Shown here piece by piece: positions 1-64,000 of a stretch of DNA of 64,000 bases (the first letter of the stretch is position 1; the number at the start of each line of letters is the position of its first letter). Made by a program: the position numbers and the translations under genes. The notes below the pieces were generated by a model. That model was not told the origin of the DNA. It ran no database searches and worked only from the letters and a program-made list of their open reading frames with translations. The DNA is from Pirellulales bacterium (GTDB taxonomy: Bacteria; Planctomycetota; Planctomycetia; Pirellulales; PALSA-1355), in the NCBI GenBank assembly GCA_963733035.1, contig CAVTBU010000007.1:64001-128000 (forward strand), given 5' to 3'.

Positions 1-1042
1 CGCCCTACATGGACTATCGCGACAATCCGAAGCGCCCCAAGACGCACTTCTGGTTTGGTCCGCTGACGATGATCGATTTCCTGGGTAACTACAACATGTG
101 GTACCAGAACAACGTGAACCCAGTGACGTCGCGCTATTGTTGGTGGCCGGGCACATGTCACGAATCGCCGATGTATGCCTGCAAGCTGGGCATTCGCGCG
201 GCCTTGGATGACGTTCGCACCAATCATCCAAACAACCTCGTGGCGTTGATGATGTTCAGCCACCCCCGCGCTTCGGCGAACGCCGACGGCCGGTTCAATC
301 GCCCACGCGTGGGATTGGGGCGGAACTACGACCGGATGCAGGAGGCGCTCTGGTATCCACCGACGACGTTGGGGAATTCCGGCGCTACGATACGCCCCTA
401 TGACGACGACAACTACGAAGTTCCGCGGGCCGTCGGCGGCACCTGTTATTCGATGGGGCTGATGCAGGCCTACAACCAATTCAGCGGCAACACGACGCTG
501 CAGAGCTTTAATCCGTATGAACCGACCGGCGACGCCGGAGGCAACGGTCGCCACGGCGCCCAGAAGATCATCATTCTCGAGACCGACGGGATGCCGACTC
601 ACACAGCCAATGCCTCGCTGGTTAATGCGGGTTCCCACAACAGCTACTACGCCGTTCGCTTCAAGACCGGGGGAGCCGGTGGCAGCGAGTATCCCACCAG
701 CGTCGGCCAATACAGCGAAAACAGCAGCACGGTGACCGCACAGGTCTATGACCTGTGCGCCAACTGGCCGCCTCGGAGAATGCCAGCCCGCCAGGCTATT
801 CAAGTCCGTCCAAGAAACTGCTGATTCACTGCATCGGTTTCGGTCCAGCGTTCGCCCCAGGAAGCAGCAAGCGCGACGCTGCGCTGGCCACCCTCTCGCA
901 AATGCAAACAATCGGCAACGTGTCCGGTGGCATGCCGGAGTACAAGATCATTTACGGCACCGAGCAGGAGATGGTCGCGCGCATGCAGCAGGCGTTTACG
1001 CAGATCCTGCAGGACGGCGTGCAAGTGGCCCTGGTGCACTAG
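1..1042 (+). CDS. C-terminal part of a VWA-domain (TadG-like) protein; 5'-truncated by the window, frameshift near 760
   Basis: ORF 9..824 has VALMMFS, GGTCYSMGL and IIILETDG (VWA/MIDAS-type strands). ORF 755..1042 supplies the VWA end, LIHCIGFG...FTQIL. Confidence 0.6.
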
Positions 1043-1088
1043 TCGCTTGTAGGTAGTGTGGTAGCATGGTCTCCCTTTCGCCCCTGGC

Positions 1089-1119
1089 CGGGCCCGCCCC
1101 CGCCGGGGGCCCGTTTTTT
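1089..1119 (+). terminator. Rho-independent terminator
   Basis: Stem CGGGCCC (1089-1095) / GGGCCCG (1107-1113) followed by TTTTTT, just downstream of the VWA gene. Confidence 0.7.
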
Positions 1120-1204
1120 GGCGATGCACGATTGCGGGTGCGGAACCGACCGTCGTCCGCACTGGAATGCTAACGGCCGCCTCTCATTGGCTATACTGGC
1201 GCAC

Positions 1205-1606
1205 ATGCGCGAACGCCTCGACAAGTTGCCCCCGCCGGCATCAAAACGTCGATCATTCCGCTTCAGCCTGATTGGGTTGTTCGTGGCGATCACGACATTC
1301 GCAATCGGCTTCGCTATTTGTTGGCAGATGCTTATCGTGAAGCAGCGTCGCGATTTTTTGAGCACGCTCCGGGCCAATCGCAGAATCAGGGACATTTCTG
1401 TAGAAAGTGATTATCTATACGGAGCGGAGCGACTAGAACATCGCGGATTCTCGATGCCGCGAATACGGCGCTGGCTAGGCGACGAGGGAGTGCTGCGAAT
1501 CGATACGGCCGGGTCGCTTAGCAAAGAAGAGCAAGAAGGGCTCGAACGTATCTTTCCGGAAGCGATTGTAAAGGCCGGGCCTCCGACTGGAACGAGCTTT
1601 TTTTAG
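1205..1606 (+). CDS. Small single-pass membrane protein
   Basis: Basic RRSFRFSL motif followed by one TM helix, an N-terminus type common in planctomycete hypothetical proteins. TATACT lies 7 nt upstream of the ATG. Confidence 0.55.
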   Translation: MRERLDKLPPPASKRRSFRFSLIGLFVAITTFAIGFAICWQMLIVKQRRDFLSTLRANRRIRDISVESDYLYGAERLEHRGFSMPRIRRWLGDEGVLRIDTAGSLSKEEQEGLERIFPEAIVKAGPPTGTSFF

Positions 1607-1724
1607 TGCCATCTCGTCAATTTCAATTTCAGACGGATGCACTTCCCAAACTTGTTGCCGACGGCTTGTCGCGCGGCTAGAGTGCACGCTGGACATCCCG
1701 GCTTCTTCCACCTCGAGGTGCGTT

Positions 1725-2710
1725 ATGCTCAGGCGGCAACATGCGGCGACAGCTGGTTTGGCAGTCTTGTTCGTGGCGTTGGTTTCCTCGGCCGAGGCTT
1801 GGCAAGGGGCCGACAATTTCAAGCCGCCGGCCGACGTGGCGATGCGCAAAGCCACGATCGTCAGCGAAGGCACCCGCATGGCCGCTGAAATCTACTCGCC
1901 CAAGGAGCCGGCCAGCGAAAAGTTGCCGACGATCGTCATGGCCCACGGCTGGGGCGGCGTTGCGGCTCATCTGCGGCCGGATGCGGTGGCCTTTGCCGCG
2001 CGGGTTATCTGGTCGTGGTGTTTGACTACCGCGGCTGGGGCGCCAGTGATTCGCGCGTCGTGCTGACCGAAAAACAACCTGAGCACACCAGCGACCAACG
2101 GTTTACGGCCGAAGTATTTGAAGTTCGCGAGGTGGTCGACCCGATCGATCAAACGACCGATCTGGCCAATGCGGTCAGTTGGGCCTACGGTGAACCGCAG
2201 TGCGACGGTGAGCGAATCGGGCTTTGGGGGAGCAGCTATTCCGGCGGCCACGTCATTTATGTTGCCGCTCGCGACCCGCGCGTCAAAGCCACGGTCAGCC
2301 AGGTTCCGGCGCTCGACTCGCGGCCGATGGTGCTCGACGGACCCGAGCGCGAAAAGACATTTGCCGAAGCCGCGGCCCGCACGCACGGAGACCTGGGCTA
2401 CCCGCCGCCGGGCGCCCGCGTGATCGGCAATCTCCGCGGCGCTCCGCTCCGCGAAAAAATGATGCAGTATGCTCCGGTCGAAGACGTGGCCCGAGCAGAC
2501 CAGTGCGCCACGCTGTTTGTACTGGCCGAAAACGAAGAACTGTTCGACAACCGCGACCACGGCATCCTGGCGCACGAGCGAGCGCGGGGCCCGAAAAAGC
2601 TGGTTGTGATTCCCAACATCACGCACTACGGGGTCTACCTGCAGGCCCGCAAACAGGCTCAACAATTAGCCATCGACTGGTTCGACGAGCATTTGAAGAA
2701 GAAGTCGTAG
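1725..2710 (+). CDS. Secreted alpha/beta hydrolase (CocE/NonD-like); frameshift near 2000
   Basis: Signal peptide, PTIVMAHGWGG, FDYRGWGAS, nucleophile elbow GLWGSSYSGG and His in ITHY. Split over ORFs 1725..2066 and 2015..2710. Confidence 0.8.
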
Positions 2711-2739
2711 CCGCAACAAGAGAGCGGAGGTCAGCCGTC

Positions 2740-3690
2740 TTAACGTGCGAGCTTCTCCAGTCGCTGTTGCACGCTGAAGAGGGCCTGCTTGGCTTCGGCC
2801 AATTGCGTGGCGTAGTCGGTCGGTTGCTTCTTTTTCGTGAATGCGCCGACGGTTTGACTGGAAATCGTGTCTAGCACGCTCGATTTGGGGGGCGGCGTGG
2901 CTTGCAGCTTCAGGTAGCTCTCTTGCACGCGGCGAAGTTCCTCGGCCAACGACGCCGCCTCGGCATCGCCAGCCATATAGAGTCCGACTTCCACTTGCCG
3001 GTCGCCCGACGGCACAACCGAATTCGACCAGAACGAATCTTTTTTCACCCGGGCGCGGCATGAAATCGTGCACACGTCGCCGCGCCACTGTTTGGGGACG
3101 GTGGCCAGGAACGAGAATTCCTTGGCTCCCTCGAGCGACGCGGCCCGCGACGGGCGCAGGCGGAAAAACACGCCGTGCTCACGGTCGGTGGTGCCGCTGG
3201 CCACGACCAGTTCCTTGGGCGCGATTTGCCGGTAACAATTCGCGTCACTGTCCTTGGAGGTTTGATTGAGCGTGCCGCCGATCGCCAGCAGCTTGTACAC
3301 CACGTGCACGTCGGCACCCGCGGTGCTGGCTTTCTCCGTGCTCTCCTTGACTTCGATCTGATCGTCGGCCACCGCGCTTTCGAGCGTGGTGTTGGGCAGG
3401 TAGTCCTGAAATCGCAAACGCTTTTCCGGGCTGCGGATCAGGTACATGAAGTCCACGATCTCGGATTCCGACCCTTCTAGCACTCTCGCCGAGATTCGCA
3501 TCTTGCCCTCGACGACTTTCAAGTACTCCGCTGCCGCGAAACCGGGCGGCGTGACATCGCGGCACTCGATGCTCTCGGGTAAATCAAAGGCAATCTCCGC
3601 GGCCCGCGAGGACGAGCCACTGGTGAATGCAAAAGTCGCAAGAAGCGCTAACAATCGCAGCACGCCCGACGCAGAATTGCGATTGGACAT
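2740..3690 (-). CDS. Secreted hypothetical protein
   Basis: Long ORF with signal peptide (LRLLALLATFAF...SRA-AE) and GGAGG upstream of ATG 3690. Confidence 0.7.
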   Translation of the reverse strand: MSNRNSASGVLRLLALLATFAFTSGSSSRAAEIAFDLPESIECRDVTPPGFAAAEYLKVVEGKMRISARVLEGSESEIVDFMYLIRSPEKRLRFQDYLPNTTLESAVADDQIEVKESTEKASTAGADVHVVYKLLAIGGTLNQTSKDSDANCYRQIAPKELVVASGTTDREHGVFFRLRPSRAASLEGAKEFSFLATVPKQWRGDVCTISCRARVKKDSFWSNSVVPSGDRQVEVGLYMAGDAEAASLAEELRRVQESYLKLQATPPPKSSVLDTISSQTVGAFTKKKQPTDYATQLAEAKQALFSVQQRLEKLAR

Positions 3691-4548
3691 GACGGCCTCC
3701 TCCGCGTGTTCGACGAGATGTTCCAACCCAGTCGCGTAATGCTACGTGCCAGCGTCAAGGGGAAGGGGCAAGGCGGACGGCCGGGTCTCCGCGCGCAGCG
3801 ATAGCCCGTCGTGCATGCAACCGTGTTTGCCGGCCGACGGACAGCGGTAACTTGCGCCCCGTCACGCAACTAGGTCTGATAGCGGTCGCGGGCCTTGTCT
3901 GGAGGCTTCAAATTGGGAGTGGGAGTGCTGTGCAGGTCGCGCAAGCAGCGGCAAGTTTGTCGCTGAACAGGACACTCGGTCCAGGCGGCGACAGGTAGGA
4001 GCTATCACGCGAAGCGGTGCGGGCATCGCGGCCCGACGGCGCTTTGCGCCACAAGCGTCGCTACGCAGGGCATCCGCGACACGCGTAGCACCGCAATTCA
4101 ATTGGGGCGTCGGTTTTTGCAGATAAAAGGCCTTCAACAAAACATTGCTCATCCGTCACTCCGCCGTTGCAGATGCCCCTGGGTGCCACCGGGCGTGCTG
4201 CAGCCAGCGTGCCGTTCGAACGTCCGCCGTCGACTCGTGGCGACTTATCATTGCCGTTGGGCCGACTTGAGCGACCGCCGCGCGGAGTCGCGTGGCAAGC
4301 GCTTTGCAGGGTGTAAGTCCTTCCACATGATCACTCTTCCGCCAAACGACCGGGCGGATTTCGAGCTGGTTGCCAATGTGCCAAAGCGCCCGCTGCGCAA
4401 GCAGGTAATTCTCGGGGCCATTTCGCTGTCTAGTTGGGATTACGGAACAATTTACAACGAGACATTGTCCGATCGTGATGCGGCACACCGTTTGCTCTGC
4501 CTGTGAATCGCGGCGACGAAAGAACGATTCTCACGGAGAGGCACGGTC

Positions 4549-4755
4549 ATGGTGGTACTCGCAAAAACAGCGCGTCGACTTGCTTCTGGCGAGCAGGTTG
4601 CTCGACGCCAAGCCAGTATTCGTGCTCATTGGAGCCCCGGCGAACGCGAAGAACGGGCTCGACAGGCAGCGGCCCAAATGGGGCTGCTCTGGGCGTTGAT
4701 TCAGTCGGGAAACCCGTCTTCAAAATCGTCGGCATGCTTCCGTGCCCGTGAGTAA
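4549..4755 (+). CDS. Small basic hypothetical protein (68 aa)
   Basis: GGAGAGG RBS upstream; IRAHWSPGEREERAR helical motif. Confidence 0.5.
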   Translation: MVVLAKTARRLASGEQVARRQASIRAHWSPGEREERARQAAAQMGLLWALIQSGNPSSKSSACFRARE

Positions 4756-4842
4756 CTTGTCACGGCAAAATGGAGGAGGGTTGTCGCGTTTGCAGTGAAG
4801 CAACCTTGCCGGACGAACGGCGTCTAGGATAGGAGTTTCATC

Positions 4843-5133
4843 ATGATCGTGCTGGCCGAGTTGTCGATGAGTCCGGGTGGCGTCTTGGCGTGGATTGGCA
4901 TTGGGTTGATGGCCGGCTGGCTCGCGGGGCTGGTGATGAGCGGGGGCGGATTGGGGATCATCGCCGATTTCGTTCTGGGTCTTGTCGGCGCGCTGGTGGG
5001 CGGCATCGTGGCCAGCTTCTTCGTCGTCGGTGATGCCGGCTTTTGGGCAAGCTTGCTGATTGCCTTTATCGGTGCGTGCGTGGTGATTGCAGTCGCGCGG
5101 ATTGTGTTGCCCGCCCGTCAAAGGCGCGTGTAG
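4843..5133 (+). CDS. GlsB/YeaQ/YmgE family (transglycosylase-associated) membrane protein
   Basis: WIGIGLMAGWLAGLVM...GLVGALVGG...AFIGACVV pattern; AGGAG RBS. Confidence 0.9.
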   Translation: MIVLAELSMSPGGVLAWIGIGLMAGWLAGLVMSGGGLGIIADFVLGLVGALVGGIVASFFVVGDAGFWASLLIAFIGACVVIAVARIVLPARQRRV

Positions 5134-5186
5134 CCGTCCTTCGAGGTATGCGGGCGGTGGGGGGTGGCCCGGCGCCGGGCAGTGCG

Positions 5187-6920
5187 TTAATATCCCGCCG
5201 CGTGACCGCTGATGCGTTCGTCCGCGGCGGCGATGATATTGCCGCTTCGCGGATCAATCCAAATGCTGTGGGCGTCTCCCTGACGGCGGGGTGCCGCTGA
5301 AAAATCGTGCCCCATCTCGCGGAGCCGCTTCACGCTGGCCGGGTGGTTTTCGGCAAGGCCTGCTTCGTAGCGGACTTCGTCCGGAAACCACCCGTGATGA
5401 ATCCGCGGCGCGTCGACAGCTTGCCGTACGTCCATTTCGAAATCCACCACGTTGATGACCAGACACAACACGGTATTGATGATCGTCCGCCCGCCCGGGC
5501 TGCCGGTTACCAGCAAGTTGCGGTCTCCGCGGCGAACCACGATGGGGCACATGGAACTGAGCATTCGCTTGCCGGGTGCCACTTCGTTTGGTGGCGTGCC
5601 GATCTGGCCGGCCGTGTTCGTCAGGCCCGGCACCCAATTGAAATCGTTCATTTCATCGTTCAGCAAGAACCCCCCTCCGCGCACCACGACGCGGCTCCCC
5701 CATGCGCTTTCCAGCGTGTAGGTGAGACTTACGGCCGTTCGATCGCGGTCGACGATCGACAAGTGCGTCGTGTGCTCGCTTTCCCGAGTGACTTTGATGT
5801 CGCCGGCAAGTGTCAAACTTGGCGTCGCCCGCAGCGGATTGATCGTGGCGGCCAACTCTCGTCCGTAGCTCCTGGTCAGGAGTTCGGGGGGAATCTCCGT
5901 CACGGCGGGGTCACCCAGGTAAGCCGCTCGGTCGCGAAACGCACGTCGCATGCTTTCGATCATCTGGTGGAGCGTCTCGGGCGACCAACGTCCTTGCATC
6001 TTGAGATCAAACTGCTCGAGGATGTTTAACTCCTCGACGAGCGTGGTGCCGCCGGAAGAGGAGGGCGGCACTGCCACAATTTCGTGTCCGCGATACTCGC
6101 TTCTGACTGGCTCGCGTTCCACGGGCCGGTAATCCGCCAGATCGGACTCGGAGATCAGTCCGCCGCCGCGTCGCATCTCCTCGGCGATCAGCGCTGCCAC
6201 GGGGCCGCGATAGAATCCGCTCGGGCCTTCGTCGGCGATGCGCTGCAACACGTTCGCGAATTCCGGCTGTGCTAGCCGGTCACCTTTGGTCCACGGAATG
6301 CCGTCGGGTCGCGCGAAGACTCGATGCAACTCCGCGAACTGGCCGCTGTCGGAGTCTGTCAAGATCCGGTTCAGCTCCTTGGCGAGTGCCTCGTCGAGTT
6401 GGAAGCCCTCGCGGGCAAGTTGCACGGCCGGCAGAACCAGGCCGCGCCAGGGCAGCCGACCAAGCCTTGCATGTGCCAGTGCCAGCCCGCGCACGGTGCC
6501 GGGCACGCCAACACGGAGATGCGGCGTGCGGTTGGCCGGATTGACAAACATGTCTGGGGTGGCCGCCGATGGGGCGACTTCGCGAAAATCAAATGCACTG
6601 CTGCCGGTTCCCGCCTGCGGCACGAAGAGCAGGTAGCCCCCGCCGCCGATGTTGCCGGCCGGGGGATAGGTGACCGCCAAGGCGAAGGCCGTAGCTACGG
6701 CCGCGTCGACGGCGTTGCCGCCGCGCTCGAGTGTTTGCAGTCCCACTTCGGCCGCCGGCTGGCTGACGCACACCACGGCGCCGTGTTGGCAATGGACCGT
6801 CGCATCGGCCATTGCTGTCGCAGATACCGACACGACAACCAGCGCGGCGATCGACCATGTGACACAGAGTCGGCGGAAATTCACGAGAAAGAACCTCAGG
6901 CAAGAAACAATGTCGGGCAT
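5187..6920 (-). CDS. ggt: Gamma-glutamyltransferase
   Basis: GGNAVDAAVA, DFREVAP, autoprocessing Thr in EHTTHLS, LLNDEMNDF, PGKRMLSSM, GSPGG. Start codon is uncertain. Confidence 0.95.
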   Translation of the reverse strand: MPDIVSCLRFFLVNFRRLCVTWSIAALVVVSVSATAMADATVHCQHGAVVCVSQPAAEVGLQTLERGGNAVDAAVATAFALAVTYPPAGNIGGGGYLLFVPQAGTGSSAFDFREVAPSAATPDMFVNPANRTPHLRVGVPGTVRGLALAHARLGRLPWRGLVLPAVQLAREGFQLDEALAKELNRILTDSDSGQFAELHRVFARPDGIPWTKGDRLAQPEFANVLQRIADEGPSGFYRGPVAALIAEEMRRGGGLISESDLADYRPVEREPVRSEYRGHEIVAVPPSSSGGTTLVEELNILEQFDLKMQGRWSPETLHQMIESMRRAFRDRAAYLGDPAVTEIPPELLTRSYGRELAATINPLRATPSLTLAGDIKVTRESEHTTHLSIVDRDRTAVSLTYTLESAWGSRVVVRGGGFLLNDEMNDFNWVPGLTNTAGQIGTPPNEVAPGKRMLSSMCPIVVRRGDRNLLVTGSPGGRTIINTVLCLVINVVDFEMDVRQAVDAPRIHHGWFPDEVRYEAGLAENHPASVKRLREMGHDFSAAPRRQGDAHSIWIDPRSGNIIAAADERISGHAAGY

Positions 6921-7038
6921 CGGGCGCGGGCTCGTCCCAGCGACTGGTCAAGTTTACGCCGAATCACCCGCGATGCCCAACTGGCGGCACGACATTCTGC
7001 TGGTTGACGGGCGTCTTTGGCCGAAACAAAATGCCGAC

Positions 7039-8496
7039 ATGAAACATCTCCTTCTGGTTTGCACCATCGTCGTTGGATTCGCCGTCCCTTCGCTGGCCGC
7101 CGGGGCGCCACCGAATATTGTCATTATCTTCTGCGACGACCTGGGCTATGCGGACATCGGTCCGTTTGGCGCCCAGGGTTACAAAACGCCCAATCTCGAC
7201 CGGATGGCTCGCGAGGGAATTCGCTTCACGCGGTTCTACGTGGCCCAGGCGGTTTGCTCCGCGTCGCGGGCGGCGCTGTTGACCGGTTGCTATCCAAATC
7301 GGATCGGCATCAGCGGGGCGCTGGGGCCGCAGGCCAAGATCGGCATCAGCGACGAAGAGACGACGATTGCCGAAATCGTCAAGCAGCGCGACTACGCCAC
7401 GGCCATCTTCGGCAAGTGGCATCTCGGCCACCATCCACAGTTTCTACCGGTGCATCACGGCTTCGATGAATACTTCGGGCTGCCCTATTCAAACGACATG
7501 TGGCCCTATCACCCGGGCTTGTTGCATCTGAAGTCGGAGGAGCGTAAACGGCGATTTCCCGACCTGCCGATGATCGAAGGCGATCGGGTGGCGATGCCCG
7601 AGGTGACGGCCGAGGATCAAACGCACCTAACCACCTGGTACACCGAACGGGCAGTGAAGTTCATCGACCGCAGCAAGGATCAGCCGTTTTTGCTTTACCT
7701 GGCCCATAGCATGCCGCACGTTCCATTGTTCGTCAGCGATAAGTATGACGGAAAGACCAAGCGCGGGTTGTTTGGCGATGTGATTTCCGAAATCGATTGG
7801 TCCGTAGGCCAGGTGCTCGAAGCGCTAAGCCGCAACGGCCTCGACGAGCGGACACTGGTGATCTTTACGTCCGACAACGGTCCATGGCTCAGTTACGGCG
7901 ATCATTGCGGTTCGGCGGCGCCGCTGCGCGAAGGCAAGGGGACGGCCTGGGAAGGGGGCGTGCGCGAGCCGTTCGTCGCTCGCTGGCCGGGTAAGATTCC
8001 CGCCGGTGCCGTGTGCAAAGAACCCGTGATGACGATCGATTTGCTGCCAACGATTGCCGGCCTGGTTGGCGCGAAGCTCCCCGACCACAAGATCGACGGG
8101 CTCGATATCTGGCCGCTGCTCTCTGGCCAACAAGGAGCCAAGAGCCCGCACGAGAGCCTGTACTTCTACTATGCCGACAATCAACTTCAAGCGGTTTCGT
8201 CGGGTCAATATAAGCTGTATCTGCCCCATACGTACCGTACCCTCGCGGGTCGCCCCGGCGGCACGGGCGGTAAGCCGGTCGAATACGAACACCGTACGCT
8301 GAAAGCTCCGGAGCTTTACGACCTGGAGTCTGACATCAGCGAAACCACCGACATCGCGGACCAGCATCCGGATGTCGTCAAGCGTCTACTAGTCGTCGCC
8401 GAGGAGGCCCGTAGCGACTTGGGCGATACGCTTACCAAGCGAAAACCCACCGGTGCGCGGCCGGTTGGAAAGCTCCGAGCGGGTGCTGCCGAATAG
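7039..8496 (+). CDS. Secreted arylsulfatase (formylglycine-dependent)
   Basis: Signal peptide MKHLLLV, PNIVIIFCDDLGY, CSASRAALLTG, GKWHLG, FTSDNG. Confidence 0.95.
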   Translation: MKHLLLVCTIVVGFAVPSLAAGAPPNIVIIFCDDLGYADIGPFGAQGYKTPNLDRMAREGIRFTRFYVAQAVCSASRAALLTGCYPNRIGISGALGPQAKIGISDEETTIAEIVKQRDYATAIFGKWHLGHHPQFLPVHHGFDEYFGLPYSNDMWPYHPGLLHLKSEERKRRFPDLPMIEGDRVAMPEVTAEDQTHLTTWYTERAVKFIDRSKDQPFLLYLAHSMPHVPLFVSDKYDGKTKRGLFGDVISEIDWSVGQVLEALSRNGLDERTLVIFTSDNGPWLSYGDHCGSAAPLREGKGTAWEGGVREPFVARWPGKIPAGAVCKEPVMTIDLLPTIAGLVGAKLPDHKIDGLDIWPLLSGQQGAKSPHESLYFYYADNQLQAVSSGQYKLYLPHTYRTLAGRPGGTGGKPVEYEHRTLKAPELYDLESDISETTDIADQHPDVVKRLLVVAEEARSDLGDTLTKRKPTGARPVGKLRAGAAE

Positions 8497-8612
8497 GGCG
8501 TCGCGGCAATTCTTTCAGTCGACCGGTTAGCGGCGGCACGGTCTCGCGGTTGTATTAGCGGGCGAACAGCAAGTGACGGTTCGCCGCATGCGACCAAGGG
8601 GAGGCTGGTGCC

Positions 8613-9560
8613 GTGTCTTCCGCAAAATCGAAAATTGTTTTGGCCGGCGGCGCCGGATTCTTGGGCCAGGTGCTCGCGCGATGGTTTGAGCCGCGTTACG
8701 ACGTCGTCGTGCTCACGCGTCGGCCGAAGACGTTCGCCGGTCTGGGGCGGGCCGTCAATTGGGACGGCCGCGCGCTTGGTCCTTGGATCGCAGAACTTGA
8801 CGGAACGCTGGCGCTGGTCAATCTCGCCGGCCGTAGCGTCAACTGCCGTTATCACGCCCGCAATCGCGCCCTGATGATGAATTCGCGGATCGAATCGACT
8901 CGCGTGCTCGGGCGGGCGGTTGCGGCCTGCATCGAACCGCCGCGCGTCTGGCTCAATTCCAGCACGGCCACAATCTACAAGCATTCGTTCGATCGGCCGA
9001 TGGACGAGGCCAGCGGCATCATCGCTGGCACGCCGGAAGTGAACGACGAATTCTCCATCGAAATTGCGCAGGCTTGGGAACGCGAGTTCGACCAAGTTTG
9101 CGCGGAGCACACTCGCAAAGTTGCCCTCCGCACGGCGATGGTCTTTAGCAACGCACCCGGCACGGTCTATCGCGTGTTGAGACGGCTGGTGCGACTGGGA
9201 CTCGGTGGGGCGATGGGAGACGGCCGGCAGTACGTCTCCTGGCTTCACGAGGTTGACTTTTGTCGTGCCGTTGAATGGCTTATCGAAACTGACGATTTCA
9301 CCGGGCCGGTGAACCTGGCCGCGCCGCGCCCGCTGACCAATCGTGCGATGATGCATGTTATTCGGCACGCTTGCCATAGGCCGTTCGGACTGCCGGCCAC
9401 GCGGCGCATGCTGGAGTTGGGAGCGTTCTTCCTGCGGACCGAAACCGAGCTCATCCTCAAAAGCCGTCGCGTTGTGCCACGGAGGCTTCTCGAGGCCGGC
9501 TTTCAGTTTCGCTTTGAAACCTTGTCGCAAGCCGTGGCCGAACTAGAAAAACGCCGCGGC
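8613..9560 (+). CDS. TIGR01777 (YfcH-like) NAD-dependent epimerase family protein; true 3' end uncertain, ORF reads on to 10139
   Basis: IVLAGGAGFLG, VNLAG, GDGRQYVSWLH, GPVNLAAP and SRRVVPRRLLEAGFQFRF (DUF1731-like end). Confidence 0.85.
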
Positions 9561-9711
9561 ATTGCGCCCGTCGGGCATGAGAGCGGATCAAGAGCCAGCT
9601 CGCATGCAGGCCACGTGAATCCGTCGGATGCGAAAGCACTTGCCTCGGGGGCGATGCTCGGCGAGACTATCGGCGAGCCATCCACTTCGTTCGCTTCTTG
9701 CAGACGGCACA

Positions 9712-10197
9712 ATGGACTACCCCGCGGAACAAGTCGCCGACGTCATCATTCGCCTGGGCTTCACGCACGTGGTCTGGCTTCCCGACTCGGCGCTGGGACC
9801 TTGGGAACTTGCTCTCGATCAGCCGGGTATGCTGGAACTGATTCGCGTCTGCCGCGAAGGGGAAGCCTGGGCCGTCGCGGCCGGGCTGCATCTGGGTGGC
9901 TGCCGACCGCTGGTGATGATTCAGAACACGGGCCTGTTCGAGTCGGGCGACGCGATGCGGAACGTGCTGTTCGACCTGGGCCTGCCGCTGGCCGCGGTCG
10001 TCGGCTACCGGAGCGCGCTGGTCGCCGGCTCGACCGACTCGGCCAGACGGTTCAGCGAACCGATTCTAAAAGCCTGGGGGCTCGACTACATCGTCGTCGC
10101 GCATCCGCGCGATTGGCCCTTGATGGCCGAACACCTTGACAAGTGCCGATTGGACGGTCGGCCCGGTGTTGTGCTCGTGGCGGAGGGACGCATGTGA
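9712..10197 (+). CDS. TPP-dependent decarboxylase alpha subunit (sulfopyruvate/phosphonopyruvate decarboxylase, ComD-like)
   Basis: LPDS, REGEAWAVAAGLHLGG, MIQNTG, VVGYR. Confidence 0.8.
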   Translation: MDYPAEQVADVIIRLGFTHVVWLPDSALGPWELALDQPGMLELIRVCREGEAWAVAAGLHLGGCRPLVMIQNTGLFESGDAMRNVLFDLGLPLAAVVGYRSALVAGSTDSARRFSEPILKAWGLDYIVVAHPRDWPLMAEHLDKCRLDGRPGVVLVAEGRM

Positions 10198-10799
10198 TGA
10201 GTCAGGCAATTTGCAAACACATGCCGCTGGTGCCGGCGCTAGAGGTGCTGCTGAAGTTCCGACAGAAGGAAATCGTTGTAACCACCATGGGCGCGGCCCG
10301 CGAGTGGCCTCGGTTGTCGCAGCACCCGCTCGATTTTCACTACATCCCCTCGGCGATGGGCGAGGCGCCGGCGCTGGGCATGGGGCTGGCGCTGGCGAAG
10401 CCCGAGCGAGAAGTCGTCGTGCTCAACGGCGACGGTTGCATGCTGATGAACCTTGGTTCGCTGGTGACGATCGTTGCCAGTGGCGCCCGGAACATCACGC
10501 TCGTAGTTTTGGAAAACGGCATTTACGAAGTCACCGGTGGTCAACAAACCGCGGCGTCCACGGTGAAACACGCAACCGTGGACTTCGCCGCCATGGCCCG
10601 CGCCGCCGGCTTTGCCAGCGTATCGCGTTTTGACACACTTGACGCTTGGCAGAGCGAAGCCGAGACCGTTTGTCGCAAGGCCGGGCCGCGCTTCATCGTG
10701 CTGGCCACCGAACCGGTCGGAGCCGCCTATCATCTCGAATCGCCCGGTCCGATGGCCGAGCGGCTGGCCCGGTTTCAGCAAGCGCTTGCTGCGAGTTGA
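10197..10799 (+). CDS. TPP-dependent decarboxylase beta subunit (ComE-like)
   Basis: AMG...GLALA, TPP motif NGDGCMLMN...LENGIYEVTGGQ; TGATG overlap with the alpha gene. Confidence 0.85.
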   Translation: MSQAICKHMPLVPALEVLLKFRQKEIVVTTMGAAREWPRLSQHPLDFHYIPSAMGEAPALGMGLALAKPEREVVVLNGDGCMLMNLGSLVTIVASGARNITLVVLENGIYEVTGGQQTAASTVKHATVDFAAMARAAGFASVSRFDTLDAWQSEAETVCRKAGPRFIVLATEPVGAAYHLESPGPMAERLARFQQALAAS

Positions 10800-10814
10800 C
10801 CACACGAATCGATC

Positions 10815-12218
10815 TTAAGGGCTTTCGTCTTCTGGTAGTCCTCGAAGAGGCGATTGCGCGAGTTCCTCGACGATCGCTTGCCATTGTTTTGTCTCATGGG
10901 AAGTCCAACCCGGTGCCTTGGGAGCTTCGTCTTCCAGCGCGATTTTAATCTCGCGATTCGAGGTGATCAGGCCATGAAGCTGGCTGGCACGAGTTGGGTT
11001 CCAGCTCAGGTTATCTTTTGTGATTCGGATCTTGTAATCGGGATAGCGTGCTCCAGGAGGCCGCTGCCAAACGTAGAGATTCACAAGCTCTGGCGGCAGA
11101 CACTTAAACTCAAAATATCCGTCCGCTCGTGCCGGCATCTCGATCTGATCGCGCGTCATCGCGCGTGTGATGCACACCCGCGTGTGCTCTGGCAACGCCG
11201 CTCCACCCTTCAATTTCAGCCATCCGCAAAGTCCAAAACCCGGTTTCGCATGAAGGTCACCCAGGTCGATTTCGTCGCCATCGCCGCCCCGCAGTGGCAC
11301 GGCCGTCAACACCCCTTGATCTCCAAGGCTTTTCATGTATCCGAACACGCAGAGGTCCTCGTCAGGCGTCAAGGTTGCCAGCATGAATCGCCCCTCTTCG
11401 TCAGTCGTGGTATCCCACGGTCCAAACCAGCAGCCGGAATGATGCTTCGTCCAGATTGCTCCGACGTCGATACCAGCGGCTGGTTCGCCGTCCAGGATCA
11501 CACGTCCGCGTACGCCAACACCTTTGACGAGTTGCAGTTCCTGGTCGGAGACTCCCGTCGGCACGTTCATGAAAAACTGCCGCACCGTTCGGCGCGCGGC
11601 GACTTCCAGGTGCATCGCTGAAAGGTACTTCGTGCTGCTGATCGAAAAGCGGCCATCGCGATCGGCGACCGTCGACTCCGCCACGTTGTCCATCGGCCCT
11701 TCGAGGCCAGTGTCGCCCTGTCTGTAGCCACGCGGTACGACGATCGCACCAGCCGCCGGAGAGCCGTCGGGAAGCAGCACCTGCCCACGAACGTCGTTCG
11801 CCGTCGAGCGGACGAACTTGAGCTTGCTCGGCACAAGAGTGACTTCGACTGGCCTTTTTTCGGGAATCACGTCTTCTATCAGCGCCCGCTTCAATCCGGC
11901 AGCTGCGACAACCACCGTGAAGCTGACGTTGCCGGCCAGGTCAGCAATCGTGAATCGGCCGTCAGCGTCGGTGAAAGTGTGTTTTAGGCAGTCGGAGTGA
12001 CTGTATCGCGAGAGCAACGGTTCGCCCTCACGCGGCGCGACCGCCGCAATCAGCACGCCGGCACCGGAGATCGGCTTTGCATCTGGGCCGATAACCCGGC
12101 CGGCGAGGGTAACAGACGTAGAGCTGTCGGCGCTCGCGATATGAGCAACCTCCGCGACAAGAGAAGCCGCCGCCATCACCAGAGCCGCGCGGCGCAGAAA
12201 AGAATGATCAAACATCAC
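10815..12218 (-). CDS. Secreted protein with repeated carboxypeptidase-regulatory-like beta-sandwich domains
   Basis: Signal peptide; repeats of GRV...G.P..GA.V and TD..GRF. Confidence 0.75.
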   Translation of the reverse strand: MMFDHSFLRRAALVMAAASLVAEVAHIASADSSTSVTLAGRVIGPDAKPISGAGVLIAAVAPREGEPLLSRYSHSDCLKHTFTDADGRFTIADLAGNVSFTVVVAAAGLKRALIEDVIPEKRPVEVTLVPSKLKFVRSTANDVRGQVLLPDGSPAAGAIVVPRGYRQGDTGLEGPMDNVAESTVADRDGRFSISSTKYLSAMHLEVAARRTVRQFFMNVPTGVSDQELQLVKGVGVRGRVILDGEPAAGIDVGAIWTKHHSGCWFGPWDTTTDEEGRFMLATLTPDEDLCVFGYMKSLGDQGVLTAVPLRGGDGDEIDLGDLHAKPGFGLCGWLKLKGGAALPEHTRVCITRAMTRDQIEMPARADGYFEFKCLPPELVNLYVWQRPPGARYPDYKIRITKDNLSWNPTRASQLHGLITSNREIKIALEDEAPKAPGWTSHETKQWQAIVEELAQSPLRGLPEDESP

Positions 12219-12431
12219 TCACCTCACTGTTCTGGAATTGAGGTTGACTGAAGGGTAGCGTACCCGCGCCGGGCGGGGGCTGCGAGAAGAACCTGCTAGC
12301 GGCCCTCATCCACCGCTGGGCAAGACCCGGCCATCACTCGGATTGACCAAATTTGCCGAACGTGTCAGGTTGTGCACTTCTGATCGGGCGCAACACGCCT
12401 CGGATGGTTTGGCTGTAAGGAGTACGGTGCC

Positions 12432-14440
12432 ATGAGTTACGTGCTGATCGCCTTGACTGTCGGCCTGGCCGCCCAGGCTCCAGGGGCCTCGCATGACGGG
12501 CAGCCATTCAAGCCAGGACGCCGCGCGGCGCCAGCCGCCGCCGCGCCGGCCGACTGGGGCGAGTTTGGAAGCAGTCCTCAACCTGCTCAGAAGCCCGCCA
12601 CCCAGCCTGGCTTTCCGGACCATTCCGCAGCAGAACCGACTCCCCCGGTGGACCGCTATCGCGGAAACGACGAATCGACCGAGCGGCTCGAGACAATTGG
12701 TGCTCAGCCACGGCAACGACTTCGTCCGCCAGAGCTGATCGCCGAGGCACTGGAGAACCCTCACCAGTCCGCCCTCACCGGCACGCCGCTGACGCTCTCG
12801 CAAGCCTTGGCGAAGATGAGCGACCGCAACCAGCAACTCGCTGTCACCAAGGCCTATTGGCAACTTGCCGCCGCACAAGCCAGCTACCACTGGGCGCTCG
12901 AACAACGTGATTTGCTCCGCGATCAGACTCACTCGCATACCAACCACCCCGGCACGCTTGGCGCCCGAGCGGCCGCGCGGGCCGACGTTCGCGACGCGCA
13001 GCTGGCGGTGGAACAAGCGCAAGTCGAGCTGACGAACCTGATTGGCCCCTCGGATAACCGTACCGCGATCCTAACGACCGATCGCCCACATGTGGGCGAC
13101 TACCGGACAAACTACGAAAGTATTTTTGGCAACCGTCCGGCACCGCCCCGGATCCGCCTGGTGACGCGTACGCTTCCGGTCCGCCGCAAGGCAATCGATG
13201 CCCATGCCGAAGCAATCGTCGCGGCGCTCGACGCCGTGGAAGCGACCGGTGAACAGTTCCGCACCACGGGACAGGGGTTGCCCACGTTGCTCGACGCCCT
13301 GGCAATGCTCAAGCAAGAGCGCGAGGCGTTCATTGCCGAAGTGCGTGAGTACAATCTCGACATTGCCGACTACGCGTTCGCGGTCGCACCCGCCGGTGCG
13401 GCCGGGCGCACGCTGGTTTCGATGCTCATTCGCACGTCGGTTCCCACGACGGCGTCCGATCCGAACCGAGCCGCCGACCCGACCGAGCCGGCGCTGCGCA
13501 AGACGTTTCGCAGAAGTTTGCCCTCTGTCGGTGACGGTGCTCGACACTCGTCCACCGATGCCGACGCATGGACGGCTTATTACCAACAACGGGGCGCGAC
13601 GGCCGTCGATACGCGCGGTTGGTATGAAGGACTGTTGGACGTCGCCAGTCCGCCGGTTCGCGTGCAAAAGTTGGGCAACCTGCTGCATTGGGACCGCAAC
13701 TTGTCGACCGATTCCGGCCAACCGGTCGCGTTGGCCGATTGCCTGCGCAATGCGCCAGTGCAAAACCGGATGGCGGTGATCGCGGCGTTCTGGCGAGCCC
13801 GAGAGAAAGCGGCAACCGTGCAGCTCTTTCAAGACGAACAAGAGCAACTCAACGCGCTGCAATCGATTGCGGTGCCGCGCCCTGGATTTCCCTTCACGCC
13901 TGAGCCGGGCGTACGGTTGCAAGCCGCGCGCGCGCCGCGCGAGCCGCCGTACTGGATGCGCAAATCGAGTTGTACGCGGCGCAAGCCGAATTGATGCAAG
14001 CGCTGGGGCGGCCGCTCGACGGAGCTTGGATCTTGCCCGCCACGCCCCCGCAAGCCGGCCGCTACATGGTTTCCATTCGCGCCCGGCGGGGACACTCGGA
14101 GGCCACCAAGGTGGCCGAGCGGCTGGCGCTGGAATACGACAAGCTGCAGCATCGCGCGGATGCCGTGATGCAGTGCGACGCCCACCGGGCGGAGTTAGTG
14201 CGGCTGGCAAGCCAAAATGATGCCGTGCACGACACGGCCGACAACCGCATGTCTCCGCTCGATCGCGTGCTATGGGCCGTGAATCGGCAAAACCAGCAGA
14301 CACGGGGCTTTCTGAGCGATCTTACCGAGTACAATAGGGCGATCGCCCGATACGCGCTGATGACGCTTCCGGCCGGCGTGCCGGGCGATCAACTGGCGCG
14401 CAAGTTGGCGATCAACCGAAGTACGGTGCGGGATTCTTAA
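12432..14440 (+). CDS. Exported helical protein with a tandem internal duplication (distant TolC/OEP-like); frameshift near 13935
   Basis: Signal peptide; two similar halves (see findings). ORFs 12432..13994 and 13970..14440. Confidence 0.6.
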
Positions 14441-14497
14441 ATCGCGTGAAAGTTCCTCGTTCGGCATGGCATAGCTCGGCAGGCAACCTTTCGACGG

Positions 14498-15517
14498 TGG
14501 ATGCGCTTCCGCCGGCGCCCCAGGTCGGTCCACTACGGATCGGTCCCGTGGTGATCGACCCGCCCGTGCTGCAAGCGCCGATGGCCGGCTTTACCAACTT
14601 CGCCTATCGGCAAATTGTCCGCGAGTTTGGCGGAGCGGGCCTGCAAGCCACGGAAATGGTGCACGCCAAGGGTTTCCTGTGGCTCGAAAAGGAAGAGGAC
14701 GAACTGCCCGACCGCCTCTGGGGCGTGGCCGACGAACCGCGGCCGCTGGCCGTGCAGATTTGGGATAATGACCCGGCCACGCTGGCCGAAGTCGGCGCCA
14801 AGCTGGCCCATGAGTTTCGGGTTAGTGTGGTCGACATCAATTTCGGTTGTCCGGTGAAGCAGGTGACCGAACGCGCCCACAGTGGTTCGTACCTGCTGCG
14901 TTGTCCCGACAGGGTAGGCGCGATCGTCGAATGCGTTGTCAAAGCTTGCGCCGACGCCCGTGACGGCGAAGATTCGCCTGGGTTGCACGCGCAATTCGAT
15001 CAACGCCATTGAAGTGGCCCAGGTCGTCGAACAGGCCGGCGCCGCGGCGCTCACCGTTCACGGCCGCACGGCACAGGATTTCTTTTCCGGCTCGGCCGAT
15101 TGGGAGCGGATAAGCGAGATCAAACCCCACCTCAAACGGATTCCTCTCATAGGCAACGGCGACCTGGCTTCGCCCGAGGCCGTGTTGGCCGCTTTTGCCC
15201 AATACGACGTCGACGGTGTGATGATCGCCCGGGCCGCGCTCAACAAGCCGTGGCTGTTTCGCCAGGTGAAGGCGGCGCTGGCCGGCGAACCGATTCCTCC
15301 GGATCCCACGCTGGCGGAAGAGCGGGCCCTGTTGATGCGGCACTACGACCTGGTGTGCGATCGGTTTGGAAGCGTCAAGGGGACGATTCTGATGCGGAAA
15401 TACGCCTGCTGCTATGCCCAGGGGCGCAGTGGTGCACGCGAGTTTCGCACACAGGTGTCGAAGGTTTCGACGCCGGCCGAATTCTACGCGATCGTGGAAC
15501 AGTATTTTCCGCGCTAG
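14498..15517 (+). CDS. dusB: tRNA-dihydrouridine synthase; frameshift near 14945
   Basis: LQAPMAG, DINFGCP, PVTAKIRLG, VHGRT, IGNGD, GVMIARAA. Start is approximate. Confidence 0.9.
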
Positions 15518-15613
15518 GAGCGGCGACGACCGCAGTGCAATCCAGAACGAAATGAGCCACGCGTCGGAACGGCCGCTCGTGGCTCTGATTATTTTTCGGT
15601 TTCTCGGGCAGCG

Positions 15614-16209
15614 TCAGGCCGTGTGGCCGTTGCCAGCGTGGACCAGCGGCACGTCGACGACGTGCTGCGAGAGGAACCAGACTTGCAATTCGTTCAAGCG
15701 AATCACGCCGCTGACGATCAGATCGTTCGTGCCGTCGTCGCCGCTATCGGTCGCTTGCCGGGCCATGCTGCGGGCTTCCAACAGAACAATTTCGTGGGCT
15801 TGCAGCAGCCGCGAAATCTGCACGGGGGCTTCCTCGCGCCGCGCGGGGGTCGCGGAATCGAGGTGGTCTCGGCCACGTCGGCCGCCATGGCCAGGGCCAC
15901 GCCGCCCAGCGTCATGATTCGTTCGGCAATTGTGTCGATCAGCGCTGTCTGCTCACCGGCATGCTTGTCGAAAAGCAAATGGAGCTGATAGAACGTCGGG
16001 CCGGTCACCGCCCAGTGGTGCTTCTTGTAAAGATCGCGCAGCGTAATCGTGTCGGCCAGCAACTGGTTCAGATTCTCAGCGTTCGTGCGGCGCTCGTTTT
16101 CGCCCAGGGCCAACGGCATGCTGACCACATGACCATAGGCCTGAATCTCGTGAGCCTTCTGGTTGACCAGCGGCGTAGCGCGGCCAGGAGCATCTTTCGT
16201 GGTGGCCAT
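15614..16209 (-). CDS. dps: Dps ferritin-like protein; frameshift near 15830
   Basis: KHHWAVTGPTFYQLHLLFD and DTIAER; C-terminus GDDGTNDL...QVWF lies in ORF 15614..15823. Confidence 0.9.
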
Positions 16210-16390
16210 GTCTGACTCCATATGGATGTGCCTAGTGAATGAACCCCGAGACCAACAAGCTGAAAGCTCGGCCGCTTCGATTGCCCCGGCTCCGGATCGG
16301 CTGAATCCTCATTCGAATTATAGGTCTTTGTTCCCCGGGGGAAACTTTGCGGCGACCGAACTGACTGCGGACTGGATTCAACAAGCGGGC

Positions 16391-16981
16391 TCAAATGTCA
16401 TCTTCGTCGATGTCCTCCGCGTAACCCGGCGGAAATGGGCTGTCCGGCGAAGGTTGCGGAGGTTGCTCGCTGGCCGATTCCGGCTCCTCCAGCCCGAATT
16501 GGCGCATCCAATAGCGAACCTCGACTTCGCTCGGAGGCCCGGCGGGTTTGCCGGGTAGACTCTTGGTGCGTGAGCGGTCGATGCGTCGTCGGAGCGCTTC
16601 CACATACCAGACGTCGCTGTCGACTGCCTTGGCCCGCCGTCGCCGCGCGGCACGATGCAAGCGGTGATCGCTCGAGACGACGGTCAGCCGTCGCGGCGCG
16701 TGATTGGCCGCGATCAATTCCTCGATCACGGTATCGGCATCCGAGCCTTTGGGTGCGAACCGTACGGTGATGCCTCGATATTTCGTGACGCGCGGCAACC
16801 CAGGCGGCGCTTGGCGGGCGTCGAATACGACCGTCGTGCGGGCCAGTTCACGCTCGGCAAGCGACTCGGCCAAGAAGTTGAGCAGCGCGTTTCGTGATCG
16901 TTCAAGACTTCCAGGCCCGACGCCGCGGGCGAGAATACCGCTGGCGTGCAGCAAGTTGTAGCCGTCGATCAGCAGGGCCAT
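16391..16981 (-). CDS. NYN-domain (YacP-like) RNase
   Basis: LLIDGYNL, VVFDA, ADTVIE, VVSSD. Confidence 0.85.
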   Translation of the reverse strand: MALLIDGYNLLHASGILARGVGPGSLERSRNALLNFLAESLAERELARTTVVFDARQAPPGLPRVTKYRGITVRFAPKGSDADTVIEELIAANHAPRRLTVVSSDHRLHRAARRRRAKAVDSDVWYVEALRRRIDRSRTKSLPGKPAGPPSEVEVRYWMRQFGLEEPESASEQPPQPSPDSPFPPGYAEDIDEDDI

Positions 16982-16989
16982 CGTGCCGC

Positions 16990-18327
16990 TTAGCGGGCAC
17001 GTACGGGACGACGCCCGACGTGCTCGCTGTCGTCCGCCGAAGCGTGAAACTTCACTCGCCCGCCGACGATCACGGTGTCAGCCCGGCCGTGCAGCTTCCA
17101 GCCGGCAAAAGGCGTGTTGGTGCTCTTGGACCGAAATTTCTCGGGATCGACCGTCCACTCCGCTTCCGGGTCGATAACCGTCACGTCGGCATCGGCTCCC
17201 ACGGCCAAGGTGCCTTTGTTGATTCCCAGGATTCGGGCCGGGTTGATCGTCATCTTGGCGATCGCCCGCGGCCAATCGAGATGCCCGGGCTCGATTAGCC
17301 TGGTTGCCACCAGCCCCAGGGCCGTTTCCAGGCCAACGATGCCGAACGGTGCCTGATCGAGCTCGCGCATTTTCTTTTCGCGAGCATGCGGCGCATGGTC
17401 GGTGCAGATAACGTCGATCGTGTCGTCGGCGAGTCCCGCGATACATGCCTCGACATGGGATTCGCCGCGCAGCGGCGGGCTCATTTTGAAGTTGGAGTCG
17501 AACGCCCGCAGGCATTCGTCAGTGAGCGTGAAATGATGCGGGCAAACTTCAGTCGTGACCCGCACTCCGCGGACTTTTGCCCGGCGAATCAGGTCGATGC
17601 TGCCGCTTGTCGAAACGTGCATCATGTGGACGCGTCCGCCGGTGGCCTCGGCCAGGGCGATGTCGCGGGCCGTCATGACATCTTCGGCCGAGGCCGGCAT
17701 GCCAGGCAGTCCCAGGATCATCGACACCAGCCCTTCGTGCATCACGCCGCCTTGCGTCAATTCGCGAACTTCGGCGTGATTGAGGATCGGCTTGTCGAAC
17801 ATCTGGCAATATTCGAGCGCGCGCCGCATCAGTTCTGCATCGTAGACTGGCGCGCCGTCGTCGCTGAACGCCACGGCTCCGGCCTGCACCAGTTGCCCGA
17901 TTTCCGCCAGTTCCTTGCCTTCGCGGTTCTTGCTCACGCAGGCCACGACGAACACGTTGCACTGGTCGGCTCGGGCGGCCTGATGCTGGATGAACTCGAC
18001 CGTGGCCTGGCTATCGATGGGTGGTTCGGTGTTGGGAATGCAGGCGATCGAGGTGAAGCCGCCGGCCACCGCGGCGCTGGCGCCCGTAACAATCGTTTCA
18101 TCCTCTTCGCGCCCCGGCTCGCGGAGATGCACGTGCATGTCGATCAGCCCTGGAGAGACGATCTTTCCGTGGGCGTCGATCACTTGTTCCTGGCCAGTCG
18201 AAATCGCATCGTAGGCAGCGATGCGACCGCCTTCGACGAGCAGGTTGGTGATCCGATCGAGCCCTTGACTGGGATCGATAACACGGCCACCTTCGATCAG
18301 GATCGAACCGCTGGTTGCCACTTGCAT
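16990..18327 (-). CDS. pyrC: Dihydroorotase
   Basis: PGLIDMHVHLREPG, HVST, EVCPHH, TDHAPH. Confidence 0.95.
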   Translation of the reverse strand: MQVATSGSILIEGGRVIDPSQGLDRITNLLVEGGRIAAYDAISTGQEQVIDAHGKIVSPGLIDMHVHLREPGREEDETIVTGASAAVAGGFTSIACIPNTEPPIDSQATVEFIQHQAARADQCNVFVVACVSKNREGKELAEIGQLVQAGAVAFSDDGAPVYDAELMRRALEYCQMFDKPILNHAEVRELTQGGVMHEGLVSMILGLPGMPASAEDVMTARDIALAEATGGRVHMMHVSTSGSIDLIRRAKVRGVRVTTEVCPHHFTLTDECLRAFDSNFKMSPPLRGESHVEACIAGLADDTIDVICTDHAPHAREKKMRELDQAPFGIVGLETALGLVATRLIEPGHLDWPRAIAKMTINPARILGINKGTLAVGADADVTVIDPEAEWTVDPEKFRSKSTNTPFAGWKLHGRADTVIVGGRVKFHASADDSEHVGRRPVRAR

Positions 18328-18354
18328 TCCTTTCGCTGAACTCGTCCGTTTGTC

Positions 18355-19312
18355 TTACGAAGCGCCGCCGAGGGTCAGCCAGAGCACGGCCATCCGTACG
18401 GCCAACCCGTTGGTCACCTGTTCGAGAATTGCCGAGTGCGGCCCATCGGCCACGTCGGGCGTAATCTCCACGCCGCGGTTGATCGGCCCGGGAGCCAGAA
18501 TCAGGATGTCGTCTTTGGCCCGCTCGAGCCGTTCGCGGTTCATGGCATACAGCAAGGCGTACTCGCGAATTCCGGGAAAGGGGCGTGTGGTTTGCCGCTC
18601 GAACTGAATTCGCAGCAGATTCAACACATCGCAGCGGGGAAGTATCTTGTCCAGGTCGTAGGCCACTTCCACGCCCAATTCCTCCCACCGCTTAGAGACC
18701 AGCGTCGAGGGGCCGCACACGATGACGTGAGCCCCCAGCTTTTTGAGCCCCCAGATGTTGCTGCGCGGTGCGACTATGGGAGATGTCGCCGACCAAGGCC
18801 ACGGTCAGGCCCTTGATCCGTCCCAGCCGTTCGCGAATCGAAAGGATATCGAGCAGGCCCTGGGTGGGATGTTCGTGTGGTCCGTCGCCGGCGTTGATCA
18901 CCGAGCAATGGAGATTCTGCGCGAGCAAGTGCGACGTGCCTGGCGTGCGGTGCCGCACGACGACGGCATCAATGCCCATGGCCTCGATGTTTTTGGCCGT
19001 GTCGATGAAGGTCTCGCCCTTCGAGAGGCTCGAACTCGACGCGGTAAAGTCAATCGTGTCTGCGCCCAGCCGCCTGGCAGCCAGCGAAAAGCTCGTGCGG
19101 GTACGGGTCGAGTTCTCGAAGAACAGGTTAGCGCAGGTGCGGCCCGCCAAGATTGGCATCTTTTGCGTGCAATTGGACGTGACTTCCTTGAAGGCCACCG
19201 CACTGTCGAGAATGATCGTGATTTCTTCGGCCGTGAGGCTCTCGATGTCCAACAGATGACGGCGGGTCCAAGCGGCCGGAACGGCGCCAATATCCCACAC
19301 TTCGGTACTCAT
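18355..19312 (-). CDS. pyrB: Aspartate carbamoyltransferase catalytic subunit; frameshift near 18765
   Basis: [42 protein letters not shown]. Confidence 0.95.
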
Positions 19313-19581
19313 GTGCGGTCAACCTTCCTGTTGATCTGTGCGCAATGCGGCCCAACCTTAAAAAAACTGCGTACTGGGGGACAATGCAGCCGCTCCCTGG
19401 CATCCGCGGCCCCCGACTCCGCTTATTGGGAAGCCGCCAAAACTGCGCTCGCAGAATTCTAACGCGCCGGAGCACGGCTGAAAAGCAACCGGCGTGGGCT
19501 CGCCGCGAATTCAGATGGAAATGCCCCGATTTCTCGAAGCCGGTGCCACGGTCGGTCGGGGCCGCCGATTATAATCATGCC

Positions 19582-20437
19582 ATGCGAGATTCCCGATCAA
19601 TTCAGGTCCTCGTACTGACCCTCCAGGCGGACCACGCCGAGCAGATTGTGCAAGCGCTCGCCGACTGCGGCCACGCATGGTCTTGCAGTACCGACACTCC
19701 AGACGACCGGCAGGTAGATGTCATCGTCACCGACTTGTCGGCAGAGGAACTTGCCAGCCGACTTGGCAGGGCGGGGGGCGCGCGCGGGCTTGCCCAACGG
19801 CAGTAGCCTGATCGGTATTGGCGATGTTCCCTGGGCCGACGTGGCGCTCGCGCGCGACTATACTGACCGTGAGTTGCGACTGGCCTGCCAATCCGCCGCG
19901 CACATAGCCCGGCTTCGCAATCAACACCACGAATTGGCCCGCGCTCATCAGGAAGTCGCGCAACTTGCAGAAACCGATCCGCTCACGAGTTTGCCCAACC
20001 GTCGGGCCTGGGATTTGCGGCTTCCGGAGATGCTCGCCCGCGCTTCACGTCGTGGCGAAACGTTGTGGCTGGCCATTGTCGACCTCGACGCGTTCAAGAC
20101 CATCAACGACCGCGACGGCATGCAGCATGGAGACCGCGTGTTGGCCGACACAGGCAAGGCCTTGTCGACTGCGCTCCGCCGCAGCGATCTGGTGGCTCGG
20201 TTGGGCGGCGATGAGTTCGGTGTCTTGTTGGCGAGTATTCCGGCCGAGCGCGTCGAAGGCGTGCTCGATCGCTTGCGAGGCGCGATCGACTCCGGCGGCA
20301 AGGTGACGGCCAGCATCGGTTACGTAGCCGTGCGTCCCAATGCTGCCAGCGGCGAGCTGTTGGCGACCGCGGAAAAAGCCATGCGGGCCGCCAAGCGGGC
20401 CGGGGGCAATCGTATCGTGCGCGGCACAATGTCATAG
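19582..20437 (+). CDS. Diguanylate cyclase; frameshift near 19790
   Basis: TDPLTSLPNRR, DLDAFKTIND, RRSD I-site and an intact GGDEF. The N-terminus resembles a degenerate receiver domain. Confidence 0.85.
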
Positions 20438-20478
20438 CGCTGTCAACCGCCGCAGCGGTGCCGCGCGATAGGCTCTTT

Positions 20479-21219
20479 TCAGCCTGGTGAGACAACCAGG
20501 AAGCTCGCCAGCACATTGTTCGCCACGTGCGCCACGATCGCCGGCCAAAGAGAATTGGTCACGGCGTAGAGCCACCCCAGGAAGACGCTGATTGCAAAGA
20601 GACTGACCGACATCATCGCGAGGTTCGCAGTCGGTCCTTCCGACCAAAGGTGGTACGGCCAATGAAAGAGAACAAAAAAGAACGACGTCAGTACGTTGGC
20701 CCGCCAAAACGTCAGCTTCGCCATCAATTCGTTGAGCACAAAACCGCGAAACAGAATCTCCTCTAGCACCGGCGAGACCATATGGGCCGCTACAACGGCC
20801 AGCACCGAGGCCACTGACGCATCGAATAGCGTCAAGGACTTGCCGCTGAATAAGCGGTCGATGATGACGATCAGGCCCAGAAAGATCGCGGTCGATACCA
20901 GGCTGAAGCACCATTTCCGTGCACTCGGCAACGCGGTCAGCCCAAAATACCGTAGTGGAGATCGCTGCCTTGCGAATCGGACGAAGGCGGCCGCGGGCAG
21001 AACCCAAACGACGAACTTGACCAAATTCGAGTAGCTCCCGCGCAGCCATTCGTTGGCAATCGCTTCGTCAATACGCAGCAGCACCGTGGCTCGCAGCGTC
21101 CATCCTAGGTAGATGGCGACCAACAGCACGAGCATATCATAGGGCAACCTGACCGACCCCCGATCGAGACGCTCGCTGGGAGAATCAACAACGCGACCGG
21201 CAACGGGCTGTTTTTCCAT
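20479..21219 (-). CDS. CPBP (Abi/CAAX) intramembrane metalloprotease
   Basis: EEILFRG, FVLFH and HVANN motifs. Start is uncertain. Confidence 0.9.
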   Translation of the reverse strand: MEKQPVAGRVVDSPSERLDRGSVRLPYDMLVLLVAIYLGWTLRATVLLRIDEAIANEWLRGSYSNLVKFVVWVLPAAAFVRFARQRSPLRYFGLTALPSARKWCFSLVSTAIFLGLIVIIDRLFSGKSLTLFDASVASVLAVVAAHMVSPVLEEILFRGFVLNELMAKLTFWRANVLTSFFFVLFHWPYHLWSEGPTANLAMMSVSLFAISVFLGWLYAVTNSLWPAIVAHVANNVLASFLVVSPG

Positions 21220-21275
21220 CGAACAATGCCCCTGATGCGAAAGTCGCTGAAGAACGTCCGTCCCGCCAAGAATCG

Positions 21276-22901
21276 CTAGTAGTCCATTCGCCAGCGCACG
21301 TTGAACAGCCAAGCCATCGTGGCCAGCAGCAGCCCGTCAAACACCAAATAGAATGCCAAGTATGACGCAAAATACCACCAGTCGGGCGGAGCCACCGGCA
21401 TGTCGACCAGCATCACGTCGATTGGCAGCTTGAAGGCCACGGCAAACGGGCTGGGAAAACTGAGTTGTTGCAGCCACTGCGTGGCCGGCTCGCTGGGAAA
21501 AAAGGTCGTGGCGAAGAACGTGACCGCCAGCGGCAGCGTGAACAGCACGACGATCGCCAAATAGGTTGTCATCAGGCTGATCGACGTCTTGCGGAACATC
21601 ACCGAGCAAAACAGGGCCACGGTTGCCGTCGTTGCGCATACCACGAGCACGACACCCAAGTAACCGAACACGGCCGGCAGATTGCTCCAATAGGTGTTGA
21701 CCATCACGACGGCCAGCACAAGCGGCCAGAGCAGGAACATCGTTAGCACGCTCGATACCCGCAGGCCCGAGAGCAATTTGGGCCACAGGATCTGCCCCGG
21801 CGACAAGATGGTCGTTAGCAACAAGTCAAGCGTTTCACGCTCGCGTTCACTGGTCACGCTGCCGGCGGAAAATACTGGTCCCACGAGCATGTTGAACAGA
21901 ATCACGTACGAAATGTACCACGGCGCCAGGAACGGCCAGATGTAGAGAAAGGCGGCCATTAGCGGAATCGCCAACAGCATGCTCACTTGAATCACCACGC
22001 GGAGCATCAGCGTGCCTTGGCTGAAAATCTCGCTTCGCATTTCCTTGTCAAATACCGGATTGGCCCCATCAGCCAACAGGTCGGTGCGCTTCGTTGGCGC
22101 GAACAGCCAATCGGGAAACTGATCGCTCTGAATAATCAGGCCAACCGCTTCCTTGGCCTCGGTCTCCAGGTCGATGACTTGCTTTCCTTCGCTGCCGACG
22201 TCGGCTGGATGCAACAGCCGCGCGGTGGTGTTGCGAAACAGCGCCGTGCAAATCAACAGACACACCGCCGGAAGCACCGTGACGGTCAAGATCAAGCGAG
22301 TCTGTCCCTGACCTTCAAAGGCCATCCACAGCGCCACGCCCGCGAGCGACAGCGGCAGAATGATGAGGTACGTGACCACCAGCGATGCCGACGTGCGATT
22401 GAAGTAGCTGCTGGCCCACAAGCTGATCATGCCGAAAGTCAGCACCGACAAGATCAGTCCCAGGTACATGGCCAGCACTTCATACAGCGAGACGCCTCCG
22501 AGCGGCAGGCAGAGCATCACGATCGGCAGCGACGCGACGATTAGCAGCAGCAGATGACATAACGACGCCAAGAGCTTGCCGAGCACGATCGCCCCCGGCT
22601 TCAGCGGACTGGCCAACAGCATCTCGTAGCTTTTGCGTTCCTTTTCGCCGGTGATCGATCCGGCCGCGAAGCTGGGGGTCATCAACGACGCCAGCAGGTA
22701 CTGCCCCAGAAAGACCAGGTTGACCAGACGCCGCGAGGCCTCCGGGTTCGTCGTCAGGTCGAGCTGCTGCTGTTCTGGCCAGGCCAGAAAGACCACGATG
22801 CCCAGCAGTCCCAGGTAAAACAATAACAGCACGAACGCCCGCGTCATCCGCAGGTTCGTAAGCAGTTCGCGCTGGAGAACCGGATTTTCGAAAAGATACA
22901 T
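21276..22901 (-). CDS. ABC-2-type permease with two fused homologous TM domains
   Basis: NPVLQREL / NPVFDKEM and AGSITGEKERKSYEMLLAS / AGSVTSERERETLDLLLTT. Confidence 0.85.
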   Translation of the reverse strand: MYLFENPVLQRELLTNLRMTRAFVLLLFYLGLLGIVVFLAWPEQQQLDLTTNPEASRRLVNLVFLGQYLLASLMTPSFAAGSITGEKERKSYEMLLASPLKPGAIVLGKLLASLCHLLLLIVASLPIVMLCLPLGGVSLYEVLAMYLGLILSVLTFGMISLWASSYFNRTSASLVVTYLIILPLSLAGVALWMAFEGQGQTRLILTVTVLPAVCLLICTALFRNTTARLLHPADVGSEGKQVIDLETEAKEAVGLIIQSDQFPDWLFAPTKRTDLLADGANPVFDKEMRSEIFSQGTLMLRVVIQVSMLLAIPLMAAFLYIWPFLAPWYISYVILFNMLVGPVFSAGSVTSERERETLDLLLTTILSPGQILWPKLLSGLRVSSVLTMFLLWPLVLAVVMVNTYWSNLPAVFGYLGVVLVVCATTATVALFCSVMFRKTSISLMTTYLAIVVLFTLPLAVTFFATTFFPSEPATQWLQQLSFPSPFAVAFKLPIDVMLVDMPVAPPDWWYFASYLAFYLVFDGLLLATMAWLFNVRWRMDY

Positions 22902-22974
22902 CGAGTGGCTGGGCCGGGAAGTCAGTCACGGACGCTCATAGCGCGCCCTATCACTTCATCATACTGCAACCAGA

Positions 22975-23775
22975 TTAGCCGGTCTTGGGCGCAAAAGCGT
23001 CCGGCGTTTCGTTGTCCAGCGCCAGTGGCTGGCTCGGATAGCCGCGGCCGAGCCAAACGGTGACGGCCACACCTGCCATTCCCCACACGACGACGATTCC
23101 TTCGAGCACCCAGACGGCCGTCGTGGTGGCCAGGTATTTGTCGACGATGGCCAACGTCGCGACGCCATCGATCGCGCTCTTGTAAGCGAATCCAGCCCAG
23201 AACCACCTCACCCGGCGCGTGGCCACGGCATAGAAAATCATCACGTTGGTCGCGAGATGTCCCAGGCAGGTGAAGACGCGTTCGCTGATTGAGGCAAGTT
23301 GCATCGCCAGGTTGTCCGCTTCGGCCAATTGCTTCATCACGCCCGCCGGCATTTGCTCGGGCAGATACATGCCGGCCAGCGCCGCCGTGAGCGAGCCAAG
23401 CCCCAACAGAAAGGCTTCGATCGCGCCAAAACCGATCCCAAAGGCAAGCACCTTCGGCCAGGGAGCATTGCCCAGCCGCGAGTAGCGGAGCACCAACCAC
23501 ACGATGCCGACTTCCGTGATCCCGGTCATCGCGCCGCCGTAGAGAAATAGCACGAGCGTCTGCCAGGGCTGCGGAAGCGACCGGGCATAAGCGATGACCG
23601 GCGGATTCAGCGGGATCGCCACCGCAAACTTCACGGCCACCGTCGCCACCCAGCCCAACATGCCCAGCGCGAGATACGCCGCGCCGAGCCTTCGGACGAG
23701 AGCATAACCGACAAACCCGAGCGCCACGGCAATCATGCCAATGCCGCCGACCAATGCCACAGGCGAGATATCCAT
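22975..23775 (-). CDS. YhfC/PrsW-like intramembrane protease family protein
   Basis: Multi-TM; FGIGFGAIEAF and ERVFTCLGH motifs. Confidence 0.7.
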   Translation of the reverse strand: MDISPVALVGGIGMIAVALGFVGYALVRRLGAAYLALGMLGWVATVAVKFAVAIPLNPPVIAYARSLPQPWQTLVLFLYGGAMTGITEVGIVWLVLRYSRLGNAPWPKVLAFGIGFGAIEAFLLGLGSLTAALAGMYLPEQMPAGVMKQLAEADNLAMQLASISERVFTCLGHLATNVMIFYAVATRRVRWFWAGFAYKSAIDGVATLAIVDKYLATTTAVWVLEGIVVVWGMAGVAVTVWLGRGYPSQPLALDNETPDAFAPKTG

Positions 23776-23797
23776 AGTACACGTCCTTCGCGATACG

Positions 23798-24859
23798 CTA
23801 GTAGCGAGTCAACGCAAGCATTTCTTCCAGCGGCTGCAAATACGCCTCCATCGCCAGGCCATCCACGGTAGATTCGCCCTGGCGGGTGCGGCCATCGACG
23901 CCGCCCGCCGCGATCATGGCGGCGATGATCTCGGCCTGGCCGGCAGGCGTCAGGCAGTGATCGTTGGCGTGTAAGCCTCGCAGCCGCGCCACGGCAAGTG
24001 CCAAGGCGTAACCACCCCAATTGCTGGTGCCGGCCAATAGGGCGAAATCGGACGCGACCCGACAGGCAATTCTCGCGCCTTCTCCAGTGGCGATCGCTTC
24101 GACGAGGTCTTCCCAGAGAAAGCTTCCCATCCCGAGCTCGTTGCCCCCGTCGCCGATGCCGATCGTCGCGATTGGCAGGTTGCTCGATTGAATGGCGTCA
24201 AACAAGCGGTGCGCCGGCGCAGTCTGAGCATCGATCACGTCGCCACGCATCGTGTGGCAAGCATCGCGATCTTCCGGTGGCACGACTTGCAGGAACCGCT
24301 CCATCGGCGCGGGACTCGTCCGACGTTGTGCGCGTATCGAATCCGAAGTGTGGCTCGGTCCCGGCCGCTCGATCGCGATCAGGTGCGACCAGTCGCTCGA
24401 GAGAAATTTCCGCATCCACGCGTCGAAATCGCCGTCGTGTTGTTCATTGGTAGATCGTGGAACTTCATGCACCGTCGAACTAGCCAAATCCATGAGTCGA
24501 CATCCGGCTTCGACCAGAGGCCGCGCAGGACGATCGGTAACGATGGCCGTCTCGATTTCCAAAAGATCGAGCACCTTGGCTAAATAGAGGGCTCCCGGCG
24601 GTCCGTCGGTTTCGGCAGTCACGCGATCATCGAGCGCGACCGGAAAACCGGTCAGAATGGCGACGCGGCGAGCGTGTTCGGCCAGATGCAGACTCGCGGC
24701 GCGGAGCTGACCGTGGTCGAGCGCGACACAGCGGCGGCGAAAGCTGGCGAGTCCGCGTCCGGCTGGGTCGCGGTGCACGAGCGATTCCAGTTCCCTCCAC
24801 GGCAGCGACTTGTCGGCCATTTCCAAGGAGCGGCGCGATGGCAAGGGCGTTGGATTCAC
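23798..24859 (-). CDS. DUF4392 / D-glutamate cyclase-like protein
   Basis: TGFP, ETDGPPGA, IAIERPG, IGIGDGGNELGMG, TSNWGGYAL, GVDG. Start may be ATG 24820. Confidence 0.85.
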   Translation of the reverse strand: MNPTPLPSRRSLEMADKSLPWRELESLVHRDPAGRGLASFRRRCVALDHGQLRAASLHLAEHARRVAILTGFPVALDDRVTAETDGPPGALYLAKVLDLLEIETAIVTDRPARPLVEAGCRLMDLASSTVHEVPRSTNEQHDGDFDAWMRKFLSSDWSHLIAIERPGPSHTSDSIRAQRRTSPAPMERFLQVVPPEDRDACHTMRGDVIDAQTAPAHRLFDAIQSSNLPIATIGIGDGGNELGMGSFLWEDLVEAIATGEGARIACRVASDFALLAGTSNWGGYALALAVARLRGLHANDHCLTPAGQAEIIAAMIAAGGVDGRTRQGESTVDGLAMEAYLQPLEEMLALTRY

Positions 24860-25128
24860 GAAACGTAGAGGGCTCGCTGAGGAGATGGCATATTGCTACG
24901 ATGATATCAGTTGGAGGCGTCTGTGGTTGCGACGAGTTGATGCACGGCTCGTCGGCCCAGTTGCCGACAACCGCGATCTGTGGCTGCAAGGCGAGTTCTG
25001 ACTGACGGGAGCCACTGGCTCGCCCCGGAGCCGAACTGGCCGCTGGCCGCAGATCCATTCTCCCCCGACTTTTGCCCTATGTGGCGTGGGCATCTGGTTC
25101 CCTTTTACGGACCAGAAAAAAGGGGTGG

Positions 25129-25159
25129 TTGACAACGGTAGGGAAAGTGAGTTACAAAT
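25129..25159 (+). promoter_or_regulatory. Sigma70-like promoter of the respiratory operon
   Basis: Perfect TTGACA (25129-25134) and an imperfect -10 (TACAAA, 25153-25158) in an AT-rich patch. Confidence 0.55.
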
Positions 25160-25168
25160 CTAAGTAGA

Positions 25169-25186
25169 TCGTGAAAAATGTCACAA
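25169..25186. promoter_or_regulatory. Rex-type (or Crp/Fnr-type) operator
   Basis: TCGTGAA-AAAT-GTCACAA matches TTGTGAA-N4-TTCACAA at 12 of 14 positions. Confidence 0.6.
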
Positions 25187-25321
25187 TCTGGCCTGGAAGG
25201 CCAGTTTTGTCGTATTTCTCCGGCTCAGCACATTCTCCCGTGCTGGGTAGCTCTTCGCCCGCTGGTCGGGCGGTGACGTTTGCAAACTTATTGAGATTGG
25301 TCACGCCTGAGGGTGTTGGGC

Positions 25322-26380
25322 ATGGCGGATAAGAAGAAGATGTCCGTGGCCGAGATTCTGGCCGCGGCGCGAAAAGCCGATGCAGGCGGCGAGGCCGCTG
25401 CCAGCGAGCCACCTCCGGAAGCGGCAGCGCCCGCGGAAGCTGCCAGCGAGGCTCCGGCCTCGAAGCCGGCAGCAAAGCCCGCTGCCAAGTCCGGCGGAGC
25501 GCGGCCAAGTGTTGCCGAAATGATGGCGGCCGCACGAGCCGAAAAGAGCGGCGCCGCCAAACCCGCTGCTGCCAAGCCGGCTGCCCCGAAGGCCGCTGCG
25601 CCAGCGAAGAAGGAATCGCCTGCTCCCAAGGCGGCACCCGCCAAAAAAGAGCCGGTCGCGGCCGCCGCCGCCGAGCCCAAAGACACAGGCAGTATTTTGG
25701 CTGCGGCCCGCAGTGCGCATAAGCCGGGCCCCATGTCGAAGGCCGAGGCTGCCGCCAAGGCGCCGGCCGCCGCCCCTGCGGCCAAAGCCGCGAAGGCGAA
25801 AATCGCCGTCCCGCCGATGCCAGTGAAGCCCGCCTATGCCAAGCCGAAGCCCAAGCCGGTGGTGAGCGAGGGTCGGCGTAACTTTCTGATCGACGTGATG
25901 TTCGGATCGTTTCTTGGGGCGGGATTCGTCTTTTTGTCAGCGACCTTTGGTCTCTGGACGCTGGCCACGGCCCGCTTCATGTTCCCCAATGTGCTGATGG
26001 AGCCGCCCAGTAAGTTCAAGGTCGGCTTCCCCAGTAACTTCGCGCCGGGCCAGGTGGAAACCAAGTTCATCGCCCAATACGGCGTGTGGATTGTCAATTA
26101 CGAGTACAACGGTCAGCCCGAGATTTACGCGTTGCGGTCGGTCTGCACGCACCTGGGCTGCACGCCCAACTGGTTGGAGGGGGAGCAGAAGTTCAAGTGC
26201 CCCTGCCACGGTAGCGGTTTCTACAAAGACGGCATTAACTTCGAAGGTCCCGCGCCGCGGCCCCTCGAGCGTTATGCCATCCGCATTGCCGACGACGGCC
26301 AGTTGGAAGTCGACAAGAGTAAGCTCTTTCAGGAAGAAATCGGGCAGTGGAGCGATCCTGCTTCCTACGTCGCGGTCTAA
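25322..26380 (+). CDS. petC: Rieske 2Fe-2S subunit with a long Ala/Pro/Lys-rich N-terminal extension
   Basis: CTHLGC and CPCHGS boxes, GPAPRPL; internal GRRNFL twin-arginine motif followed by a TM helix. Confidence 0.95.
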   Translation: MADKKKMSVAEILAAARKADAGGEAAASEPPPEAAAPAEAASEAPASKPAAKPAAKSGGARPSVAEMMAAARAEKSGAAKPAAAKPAAPKAAAPAKKESPAPKAAPAKKEPVAAAAAEPKDTGSILAAARSAHKPGPMSKAEAAAKAPAAAPAAKAAKAKIAVPPMPVKPAYAKPKPKPVVSEGRRNFLIDVMFGSFLGAGFVFLSATFGLWTLATARFMFPNVLMEPPSKFKVGFPSNFAPGQVETKFIAQYGVWIVNYEYNGQPEIYALRSVCTHLGCTPNWLEGEQKFKCPCHGSGFYKDGINFEGPAPRPLERYAIRIADDGQLEVDKSKLFQEEIGQWSDPASYVAV

Positions 26381-26581
26381 GTCTGGGAGGCTGTCGTCCC
26401 GGCCGCGTGAGTTGCTGCGCTTTGGGGAAGTCCGCCGCGAGTTGCCAGTCCTCGTGGTCCGTGTGTCATGGCCGTCGAGTATGTGCGGGCTCCCGGCACG
26501 ATTCGAAGCGCGATGTGTCTGATCGATCAAGCCGGTGAAGCAAGGTTTCAATTTCAGATTTCAAAGGCGCGGTAGCAAACG

Positions 26582-27355
26582 ATGTCCATAGGTGAAATGA
26601 TCCGCGAGTCGCAGGTGTGGAAGAGCGTCTTCCGCCACCCCATGCCGCAGGATCGCCGCAATCGCATTGTGGTGATGCTGACGAACTTCTTCCTGCACTT
26701 GCATCCCGTCTCGATCAAAAAGCAGGGTATCGCCCTCAGCTACACCTGGTGCATGGGCGGCGTGACCTTCTTTCTGTTTCTGGTTGAAACGGTCACCGGC
26801 GTGCTGTTGATGTTCTACTACCGGCCGACGCTGGAGTGGGCCTACAACGATATTTTGGCACTGCGCGACGTGACGTCACTGGGCATCTTGCGCGAGGTGC
26901 ATCGCTGGGGGGCCCATGCGATGGTGATCACCGTCTGGCTGCATATGTATCGCGTGTTCTTGACCGGCAGCTACAAGCCGCCCCGCGAATTCAACTGGGT
27001 TATCGGCGTCATTCTGCTCTTGCTGACGCTGTTGCTCTCCTTTACCGGCTACCTACTCCCCTGGGACCAGCTCGCCATCTGGGCGATCACGGTGGGTTCG
27101 AACATGGCGCGGGCCACGCCCATTTTGGGGCACGAAGGGCCGGGTCAGCAGTTGTTGAATATTCAAGGGATCGACATGATTACGAACGCCTCCGACGCGC
27201 GGTTTGCCCTGTTGGGTGCGCGCTTCGTCGGCGAAGAGACGTTGAATCGGTTCTACATCCTGCACTGTATTGCAATTCCGCTGGGCGTGGCGCTACTGCT
27301 AGCGATCCACTTTTGGCGGGTGCGCAAGGATGGCGGCATCAGCGGTCCGCTGTAG
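26582..27355 (+). CDS. petB: Cytochrome b6
   Basis: WCMGG; His pairs HRW...LH and LH...[13 protein letters not shown]-terminal GISGPL. Confidence 0.95.
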
Positions 27356-27438
27356 CCGGCTTCCCAGGCGGCCGATCGAGCCGGGTTTGTCATTGGTAGC
27401 CAGTTGATATTCGGGGCGACTCAACGAGCGAAGTCACT

Positions 27439-28761
27439 ATGCACGGTGTATCGGAAGCCGATTTTCTGAGGGGAATTTCCCCGTTCCTGGGCGGATACTA
27501 CTTGTCTCTGGCCCTTGCGAACGCCGTCATGGCCTACCACATGTGGCACAATCGCCATCGCAACCGCGATGCGATCGTGTGGGTGGCCGTGACCCTGTTT
27601 TTGGTGACCATCGCGGCCGCCGCGATGGGTGGCAACCCGCCGGAATTGCCGGCGGCATTTCACCATTTTGCCAACTGGGCGACCGGGCCTGTGATCTACA
27701 GCGTTGGCACCACGGTTCTCTTAGTGCTGGCCTACGTGCTTCGCGGCTGGCTCGTGCGGCCGATGGTCGGTTGGTCGCTCCTGAATCTCTCGCTCATTTC
27801 GCTCGGTTTTTCGATGGCCGAGCCGAACTTCGCGGCCATCGTCACCAAGCCGGACAATGTACCGATCGTGGGGCTCGTGTTCCTGTTGGGTTTCTTCACC
27901 TGGCTGGCCACCGGCAAGGCAGTGGAAAATGACCGCCGCGATCGGGAAGGTCTGCCACCCGCCGAAAAGCTTGACGACGAGAAGGTGCTGGTTTGGCCTG
28001 ACTTGGTCTATACCGAGCTCATCTGCATGGTGGCCCTGACGGCCTTCCTGTTGATCTGGGCCATCGCCCTCCAAGCTCCTCTCGAGGAACCGGCTTCGAG
28101 CGTCAAGACGCCCAACCCGTCGAAGGCTCCCTGGTACTTCCTCGGTCTGCAGGAAATGCTGGTCTATTACGATCCCTGGATGGCCGGCGTGGTGCTGCCG
28201 AGCCTGGTGCTGGTGGGGCTGGCCGCGATTCCTTATTTGGATTTCAACAAGCGCGGCAACGGCTACTACACAATCAATCAGCGCAAGTTTGCCTACCTGG
28301 TTTTCCAGTTCGGCTTTTTGGAGCTGTGGGTCACGCTGATCATTCTCGGTACGTTCTTCCGCGGTCCGAACTGGAACATTTTCGGGCCGTTCGAGTATTG
28401 GGACCCGCACAAGGTGCTTGCACTGAACAACGTCGATCTGTCGCAGTACTTTTGGATCTCCTGGCTCGGACAGTCGCTGCCCAAGGCGCCGCCAAACGCA
28501 TCGCTGTTTGTCGAGATCGGAACGATTCTCAAGCGCGAATGGTTGGGTATCGTGCTGGTGGGGGCGTACTTCGTCGTCTTGCCTCCGATCCTGGCCACCA
28601 CGATCTTCCGCAACTTTTTTGCCCGGATGGGATTTATCCGTTTCATGTTGATGGCGAACCTGCTGCTGTTCATGGCCGCCTTGCCGCTGAAGATGGTGCT
28701 CCGCTGGACGCTGAACATGAAGTACATCATTTCCATCCCCGAATTCTTCCTGAACTTTTAA
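27439..28761 (+). CDS. petD: Extended subunit IV (PetD-like) of the Rieske/cytb complex
   Basis: VWPDLVYTE, TPNPSKAPWYFL and IPYLD, plus extra TM helices at both ends. Confidence 0.8.
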   Translation: MHGVSEADFLRGISPFLGGYYLSLALANAVMAYHMWHNRHRNRDAIVWVAVTLFLVTIAAAAMGGNPPELPAAFHHFANWATGPVIYSVGTTVLLVLAYVLRGWLVRPMVGWSLLNLSLISLGFSMAEPNFAAIVTKPDNVPIVGLVFLLGFFTWLATGKAVENDRRDREGLPPAEKLDDEKVLVWPDLVYTELICMVALTAFLLIWAIALQAPLEEPASSVKTPNPSKAPWYFLGLQEMLVYYDPWMAGVVLPSLVLVGLAAIPYLDFNKRGNGYYTINQRKFAYLVFQFGFLELWVTLIILGTFFRGPNWNIFGPFEYWDPHKVLALNNVDLSQYFWISWLGQSLPKAPPNASLFVEIGTILKREWLGIVLVGAYFVVLPPILATTIFRNFFARMGFIRFMLMANLLLFMAALPLKMVLRWTLNMKYIISIPEFFLNF

Positions 28762-28806
28762 TCTCCACGCATTGAAGACGCGCGACGCAGGCGCGAGATA
28801 TCGACC

Positions 28807-31800
28807 ATGCCCGCTACCGAACAAACTTGGCGCGACTCCAAGCTGCTGCATCTGGTCTTCGGCATCACCGCCTTGCTGATGCTCGTTTCCACGGTCTGGA
28901 TGCTGGCCGCGGACCATCGCCGCGAGTGGAAAGTCTACCAGAACAGATTCCGCAACATCGAAGCCTGGTCGGCCCAATCGCGCCTGAGCCAGCAGCAAAG
29001 CGCTCAGTTCGAAAGCGAAGTCAGCGAAGCCCACGAGGCGTTGGCCAAGGCCCAGCACGAAGTGCCGCCGCCGGATCTGATCAATCGCTTTACCGCTCGC
29101 GTGCGCCAGCAGGCTGAAGAGCACAAAGAGCAAGCCAATACCGCGCCGGTCGACGACGCATACAAGGCGCTGCAGAGTGCTCCGGAAGAACAGCGACCCG
29201 AGCGCCGCGATCAACTGAATGAGGCTCTGGGTGAATTCGTGGGTGTTGCGCGTTTTCAGGAAAACAAGTTAGCGTCGCATCAAGAAATTCCGCCTTGGCC
29301 GAGTTTGACGTCGCCCGCAGCGAATACGAGCTCGGCGTTGGCAACGACTTGCCGCAAGTCGCAACTGCAGGCGATGCAGGAGAAAGTCACGGAGATTCGC
29401 GAGCGCGTCGAATCAGCGAATCTCGAACTGCAGGACGTGGCCGCCTATCGGCGAGACTTGGAAGGTCTGGTCGCCCAGATGTTCCAGTCCCAGACCGACG
29501 CCCGCAAGCAACTCGACGACCTGCTGGTCAAACGCAAGCAACTGGAAGAGGCTTTGTACGAGCGTGAAACCAAGGTCATGAACGAGGTGATCGGGTTGCC
29601 GATCATCGACGCCTTCTCGCCCAAGAAGATCGACCAGATTTGGCTGCCGAACCTCACGATCAATTACAACTTTCGCGACGTGCCCCGTTTCGACCGCTGC
29701 ACGAACTGCCACCAGGGCATCGACCGCACGGCCCCCGGTTCAGCCGTCGACCCCGCCTACCCGCACGAACATATCGTGACGGTCAGCCTGGAAACGCCGT
29801 CGGAGCGGCCCGAGGGGCTCGACAAGGAGCCGGAAAAAGGGATCACGGTCGAACGGCATTTGAACAACCTGATTCAGGAAATCTATGGATTGCAGTTGGC
29901 CCAGCAGGGGCTGGTCGATCCGGACGAAGCCGTGGTCAGCGTGGTCCGGCCCGAGACGCCGGCGGCCAAGGCCGGAATGATCGTGTCCGACGCCATCATT
30001 TCCGTCGACGGCACGAAGCTCCTCGACAAGGACGACGTCTACAACTACCTGCTCGAGACGGTCCAGTGGGGACAGCCGCTCGAGCTTACGTTGCGACGCG
30101 GCCTGCCAAACCCGTTCGCCAGCCATCCTCGGCTCGACCTGTTCGTGGGCTCGCTCAGCCCGCACACATTGCAGAATGTCGGTTGCACAATTTGTCACGA
30201 CGGGCAGGGGAGCGCCACGGCCTTCAAGTGGGCGTCGCACGCGCCGAACGATCCGCTCGAGGCGGAAGATTGGAAGCGCGAGTACGGCTGGTTCGACAAC
30301 CATCACTGGATCTTTCCGATGTACCCCAACCGGTTCTCGGAAAGCCTGTGCTTGAAGTGTCATCACGACGTCGTGGAATTGCAGCCCAGCAAGCGGTTCC
30401 CCGACCCACCGGCGCCGAAGCTCGTGGAGGGCTTCAATCTGATCAAGGACGTGGGCTGCTTCGGCTGCCACGAAATCAACGGTTTCGACGGCCCCAACCG
30501 CCGCATCGGTCCCGACCTGCGGGCCGAGCCGAACTACTCGCCGGCCGCCCAAGCGCTGCTGGCCACCGGCGATTTGACCGAACAGCAGCAAGCGTGGGCT
30601 CGTCAGGTCGTCAAGGAACCCGAGCAGCCGGCTCCGCGGCACTCGCTGACCGAGTCGCTCGACAATGCCGACAAATTGCCTGGCGATCCGACGATGGCCA
30701 AGCGATGGATTAGCGTGTTGGCCGACGTCGAAACGCCGGGCAAACTCCGCAAGGTTGGTCCCAGCCTGCGTCACGTGGCGAGCAAGCTCGACTTCGACTT
30801 TCTGTATTCCTGGATTCGCAAGCCAAGTGACTTCCGGCCCTCGACCAAGATGCCGCAATTTTTCGGTCTGTGGTCGGCCCTCGACGAGCACAGTCTGGAA
30901 ATCTCCGAGAAGTTCGAGCCGATCGAAATTCGCGGCATCGCCGAATACCTGCTGAGCGGTAGCCAGCCGTTCGAGTACGCCGTTCCGCCCGCCGAAGTGA
31001 AGGCGGCGCCGTCGGCCGAGCGGGGCAAGCACGCTTTTGAAATCCGCTGTCTGGCTTGTCACAAACACGACGCCTTCCCGGCCGGCAAGATGACCCAGGG
31101 TCCGGACCTCTCGAAGCTGGGTTCGAAACTGGGTGGCCAAGACAACCCGAACGGACCGAAGTGGCTCTACTCGTGGCTCCGCAATCCGAGTTCGTACCAT
31201 CCGCGGACGCTAATGCCCAACATGATCCTCACGCCGGTCACCACGGTGACCGACCCGGCCAAGCCCGAGGGTGAGTTGACCGATCCCGCGGCCGACATCG
31301 CGGCCTTCTTGCTCGACAGCAAGGGCTGGGAACCGACCAACGTTCCTTCGCGTGAGCTGACCAAGGAAGAATCCGAGGCGCTCGAAGCCCTGGCACTTGA
31401 GAACCTGCAAAACACGTTCTCCCGCCATCAGGCCGAGGAGTATCTCAACAGCGGCATTCCCGAGGACTTGCGCGACGAGTTGAAAGGCGACGAGGTCGAG
31501 CTGGTTGGCGAGATGACCGTGGAGAAGAAACTCCGCTACGTCGGACGCCGCTCGATCAGCAAGTACGGTTGCTCCGGCTGCCACGACATTCCGAACTTCG
31601 AAGACGTCAAGCCGATCGGCACCGGCCTGGCCGACTGGGCTCGCAAGACGCCCGACAAGCTGGCCTTCGAGCAGATCGTCGAATACATGAAGCAGGGGCA
31701 CGGCACGCCGGGCGCTCTGCACTACAGCCAGGAATACAGTGAGCACGAAACGGTCGCCGAAGAAGACAAGGCCATCGAGGAGACCGAAACAAGCGGTCAC

Positions 31801-33239
31801 GGCCACTCGTTCAATTTCCTGAACATGGACCCGACCATGGGTTACTTCATGGAAAAGTTGGTCGGCCATCAGCGCGAGGGCTTCATCTGGCAGAAGCTCC
31901 GCGAGCCGCGTAGCTACGACTACAAGAAGACCCGCAACAAGAGCTACAACGAGCGGCTGCGGATGCCGCAGTTCACCGTGCTCGACGACCCTCAGCGTGA
32001 GGCAGTGATCACGTTCGTGCTGGGATTGGTGGCCGAGCCGCCGGCAGAGCAATACATCTACAAGGGAGATGCTCGTCGCCAGGCGATCATCGCCGGCAAC
32101 GAGATCATCGAGAAGTACAACTGCACGGGCTGCCACACGCTCGAAATGGAGCGGTGGGACCTGGCTTTCGACCCTGAGACCTTCGGCGAGCCCGCGCCGG
32201 TCGACGATTACAATTTCCTCCAGGCACACTTCACGCCGCAGGACATCGAAGCTTCGGAAAAAGTGGATGCGGCGGGCAAGCAGCACGCTACCGTCGTGGG
32301 CATGCCGGCCATGAACGACCAGGGGCAGCCGGTTCGCGTCGATGAAGATGGCGCCCCGCTTGATCCGGAAGACACCGAGACGCCGGCTTCCTACGTGTTC
32401 ACGCCGTGGGAGAATGTGCTGCTGGGCGGTCAAACCTGGCAGGCGGGCTTGCAAAACATTCTGATTCCCGAGGCGGTCATCAAGAAACGCTACGAGCCGG
32501 TGGGCGGTTTCCTTGCCCGGCTGGCTTTCCCGGTAGTGATCGCCAACGAGCGTGTGACGAACCCCAATGCCAAGGCGGACGAAGCCTGGGGCTGGCTGCC
32601 GCCGCCGCTCAAGGGCGAGGGTCGCAAGGTGCAGACCGAATGGCTGCACAGCTTCCTGCTCGATCCGCACATGATCCGCCCGGCCGCCGTGTTGCGGATG
32701 CCGAAATTCAACATGTCGAGTGACGAAGCGACGAAGTTGGTGAATTATTTCGCGGCAGTCGACGGCGTCGACTATCCCTACGATTTCGACCCGCGGACGC
32801 GCGAATCGCACTTGCGCAAGAGGAGATGCAGCACCCCAAACGGCTCAACGATGCGATGAACATCGTCACCGACAACAACTTCTGCATCAAGTGCCACTTG
32901 CTGGGCGACTTCGCGCCCAAGGGATATGATTCGGCGAAGGCGCCGCAGTTGGGCAATGTCTACCGGCGGCTGCGTCCGGAATTCACGACGGACTGGATCG
33001 CCAACCCCAAGCGAATCTTGCCGTATACCGGCATGCCGGTGAACATTCCACCCGGCAAGCCGATTAGCGAGCAATTGTACAAGGGCAACAGCGTCCAGCA
33101 GCTCGATGCGGTCGTCGACCTGCTGCTAAACTACGACCGATTCATGGAAAGCAAGACCTCGATCCTACCGTACATCAAGCCGCAAGCTCCGGCCGCCGAA
33201 CAGCAGGCGGCGGGCGCAACCCAAGACGCGGCGCAATAG
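28807..33239 (+). CDS. Membrane-anchored multiheme cytochrome c (8 CxxCH) with a PDZ-like domain; frameshifts near 29280-29355 and 32815
   Basis: CTNCH, CTICH, CLKCH, CFGCH, CLACH, CSGCH and CTGCH in 28807..32859; CIKCH in 32826..33239; N-terminal TM helix. Confidence 0.9.
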
Positions 33240-33255
33240 AGGAGGGAACACCACG

Positions 33256-34209
33256 ATGACTCACACGACGCGCTTTACTTTCGCGGCGGTTCTGCTGGCA
33301 CTGCTTGTTGGCGTTTATGGTTGCGGTCAGTCGGCCTCACCGCCGCCGGGGGCTCCCGACGAGGCCGAAGCCCCCACCGTCGATCAAGGCCACGAGGAAT
33401 CGGCCGAAGCCGAACATGCTGATCACGAGCACGCCGCTGACGAGTCGGCGCCCCAGGGCGATGCGGCCGCGGAGACCACTGAAGAAACCAAGACCGCCGC
33501 TGCCGATGGTGACTGGGGCACGCTCACCGGCCGCATCATTTACGACGGCAAGGCGCCCGCGCCACAGCCGATCGACACGTCCAAAGATCCCAATTGCAAG
33601 ACCAAGCTGGAGACGGAAAACCTGCTCGTCGGTCCCGACGGTGGTCTGGCCAACGCCGTGATCATGCTCCGCACCAAAAACGTGAAGGTGAATCCGGAGT
33701 ACGACGCGACGGCCAAGGATGAGATCACGCTGGACAATAGGAATTGCCGTTTCGAACCCCACGTCGAAATTGTGCGGCTGTCGCAAACGCTGCTGCTCAA
33801 GAACTCCGACCCCACGGGGCACAACAGCAACCTCTCGCCGTTACTCAACACGGCGATCAACCCTGTGCTGGCCGCCGGTGGCGAGCCGGTTCCTTACCAC
33901 TTCACGACCGAGGAAGCCATTCCGGTCAAGGTGGGCTGCAATATCCATCCCTGGATGGGCGCTTGGATCGTAGCCCGCAAGGATCCCTACGCCGCAGTGA
34001 CCGACAAGGACGGCAATTTCACGATCAAGGATCTGCCGGCGGGCAAGGAATTGGAGTTTCGCCTCTGGCAGGAGTCGGCAGGCTATCTCAAGAACGCCAA
34101 GTTCAAGGCGGGCAAGACGGATACCCGCGGCACTTTCAAAATCAAGATCAAGCCGGGCAAAAACGACCTCGGCGACATCAAAGTTCCCAGCTCGATCTTT
34201 AAGAAGTAA
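33256..34209 (+). CDS. Lipoprotein with a putative type-1 copper (cupredoxin) site
   Basis: Lipobox VYGC; DPTGHN and CNIHPWM; GAGGAGG RBS. Confidence 0.75.
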   Translation: MTHTTRFTFAAVLLALLVGVYGCGQSASPPPGAPDEAEAPTVDQGHEESAEAEHADHEHAADESAPQGDAAAETTEETKTAAADGDWGTLTGRIIYDGKAPAPQPIDTSKDPNCKTKLETENLLVGPDGGLANAVIMLRTKNVKVNPEYDATAKDEITLDNRNCRFEPHVEIVRLSQTLLLKNSDPTGHNSNLSPLLNTAINPVLAAGGEPVPYHFTTEEAIPVKVGCNIHPWMGAWIVARKDPYAAVTDKDGNFTIKDLPAGKELEFRLWQESAGYLKNAKFKAGKTDTRGTFKIKIKPGKNDLGDIKVPSSIFKK

Positions 34210-34263
34210 GTCGGCCGCGTGCCGTCCCGCGCGGGGCGGCGTTGGCCAGAGGAGATAACTCCG

Positions 34264-35166
34264 ATGCGTAAAGTCCTGCTTTCGACGTGTTTGGCGGCGA
34301 CCGCCTTGGGCACGCTCCTTTCCAGCGGTTGCGGCCGGTCGGTATCGGCCAGTCCGAATCCGCAACCCGCCGTGGCAGCCGAGATTCGCGAAGCCCTGCT
34401 CAGCGGCGCCAGTGCCGCGGCCACGGCCGAAGCCGAGCCGACCGGCACCGGCTGGGGAACGTTGCGTGGCAAGTTTGTTTATGCCGGCGATCCCCCGGCG
34501 CCCGGCACGATCTCGGCGACCAAGGACACGGAGGTGTGCACCTCGGCCGGCCCGCTGATTGACAACTCGCTGGTCGTCGGACCGGACAAGGGGATTGCCA
34601 ACATCGTGGTCTACGCGCGCGTCAAGCGCGTTCACGAGTCGGCGGCTCCGCTGGAGGCCGGCAGCGATGTCGCTCCGCTGGAGTTCGACCAGAAGCACTG
34701 CATGTTCCTTTCGCATGTCGTGGCTTGCCAGGTCAACCGCAAGGTCGACATCAAGAATAGCGATCCGATCGGCCACAATACGAAGATCGATCCGCAGAAG
34801 GGTCAACCGTTTAACCAGAATCTGCCCGAGGGACAGACGGTTGCCTACATACCCACGGGCGAGGAGGCGCTGCCCGCGTCCGTTTCGTGCAGTATTCACC
34901 CTTGGATGCGGGCTTACCTGCTGCCGCGCGAGGACAAGTACTTTGCCGTGACCACGAGCGACGGCTCGTTCGAGATTCCGAACCTGCCAGCTGGCGAGGA
35001 GATCGAGCTGCAAGTCTGGCACGAGCGCGGGACCGGCCCGGGCGGCGCTTTGGTGCTGCCTCGCAAGGACCTCAAATGGACCAGCAAGGGACGTTTCAAA
35101 GTCAAAATCGAGCCCGACGAATCAGTCGATTTGGCATTGGACGTACCGCCGAGCGCGCTGAAGTAA
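34264..35166 (+). CDS. Paralogous cupredoxin-like lipoprotein
   Basis: Lipobox SSGC; DPIGHN and CSIHPWM; GAGGAG RBS. Confidence 0.75.
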   Translation: MRKVLLSTCLAATALGTLLSSGCGRSVSASPNPQPAVAAEIREALLSGASAAATAEAEPTGTGWGTLRGKFVYAGDPPAPGTISATKDTEVCTSAGPLIDNSLVVGPDKGIANIVVYARVKRVHESAAPLEAGSDVAPLEFDQKHCMFLSHVVACQVNRKVDIKNSDPIGHNTKIDPQKGQPFNQNLPEGQTVAYIPTGEEALPASVSCSIHPWMRAYLLPREDKYFAVTTSDGSFEIPNLPAGEEIELQVWHERGTGPGGALVLPRKDLKWTSKGRFKVKIEPDESVDLALDVPPSALK

Positions 35167-35284
35167 CAGCGCTACACTCAGAACAACGACCATGTGCCGG
35201 TCGCGCGATCGCGAGCGGCAACAAATAAGAAACCGCTTCACAACTACGCCGTTATAGACGCCGGCACACGTGCCGGTTTTCGCC

Positions 35285-36538
35285 ATGAATTGGAACCCCG
35301 CAAACTCCGTGCGATTTTGGCCCTGTCTGGCTTTGTTGGCCCTGCTGGCCGGCTGCGGGCGCAACGCGCCGCCGCAATTCAAGCTCGACATGGTGGCCAT
35401 CGCCGAAAAGCAGATTCCGCCAGATCAGACGCAAGAGATCGCCAACATTCTGGCGGCCATGTTTGGCACCCCGGACGACCCCTACGTGCTGCCCGAGACG
35501 GGCCTGGACGCGGCGCTCGTGAAGATGGCCTCCGGACCCACGCGGAGTGATCAGTTCGGCCGCGAGACGGGACTTTATCGTCGGCACTGTGCCCACTGTC
35601 ATGGCACGACCGGCGACGGCCTGGGCCCCACGGCCATGTTGCTAAACCCCTATCCGCGCGACTATCGCCAGGGCAAATTCAAGTTCAAGAGCACCGAGCG
35701 GGCGGCCAAGCCCACGCAGCACGACCTAGAGTACATCGTCAGCGAGGGCGTGCAGGGGACGGCCATGCCGTCGTTTGGTCTATTGCCCGAGATGCAGATC
35801 AAGGCGCTTGTCGAATACGTCAAGTATTTGAGCATGCGGGGCCAAACCGAGATTCGGTTGTCCGACGCGATGCTTGATCTGAGCGAAGGCGAGAAGCTGC
35901 CGCTGACGCGCGAACAGTTGGTCGACGAGATTCTGACGCCGATCGCTGAAAGCTGGAGCACGGCCACCGAGAACATCATTCCCACCGATGGCGACAACGC
36001 GAAGCCGGAAGTGCAGTTGGCCGAATCGATCAAGCACGGCAAGGACCTGTTCTACAGCGCCAAAGCCAACTGCGCGAAGTGTCACGGTTGGAGCGCCTTG
36101 GGAGACGGCCAGACGAACGACTACGACGACTGGAGCAAGGCGATTGTCGAAGCGGAAGGCAACTTGACGGCCGACATTTCCACGCTCGACACGGCTGAGG
36201 ATATGTCGAGCGAGGAACGCGCGGTGCTGGCCCGCCATATCGACCGGCTGTCGTCGGCGCTAAAGACCGATGCCTTGCCGCCACGCCACGCCAAGCCGCG
36301 AAACCTGCGGCAGGGAATCTACCGTGGAGGCCGGGCACCTTACGATATCTACCGCCGCATCTACGCCGGCATCAATGGCACGCCGATGCCGGCCGCCGGG
36401 CCGCCCACGCCAGGGGCACCGGGCACGCTCAGCAACGACGAAATTTGGAATCTCGTGGATTACGTATTGTCGCTCCCCTATGAGCCGATCAGCGAACCGC
36501 CGCGTCAGCAGCGGGCCGTAAGTCGGGCCGCGTTGTAA
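35285..36538 (+). CDS. Diheme cytochrome c lipoprotein
   Basis: Lipobox LAGC; CAHCH...GTAMP and CAKCH...GTPMP (His/Met ligation). Confidence 0.9.
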   Translation: MNWNPANSVRFWPCLALLALLAGCGRNAPPQFKLDMVAIAEKQIPPDQTQEIANILAAMFGTPDDPYVLPETGLDAALVKMASGPTRSDQFGRETGLYRRHCAHCHGTTGDGLGPTAMLLNPYPRDYRQGKFKFKSTERAAKPTQHDLEYIVSEGVQGTAMPSFGLLPEMQIKALVEYVKYLSMRGQTEIRLSDAMLDLSEGEKLPLTREQLVDEILTPIAESWSTATENIIPTDGDNAKPEVQLAESIKHGKDLFYSAKANCAKCHGWSALGDGQTNDYDDWSKAIVEAEGNLTADISTLDTAEDMSSEERAVLARHIDRLSSALKTDALPPRHAKPRNLRQGIYRGGRAPYDIYRRIYAGINGTPMPAAGPPTPGAPGTLSNDEIWNLVDYVLSLPYEPISEPPRQQRAVSRAAL

Positions 36539-36620
36539 CACCAAAAGGTACTGTCCGAGTCAATTCCGCCGCATTGCCAAAAGCATCATGCGGCAGAGCC
36601 GTCAGGCTGGAGAACGAGCC

Positions 36621-37436
36621 GTGGGAAAGTTTTGGGCTTTTGTGTTTCTGCTGGTACCCGTATTGGGCGTGGCCAGCTTTGTCTTCGCGCCCGTGTACAA
36701 GCACTGGTTGCCGGAGGACATTTCGCAGCACGGCCACACGATCGACCACTTGTTCTATTTCATTCTCTGGCTCACCGGCGTGGTCTTCGTGGTCACGGAG
36801 TTGGCTCTGTTCTGGTTCCTCTGGCGCTACGACGGCACGAAGGACCACAAGGTCGCCTACACCCATGGCAGCCACAGTCTGGAAATCATCTGGACGATCA
36901 TTCCGGCGGCCACGCTGCTGTTCATTGCGATTTATCAGATGAACGCCTGGGCCGAAGCTAAGATTCGCAACCCGGCCGCCGGACCCGATGGCATCTTGGG
37001 CACGGCCGACGACATGCCGCCCACGCTGGAGGTGACCGGCCGGCAATTCGAATGGCGGTTGCGATACCCGGGCAGTAATGGCGTGCTGGGCGATCAGGAC
37101 GATATTTTCGTCGTAAACGACCTGCATTTGCCGGTCAACGAGGAGATTCTGATCGAGCTGAAAAGCGCCGACGTGCTGCACAGCTTTTTCCTGCCCAACA
37201 TGCGGGTCAAGCAAGACGCGGTGCCCGGCATGAAGATTCCGGTTTGGTTCCGGGCCACCGAAAAGGGGACGTACGACATCGTCTGTGCGGAGCTTTGCGG
37301 TTGGGGACATTATAAAATGAAAGGCCGGCTCACCATCGAATCGCGTGAAGATTTCGAGGAGTGGCTGGACAAAAAATATCGCGAGCAGACGGCAACCGTC
37401 GACTCGCAGGCGTTGGCACAGGGGGAGAGTGAATGA
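36621..37436 (+). CDS. coxB: Cytochrome c oxidase subunit II
   Basis: LEIIWTIIP, GRQFEW, DVLHSF and CuA motif CAELCGWGHYKM; GTG start. Confidence 0.95.
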   Translation: MGKFWAFVFLLVPVLGVASFVFAPVYKHWLPEDISQHGHTIDHLFYFILWLTGVVFVVTELALFWFLWRYDGTKDHKVAYTHGSHSLEIIWTIIPAATLLFIAIYQMNAWAEAKIRNPAAGPDGILGTADDMPPTLEVTGRQFEWRLRYPGSNGVLGDQDDIFVVNDLHLPVNEEILIELKSADVLHSFFLPNMRVKQDAVPGMKIPVWFRATEKGTYDIVCAELCGWGHYKMKGRLTIESREDFEEWLDKKYREQTATVDSQALAQGESE

Positions 37437-39220
37437 GCTCGATCACCGCAGGTTCTCACGCACACGACGACCATGCCGCTCACGCGCATGCGGGCGGATT
37501 CCTTGGCACCTATGTGTTTTCCAGGGATCACAAGATCATTGGACTTCAGTTTTTGTTTTCCACGCTGATCTGGTTTCTGATCGGCGGGCTGCTGGCCCTT
37601 GGCATTCGCTGGCAAGTGGCCTGGCCCTGGGCCGAAATGCCGGTCATCGGCAAGATGCTATTTGCCAACGAAGGCGGCCAGATCTCGCCGGAGTTCTACA
37701 CGATTTTGTTCACCATGCATGCCACGGTGATGATCTTTTTCGTGATCATCCCGATTTTGGCCGGCGCGTTCGGCAACTACCTGATCCCGCTGATGATCGG
37801 TGCCGACGACATGGCGTTCCCAACGCTGAACATGCTCAGCTACTGGTTCATGTGGCCGGCGTTCGTGGCCATTGGAGGCAGCTTTTTCGTCGAAGGAGGT
37901 GCCGCCAAATCGGGCTGGACCTCCTATCCTCCGCTTTCACTGACGGACTGGAACGGCCAAACGCTCTGGCTGATGGGCCTCACGTTCGTCGGCGTCTCTT
38001 CGATGATGGGGTCGGTCAACTACATGACCACCATCATTCAGATGCGGGCGCCCGGCATGACGATGTTCCGTCTGCCGATGACGATTTGGGCCATGTTCAT
38101 CACGGCCATCTTGCAAGCGTTTGCACTGCCGGTCCTCACGGCGGCCGGTTTCATGCAACTTATGGACCGCCTGCTCGGCACCGGCTTCTTCATTCCCGAA
38201 GGCTGGTCAGCCGGCAATTCCGCCCTGGCCTCGGGCGGCGGTCAGCCGCTGCTCTGGCAGCACCTGTTCTGGTTTTATTCCCACCCGGCCGTGTACATCA
38301 TGATTCTGCCCGCCATGGGAATGGTCTCCGACATCATCGCCTGCTTCTCACGCAAGCCGCTGTTCGGATACAAGCCGATGGTCTATTCGATTGCGGGGAT
38401 CGCCGGGTTGGGCTTTATCGTCTGGGGTCACCACATGTTTGTCTCGGGCATGAACCCCGCGCTGGGCATGACGTTCATGATTTCGACGATGATGATTGCC
38501 TTGCCTAGTGCCATTAAGACCTTCAATTGGCTGGGCACGGTTTGGGGAGGCAACGTTCGCTTCACCACGCCGATGCTTTTCGCCCTGTCGTTCGTCGCGA
38601 TGTTCATCATCGGTGGATTGTCTGGCATCTTCATGGCCGCCACGCCGGTCGACATCTTCATTCACGACACCTATTTCATTGTGGCCCACTTCCATTACGT
38701 GCTGTTTGCCGGCACGGCGATGGGCGTGTTCGGCGCGATCTACTTCTGGTATCCGAAAATGTTCGGCCGCATGATGAACGAAACGGCCGGGAAGATTCAC
38801 TTCTTCCTGACGTTCCTGTTCCTCAACGGCACGTTCTTCACGATGCACATCCTGGGCGTTGTCGGTTTCCCGCGCCGCCTGGCCGATCCGTATCACTATC
38901 AGACGTTCCATCACTTGCAGCCGCTCAACGAATTCATGACGTGGTGTGCGATTGGCATGGTCGGCGTGCAGGTGATCTTCGCGGCCAATTTCCTGCTGAG
39001 CATGTTTCTGGGGCCCAAGGCTGGCCGCAATCCGTGGCACTCCAACGGCCTGGAATGGCAGGCGCCTAGCCCGCCAGGGCACGGCAACTTCGACTTCCAG
39101 CCGGTGATCTACCGGGGACCCTACGAATACAACTCGCCCGAGGCAGGCAAGGACTACTACCCGCAGAACGAGCCGCCCCCGGGAGCTCACCCCGAGCCGC
39201 CCTCGCCGCCGATCTACTAA
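37433..39220 (+). CDS. coxA: Cytochrome c oxidase subunit I, A2 type
   Basis: DHKIIG, TMHAT, WFYSHPAVY, WGHHMF, HDTYFIVAHFHY, PRR. Confidence 0.97.
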   Translation: MSSITAGSHAHDDHAAHAHAGGFLGTYVFSRDHKIIGLQFLFSTLIWFLIGGLLALGIRWQVAWPWAEMPVIGKMLFANEGGQISPEFYTILFTMHATVMIFFVIIPILAGAFGNYLIPLMIGADDMAFPTLNMLSYWFMWPAFVAIGGSFFVEGGAAKSGWTSYPPLSLTDWNGQTLWLMGLTFVGVSSMMGSVNYMTTIIQMRAPGMTMFRLPMTIWAMFITAILQAFALPVLTAAGFMQLMDRLLGTGFFIPEGWSAGNSALASGGGQPLLWQHLFWFYSHPAVYIMILPAMGMVSDIIACFSRKPLFGYKPMVYSIAGIAGLGFIVWGHHMFVSGMNPALGMTFMISTMMIALPSAIKTFNWLGTVWGGNVRFTTPMLFALSFVAMFIIGGLSGIFMAATPVDIFIHDTYFIVAHFHYVLFAGTAMGVFGAIYFWYPKMFGRMMNETAGKIHFFLTFLFLNGTFFTMHILGVVGFPRRLADPYHYQTFHHLQPLNEFMTWCAIGMVGVQVIFAANFLLSMFLGPKAGRNPWHSNGLEWQAPSPPGHGNFDFQPVIYRGPYEYNSPEAGKDYYPQNEPPPGAHPEPPSPPIY

Positions 39221-39265
39221 TCCGAGTCGAATCGCCCGACGAACCTCCTTGATCGCTGAGCAATC

Positions 39266-40306
39266 GTGAACCAAACGCCACGCCAAGTTGAAAGCCCCTG
39301 GCCCCATCGCTGGGCCGTGGCCTTGGTCTGCGCCACGTTCCCGATGATCTGGATCGGCGGGCTGGTGACCACCGCGGGCGCCGGCATGGCCGTGCCCGAC
39401 TGGCCCAACACCTACGGTTACAACCCGTTCCTTTATCCCTTGGATACCTGGCTGTACGGACCTTGGAAGTTGTTCATCGAGCACGGCCATCGGTTGTTTG
39501 GCACGTTGGTGGGCATGATCACGATTGGCTTTTTGATTTCCACCTGGTGGTGCCAACGACGCACGTTGGTTCGCTGGCTGGGCGCCGCGGCGCTGGCGGG
39601 CGTGCTGCTGCAAGGCGTGCTTGGCGGACTGCGCGTGTTGGCCAACGAAGTGTTGATTGCCCAGATTCACGGTTGCGTCGGTCCGGCGTTTTTTGCATTC
39701 ACCGTGGCTTTGGCCGTGGTGACTTCGAAGCGCTGGCGCGAGGCCGAGCCGGTGGCCAACCCAGTGGTCGCAAAGATCGAACGCCTTGCATTGATCATCA
39801 CCTTCCTCGCATTTTTGCAGATCGTTCTCGGCTCGCAGCTGCGGCACCTGCCAGCCGGCGCACGGCCCGGAGAATTCCGCCTGGCCCTGTTCTTTCATCT
39901 GTTTGTGGCCGGAGCGCTGTGGGGGCACATCGTGATGCTCGCGGTGCGCGTTTGGCGTTCGATGCGAGATGAGCCCTGGCTGCTGCGGCCCGCGATTGGC
40001 CTGTCGGTGCTGATCGTGCTGCAAGTTTGCCTGGGGCTGGGAACCTGGGTTACCAAATACGGCTTTCCCGGCTGGCTGTCGGGATTCGACTTCGCCGCAG
40101 GGTTTCGGCCCACGGCCGACGCGCCCTGGCAAATGGCCTCGGCAACGGCGCACGTGGCCATCGGCTCGATGATTTTGGGAAACAGCCTGCTATTGGCGCT
40201 CCGTTCGGCGCGTCTGGTGGTCCGTCAGGCAGGCGTAATGAACACACAAACGCATCGTGTGCAAAACGAAAACGGCCATACCTTGCTGATGGAGGCCGCC
40301 CGATGA
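39266..40306 (+). CDS. ctaA: Heme A synthase (COX15/CtaA)
   Basis: GGLVT...PDWP, IEHGHR, QGVLGG and further conserved His residues. Confidence 0.9.
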   Translation: MNQTPRQVESPWPHRWAVALVCATFPMIWIGGLVTTAGAGMAVPDWPNTYGYNPFLYPLDTWLYGPWKLFIEHGHRLFGTLVGMITIGFLISTWWCQRRTLVRWLGAAALAGVLLQGVLGGLRVLANEVLIAQIHGCVGPAFFAFTVALAVVTSKRWREAEPVANPVVAKIERLALIITFLAFLQIVLGSQLRHLPAGARPGEFRLALFFHLFVAGALWGHIVMLAVRVWRSMRDEPWLLRPAIGLSVLIVLQVCLGLGTWVTKYGFPGWLSGFDFAAGFRPTADAPWQMASATAHVAIGSMILGNSLLLALRSARLVVRQAGVMNTQTHRVQNENGHTLLMEAAR

Positions 40307-41202
40307 GTATGCCTTCGTTGGCCATCGACCGCCGCACGAACCTGCTCGCGCGCGTGGCCGATTATGTTGAGCTTACGAAACCCAAGATCGCCGCGCTTGT
40401 GCTGGTGACCGTGGCCGTGGCGGCGTTTGTTGCCAGCTGGGGTCCGCCAAGCGGCTGGCTGCTCTGGCACACGCTGTTGGGCACCGCGCTGGTCGCCGCC
40501 AGTGCGAGCGCGCTGAACCAATGGCTCGAGCGCGACACCGATGCGTTGATGATTCGCACGGCCGATCGCCCGTTGCCAGCCGGTCGGCTATCGAACGGTC
40601 AGGTGCTGGCATTTGGCTTCGCGACGATCGTGCTGGGCACGGCCTACCTGGCCACCAGCGTCAGCCTGCTCACTGCGGCCTTGGGGCTGCTAACCTGGGC
40701 GATGTATGTGGTTGTTTACACACCGCTCAAACGCCGCACGGCCGCCAACACCGCCGTGGGGGCCGTCGCCGGCGCGCTGCCGGTCTTGATGGGCTGGACC
40801 GCCGTCGGTGCGCCGCTCGATTTGCGGGCCTGGTCGCTGTTCCTGATCGTCTTCTTGTGGCAGTTTCCGCATTTCATGGCCATCGCCTGGATCTATCGCC
40901 GCGATTACGACGGCGCCGGCCTGAAAATGCTTAGCACGGTCGATCCGAGCGGCGTGCGCGCGGGCACGCAGGCCATTTTGGCGGCAATGGTTTTAGTGCC
41001 GGTCAGCATCGTGCCGTGTTTGTCTCAGCCGGCCGGAAGCATCTTTCTGGTGTGGGCCCTGGTGTTGGGCGTGGGACAGTTGCTGTGCGCGTTTTCTTTC
41101 TTCCTGCAAAAAACCGATTCGGCGGCGCGGCGCTTGTTACTGGCGTCGCTCTTGTACTTGCCCGCCATGATGGGGCTGTTGGCCCTGGGGCCATTGGCCT
41201 GA
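40303..41202 (+). CDS. ctaB: Heme O synthase
   Basis: [38 protein letters not shown]. Confidence 0.95.
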
Positions 41203-41251
41203 TGAAACATTTGCGAATGATCGTGTCTTAGAAAGGTTGGATGAGCAAACG

Positions 41252-42241
41252 ATGGCCACGACCCATGCACCCGCCGAACACGCTGATCACGGCCACGTCG
41301 GATTGGAATACCATCCGGGCTTGCCGATTTCCAACGGCAAGTTGATCGTATGGCTGTTCTTGTCGACGGAAATCATGTTCTTCGCCGCGCTGATTGGCAC
41401 TTATATCGTGCTGCGGTTCGGTGCAGCGACTTGGCCCTTACCGCACGAAGTTCACCTCAGCGAACCGATCGGGGCGTTCAACACGTTCGTGCTGATCTGT
41501 TCTAGCGTCTCGATTGTGCTGGCTCTCGAAGCAGCAAAGGTCAATAAAGCGGCCGCGGCCAAGGGCTGGCTGCTGGTGACGCTCGCCTTGGGGAGCGTGT
41601 TTTTGGGGGTCAAACTGTACGAATACAACGCCAAGTTTTCGCACGGCATCTATCCCTGGAAGCCGCACAGCCAGATCTGGGAAAAGGCCGACTTGAACTA
41701 TGCCGCGGCCGTACGCGGGCGGCTCGACGCGCTCAATGCCGGGTTCGAGACAGAGAATTCCGCACTGACCGAAAAGTATGCCGACAACCCTGAATCGCTC
41801 GAGAAAGATCCCGCCGCCGTCGCATTGCGAGAAAAGCAGGCGCTGGTTGCCAAGCTGATCGAAGAGGAGAAAGCGGCCGAGATCGCCGCGGCTCAGGCAA
41901 CGAATGTCGCCGTGGCTCACGCCGCATTGGACGAACTGGCCGAAAAGATCATGCCTCTGGGGCACGCTCCCGGCGAGGAGCCGCACCATGGGCTTAACGA
42001 CCAGCACGCCTGGCTCCGCCTGCCGATCGTGATTCCGGGCGGCAACATGTGGGCGAGCACCTACTTTCTGCTCACCGGTTTTCATGCCATCCACGTGCTA
42101 GTGGGGCTGATCGTGTTCGCCATCATGATCCCGATGACCCTGGGCGTGATGGCGACCGGCTTCGTCGAGAACATCGGCCTGTATTGGCACTTTGTCGATT
42201 TGGTGTGGATCTTCCTGTTCCCGCTGCTGTATCTGTTCTAG
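41252..42241 (+). CDS. coxC: Cytochrome c oxidase subunit III with a large soluble insertion
   Basis: [32 protein letters not shown]. Confidence 0.92.
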
Positions 42242-42293
42242 TCCTTTACCCGATTCCTTTGCATTCAAGCCGCTCGAGCGGAGTAACTCAGCC

Positions 42294-42752
42294 ATGTCGC
42301 AACCCGGTCACAGCCACGCCCACGACGCCGACCACGGCCACGATGTGGGGATCGCCAAATACATCTACGTTTTCCTCGCGCTTTGCGTGCTGACCGGGGC
42401 GTCGTTCTTCACGTATTCGTCGTACTGGCCGTTTCACGCCCAGCCCAAGATCGGTTGGGCTTTCATGATGGCCGTCTCGTGCACCAAGGCAATGCTTGTG
42501 ATTTTGTTTTTCATGCACGTGAAGTACGAGGCGAATTGGAAATACGTACTTACGATTCCGGCCGGATTCATGGCGACCTTTCTGGTGCTGGCACTGGTGC
42601 CGGATATCGGCATGCGGGGGCACTGGCTTTCGGAAGAGCGCCGTTTGTACATGGCCGAGCCTCGCGATGCCGCCGCTGCGCCGGTCGTGCACCACGGCGA
42701 AGCCGATTCGCACGGGGATGCCGAACATTCCGCCCCGGCATCCGAACACTAG
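42294..42752 (+). CDS. Cytochrome c oxidase subunit IV
   Basis: YIYVFLALCVLT and KAMLVILFFMHVKYE. Confidence 0.85.
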   Translation: MSQPGHSHAHDADHGHDVGIAKYIYVFLALCVLTGASFFTYSSYWPFHAQPKIGWAFMMAVSCTKAMLVILFFMHVKYEANWKYVLTIPAGFMATFLVLALVPDIGMRGHWLSEERRLYMAEPRDAAAAPVVHHGEADSHGDAEHSAPASEH

Positions 42753-42887
42753 GGTGCGCCACGAACGATCGACGACCGTCTCGGCGGCGTAAACATAAAA
42801 AGAGTCGCTTGCTCGAGTTGCCTGCGTGCAGACACCGCGGTCGTCCGTCTGCTGGCATTCCGAGGACCTCCGCCCGGGATTTGCAAA

Positions 42888-43622
42888 ATGAAACCTTCGG
42901 CCGCCACCTATTGGGTCGTGCTCGTCGCATTGCTTGCCGCGATTTACGGTTCATACACACTCTGGCGAACGTCCCGAGACACCGAGCCGTCCGCGCCGGC
43001 CCGCACTTCAACAGCTCGCAATGCGACTGCGAGTCCCGCGACCACGGCGATCTTGTCCGACAGTCCGATTGCCCAGTTCAAGCTGATCGACCAGGACGGC
43101 AACCCGTTCGATTCGGCCAGCCTTGAAGGCGAGGTTTGGGTGGCAAGTTTCTTTTTCACCAACTGTCCGGCCATCTGCTGGCGGATGAATCAGGCCCTGG
43201 CTGCCTGGCAGCACACGCATCCCGACAGCAAGATCCGCTTCATCAGCATTACCTGCGATCCAGACAACGATACGCCCGAAGCGCTGAAGAAATATGCCGA
43301 GCACTTCAAGGCCGATCCCAGGCGGTGGACCTTTCTCACCGGTGACATGAAAGACATCCAGAGCGTCGGCCAGGAATCGTTCAAAATCGCCGTTGTTAAA
43401 GGGGACCACACGGATCGGGCCTGCGTCGTCGACCGCACCGGCAAGGTTCGCGGACGCTTCCGGCTGACGGAGCCCGATCAGGCGGAAATGCTCGACCGGC
43501 TGCTGACCATGGTCGAGGCCGAGCCGGCCCTCCCACCGGCCGTCGAACACAAGGCTGCAGAGCATGTCGAGCGACCGGCCGACGATTCGTCCGCCGGCGC
43601 GCCGGATTCCGAAAAAAGCTGA
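42888..43622 (+). CDS. SCO1/SenC copper chaperone
   Basis: FFTNCPAIC, ITCDPDNDTPEAL, WTFLTG and His in GDHT. Confidence 0.92.
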   Translation: MKPSAATYWVVLVALLAAIYGSYTLWRTSRDTEPSAPARTSTARNATASPATTAILSDSPIAQFKLIDQDGNPFDSASLEGEVWVASFFFTNCPAICWRMNQALAAWQHTHPDSKIRFISITCDPDNDTPEALKKYAEHFKADPRRWTFLTGDMKDIQSVGQESFKIAVVKGDHTDRACVVDRTGKVRGRFRLTEPDQAEMLDRLLTMVEAEPALPPAVEHKAAEHVERPADDSSAGAPDSEKS

Positions 43623-43642
43623 CCCGTCCGAGACCCCACGCC

Positions 43643-44149
43643 GTGAACTTCAGCGTCGAGCAATTGCCCGCGGTCAACGCGACGCTGAACGGCGTCGCGG
43701 CGGTGCTACTGGTCGTCGGCTGGGCACTCATCAAGCAACGGCGCGAGCGGGCGCACAGGAACACGATGCTGGCCGCCTTTGCGGTCTCCGTGGTCTTTTT
43801 GGTCTGCTATCTGGTGTACCACTACCAGGTGGGCAGCGTGAAGTTCGCGGGCCCCAGCGGCGTGCGTGCCGTGTATTTGTCGATTCTGTTTAGCCACATC
43901 GTCCTGGCCGCCACGGTGCCGATTTTGGCCCTGATCACAATTTACCTGGGGTTGAAGGATCGGCGCGCAAGACATCGTCAATTTGCCCGCTGGACTTTTC
44001 CGATATGGTTATACGTATCCGTAACGGGGGTGGTCATTTACGTGATGTTGTATCACCTCTACCCACCGACCGAAGAGGCACTTATAATGAGGGCGTCGCC
44101 AGCCCCGGTGCAAAACGCACTCGGCAGCGACGGAGAGACAACGCCATGA
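43643..44149 (+). CDS. DUF420 (YozB/CtaM-like) membrane protein
   Basis: LPAVNATLN, HIVLA, WLYVSVTGVVIY. Confidence 0.9.
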   Translation: MNFSVEQLPAVNATLNGVAAVLLVVGWALIKQRRERAHRNTMLAAFAVSVVFLVCYLVYHYQVGSVKFAGPSGVRAVYLSILFSHIVLAATVPILALITIYLGLKDRRARHRQFARWTFPIWLYVSVTGVVIYVMLYHLYPPTEEALIMRASPAPVQNALGSDGETTP

Positions 44150-44445
44150 AAACACCCCGCAAGACAATCCGATTCGCTCGTCTGTTTGTGCCCGCCGTTG
44201 CCGCGGCCTTGGTGTTGGGCGTTGCATCGGCGGCCTTGGCCTGCCCAAGTTGCCAGGCGGCGCTCGGCGGCGACAAGTCGCAAGGCGATTTAGTGACGGG
44301 GCTCTTCTATAGCATCCTGTTCATGATGTCGATGCCCTTTGCGATCGTGGGCACGTTCGGCACGTTGGCCTATCGCGCCGTAAAGCGTGAACAGCGCCGT
44401 CAAGCGGCTCAGAAGGCCGAACGAGAAGCGGGCCAAGACGTCTAA
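44146..44445 (+). CDS. Small exported CxxC membrane protein
   Basis: Signal peptide ending ALA-CPSC, one TM helix; ATGA overlap with DUF420. Confidence 0.7.
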   Translation: MKTPRKTIRFARLFVPAVAAALVLGVASAALACPSCQAALGGDKSQGDLVTGLFYSILFMMSMPFAIVGTFGTLAYRAVKREQRRQAAQKAEREAGQDV

Positions 44446-44945
44446 CCGGTCACGCCGCTCGTTGGCTTCTTGGCCGCGGCTTGTTCCTTCGGCAGCGGGT
44501 CCCAATAGTGATCGAAGCCCAGCCAAATGCTGCGCGCGTAGCGAAAGAACCACATTGGAAAGATCACTGCGAACGCGGCGACCAACGCGAGCGCTGCCTG
44601 CGGCGAAACCCATTCGCTGAAAAACAGCGAAAAGTACAGCGCCGTCACGAGCAGGGCGGTAAGCCCGTAGTTCACGTAAATCGATCCGAGGAAGTAGCCC
44701 GGCTCTCGCTCGTACTTCAGTCCGCACGCGTTGCATTTCTTGTGCATGCGAATCCAGTTGGCGAACAGCTTGGTCTGGCCGCAGGCTGGACAGCGCAACC
44801 GCCAGGCCCGGCTGAGCGTGGTGAAATACGATCGGCCGACCTGTTCCGTTTGCTCGTACACGCGATAGTCTCCGCAGCAACCAGGCGACGGCGTTGAACG
44901 GCCCAACGTGGACCTCGTTCGTGCATGGCACAAGTCGGCCGTCAT
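44442..44945 (-). CDS. DUF983 zinc-ribbon membrane protein
   Basis: RCPACGQTKLF, CNACGLKYEREPGYFLG, two TM helices. Start is uncertain. Confidence 0.8.
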   Translation of the reverse strand: MTADLCHARTRSTLGRSTPSPGCCGDYRVYEQTEQVGRSYFTTLSRAWRLRCPACGQTKLFANWIRMHKKCNACGLKYEREPGYFLGSIYVNYGLTALLVTALYFSLFFSEWVSPQAALALVAAFAVIFPMWFFRYARSIWLGFDHYWDPLPKEQAAAKKPTSGVTG

Positions 44946-45002
44946 CCACTATCATAGACGACGGGCGGCCCGGTACGAGTCGCACGAGTTGATTTCACCA
45001 TA

Positions 45003-45059
45003 CACAGCTTCATCGATGCGCTGTATCGCATCACGGCTTCACTGATGCGCAGTATCGCA
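45003..45059. repeat. Tandem 28-bp direct repeat, period 29
   Basis: CACAGCTTCATCGATGCGCTGTATCGCA and CACGGCTTCACTGATGCGCAGTATCGCA, 24/28 identical. Confidence 0.8.
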
Positions 45060-45212
45060 CGCCTCATGCAACTCTTGGGTCTGGCTCTGGTGCCATTGGC
45101 CGTCTTGCTGCAGCTCAACTTGACCATCAGCGAGGGACAACTCCTGCTGATGGGGCTGGCGGCCTTCTGTTTGTTCTGGATTGGCCGCATTCTAGAGGGC
45201 TATGCCCGCTAG
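45045..45212 (+). CDS. 55-aa two-TM small protein (not in the ORF track)
   Basis: Manual translation: MRSIARLMQLLGLALVPLAVLLQLNLTISEGQLLLMGLAAFCLFWIGRILEGYAR*. Confidence 0.7.
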   Translation: MRSIARLMQLLGLALVPLAVLLQLNLTISEGQLLLMGLAAFCLFWIGRILEGYAR

Positions 45213-45450
45213 AATATGCCCGCTGGACGCGGCCCCGGCCCGTGCTGGCAAAGCCGGTACGATGCCCGTAGCTCTACCGGTGGGCCCCGATTTCGTTCTT
45301 TCCGCACTTTGGCCGCCGATCTATAATTAATGGCACGAAGAAAGACCGCGACTCTGTCGAGCTTTATCGGTGTTTCTGCCCCCCAGCACCCGGGCGGGGG
45401 TTTGGGCAACGGATCCTCGCGGCAGCCAACACGCGCGAAGGACGAGCTGC

Positions 45451-47877
45451 ATGAACCATCCTTGCCGAGCCACTACGGCAGCCTGGATGCGCACGCTCGC
45501 GAGACCACTCGCGAAGGTGCTCGTCTCGCTCGCGTTGCCCTTGGTTGCCGTGCCGGCCGCCGCCCAGTTCTCGAGCGGCCCGCTCGAGCTTTCGAGTTCG
45601 GTCACGCTCGACGAGGCCGATAGCGCCATTCGCACGCAGTTGGAGCGTGTCAAAGCGTACGTTGCCGACTCCCAGTGGGACGAAGCGGTCGAATCGCTGC
45701 GGCGGGTCATGGAGTCGGGCGGCGGCAAGATGATCGCCATCACTCCCACGCGATACGTCAACCTGGCCGACTATTGCCACGTGCAGATCGCCTCGCTGCC
45801 CGACGCAGGGTTGTCGCTGTACCGGCAACGCGTCGATGCATCGGCCCGGGCCGCCTACGAAGAGGCCGTCGAAACGCGCGACGCCAGCCGCCTGGCCGGC
45901 ATCGTCGATAATCTGTTTTGCAGTTCCTGGGGCGACGACGCCCTTTGGATGCTGGGCGAGATGGAACTCGAGCGTGGCCATTACAGTGCGGCGCGGCGAG
46001 CCTGGGAGATGCTCATCGAGTTGCCGCCCAGCCGCATACCGGCGCGGTTTTACGAAGCGTCCCGCAAGCTACCCAACATCGACGAGCTGACCGCGCGGAC
46101 GCTAGACAATTCATACATTCTCGAAGACTCTGGAGCCGAACCGTACTACCAGCTCCGTGTCAACGGGATCCTCTCGGACGCTGAATCGGCCGCGCTGGTG
46201 CGGTTTTGGAAGGCACGCGGTTTCCCGTTCGCCCGCCTGACGTACCCCGGCACTTCGCGGCCGCTGGCCGACGTTCGCGCGCGGCTGATTCTGGTTTCGG
46301 TGATGGAAGGCTCGCTCGATCGGGCTCGCGCTGAACTCGAGGCCTTCAATCAATTGCATCCGCAGGCGCGCGGTCGTCTGGCCGGACGCACCGTCGACTA
46401 TGCCGATACGCTCGGCGCGATGATTTCGGCGGCCGAGAGTTGGCCGGAACCCACGCCGCCTGATGATTGGCCCACGTTTGCCGGCGACTACACCCGAAAC
46501 CATATCACGCCGCGAAACTTGGATCTCGGTCCGGAAGCCTGGACCCCGATTTCGCTCGGCGAAGCGATTTCGGCCGATGCGGCAAACTCACGGGCGTTCA
46601 GTCTTCGTCGCATTGGCGAGGAGGCACAGCGGCTGATGAGTTATCACCCGGTCGTGGTCGGCGACCTGATCCTGGTGAACAATCAGAGCCAGATCTTCGC
46701 CTTTGATCGCAAGACCGGCAAACCCGCCTGGCCTGGCGATCCAATGCGTCCGCCCGGAGAAATCTACGCAGACGAAAGTGTGCGGCTCAGTAATACCCGC
46801 ATGAATCGTGGTTTGGGCGTGCCGCGATTCACGATGACCGTGCACGACGGCAAGCTGTTTGCCCGGCTAGGATCGCAGGTTACCGGACATCCGCTCGAAT
46901 CCTATGAAAGCCGCACCTCGGGCTACTTGGTGTGCCTCGATCTGTCGGCGCAAGGCCGCGTGATTTGGAAGCCCGATGGGCGCTTGATGCCAGATGACGA
47001 ACGCTGGGCATTCGAGGGCGCACCGGTGGTCGAGGGTCCAAATCTCTATGTTGCCATGCGGAAGAGCGACGTTCGTCCACAAGCGTATGTGGCTTGTTAC
47101 GAGGTGGAAACCGGCCGCCGTCGCTGGCGCACGCTGGTTTGCGCCGCCGAAACGCCTGGTGGCGGACAACTTCCCGAGATCACCCACAACCTGCTGACTT
47201 ACCACCAGGGTACGCTTTATTTCAACACGAACCTCGGTGCCGTTGCCGCGCTGTCGGCTCGCGAAGGCCGTCTGCAATGGGCCGCGCTTTACCCGCGAGC
47301 CAGGAAAGCCAGTCCCGACGGCAAGGACAAGCGGACGGCACATTTTTATCGCGATTTGAATCCCTGCGTCTACTACCGGGGCAAGCTGCTGGTGGCTCCG
47401 GCCGATTGCGAGTCGATCTTCGCCCTGGACGCCCTCAGCGGTGAGATGCTGTGGGAGAGCCGATTGCCGGAAGACGTGGTGCATTTGCTGGGAGTCGGAC
47501 ACGGCAACCTCCTGGCCAGCGGCGACACGTTGTGGTGGCTCGACGCCGAAGGGGGTAAGGTGCTTAAACGCTGGCCTGAAACGTCGCCGCTCGGTCACGG
47601 CCGCGGGGTTCTGATGGGCGACCAGGTCATTTGGCCGACCAACGAATCCTTGTTCGTCTTCGATCAGCAAGTCTCACAGACCGGACTGCCGCATTCGCCC
47701 ATTCTGCTTACCGAGCGCGGCGCGGCAGGGGGCAACCTCATCGCGGCCGGCGACCTCTTGCTGATCGCCACGCCGGAAAAACTGTTCGCCTTCCGCCAGC
47801 AAGGGCCAGCGCCGCCTCGGCGCATGCCTAACATGGCCCGAAATCCCGCCCGCCCACCTGCGCCGGCGAAACCCTAA
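45451..47877 (+). CDS. Exported TPR-like plus PQQ/BamB-like beta-propeller protein
   Basis: Signal peptide, helical N-terminus, DWPTFAGD; blades [22 protein letters not shown] and [11 protein letters not shown]. Confidence 0.85.
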
Positions 47878-47893
47878 CTCGATCGGAACCGCC

Positions 47894-48949
<1,056 letters not shown>

Positions 48950-49815
48950 GCTCCAGGGCTTGGAGCTTCGCGCCCGCTCGATCGTCGAAGGCTACGTCTC
49001 CGGCGTGCATCGCAGTCCGTTTCATGGTTTCTCGATCGAGTTTGCCGAGCACCGGGAATACAGCCCGGGTGACGACCTGCGGTATGTCGATTGGAAAGTT
49101 TTCGGCAAGAGCGACAAAATCTACCTGAAACAGTACGAGGAAGAGACCAACCTCGTCTCTTATCTGCTGCTCGATACCAGCGAGAGTATGCGCTACAAGA
49201 GCGACCGGGCGGCGCTCTCGAAGCTCGAATACGCCCAGTGCGTCGCGGCAGCCCTCTCGTACCTCATCTTGCAGCAGCAAGACAGCGTGGGCCTGGCAAC
49301 GTTCGACAGTGAAATCCGTTCGCTCGTCCGTCCCAGCAGCAACCCCTCGCATCTCAAACAACTCTTGCACGTGATGGAGCACGCCGAGCCGCAGCGCAAA
49401 ACGCACACTGGGCCGATCTTTCATGATCTGGCCGAGCGGCTCAAACGCCGTGGGTTGGTGCTGATCCTCAGCGACCTGTTCGACGATGTGCCGTCGATGC
49501 TGGCCGGGCTGAAGCATTTTCGCCACCGCCGTCACGACGTGATCGTGTTTCACGTGCTCGACCCGGCGGAACTCGAGTTCCCATTCCGTCAGACAACCTT
49601 GTTTCGCGGAATGGAACAAATGCCCGACGTGCTGACCGACCCGCATGCCTTGCGGCAGGCCTATCTGGACGAATTCGGCAAGTTCCTGCAATCGGTGCGC
49701 AAAGGCTGCCGCGGCCAGCGAGTCGACTATGTACTACTCCGCACGGATCACTCTTTGGAAGTGGCGCTTTCCAGCTACATCGCTTCGCGTATGAATCGGA
49801 TTGCTTGATCGACGA

Positions 49816-52020
49816 ATGTTTACCGGCGTGCCACTGTTGGCGTTTGGCTTCGGCAACCTCCTCATGTTGGGATGGTTGGCGGCGGCCGCTGCGCCGATTT
49901 TGATTCACCTTTGGAACAAGCGCCGCTATCGCGAAGTTTCCTGGGCCGCCATTGAATACCTGCTAGCCGCGATGCGGAAGAACTCGCGCCGCATGCGGAT
50001 TGAGCAGCTCATTTTGCTGATCATGCGCACGGCCATCATCGTGCTGCTGGTGCTGGCCGTGGCACAGCCGTTTTTCAACCAGATCGGATTGCCGTTTGTA
50101 CCGGGCCAGCGAACGCTCAAGGTGCTCGTGCTCGACGGTTCCTATTCCATGGCCTATAAGCCGACCGACAAGAGCCGCTTCGATCGGGCCAAGGAGCTCG
50201 CCGAACAGATTGTCGACGAGAGCGCACAAGGGGACGCGTTCACGTTGATTTTGATGGGCGATCCACCCCAGGTGGTCGTCGGCACGCCCGCCGTGGAACC
50301 GTCCGATTTCGTGCAGGAGATTGAAAACCTGTCGCTACCCCATGGCGGAGCCGATTTGCCGGCCGCATTGGATCAAGTCGAGCGGGTGTGCCAGTCCGCT
50401 TCGAGCGCCGGCTTGTCGCGGACCGAGGTCTATTTCCTCACAGATCTGGGCCGCAACACCTGGGTGCCCGAGGCAAAGGACGCGGCCGTGTCCGACTACC
50501 GGCAGCGACTGGATCGACTGGCCGCGCAGGCGTCCCTGGTCGTGCTCGACCTGGGACAGACCGGCTGCGAGAATCTGGCCGTCACGTCCGTTGACGCCGG
50601 CGCGCCTTTCATCACGACGGCCCACGAGGCAGCGCTGTCTGCTCAAGTTCGCAATTTCGGCGGCCAGGCCCGGGAGCATCAGTTGGTCGAATTGCACGTC
50701 GATGGGCGGCGCGTCAAGGAGAGCTATGTCGACGTTGCCGCGGGCGAGCAGGCGACAATTGCCTTCAACCATCGTTTCGACGCGCCGGGCGATCACGTGG
50801 TCGAGGTTCGCCTGGAAACCGACCTGCTCGACGTGGACAATCACCGCTGGCTTTCGGTACCAGTGAAAGATCACGTCCGTGTGCTGTGCGTCAACGGCAA
50901 GCCCGGCTCGGGGCCGATGACCGGCGCTACGGATTATTTGGCTCTGGCGCTCAATCCGGGCAGCGGCGATTCTCAATCGTCCAGCGTCGTGACGGCCGAG
51001 GTGATCGCAGAAAGCGCGCTGTTGGAGCGCGACCTAACGCAGTACGACTGCATTTTTCTCTGCAACGTGGCGCAGTTCACCTCGAGCGAGGCGCGATTGC
51101 TCGACGGCGTGTTGCAGCGCGGCGGAGGACTGGTATTTTTTCTCGGCGATCAGGTGTTGGCCGATCGCTACAATCGCGAACTCGGCGGCGAACAGGGAGT
51201 GCGGATCTTGCCGGCCAAACTCGGCAAGGTCGTGCGCAAAGCGCAATACCAATATCGCTTCGACCCGCTCGACTACCGGCATCCGCTGGTCGACGTATTC
51301 AAAGGTCGCGAACAATCGGGGCTGCTTACCACGCCGGTCTACACATATTTTCACCTGGACGTCGATCCCGACGCCAAGGCCCGCGTTGCGTTGGCCTTTG
51401 AAGGGGGCGATCCGGCAATCGTCGAAGAAGCGATCCATCGGGGCCGTTCGATTCTGGTGGCCACCGAGTGCTCGCGGTCGTCGGTCGATCCAACGAGCCA
51501 CGATCCCTGGACGACAATGCCCGTCTGGCCGAGCTTCGTGCCGCTGGTGCAGGAACTTGTGGGCTTGGCCGTCAGCGGACAGAAGGCCGAACACAACGTC
51601 GAGGTCGGCCAGACGCTTGGCGAATCGTTGGCCGCAATTGCCAGTCGGGCCACGGTCAGTGTTACCAACCCGGCCGGGGCGACCGAGGAAGTTCGCATGA
51701 CGCTCGATCCGACGAGCAGTCGGTGGTCGTACACCGACACACAGCAGAGCGGTGTCTATCAAGTTGCACTCGGCGCGCCGCTCGGCGGCGAAGAGGCCTT
51801 TGCCGTGAACGTGGACACGGCCGAAAGCGACCTGACCAAGATCGACCCCGACGAACTTCCTCGCCAGTTCGCCACGCATCGGCAGACAAACCTCGACGAT
51901 GTCGAGTCGCCCACGATTCAAAAACGCAGCGGCCTGCACAAATTGTTGCTCTACTGCGTGCTCGGTCTGCTGTTGACCGAAACGTTTTTCGCCTGGTGGT
52001 TTGGACGCGCAACGCGATGA
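49816..52020 (+). CDS. BatA-domain / VWA membrane protein
   Basis: N-terminal double-TM (PILIHLW...LAVAQP), MIDAS DGSYSM, Ig-like and GATase-like segments, C-terminal TM. Confidence 0.85.
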   Translation: MFTGVPLLAFGFGNLLMLGWLAAAAAPILIHLWNKRRYREVSWAAIEYLLAAMRKNSRRMRIEQLILLIMRTAIIVLLVLAVAQPFFNQIGLPFVPGQRTLKVLVLDGSYSMAYKPTDKSRFDRAKELAEQIVDESAQGDAFTLILMGDPPQVVVGTPAVEPSDFVQEIENLSLPHGGADLPAALDQVERVCQSASSAGLSRTEVYFLTDLGRNTWVPEAKDAAVSDYRQRLDRLAAQASLVVLDLGQTGCENLAVTSVDAGAPFITTAHEAALSAQVRNFGGQAREHQLVELHVDGRRVKESYVDVAAGEQATIAFNHRFDAPGDHVVEVRLETDLLDVDNHRWLSVPVKDHVRVLCVNGKPGSGPMTGATDYLALALNPGSGDSQSSSVVTAEVIAESALLERDLTQYDCIFLCNVAQFTSSEARLLDGVLQRGGGLVFFLGDQVLADRYNRELGGEQGVRILPAKLGKVVRKAQYQYRFDPLDYRHPLVDVFKGREQSGLLTTPVYTYFHLDVDPDAKARVALAFEGGDPAIVEEAIHRGRSILVATECSRSSVDPTSHDPWTTMPVWPSFVPLVQELVGLAVSGQKAEHNVEVGQTLGESLAAIASRATVSVTNPAGATEEVRMTLDPTSSRWSYTDTQQSGVYQVALGAPLGGEEAFAVNVDTAESDLTKIDPDELPRQFATHRQTNLDDVESPTIQKRSGLHKLLLYCVLGLLLTETFFAWWFGRATR

Positions 52021-54398
52021 GCGGAACCTTGCCAGATTGGCTCGAGCGATGGCTCGGCGTGGACGCCGCCAGCCCGGGCGAGGGTACGGCCTGGACGCTC
52101 GAAAACACCTGGAGTTGGGCACCCTGGGCGACGTTGCTGTTCGTGCTGTTGGCCGTCGCTTGGGTCACCTTCATCTACGCGCGCGAGAGCACTTCGACGG
52201 GCCGCGCGGTGCGGGCCCTGCTGATCGCGATTCGCCTGGCGTTGGTGGCGATTGTGGTCTTCATGCTGGCCGAATTCACGCTCTCGCTTCGCCGCACGGG
52301 GCTGCCGACGGTGGCCGTGCTGGTCGACGACTCGGCCAGCATGGGAATTCAAGACCGCTACGACGAAAAGCGGCTGCAGTCGCTGGTGGCCAAGCGCATT
52401 GAATCGGCCGAGCTCGAGTCGCCCGATCGTCTCGGCCTGGCCAAGACCGTGCTGCTCAAAAAAGGCACGAACCTGCTCGAGTCCGTCGAGCGACGCTACC
52501 GTCTGAAGCTGTACTTTGTGTCCAGCGCCGCACGAGCGGAGGAAGGCAACCTGGCGGCGATGCGGAAAGCCGTTGAGCAACTGCAGCCGCAGGGAGAAAG
52601 CTCGCGACTGGGGGCCGGTGTGCGACGCGTGCTGGGCGATTTGCGCGGCTCGCCTCCCGCGGCCATCATTCTGCTTAGCGACGGTGTCAACACCGACGGC
52701 GAAAGCCTCGAAGACGCCGCTCGCTATGCGCGTCAAAAGGGAGTGCCGCTGTTCACCGTGGGCATCGGCAGCGAACAGCCGCTGCGCGATCTGGAACTGG
52801 CGGATCTATTGGTCGACGATGTCGTGTTCGTCGACGACGTGGTGAACTTCGAATACAAACTCACCGGCCGGGGACTGGCCGGCAAAACGGTCGAAGTCGT
52901 GTTGCATGAAAAAGACGACAACGTGGTGCTTGCTCGGATGAAAGTCGTCATCGACCAGGACGGTAAGCCGCAGCGGCTGCACTTGCCCTATCGACCCAAC
53001 CAGGTTGGCGAATTTGAATACGTGCTCGAAGTCGAGCATTTGCCCGACGAGGCCCAGCCCGACAATAACAGCCAGCTTCGGCTGATCAGCGTTCGCAAGG
53101 AGCAAATCAAGGTGCTGCTTGTGCAGGGTTATCCAAACTTCGAGTTCCGCTATCTCAAGCACATGCTCGAACGAGATAGCACGATTCAACTTAAAACGGT
53201 GCTTCAAGATGCCGACCTCGAGTATGCCGAGTTGGATGAGACCGCGCTGCGCGTGTTTCCGGTGCGCCGCGAAGAGCTGTTCGACTTCGACGTCGTGATC
53301 TTCGGTGACGTCAACCCGACGTATCTCAGCACGAGCGTAATGGCCAACCTGCACGACTTCGTTGAGAAGAAGGGGGGAGGTGTCGCCTTCATTGCCGGCC
53401 CGCGCCATATGCCACTCAGCTACGGCGGTACGCCCATCGAGCCGCTCCTGCCGATCGATCTGTCCAGCGTCAGCGTTCCCGATCCGAGCCAGCCGATCGA
53501 AGAGGGCTTCGTTCCCCGGCCGACGGACTTGGGGATGGTCAGCCCGCAGATGCAGTTGGGCGACAATGCCGCCGAGACGGCCCGCATCTGGGCGGACTTG
53601 CCACCGATGTTTTGGCTGGCCGACGTCCAGCAAGTGAAACCGGCCGCGCGCGTCCTGGCCGAACATCCGACGCGGTTGGCCGCTGATGGAGGTCCGCTGG
53701 GCGTATTCATCATGCAATATGTCGGCGCCGGCAAAGTGCTGTTTCACGCCACCGACGATACCTGGCGCTGGCGCTTTCGCGTGGGCGACGTGTACTTTGC
53801 CCGCTACTGGGTGCAGGCCGTGCGTTATCTTAGCCGGTCGAAACTGCTCGGCCAGGATACCGACGTCGAACTGACGGCCGACCGTCGCGAGTATCGACGC
53901 GGAGAGCCCGTGCAACTGCGCGTGCGATTCATCGATGAACGACAGGCGCCGGTAGCCGATGACGGAGTGACGGTCATCCTCGAGCGCGAGGGACAGCCGA
54001 ACCAGCGCGTCAAGCTGGTCCGCAACGCGACCAACCGCGGCATCTTCGAAGGTTCGTTCAACGAAGCGGTCGACGGCAAGTATCATGCCTGGGTCAGCAC
54101 GCCCACGCTCGAAGGCCAGGCCGCGGGAACCGACTTCCTCGTCGTTGCGCCCCCCGGCGAGTTGGAACGCATTCAGATGGATGCTGGGACGCTCAAGTTG
54201 GTGGCCGATGAAACGCGAGGTCGCTTCTACCGTATTCGTGACGTCGATCGACTACCCGGCGACTTGCCGCCCGGTAATCAGGTGCCCATTGAAACTCTGC
54301 CTCCCGAAGTGCTGTGGAATCGTTGGTGGCTCCTGGCAGCTTTCTTGGGTTTGATCACGTCGGAATGGATTCTTCGTAAACGCAAGGGAATGTTATAA
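52017..54398 (+). CDS. VWA plus GATase1-like membrane protein
   Basis: DDSASM, LLSDG, FDVVIFGD, GGGVAFIAG, TDDTWRWR, C-terminal EWILRK. Confidence 0.85.
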   Translation: MSGTLPDWLERWLGVDAASPGEGTAWTLENTWSWAPWATLLFVLLAVAWVTFIYARESTSTGRAVRALLIAIRLALVAIVVFMLAEFTLSLRRTGLPTVAVLVDDSASMGIQDRYDEKRLQSLVAKRIESAELESPDRLGLAKTVLLKKGTNLLESVERRYRLKLYFVSSAARAEEGNLAAMRKAVEQLQPQGESSRLGAGVRRVLGDLRGSPPAAIILLSDGVNTDGESLEDAARYARQKGVPLFTVGIGSEQPLRDLELADLLVDDVVFVDDVVNFEYKLTGRGLAGKTVEVVLHEKDDNVVLARMKVVIDQDGKPQRLHLPYRPNQVGEFEYVLEVEHLPDEAQPDNNSQLRLISVRKEQIKVLLVQGYPNFEFRYLKHMLERDSTIQLKTVLQDADLEYAELDETALRVFPVRREELFDFDVVIFGDVNPTYLSTSVMANLHDFVEKKGGGVAFIAGPRHMPLSYGGTPIEPLLPIDLSSVSVPDPSQPIEEGFVPRPTDLGMVSPQMQLGDNAAETARIWADLPPMFWLADVQQVKPAARVLAEHPTRLAADGGPLGVFIMQYVGAGKVLFHATDDTWRWRFRVGDVYFARYWVQAVRYLSRSKLLGQDTDVELTADRREYRRGEPVQLRVRFIDERQAPVADDGVTVILEREGQPNQRVKLVRNATNRGIFEGSFNEAVDGKYHAWVSTPTLEGQAAGTDFLVVAPPGELERIQMDAGTLKLVADETRGRFYRIRDVDRLPGDLPPGNQVPIETLPPEVLWNRWWLLAAFLGLITSEWILRKRKGML

Positions 54399-54454
54399 TT
54401 GCGGCGCTGGTGACGGCCCCACGACGTCGCCGGGCGCAAGAGGATGATTTGTGC

Positions 54455-57400
54455 ATGGCACATCCGCTGGAACAAAAGATCGGGCAAGTTCGCCGGCGAG
54501 CTCGTTGGCTACTGGGGCTATATGCCCTGGGGTGGACGTTCGGCATCGTGCTGGCCGCCGTGCTCGTGCTCACGCTGGCCGACTATCTGATCCGCTTCCA
54601 GGATCCCGGTGTGCGCGTGATGGCGTCGCTGAGCATGGTGGCCGTCTTGGGCTGGGCCGTTTATCACTTCGTGGTTGTCGGTTTTGCAGACTCGAAATTG
54701 GGCGACGTGCAGATCGCGCGCCGCATCGAACACCGGTTTCCGAGCCTCACCGACCGCCTGGCCAGCACCGTGCAATTTCTCAGACAACCGGAACTCGATC
54801 CGGCGGCGGGCAGCGTCGCGCTGCGCCGGGCGGTGATCCTGCAAACCGAACATGACGTGGCGGGGCTTGACGTCTCACAGGTCTTCGAACGGGGGCCCAC
54901 CCGCCGTGCGCTCGCCTTTGCAGGTGTACTGGCGCTGCTGTCCATGTTGTTAGTGGCGCTATCGCCCGGCAGCGCACGGATCGCGCTCATGCGGCTTACA
55001 CGTCCGCTGGGCGACGACGTCTGGCCGCGGTTCTATCACGTTGAATTTCGAACTCCTCCCTCGCGGTTGGCCGCCGGCCAGAATTTCGAAGTGGAGTTGC
55101 TGCAGGACGTTGGCCATCGCGTGCCCGACGACGTGCGGATCCACTACCGCTATAAAACCGGCCCGCAAACGTACGAGGAAGAGGTCGACGGCATGAAGTG
55201 GGTCAACGGCGCGCTGGTGGCCCGCAAAGATAACGTGCAGCGTCCGTTTTGGTATCGGGCCGAAGGGGGCGACGACTCGTCGATGGGCTGGCTCCGGCTC
55301 GAAGTGCTCGAAGCACCGCGGCTGGGTCCCACTCAAGTCACGCTGTACCCGCCTGACTACACCGGCTTGCCCGCGGAAGAAAGCGAGAAGAGCATTCATG
55401 CGCTGCGCGGTACGCGGATCGGACTGGCAGGTACCGTGACGAAGAAAGTCGTACGTGCGACGCTGCACCACGAGGATGGCAGCCAGCTGCCGCTGCAAGT
55501 GGCGGAGGACGGCTATTCGATCTCGCTCGCAGCCGACGCGGCCGAGCCGTTCGTAATCGACAAGACGGGACAATATTGGATCGAATTGGAAGACTCCGAG
55601 GGCCTTGTCGGCGGCGCGGAAGACCGCTGGGACATTCGCGCCATTCCCGATCTCGAACCGACCGTCACGATCGAAAAGCCGGGCACCAATGTTTACATTA
55701 CTCCGCAGGGTGAAGTCTCGCTGGCCGTCGCCGTGAAAGACGATCTGGCGATTCACAATATCGAGTTGCACTTTAGTCGCTCGGACCGCACGGACGTCGA
55801 GGACTTCGCCGTGTCGCTCTACCAGGGACCAGAGCGCGCGCCGCGTCAAACCGAAACCGGCCTACTGCTGGGCGGTAAGCTCGGCGAAAGTCGCGTCGTC
55901 GAGCATCGCTGGTTGCTCTCCGAACTAAAGCTGGAGCCCGGCGTCCAGCTGACCTTTTGGGCGAGCGCCACGGATTACCTACCTCAATCCGGCAAGAGCA
56001 CGGTTCGCAAGATCACGGTCATCACGCCGGACGAGCTCGAGGAGCGTCTGGCTCAGCGTCAGACGTTAGTCCTGGGAGAATTGCAACGCGTGCTGAAGCT
56101 TCAGCAAGATGCCCGCTCGCAGACCCGCTCCCTCGAAATTCAAGTGAATGACGTCGGTCGCATCGGCAAGAGCGACGTCGATCATGCTCAGTCCGCCGAG
56201 TTAAACCAGCGGCAAGTGACCCGCACGCTCACCAGTCCGACCGAGGGCATTCCGGCGCAGATTGCCGAATTCCTGGCCGAGTTGCGCAGCAACCATGTCG
56301 ACAGTCCGGGCGTCGAGCGGAACATGACGGGCATCCTCGACAAAATCGAGCGGCTCAATCAGCAGCACCTTGGCACGGTCGAGAGCGAATTGACGAGTTT
56401 CATCAAGGGATCGCAGGCCAAGCTGGCGGACGAATCGGTGCGCGACAGCGGCACGGCCGAGCCGGATTCCCAATTGAAGGAGTCGCTCGCGAGCGCCGGC
56501 CAAAATCAGGATCGGGTTGTTGAGTCGCTCGAACAGATGCTCAGCGAACTCGGTCGCTGGGACAGCTACCGCAGGTTCGCGCGTGATGTCTCGCAGCTCC
56601 AGCGCGACCAGGAAGAGATCGCGCGGCAGACCAACGAACTGTCGCCGCGGACGCTCGGTCGCGACTTCAAGGATCTCCCGGATCAGCAGCAGGCCGACCT
56701 GCGGAAACTCGCCAGCCAACAAGCCGAGTTGAGTCGGCGCCTCGAAAAGACGCAACAGCAAATGGCCGAAATGAGCCGCTCGCTCGGTGAAACCGACCCC
56801 ATCGCCGCGGCTACAATTTCCGACGGCTTGCACCAGGCTCGCCAGCAGGCCATCAGCGATTCGATGCGCAAGAGTGGCGATCAACTCGAAAAGAACCAAC
56901 TTGGCCAGGCCACCGGGCTACAGCAAAAAATCGCCCGCGACCTCGAGGACCTGCAGTCAATTCTGTCGAACCGCCGCGAACAGGAACTCGCCGCGGCTGG
57001 TAAAGCAACTCCGCGAAGCCGAGCAGGAGATGGCCAAACTCCGCCGGCAGCAGGCCGGCCTGCGCAAGAAGATGAAGGACGCCGAGAAAATCTCCGACCC
57101 CGCGGAGCGGAAACGCGAGTTGGAACGACTCACTCGAGAACAAAAGCAACTCGAAACAGAAACGGCGCGATTGGCGCGCAACTCCAGCGCTTGCAAGCCG
57201 AACAAGCTGGTAGCAGTACCTCGTCGGCCGCTGGCAAAATGGCCGGCGCCGGTCAGCAGGGCGAACAGGGCGACGCCGGCGGCGCTCAGGAGCAGGCCGC
57301 GCAGGCCGAAAAGGACCTCGAGGAAGCGGCCCAGCAGCTGGCCGAGCGCCGCAAACAGGCCGAACAGGACCTGGCCCGCGAACAGCTCGCGCGGCTTGAA

Positions 57401-58186
57401 GATTCGCTCAAGGGTTTGCTCGATCGACAGGAAAAGCTGATTCAGGAGACGCAACGATTGCAGCAACTCCGCGCCTCGGCAGGACGCCTTTCGCGGGCGC
57501 AATTGGCAACGCTCGGCGATTTGGCGCGACAGCAGTCGGGGCTTGGCGGAGAAACTTCACAGTTGGCCGAAAAACTCGAACTCACCGAGGTAATCAACTT
57601 GGCGCTGAGCGGCGCCGCCAGGCACATGGATCGCGCCGCCGAACTGCTCGAGCTGCGCGATACGGGCACGCAAGCCCAAGGCGCCCAAGAGGCCGCTCGC
57701 TTGCGTTTGGCGCAATTGATCGCGGCGTTCCAGAACAAAAACAAACCTGGCGACAAGGAGGGCGCTGGAGGCGGAAATTCGGGCGGAGGTGGTTCCGGCG
57801 GTCGCTCCGACGGCGGCTTCGTCCTCACGCAGCTCAAACTGCTCAAGCTGATGCAGGAAGATCTCAATGATCGCTATCGGGGCTTGGTTTCCGAGGGCGA
57901 CGAAAACCCGCGCGACGTGCGGCGACAACTCTCCGAGATAGCCGAAGAGCAGGGGCGGTTAGCCGAACTAACGCTTAAGCTTTCCGAGCCCGAGGTCGAC
58001 AATCCCGAAGATCATCCGGAGAAACTACCGGACGTACGCCAGGACGGCGATGCTTCGCCAGATGGTCTGCTGAAGGATCTGGAAGCGTTGCCGAATCTCG
58101 ATTTGGGAGAGCCGGCCGAAGCAGTTCCGGACGAAGTTCCGCCTCCCGATGCCGCAACCGATCCGGCCGTCAAGGAGCCTTCGTAA
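54455..58186 (+). CDS. Large membrane-anchored coiled-coil protein (DUF4175-like); compensating frameshifts near 56992 and 57178
   Basis: Three N-terminal TM helices, ARRIE.RFP, Ig-like region, long Q/E/L heptads. ORF 56787..57440 supplies the in-character RLVKQLREAEQE segment. Confidence 0.8.
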   Translation: MAHPLEQKIGQVRRRARWLLGLYALGWTFGIVLAAVLVLTLADYLIRFQDPGVRVMASLSMVAVLGWAVYHFVVVGFADSKLGDVQIARRIEHRFPSLTDRLASTVQFLRQPELDPAAGSVALRRAVILQTEHDVAGLDVSQVFERGPTRRALAFAGVLALLSMLLVALSPGSARIALMRLTRPLGDDVWPRFYHVEFRTPPSRLAAGQNFEVELLQDVGHRVPDDVRIHYRYKTGPQTYEEEVDGMKWVNGALVARKDNVQRPFWYRAEGGDDSSMGWLRLEVLEAPRLGPTQVTLYPPDYTGLPAEESEKSIHALRGTRIGLAGTVTKKVVRATLHHEDGSQLPLQVAEDGYSISLAADAAEPFVIDKTGQYWIELEDSEGLVGGAEDRWDIRAIPDLEPTVTIEKPGTNVYITPQGEVSLAVAVKDDLAIHNIELHFSRSDRTDVEDFAVSLYQGPERAPRQTETGLLLGGKLGESRVVEHRWLLSELKLEPGVQLTFWASATDYLPQSGKSTVRKITVITPDELEERLAQRQTLVLGELQRVLKLQQDARSQTRSLEIQVNDVGRIGKSDVDHAQSAELNQRQVTRTLTSPTEGIPAQIAEFLAELRSNHVDSPGVERNMTGILDKIERLNQQHLGTVESELTSFIKGSQAKLADESVRDSGTAEPDSQLKESLASAGQNQDRVVESLEQMLSELGRWDSYRRFARDVSQLQRDQEEIARQTNELSPRTLGRDFKDLPDQQQADLRKLASQQAELSRRLEKTQQQMAEMSRSLGETDPIAAATISDGLHQARQQAISDSMRKSGDQLEKNQLGQATGLQQKIARDLEDLQSILSNRREQELAAAGKATPRSRAGDGQTPPAAGRPAQEDEGRRENLRPRGAETRVGTTHSRTKATRNRNGAIGAQLQRLQAEQAGSSTSSAAGKMAGAGQQGEQGDAGGAQEQAAQAEKDLEEAAQQLAERRKQAEQDLAREQLARLEDSLKGLLDRQEKLIQETQRLQQLRASAGRLSRAQLATLGDLARQQSGLGGETSQLAEKLELTEVINLALSGAARHMDRAAELLELRDTGTQAQGAQEAARLRLAQLIAAFQNKNKPGDKEGAGGGNSGGGGSGGRSDGGFVLTQLKLLKLMQEDLNDRYRGLVSEGDENPRDVRRQLSEIAEEQGRLAELTLKLSEPEVDNPEDHPEKLPDVRQDGDASPDGLLKDLEALPNLDLGEPAEAVPDEVPPPDAATDPAVKEPS

Positions 58187-58980
58187 TGCGCGACATGGTG
58201 CAAATCAATTCTTGGCGACGATGGCGCCTGGGTCTGGCAATGGCGTGCCTGGCTGGCTTCGCAGCCATGCCTTTGAGTTCTATTGCACAGCCGCCCAAGG
58301 ACGCCGGGCAGTCGATCGACGATGCGCTGCTGGAAGATCTCGACAACGAACTGCTCGAGGGCGTTGGTGATCTGAAGAAACCAGCGCGCGAGAAACCGGC
58401 TGCCGATAAGCCGCTGGACGGCAAGCCTGCCGACGATGCGGGCGACCCGCGTCCACCGCTCGATGCCGCCATCGATGGAGAGGACGTGGGCATGCCCAGT
58501 GCCGACCGTGATCCGCTGGGGTACATCAGCCAGGAGATGCGGCAGGTCGAGCGACTGATTGCCGAGCAGGAAAAACGCCCCCACGCCGAGGAGCTGCAGC
58601 GACGCATCGTCGACGATCTGGCCCGCCTCATCGACCAGGCCGAGAAACAGCGCCAGCAGCAATCGTCGTCGTCTCAAAACCAAAATCAACAGCAAACCGC
58701 CAAACGGCAGAGTCCCAAGCAGTCGCAGCAACAGAGCCAGAAAGGCCCCGGGAAGGATTCCAGTCAGCCGGCCTCCGATAGCACCGATCGGCTGGGCCGC
58801 GCCGAGCAGGTCCGACCCGACCCGGAACTCCTGCGTGGTTTGATGAAGGACGCTTGGGGGCACTTGCCCGAGCGCGACCGCGAGCAGATGAAACAGATGG
58901 CTCCGGAGCGGTTCTTGCCGCAGTACGAACTAATGATCGAACGTTACTATCGGCGGCTGGCCGAGGAGCGCTCGCCGTAA
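58186..58980 (+). CDS. Exported acidic/Gln-rich protein
   Basis: Signal peptide; C-terminal WGHLPERDRE...YELMIERYYRRLAE; TAATG overlap. Confidence 0.75.
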   Translation: MRDMVQINSWRRWRLGLAMACLAGFAAMPLSSIAQPPKDAGQSIDDALLEDLDNELLEGVGDLKKPAREKPAADKPLDGKPADDAGDPRPPLDAAIDGEDVGMPSADRDPLGYISQEMRQVERLIAEQEKRPHAEELQRRIVDDLARLIDQAEKQRQQQSSSSQNQNQQQTAKRQSPKQSQQQSQKGPGKDSSQPASDSTDRLGRAEQVRPDPELLRGLMKDAWGHLPERDREQMKQMAPERFLPQYELMIERYYRRLAEERSP

Positions 58981-58995
58981 TCGCGAGGTCGGTCG

Positions 58996-60083
58996 ATGAC
59001 AAACGGCAAACAGGAAGACAGTTTCGCGCCGAGGGGATTCGCCGCCAGCCGCCGCCGGTTTCTGGTCGGCGCCACCGCTGCGTTGGCCTCCGGCCTTTGG
59101 GGGCGGAATCTTTGGGCCCAACAGCGCGATCCCGAGAAGTCGGCCGTCGACCTGATGACACCGGCCGCTGCCGAAGCGTCCGTCCGCGGCTTGAAGCTGT
59201 TGGCCTCGCGGCAGGACGAAGACGGCTCCTTCCACTCGGGCGGCTACAGTCGCAACGTGGCCATCGGCGCGCTGGCCGGCATGGCGTTCATGGCCGGTGG
59301 CAGCACGCCTTCGCGCGGACCATTTGGCACGAATGTCAATCGCGCGATCGACTACATCCTGACCAACACGCAGGAAAGCGGCTTCATCAACATTCCCAAC
59401 GCCAGCAGCCACGGACCCATGTACGGCCACGGCTTCGCCACGCTGTTTTTGGCCGAGTGCTACGGCATGACGCAGCGGGCCGACATTCGCGAAAAGCTGT
59501 CCAAGGCGGTCAACCTGATCGTCAACACCCAAAACGGCGAAGGGGGTTGGCGCTATCAGCCGGTGCGGCGCGATGCGGACATCTCCGTCACGATTTGCCA
59601 GGTGATGGCGCTCTGCGCCGCGCGAAACGCCGGGCTGTTCGTGCCTCGCGAAACGATCGATCGTTGCACCAGCTACGTCAAACGGAGCCAGAATGCCGAT
59701 GGCGGCTTCATGTACATGATTCAGGGTGGGCAGAGCGCTTTCCGCGCACGGCCGCCGGTGTGGTCGCCCTCTACAGCGCGGGTATCTACGAAGGGCCCGA
59801 GATCGCCAAGGGGCTCAAATACCTGATGGACTTCCTGCCGCAGGCCGGCGACGTAAATCGGGAGAGCCACTATTTCTACGGCCACTACTACGCGGTGCAG
59901 GCCATGTGGCATGCCGGCGGCGAACACTGGAACAAGTGGTACCCGGCCGTTCGCGACGCTCTGGTCGCACGCCAAAACGACGACGGTTCTTGGAGCGACT
60001 CGATCTGCGTCGAATACGGCACGGCCATGGCCTGCATCATTTTGCAAATGCCCAACAACTATCTACCCATCTTCCAACGCTAA
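58996..60083 (+). CDS. Tat-exported prenyltransferase/squalene-cyclase-repeat protein; frameshift near 59740
   Basis: SRRRFL; repeats QDEDGSF, QNGEGGW, QNADGGF and QNDDGSW; MYGHGFATL. Confidence 0.85.
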
Positions 60084-61277
60084 ATGTGTCTTCAAACTCT
60101 CTCTGTCGGTTGTTGGGTCATGCTGGCCGCGCTGGTCGCCCGGGGCGAACAGTTGCCGCTGGCCGTACCGGTCGACGGCGAGTCATTTCGCGCCACCCTC
60201 GCTGGAGCCCATGACGGTCAGTTCAAATTCTCGCTCGACGGCAAGGATCGTACGCTGCCCGCTCCCGATTTGGTGACCTGGGGCCACTTCGTCGATCCGG
60301 CGCCGGGCGTCCACGTCATCCTCTCGGGCGGCGGGCTGCTCGTTTCGGAAACGGCGCGGCTCGACGGCGAAAGTGTCACCGGCGAGTCGGTTACGTTTGG
60401 CAAGTGGAAATTGCCGATCGACCTGGTGGCCGGAATTCTATTGCGCCCGCCGTTCGACCGCGCGGCCGCCGACAAGCTTCTCTCGCGCGTCGAGTCGGCC
60501 GCGGGTCGCGACGACCGCCTGCTGCTGGACAACGGCGACCAGTTGACCGGCACGCTCACGGCCCTGGACGACAAGAAAGCCGTGCTTCGCGGCGAACATG
60601 GCCCGCTCGAAATCAACATCGACTCGCTGGCCGCGATCGTGTTCGATCCTTCGTTGGTCAGCCGTCCGCGCGCCACAGGGCTGCGGATGATCGTCGGCTT
60701 CCAGGACGGCAGCCGTCTCACGGCCACAAGCATCACCACCGACGGCGCCAACGCAAAACTAACATTGCCCGGGGGAGTCGAACTCACCTCGGCTACAAGC
60801 TGGATCGTGGCCCTGCAAACGCTCGGCGGCCGCGTCGCATACCTTTCCGACCGAGAACCGTCGAGCTATCGGCACATCCCATATCTCGAACTCAGCTGGC
60901 CCTATCGCAACGATCGCAGTGTTGGCGGCGCGCGACTCCGCGCGGGTGGACGGCTCTATCTCAAAGGGCTTGGCATGCACAGCCCGGCCCGCATCACGTA
61001 CAACCTCGACGGCGACTACCGCCGCTTCGATGCCGAGGTGGCCGTAGATGACGAGGCTCGCGCGCGCGGCAGCGTGCTGTTTCGCGTGTTCGTCGACGAC
61101 GGCAACGGCGATTGGCAGGAGCGAGCCACGAGCGCGATCCTCCGCGGCGGTCAGGCTCCGCACACGCTTTCCGCCGACCTGACGGGAGCCAAGCGAATCA
61201 GTCTGTTGGTCGACTTCGCCGATCGTGGCGACGAATTGGACCACGCCGACTGGCTCGACGCGCGACTGGTACCGTAG
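60084..61277 (+). CDS. NPCBM/NEW2-domain exported protein
   Basis: C-terminal YLSD...YLKGLGMHS...GSVLFRVFVD...DHADWLDARL. Confidence 0.85.
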   Translation: MCLQTLSVGCWVMLAALVARGEQLPLAVPVDGESFRATLAGAHDGQFKFSLDGKDRTLPAPDLVTWGHFVDPAPGVHVILSGGGLLVSETARLDGESVTGESVTFGKWKLPIDLVAGILLRPPFDRAAADKLLSRVESAAGRDDRLLLDNGDQLTGTLTALDDKKAVLRGEHGPLEINIDSLAAIVFDPSLVSRPRATGLRMIVGFQDGSRLTATSITTDGANAKLTLPGGVELTSATSWIVALQTLGGRVAYLSDREPSSYRHIPYLELSWPYRNDRSVGGARLRAGGRLYLKGLGMHSPARITYNLDGDYRRFDAEVAVDDEARARGSVLFRVFVDDGNGDWQERATSAILRGGQAPHTLSADLTGAKRISLLVDFADRGDELDHADWLDARLVP

Positions 61278-61312
61278 TCGGTTTCTCGATCGCGGGCGAG
61301 AGTTCGCCGCAC

Positions 61313-62518
61313 TTACGCTCCGTACTTACCTAGTCGTTCCGCGTTTGCCAGCGCCAGCAGCATCAGGTATTTCGACTCGAATTGGCCCAAACCGCCGCGA
61401 ATGGCTTCATTTTCGCCAAACGTCTGGCAAGCGTCCGTGCGGCAGGCTTTCGACGCCAACAGAGTCGGCACGGGGTGCCAACTGTGGCTGCGCAGCAGAC
61501 TCGGCGTGCTATGATCGCCGGTAACTATAAGCACTGTGGGATTCAGCTTCGTGACGCGCGGGATCACCGCATCCAACTCCTCGATCTTCTTCACCTTGGC
61601 GTCGAAGTTGCCGTCCTCGCCCGTTGCGTCGGTGTACTTGAAGTGCACGAAAAAGAAGTCGTAATCGTCCCAACTCTTCTCCAGCACTTCGAGTTGCTCG
61701 TTCAGCGTTTGGGCTATGCCAACAATTTGCATGCCGACCAGTCTGGCCAGACCCTTGTACATGGGATACACGGCGATTGCGGCCGCCTTCAACCCATACA
61801 CTTCCTCGAACGTCGGCAGTGCCGGCCGGGCGGCAAACCCGCGGAGCGTCAGGCCGTTCGCTTTCTTTTGATCCTTCAGAAGTCCTCGCGCCTGCTCGAC
61901 GAATTGGGCTGCCACTTTGGCCGTCTTGCCGCTGGCGTCGTCCTCGGCCCGAGGTGCGTGTGGCGGCACGCCGGTTTCCTGGGGATCGGTATCGAGGACC
62001 TTATCTCCCAAGCCCTCGCCGCGAAACACCACCACGAAGCGATGCTCTTTCACCGGTTCGACGAACAGCTCGACGCCGGGAATCTTCACCTCGCGAAGCT
62101 TGACGGCCAACGGCGCGCTCTCTTCGCTGGGAATGCGCCCCGCGCGGCGATCGGAAATATTGCCGGCCGCGTCCAGCGTGCAGTAGTTGCCACGCACGGC
62201 GACGTCTTTCGGTCCGAGTTCAAAGCCGATGCCCGTCGCTTCGAGCGCGCCGCGGCCGATGCGATACTCCAGCGGATCGTAGCCGAACAGGCCCAAATGG
62301 CCGGGGCCGCTCCCCGGCGTGATGCCCGGTTTGACGGGTATGCTGCCGCCCGAGACGCCGATGCGCGCCAGTTCGTCAAGGTGCGGCGTGCGGGCCGTTT
62401 CCAATTCGGTCTTGCCGCCCGGTTCCAGGGGTAATCCGCCCAACCCGTCGGCCACCAGCATCACGATCTTCGAGTCGTTTTTGACTTTCAGTTCGCGGGT
62501 CAGTTCGTGCATATCCAT
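61313..62518 (-). CDS. apgM: 2,3-BPG-independent phosphoglycerate mutase (ApgM type)
   Basis: VADGLGG, TELETARTP, PGSGPGH, GRGALEA, TGDHSTP, HSWHPVP; GAGGA RBS before ATG 62518. Confidence 0.92.
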   Translation of the reverse strand: MDMHELTRELKVKNDSKIVMLVADGLGGLPLEPGGKTELETARTPHLDELARIGVSGGSIPVKPGITPGSGPGHLGLFGYDPLEYRIGRGALEATGIGFELGPKDVAVRGNYCTLDAAGNISDRRAGRIPSEESAPLAVKLREVKIPGVELFVEPVKEHRFVVVFRGEGLGDKVLDTDPQETGVPPHAPRAEDDASGKTAKVAAQFVEQARGLLKDQKKANGLTLRGFAARPALPTFEEVYGLKAAAIAVYPMYKGLARLVGMQIVGIAQTLNEQLEVLEKSWDDYDFFFVHFKYTDATGEDGNFDAKVKKIEELDAVIPRVTKLNPTVLIVTGDHSTPSLLRSHSWHPVPTLLASKACRTDACQTFGENEAIRGGLGQFESKYLMLLALANAERLGKYGA

Positions 62519-62760
62519 GTTCGAGGTTTCCTCATATTTTTTGCGCCGCCGGGCGATTATCTCGATACGTCTTGTGGTAGCATAAACGGCCGCAGACACA
62601 AGGGGCACAGCCACGGGCGCCGCGCCCAACACGAGTCGGCAGCGCCGTTTGGCTGTTTGGCTGTTCGGCCCCTTGGCGGTCACGTGCGACGTTTGTATCC
62701 TCTGGTGCGTTAGTCCCTCCCGCTCTCACGCCCACCGCGGCAAATGTAGGTGATCAAGTC

Positions 62761-64000
62761 ATGACGAGCCACGCGGTCACGCCGCTCGCATACGATGCCG
62801 CCGGTGCGATGATTCCCAAGACGGGGATCTCGAGTAACGATCTAGCCGAACTGCAGCCAGCGCTCGCGCGCGCAAGGATGAGGTTCTGGCCGATTTCGAT
62901 TTGTGGAAGCGCGGTGGCGATGTTCCCCACGACAAACAACCACTCGAGCCCGGGTTCATCGAGCTGCCCGCGCAACTACTGGGCGAATACCGCGAGTCGC
63001 GGCCGACGAGCCAGCTCAATCAGATCCTGGCCGCGGCCAACAAACTGGCCAACCTGGTCGACCGCGTGGTGCTGTTGGGCATCGGCGGCTCGTACATGGG
63101 TCCTCGGGCGATCTTCGAAGCCTGTTGCCATCCTCACTACAACGCGTTGAGCCGGGCGGAGCGCGGCGGGCATCCGCGGATTCACTTTGCCGGTCACAAC
63201 GTCGACAACGACTCCACGCAGGGTTTGCTCGACTTGCTTTCCGACAAGCCAACGCGCGACCTTGAAGGGCGGTGGGGAATCGTCGTCATCAGCAAGAGCG
63301 GCGGAACACTGGAAACGGCCGTCGCGTTTCGCCAATTCCTGACCGTACTCCGCCGGGCCTGCGTCGATGACTTGGAACTCGTCGCCGACCTGGTCGTTCC
63401 GGTCACCGGCTCGTCGGGCCGCCTGTTCGAATTGGCTCGCGCGCTTGGCTGCGAGGAGATTTTTCCGATCCCCGATGGCGTTGGCGGCCGCTACTCGGTC
63501 CTGTCGGCGGTGGGCTTGTTGCCGGCGGCCATCATGGGTGTGGACGTGATTCGGCTGCTCGAAGGCGCCGCGGCCATGACCGAACATTTCCGCGCGGCGG
63601 CGCCCGACGAGAACCTGGTACTGCGCTACGTTGGCGTGTCGCACCTAATGGAGAAGCGCCGCGGAGCGACGACCCGCGTGATGGCCTCGTGGTCCAATGC
63701 ACTGGAAGCGACTGGCCAGTGGTATGACCAGTTGCTCTCGGAAAGCCTCGGCAAGAATCAGCAGGGTGTGACGCCGTTGTCGGTGGTCAATACGCGAGAC
63801 TTGCATTCGCGCGCACAGCAGCACCAGCAAGGTCGTCGCGACAAGCTAATTACGAATGTAATGGTCGACTCGAACCGTCGCGAAAAGTTGCTGGTCGGTA
63901 GTTCCGATTTGGACGAAGACCAGCTGAACTCGCTGGCCGATAAATCGCTCGCCGATCTGATGGCGGCGGCGATCGCCGGCACAACACAGGCCTACGCCGA
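62761..64000 (+). CDS. pgi: Glucose-6-phosphate isomerase; frameshift near 62875, runs off the window
   Basis: Manual translation of the open frame gives GIGGSYMG, SKSGGTLET, GVGGRYSVLS, QLLSESLGK and RDLHS. Confidence 0.92.

Follow-up and report, generated by a model that had tools for sequence, protein, structure and literature searches.

Planctomycetes are abundant in soils and waters, and to our knowledge no biochemical study of their aerobic respiratory chain exists. A gene cluster in the genome of a Pirellulales bacterium (GenBank assembly GCA_963733035.1) raises the question of how electrons pass from quinol to O2 along its products, and whether the complexes at the two ends are held together as one assembly. 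The initial annotation of this locus had proposed a hard-wired respiratory supercomplex, an interpretation that the present analysis partly supports.

The cluster occupies positions 25313-44445 on the forward strand of the window, by which we mean the whole 64,000-nucleotide stretch that was analyzed. All 16 co-oriented genes were found by ORF calling, Pfam and NCBIfam, in the order Rieske, cytochrome b6, subunit IV, octahaem c, Cu1, Cu2, dihaem c, CoxII, CoxI, CtaA, CtaB, CoxIII, CoxIV, SCO1, DUF420 and a small membrane protein. The same searches bore out the earlier description of a complete set of genes from quinol oxidation to O2 reduction, and the cytochrome c1 and cytochrome f families had no Pfam match at E <= 0.01 among the cluster products. 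Intergenic gaps do not exceed 201 nt, three gene junctions overlap by 4 nt, terminator-like sites were found in none of the intergenic gaps, and the neighbouring genes are unrelated or lie on the opposite strand. Judging from this spacing, the 16 genes would form one operon; a search of RNA runs found the stretch in none of them. They very probably constitute one co-regulated respiratory branch leading from quinol, probably menaquinol, to O2 and composed of a b6-type complex, tethered carriers and an aa3 oxidase.

The Rieske [2Fe-2S] subunit (25313..26380, +, 355 aa; PF00355, 40.1 bits) carries the boxes CTHLGC and CPCHGSGF in its translation, and has an Ala/Pro/Lys-rich N-terminal extension of ~185 aa followed by a Tat-like RRNFL motif and one hydrophobic segment (residues 191-209, from hydropathy). 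Cytochrome b6 (26582..27355, +; PF00033, 136.9 bits) is of the four-helix short form, and its translation contains CMGG, an instance of the CxGG haem cn motif, together with His-x13-His in helix B and His-x14-His in helix D. Subunit IV (27439..28761, +) is enlarged to 440 aa, with about eight hydrophobic segments by hydropathy, the Qo motif APWY in its translation and a PF00032 match of 24.3 bits over residues 218-295. According to the rule for the "green clade", 14 residues lie between the helix D histidines. This spacing occurs here with the haem cn Cys motif, the CxGG cysteine for haem cn being named in PMC5600118, and cytochrome b is split, PF00033 and PF00032 falling on separate genes; the departure from a b6f complex of this clade is that cytochrome f is absent and an octahaem gene occupies its place. 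The best named NCBIfam matches of cytochrome b6, subunit IV and the octahaem protein were cytochromes of selenite/tellurite reduction operons, namely ExtP (257.7 bits; cut-off 290), ExtQ (60.3 bits; cut-off 150) and, weakly, ExtS (35.3 bits; cut-off 100), and since these scores lie under the curated cut-offs the products are not members of those families.

The octahaem cytochrome c gene (28807..33239, +) was recognized from CXXCH counts and a PDZ domain (PF17820, 31.1 bits; PF13180, 29.3 bits). In the window it is divided by a 1-nt deletion at 32813/32814 into two ORFs in different frames, 28807-32859 with seven CXXCH motifs and 32826-33239 with one. An extra G behind 32813 rejoins the frames and was seen in soil-metagenome contigs from two runs, each of a different study (X1, one contig, depth 3.2 of 3.2; X2, one contig, depth 4.7 of 4.7), these being the runs that covered the site, with X3 and X4 lacking coverage there. 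The presence of the missing G in two other metagenome runs makes it probable that the split arose as an error of assembly or reflects strain variation; were the frameshift genuine in this strain, it would cost the protein its eighth haem domain. About 2265 relatives were found at E <= 0.001, and most of the homologues listed are unsplit, with lengths of about 1435-1575 aa. Across 22 aligned homologues all eight CXXCH motifs are invariant, as are all five Met-Pro motifs following haems 4-8, which suggests His/Met haem ligation. The layout comprises an N-terminal membrane helix, a helical region of ~220 aa, the PDZ domain and the eight CXXCH motifs; hydropathy gives a single N-terminal hydrophobic segment (residues 16-34), and the AF2 model (mean pLDDT 59.6) is confident for the helices at 5-262 and the PDZ domain at 320-432, with the remainder low. 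Sequence and fold thus give a third redox subunit that is neither c1 nor f but an octahaem cytochrome c, with a predicted membrane anchor, a stalk of helices and a PDZ domain. The eight-haem, membrane-anchored protein of the initial annotation stands for the homologues and for the hydrophobic segment, with the qualification that the gene in the window itself reads as seven plus one motifs.

Two Cu-motif lipoproteins had been proposed to follow. Cu1 (33256..34209, +; AF2 pLDDT 84.4) has a disordered linker (residues ~25-85, pLDDT < 60), and its cupredoxin domain is followed at the C-terminus by an Ig-like (CarboxypepD_reg-like) domain. Foldseek returned 32 matches at E <= 0.001, of which amicyanin 2gb2 was the best (E 2.4e-5), followed by plastocyanins (E 7.6e-4 to 1.9e-3) and pseudoazurins, with TM (target) values of 0.55-0.74 to these three kinds of protein. 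Its paralogue Cu2 (34264..35166, +; 36% identity) has the same ligand set in the alignment; the Cu2 ORF opens with GTG at 34219, and the ATG at 34264 is the likely start. The type-1 ligand set H189, C228, H231 and M234 is invariant among 34 cupredoxin sequences, a lipobox-like GCG is the consensus in 25 Cu1 sequences, and G22-C23 is invariant in 23 Cu2 sequences. The window's Cu1 and Cu2 had no cupredoxin match in Pfam; a distant homologue (locus L089) passes Pfam Copper-bind with 27.1 bits against a cut-off of 21.2. Both proteins are nevertheless predicted to adopt the cupredoxin fold, with putative type-1 copper sites. The dihaem cytochrome c lipoprotein (35285..36538, +, in an ORF opening at 35270) contains two CXXCH motifs (PF00034, 69.5 bits; PF13442, 60.3 bits) and matches PDB 6H5L chain B (E 4.4e-24), and all 49 of the homologues listed have two CXXCH motifs and a GC lipobox-like motif. 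The claim that all four intermediate carriers bear membrane anchors was confirmed at the level of motifs, a hydrophobic segment in the octahaem protein and a lipobox Cys in the other three, and from motifs and hydropathy all four are predicted to be membrane-tethered.

The oxidase genes begin with CoxII (36588..37436, +; COX2, 51.5 bits; TIGR02866, 159.1 bits, above the cut-off of 147.7), the translation of which shows a CuA site H...CAELCGWGHYKM. It has no fused cytochrome c domain, cytochrome c families being unmatched in Pfam, and an external electron donor is therefore needed. CoxI (37433..39220, +; PF00115, 502.7 bits) is an A-type haem-copper oxidase subunit with TIGR02891 as its best match (602.7 bits, under the equivalog cut-off of 670.75). 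Haem A synthase CtaA (39266..40306, +; PF02628, 64.8 bits) and haem O synthase CtaB (40303..41202, +; TIGR01473, 262.7 bits, above the cut-off of 210.3; UbiA/CtaB Pfam, 183.3 bits) come next, the likely ATG of CtaB overlapping the end of CtaA by 4 nt. They are followed by CoxIII (41237..42241, +; PF00510, 51.1 bits in two stretches), in which hydropathy reveals an insert of ~130 aa between hydrophobic segments, and by the prokaryotic subunit IV, CoxIV (42294..42752, +; COX4_pro, PF03626, 44.7 bits, cut-off 28.9). A SCO1/SenC copper chaperone (42888..43622, +; PF02630, 93.7 bits), a DUF420 membrane protein (43643..44149, +; PF04238, 159.2 bits) and a small membrane protein with two hydrophobic segments and a CPSC motif (44146..44445, +; from its ORF and hydropathy, with no Pfam match) complete the cluster. 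The presence of CoxI, a CuA-bearing CoxII, CoxIII, CoxIV and the genes of haem A synthesis identifies an A-type aa3 oxidase.

From these parts an electron path may be proposed, with carrier order and haem ligation deduced from the gene products. Quinol would be oxidized at the Qo site of the b6-type complex. The first electron would pass by way of the Rieske cluster to the octahaem subunit and the tethered cupredoxin or cupredoxins, then to the dihaem cytochrome c, where present, and on to CuA, haem a and haem a3-CuB, and the second would reach Qi via the b haems and haem cn. Tethering would hold the carriers at the membrane.

Gene order was compared among the closest relatives and across the phylum. 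All of the closest 80 loci are colinear with the window, and the octahaem gene follows subunit IV in the 76 of them that reach upstream of it. The 13 genes from Rieske to CoxIII are all present in 34 of 34 testable loci, i.e. those with at least 3.6 kb of upstream and 9 kb of downstream flank, in agreement with the claim of a conserved order, and two cupredoxin genes occur in 47 of 49 close loci. The expectation of similar clusters in other planctomycetes held for the core, the genes for Rieske, b6, subunit IV and octahaem protein lying together in 18 of 20 sampled phylum loci, and only in part for the oxidase, which is linked to the octahaem module in 7 of the 20. In every one of these seven, the octahaem gene and CoxII have a cupredoxin gene between them, and three of the seven are without the dihaem gene. 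Cupredoxin genes also follow the octahaem gene in four loci with no adjacent oxidase gene (L088, L089, L091 and L097) and in L083, where CtaA/CtaB are the sole oxidase-related genes. From this distribution the cupredoxin appears to be the constant connector, belonging to the bc-type module as plastocyanin does to b6f. A point against is that the octahaem profile hits some genomes of the same order or class (G190, G370, G070 and G173) only weakly, the best E values ranging from 2.8e-14 to 7.3e-5.

Among known systems, cyanobacterial and plastid b6f resembles the locus in its split b6-type cytochrome b with haem cn and its cupredoxin partner, and plastocyanin also feeds the cyanobacterial aa3 oxidase. 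The differences are that an octahaem protein stands in for cytochrome f, that two lipoprotein cupredoxins with an Ig-like domain are present, that the quinol is probably menaquinol and that photosynthesis is absent. The list of analogues in the initial annotation named the actinobacterial bcc-aa3 and the ACIII-aa3 supercomplexes, which do share features with the locus, and missed the closest, namely the anammox b6f-like complexes and archaeal SoxM. Kustd1480-1485 and Kuste4569-4574 of Kuenenia stuttgartiensis, of the same phylum, are b6f-like Rieske/cytochrome b complexes with hexa- or octahaem subunits, one large multihaem cytochrome having long helices that wrap the complex (PMC12954380). 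Shared with the window are the four-helix b6, the enlarged subunit IV (about eight hydrophobic segments here) and a multihaem cytochrome c, here with eight CXXCH motifs, in place of cytochrome f; the confident helical region at 5-262 of the window's octahaem protein is likened to the anammox helices from that description. The anammox complexes also contain an NAD(P) oxidoreductase subunit, joined in one of them by an HAO-like octahaem enzyme; the window cluster lacks both (NAD(P) oxidoreductase domain in 0 of 16 products), and unlike it the anammox complexes have no link to an aa3 oxidase or cupredoxins. The literature search found no biochemical or genomic description of the cluster outside anammox bacteria, consistent with the earlier statement that no biochemical description was known.

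In the SoxM supercomplex of Sulfolobus acidocaldarius, sulfocyanin, a blue copper protein, links a bc1-analogous Rieske/cytochrome b unit to the terminal oxidase (PMC3062577), and the likeness to the window lies in this described role of a blue copper intermediate, there within a supercomplex. Halocyanin, the oxidase donor in Natronomonas, belongs with this precedent for copper carriers. SoxM differs in being archaeal, in having a single copper protein, no multihaem cytochrome c and other oxidase subunits, whereas the window has two cupredoxins and an octahaem protein. According to PMC8361435, the obligate actinobacterial bcc-aa3 complexes have associated genes for complexes III and IV, a dihaem cytochrome c between Rieske and CuA, and no free cytochrome c. 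Their dihaem protein is the QcrC subunit of complex III, whereas that of the window is a separate lipoprotein (27.6 bits against a QcrC cut-off of 200), and their cytochrome b is of the long form, with copper proteins and an octahaem protein absent, whereas the window has a split b and both. The same source lists the Flavobacterium johnsoniae ACIII-aa3, in which a quinol-oxidizing module with a multihaem subunit and a lipid-anchored monohaem cytochrome c is gene-linked and bound to the aa3 oxidase (PMC8361435). ACIII has neither Rieske nor cytochrome b, unlike the window complex. An alternative complex III was rejected for the locus, ActB/ActC-type (molybdopterin-like, NrfD-like) families being found by Pfam in 0 of 16 products; the octahaem profile weakly touches ActA (6btm_A, E 0.0023 over 29 residues).

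How tightly the parts are joined is a separate matter. An obligate, stable supercomplex of complexes III and IV, in which electrons would pass from the Rieske cluster to CuA along a fixed wire of eight haems, two coppers and two further haems, is plausible and can be put forward tentatively. It is favoured by the invariant gene order of the close loci, by the need of CoxII for an external donor and by the anchor motifs on every candidate donor; the PDZ domain and long helical region of the octahaem protein could help assembly, and obligate supercomplexes are known where free cytochrome c is absent (PMC8361435). Against it, the oxidase genes adjoin the bc-type module in only 7 of 20 sampled loci, so that the module can work as a separate complex, and lipid anchors on long disordered linkers, such as that of Cu1, look more like mobile shuttles on a tether than like fixed subunits. 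The genome also offers alternative routes, with five COX1 loci (four haem-copper oxidase loci beyond that of the cluster), three cytochrome b genes (two beyond that of the cluster) and a second, differently built cluster for complexes III and IV, so that this branch is not necessarily the main respiratory route. The term "hard-wired" was weakened by both the sampled loci and these additional genes.

It is also conceivable, if unlikely, that the octahaem bc-type module serves several acceptors as a general electron hub of the periplasm, its adjacency to the aa3 genes reflecting co-regulation only. In at least 10 of the 20 loci sampled the module stands alone, with unrelated genes after it; eight haems exceed what a link from complex III to IV needs, and PMC12954380 proposes other reactions for the related Kuenenia complexes. 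Yet the order is fixed and tight in the oxidase-linked lineages, no gap being longer than about 200 nt, and the unlinked loci scanned (42 ORFs, 11 loci) had no other terminal reductase gene beside the module. That Cu1 and Cu2 deliver copper to CuA/CuB or assist assembly rather than carry electrons is highly improbable: cupredoxin-like folds are found among copper chaperones and the cluster carries the assembly genes SCO1, CtaA, CtaB and DUF420, but the invariant His...Cys-x2-His-x2-Met is a type-1 electron-transfer pattern with amicyanin as the best structural match, and the genes sit between the octahaem gene and dihaem/CoxII, away from SCO1, and trail the octahaem gene in the four oxidase-free loci.

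For the co-regulated branch from quinol to O2, the cluster supplies a concrete parts list for a b6-type complex without cytochrome f or c1, and the genome comparison yields a testable rule, namely that a tethered cupredoxin is the constant partner of the b6-type complex, as plastocyanin is for b6f. It is possible, though we consider it rather doubtful, that Pirellula-type aa3 respiration proceeds through a single fixed assembly of b6-type dimer, stalked PDZ octahaem protein, two type-1 coppers, dihaem protein and CuA. If true, complexes III and IV would be joined in a supercomplex by a wire of 12 mixed haem and copper centres that has no like among solved structures, and this supercomplex could be an adaptation to an enlarged, invaginated periplasm in which a soluble carrier would be diluted. 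One assembly would thus mean a new supercomplex architecture and a good target for cryo-EM, and separate complexes would provide a clear case of membrane-tethered shuttles in place of soluble cytochrome c. The finding is relevant, too, to how the "green clade" Rieske/b complexes evolved and to their tie to copper proteins.

A run of 16 genes, all on the plus strand, occupies positions 25313-44445 of the window, and the ORF lists place no minus-strand genes within it. The coordinates and gene count in the initial annotation were correct according to the ORF lists, Pfam and NCBIfam, and its observation of the cluster was confirmed with one caveat, a frameshift in the octahaem gene. Pfam and NCBIfam searches gave the order Rieske protein, cytochrome b6, subunit IV and a giant PDZ-bearing multihaem cytochrome c, followed by two paralogues of 300-317 aa that matched no family and a dihaem cytochrome c, then CoxII, CoxI, CtaA, CtaB and CoxIII, and finally CoxIV, SCO1, DUF420 and a 100-aa membrane protein. 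Intergenic gaps do not exceed 201 nt, and 4-nt overlaps are found at CoxII/CoxI, CtaA/CtaB and DUF420/last gene. Upstream of the cluster, the minus strand carries genes of a D-glutamate cyclase-like protein and of ABC-2; downstream come a minus-strand DUF983 gene, a PQQ-repeat/TPR protein, MoxR and DUF58. The last cluster gene (44146-44445), which has no family match, encodes two hydrophobic segments and a CPSC motif, and the DUF983 gene (44442-44945, minus strand) converges on it. Two promoter-like sites were detected against 4.6 +/- 2.2 expected, and 29 terminator-like sites against 20.2 +/- 4.4 expected; the consensus may not suit planctomycete promoters. The sequencing runs matching the stretch included no RNA run; five were soil-metagenome DNA runs with shares of 0.07-0.19, and two further runs of the same study had a share of 0.00.

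The bc-type complex with an octahaem subunit is an independent, phylum-wide module. Relatives of the octahaem profile were found in at least 598 species genomes; across the phylum, at least 251 of 401 genomes and at least 162 of 244 high-quality ones were matched, these counts being floors because a stricter filter was applied. The 80 best loci, which come from close relatives in records labelled Pirellulales or Planctomycetia, were all colinear with the window. Of these, 34 reached at least 3.6 kb upstream and at least 9 kb downstream, and every one contained the 13 genes from Rieske through CoxIII, arranged as in the window; of the 49 with enough downstream DNA, 47 carried two cupredoxin genes, one carried three and one a single copy. 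Twenty loci from different families were then excised as a phylum sample, two of which are shortened by contig ends. Rieske, b6, subunit IV and octahaem genes stood together in 18 of the 20 (one rearranged).

The octahaem module is joined to a complete aa3 operon in some lineages, including the source lineage. CoxII-CoxI followed the module in seven of the 20 sampled loci (L081, L082, L084, L086, L094, L095 and L099). At locus L083, from a genome of the same taxonomic order as the window (G330), the genes for Rieske, b6, subunit IV, octahaem, cupredoxin, dihaem, CtaA and CtaB are followed by URO-D and a PQQ-repeat protein; CoxI and CoxII do not occur there, so this genome must either encode the oxidase structural genes at another site or lack them. 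The remaining sampled loci had unrelated genes after the bc-type module, and no other terminal reductase was found beside it in a scan of 42 ORFs from 11 loci. A cupredoxin with a predicted membrane tether is the usual companion of the module: in 12 of the 20 sampled loci its gene accompanies the octahaem gene, and in each of the seven oxidase-linked ones, three of which lack the dihaem gene, it is located between the octahaem and CoxII genes. This argues that the essential connector is the cupredoxin and not the dihaem cytochrome c.

Several other features were recorded at these loci. PDZ modules recur around the octahaem bc-type complex, as the oxidase-unlinked loci L085 (8249-9634) and L089 (9717-11375) encode, immediately behind their octahaem or cupredoxin genes, proteins that contain one or two PDZ domains. 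The distant oxidase-linked loci L094 (8678-10060), L095 (9037-10488) and L099 (9861-11327) have, between the octahaem and cupredoxin genes, an ORF of 460-488 aa whose N-terminus is dinucleotide-binding-like (GxGxSG). Four genomes of the same order or class (G190, G370, G070 and G173) gave weak octahaem-profile matches, with best E values of 2.8e-14 to 7.3e-5; those in the first three fall within ORFs of about 1400-1436 aa, which may encode a divergent analogue, and that in G173 covers the PDZ range alone, in a 544-aa frame.

The translated cytochrome b is of the b6 kind, with 257 aa, four helices and a separate subunit IV, and bears a CMGG motif, His-x13-His in helix B and His-x14-His in helix D. 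A CMGG-type motif is the holder of haem cn in b6f-type complexes. A CxGG motif is recorded for planctomycetes (PMC5600118). Subunit IV, whose Qo motif is APWY, belongs to the 'APWY clade' of Kao and Hunte, a mixed clade that takes in Planctomycetes (PMC4122944). It is 440 aa long, with about eight hydrophobic segments by hydropathy instead of three. The Rieske boxes are CTHLGC and CPCHGSGF, from which, by the Ser/Phe rule that a figure legend of PMC3509893 quotes, the potential of the cluster would be near +200-230 mV. The Rieske protein has an RRNFL Tat-like motif after about 185 Ala/Pro/Lys-rich low-complexity residues (25313-25870); in tblastn searches close relatives matched over the full length and distant ones only from about residue 185-218. 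No cluster product matched the cytochrome c1 or f families in Pfam. ACIII and bc1 were ruled out by the Pfam results as families for the cluster.

The octahaem gene (28807-33239, plus strand) is present in the window as two ORFs in different frames, one of 1350 aa with seven CXXCH motifs (28807-32859) and one of 137 aa with a single motif (32826-33239). Among the matches listed, most homologues are undivided proteins about 1435-1575 aa long; five of 1219-1699 aa in which the motifs were counted had eight CXXCH each, and all eight were invariant in an alignment of 22 homologues. Comparison with the nearest homologues placed the break directly after ...RTRESHL. The site was checked in contigs of four soil-metagenome runs, being covered in two from two studies (X1 and X2) and uncovered in X3 and X4; an extra G behind position 32813 restores the frame in one contig of X1 (depth 3.2/3.2) and one of X2 (4.7/4.7), and the split is thus a one-base deletion peculiar to the assembly or strain. 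CoxI on contig C5 of the same assembly is also broken, and the octahaem split therefore fits assembly indels. A programmed frameshift was ruled out, since the G is missing from a GG pair and two runs hold intact copies.

The octahaem protein begins with one hydrophobic helix (residues 16-34). An AF2 model of residues 1-1200 (mean pLDDT 59.6, pTM 0.32) was confident for the helices up to residue 262 and for the PDZ domain, which is above the Pfam cut-off and has pLDDT 77-92; it was poor beyond these parts and hence uninformative on haem packing. Haem motifs 4-8 are each followed by an invariant Met-Pro in the 22-homologue alignment, and these haems may have His/Met ligation as in class I cytochromes. 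A profile search of PDB sequences returned PDZ domains and weak single cytochrome c domains (best cytochrome E 1.2e-5), and no solved homologue of the whole protein.

The paralogous proteins Cu1 (33256-34209) and Cu2 (34264-35166), both on the plus strand, share 36% identity and a lipobox Cys conserved among their homologues. The ligand set His...Cys-x2-His-x2-Met (H189, C228, H231 and M234 in Cu1) was invariant in a 34-homologue alignment and is kept in three sequences missed by a motif pattern. AF2 predicted for Cu1 (pLDDT 84.4) a signal/anchor helix, a disordered linker to about residue 85 and two beta domains, and a Foldseek search of the PDB gave 32 matches at E <= 0.001, headed by amicyanin 2gb2 (E 2.4e-5) and followed by a Nitrosopumilus cupredoxin, a Bacillus cupredoxin_1 protein, plastocyanins, pseudoazurins and CuA domains. 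The C-terminal domain matched CarboxypepD_reg/Ig-like weakly (25.4 bits, below the cut-off), and one distant homologue passed Pfam Copper-bind. The suggestion of twin blue-copper lipoproteins is thus supported at the level of fold and ligands, copper binding being predicted. Public records name such proteins 'hypothetical' or, in some JGI records, 'plastocyanin'; an Atlas look-up of Cu1 gave, as a lead only, planctomycete clusters auto-named 'putative methylamine utilization protein' (score 0.94), a name that fits the amicyanin-like fold. Complex prediction of Cu1 (86-317) with Cu2 (60-300), run with alignments and without controls, gave a score of 0.00 and a mark of 0.32, values that weigh neither way on binding.

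The dihaem lipoprotein has two CXXCH motifs, as have all 49 homologues, each of which also carries a GC lipobox-like motif. Its N-terminal haem domain resembles PDB 6H5L chain B (E 4.4e-24), which we take to be the small partner cytochrome of Kuenenia HAO; the entry itself is cited as a Kuenenia HAO structure in bioRxiv 10.64898/2026.07.28.741245. CoxII scored above the CoxB equivalog cut-off of NCBIfam (159.1 vs 147.7); its CuA ligands are present and it lacks a haem c domain, so the oxidase is of the aa3 and not the caa3 type and needs an external donor. CoxIII contains a hydrophilic, helix-like insert of about 130 aa between hydrophobic segments (41650-42050), which is lineage-specific because the matching halves adjoin in the distant loci L086, L094 and L099.

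Planctomycete cytochrome b or Rieske sequences appear in general phylogenies (PMC3509893, PMC4122944 and PMC5600118). Elsewhere it is remarked that Planctomycetes have COX operons that include an Nrf-like (ACIII) cluster (PMC4013037), a Lacipirellula genome note lists 'three bc1 clusters, ACIII and three oxidases' (PMC6995999), anammox complexes are treated in PMC12954380, and the word Planctomycetes is absent from a 2021 review of III-IV supercomplexes (PMC8361435). In the openly readable literature, no description was found of the cluster, of the octahaem/PDZ subunit outside anammox bacteria or of the cupredoxins, in agreement with the initial statement that no biochemical description was known.

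The source genome (G000) also contains four further haem-copper oxidase loci and two further cytochrome b genes, and gave no match to a bd oxidase. One of these further oxidase loci is a second III+IV cluster of other design (locus L101, contig C5, 698000-717000), which comprises caa3 CoxII-c, CoxI, CoxIII, a 678-aa c-type cytochrome, Rieske, a cytochrome b-c fusion and Caa3_CtaG, its CoxI being split in two by a frame change with TGA.

At the level of sequence, the functional reading of the cluster as a respiratory branch is well supported. Electrons would pass from quinol to the Rieske protein, the octahaem subunit and the cupredoxin(s), then optionally through the dihaem cytochrome c, to CuA. 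That the products also form a stable III-IV supercomplex, the hard-wired arrangement proposed initially, is a reasonable hypothesis, though we regard it as somewhat doubtful. SoxM with sulfocyanin, actinobacterial bcc-aa3 and ACIII-aa3 are partial precedents, to which b6f-plastocyanin may be added, whereas the occurrence of the octahaem bc-type module on its own, the predicted long disordered tethers on the carriers and the further oxidase and cytochrome b genes of the same genome speak against an obligate supercomplex. The cluster merits biochemical work.
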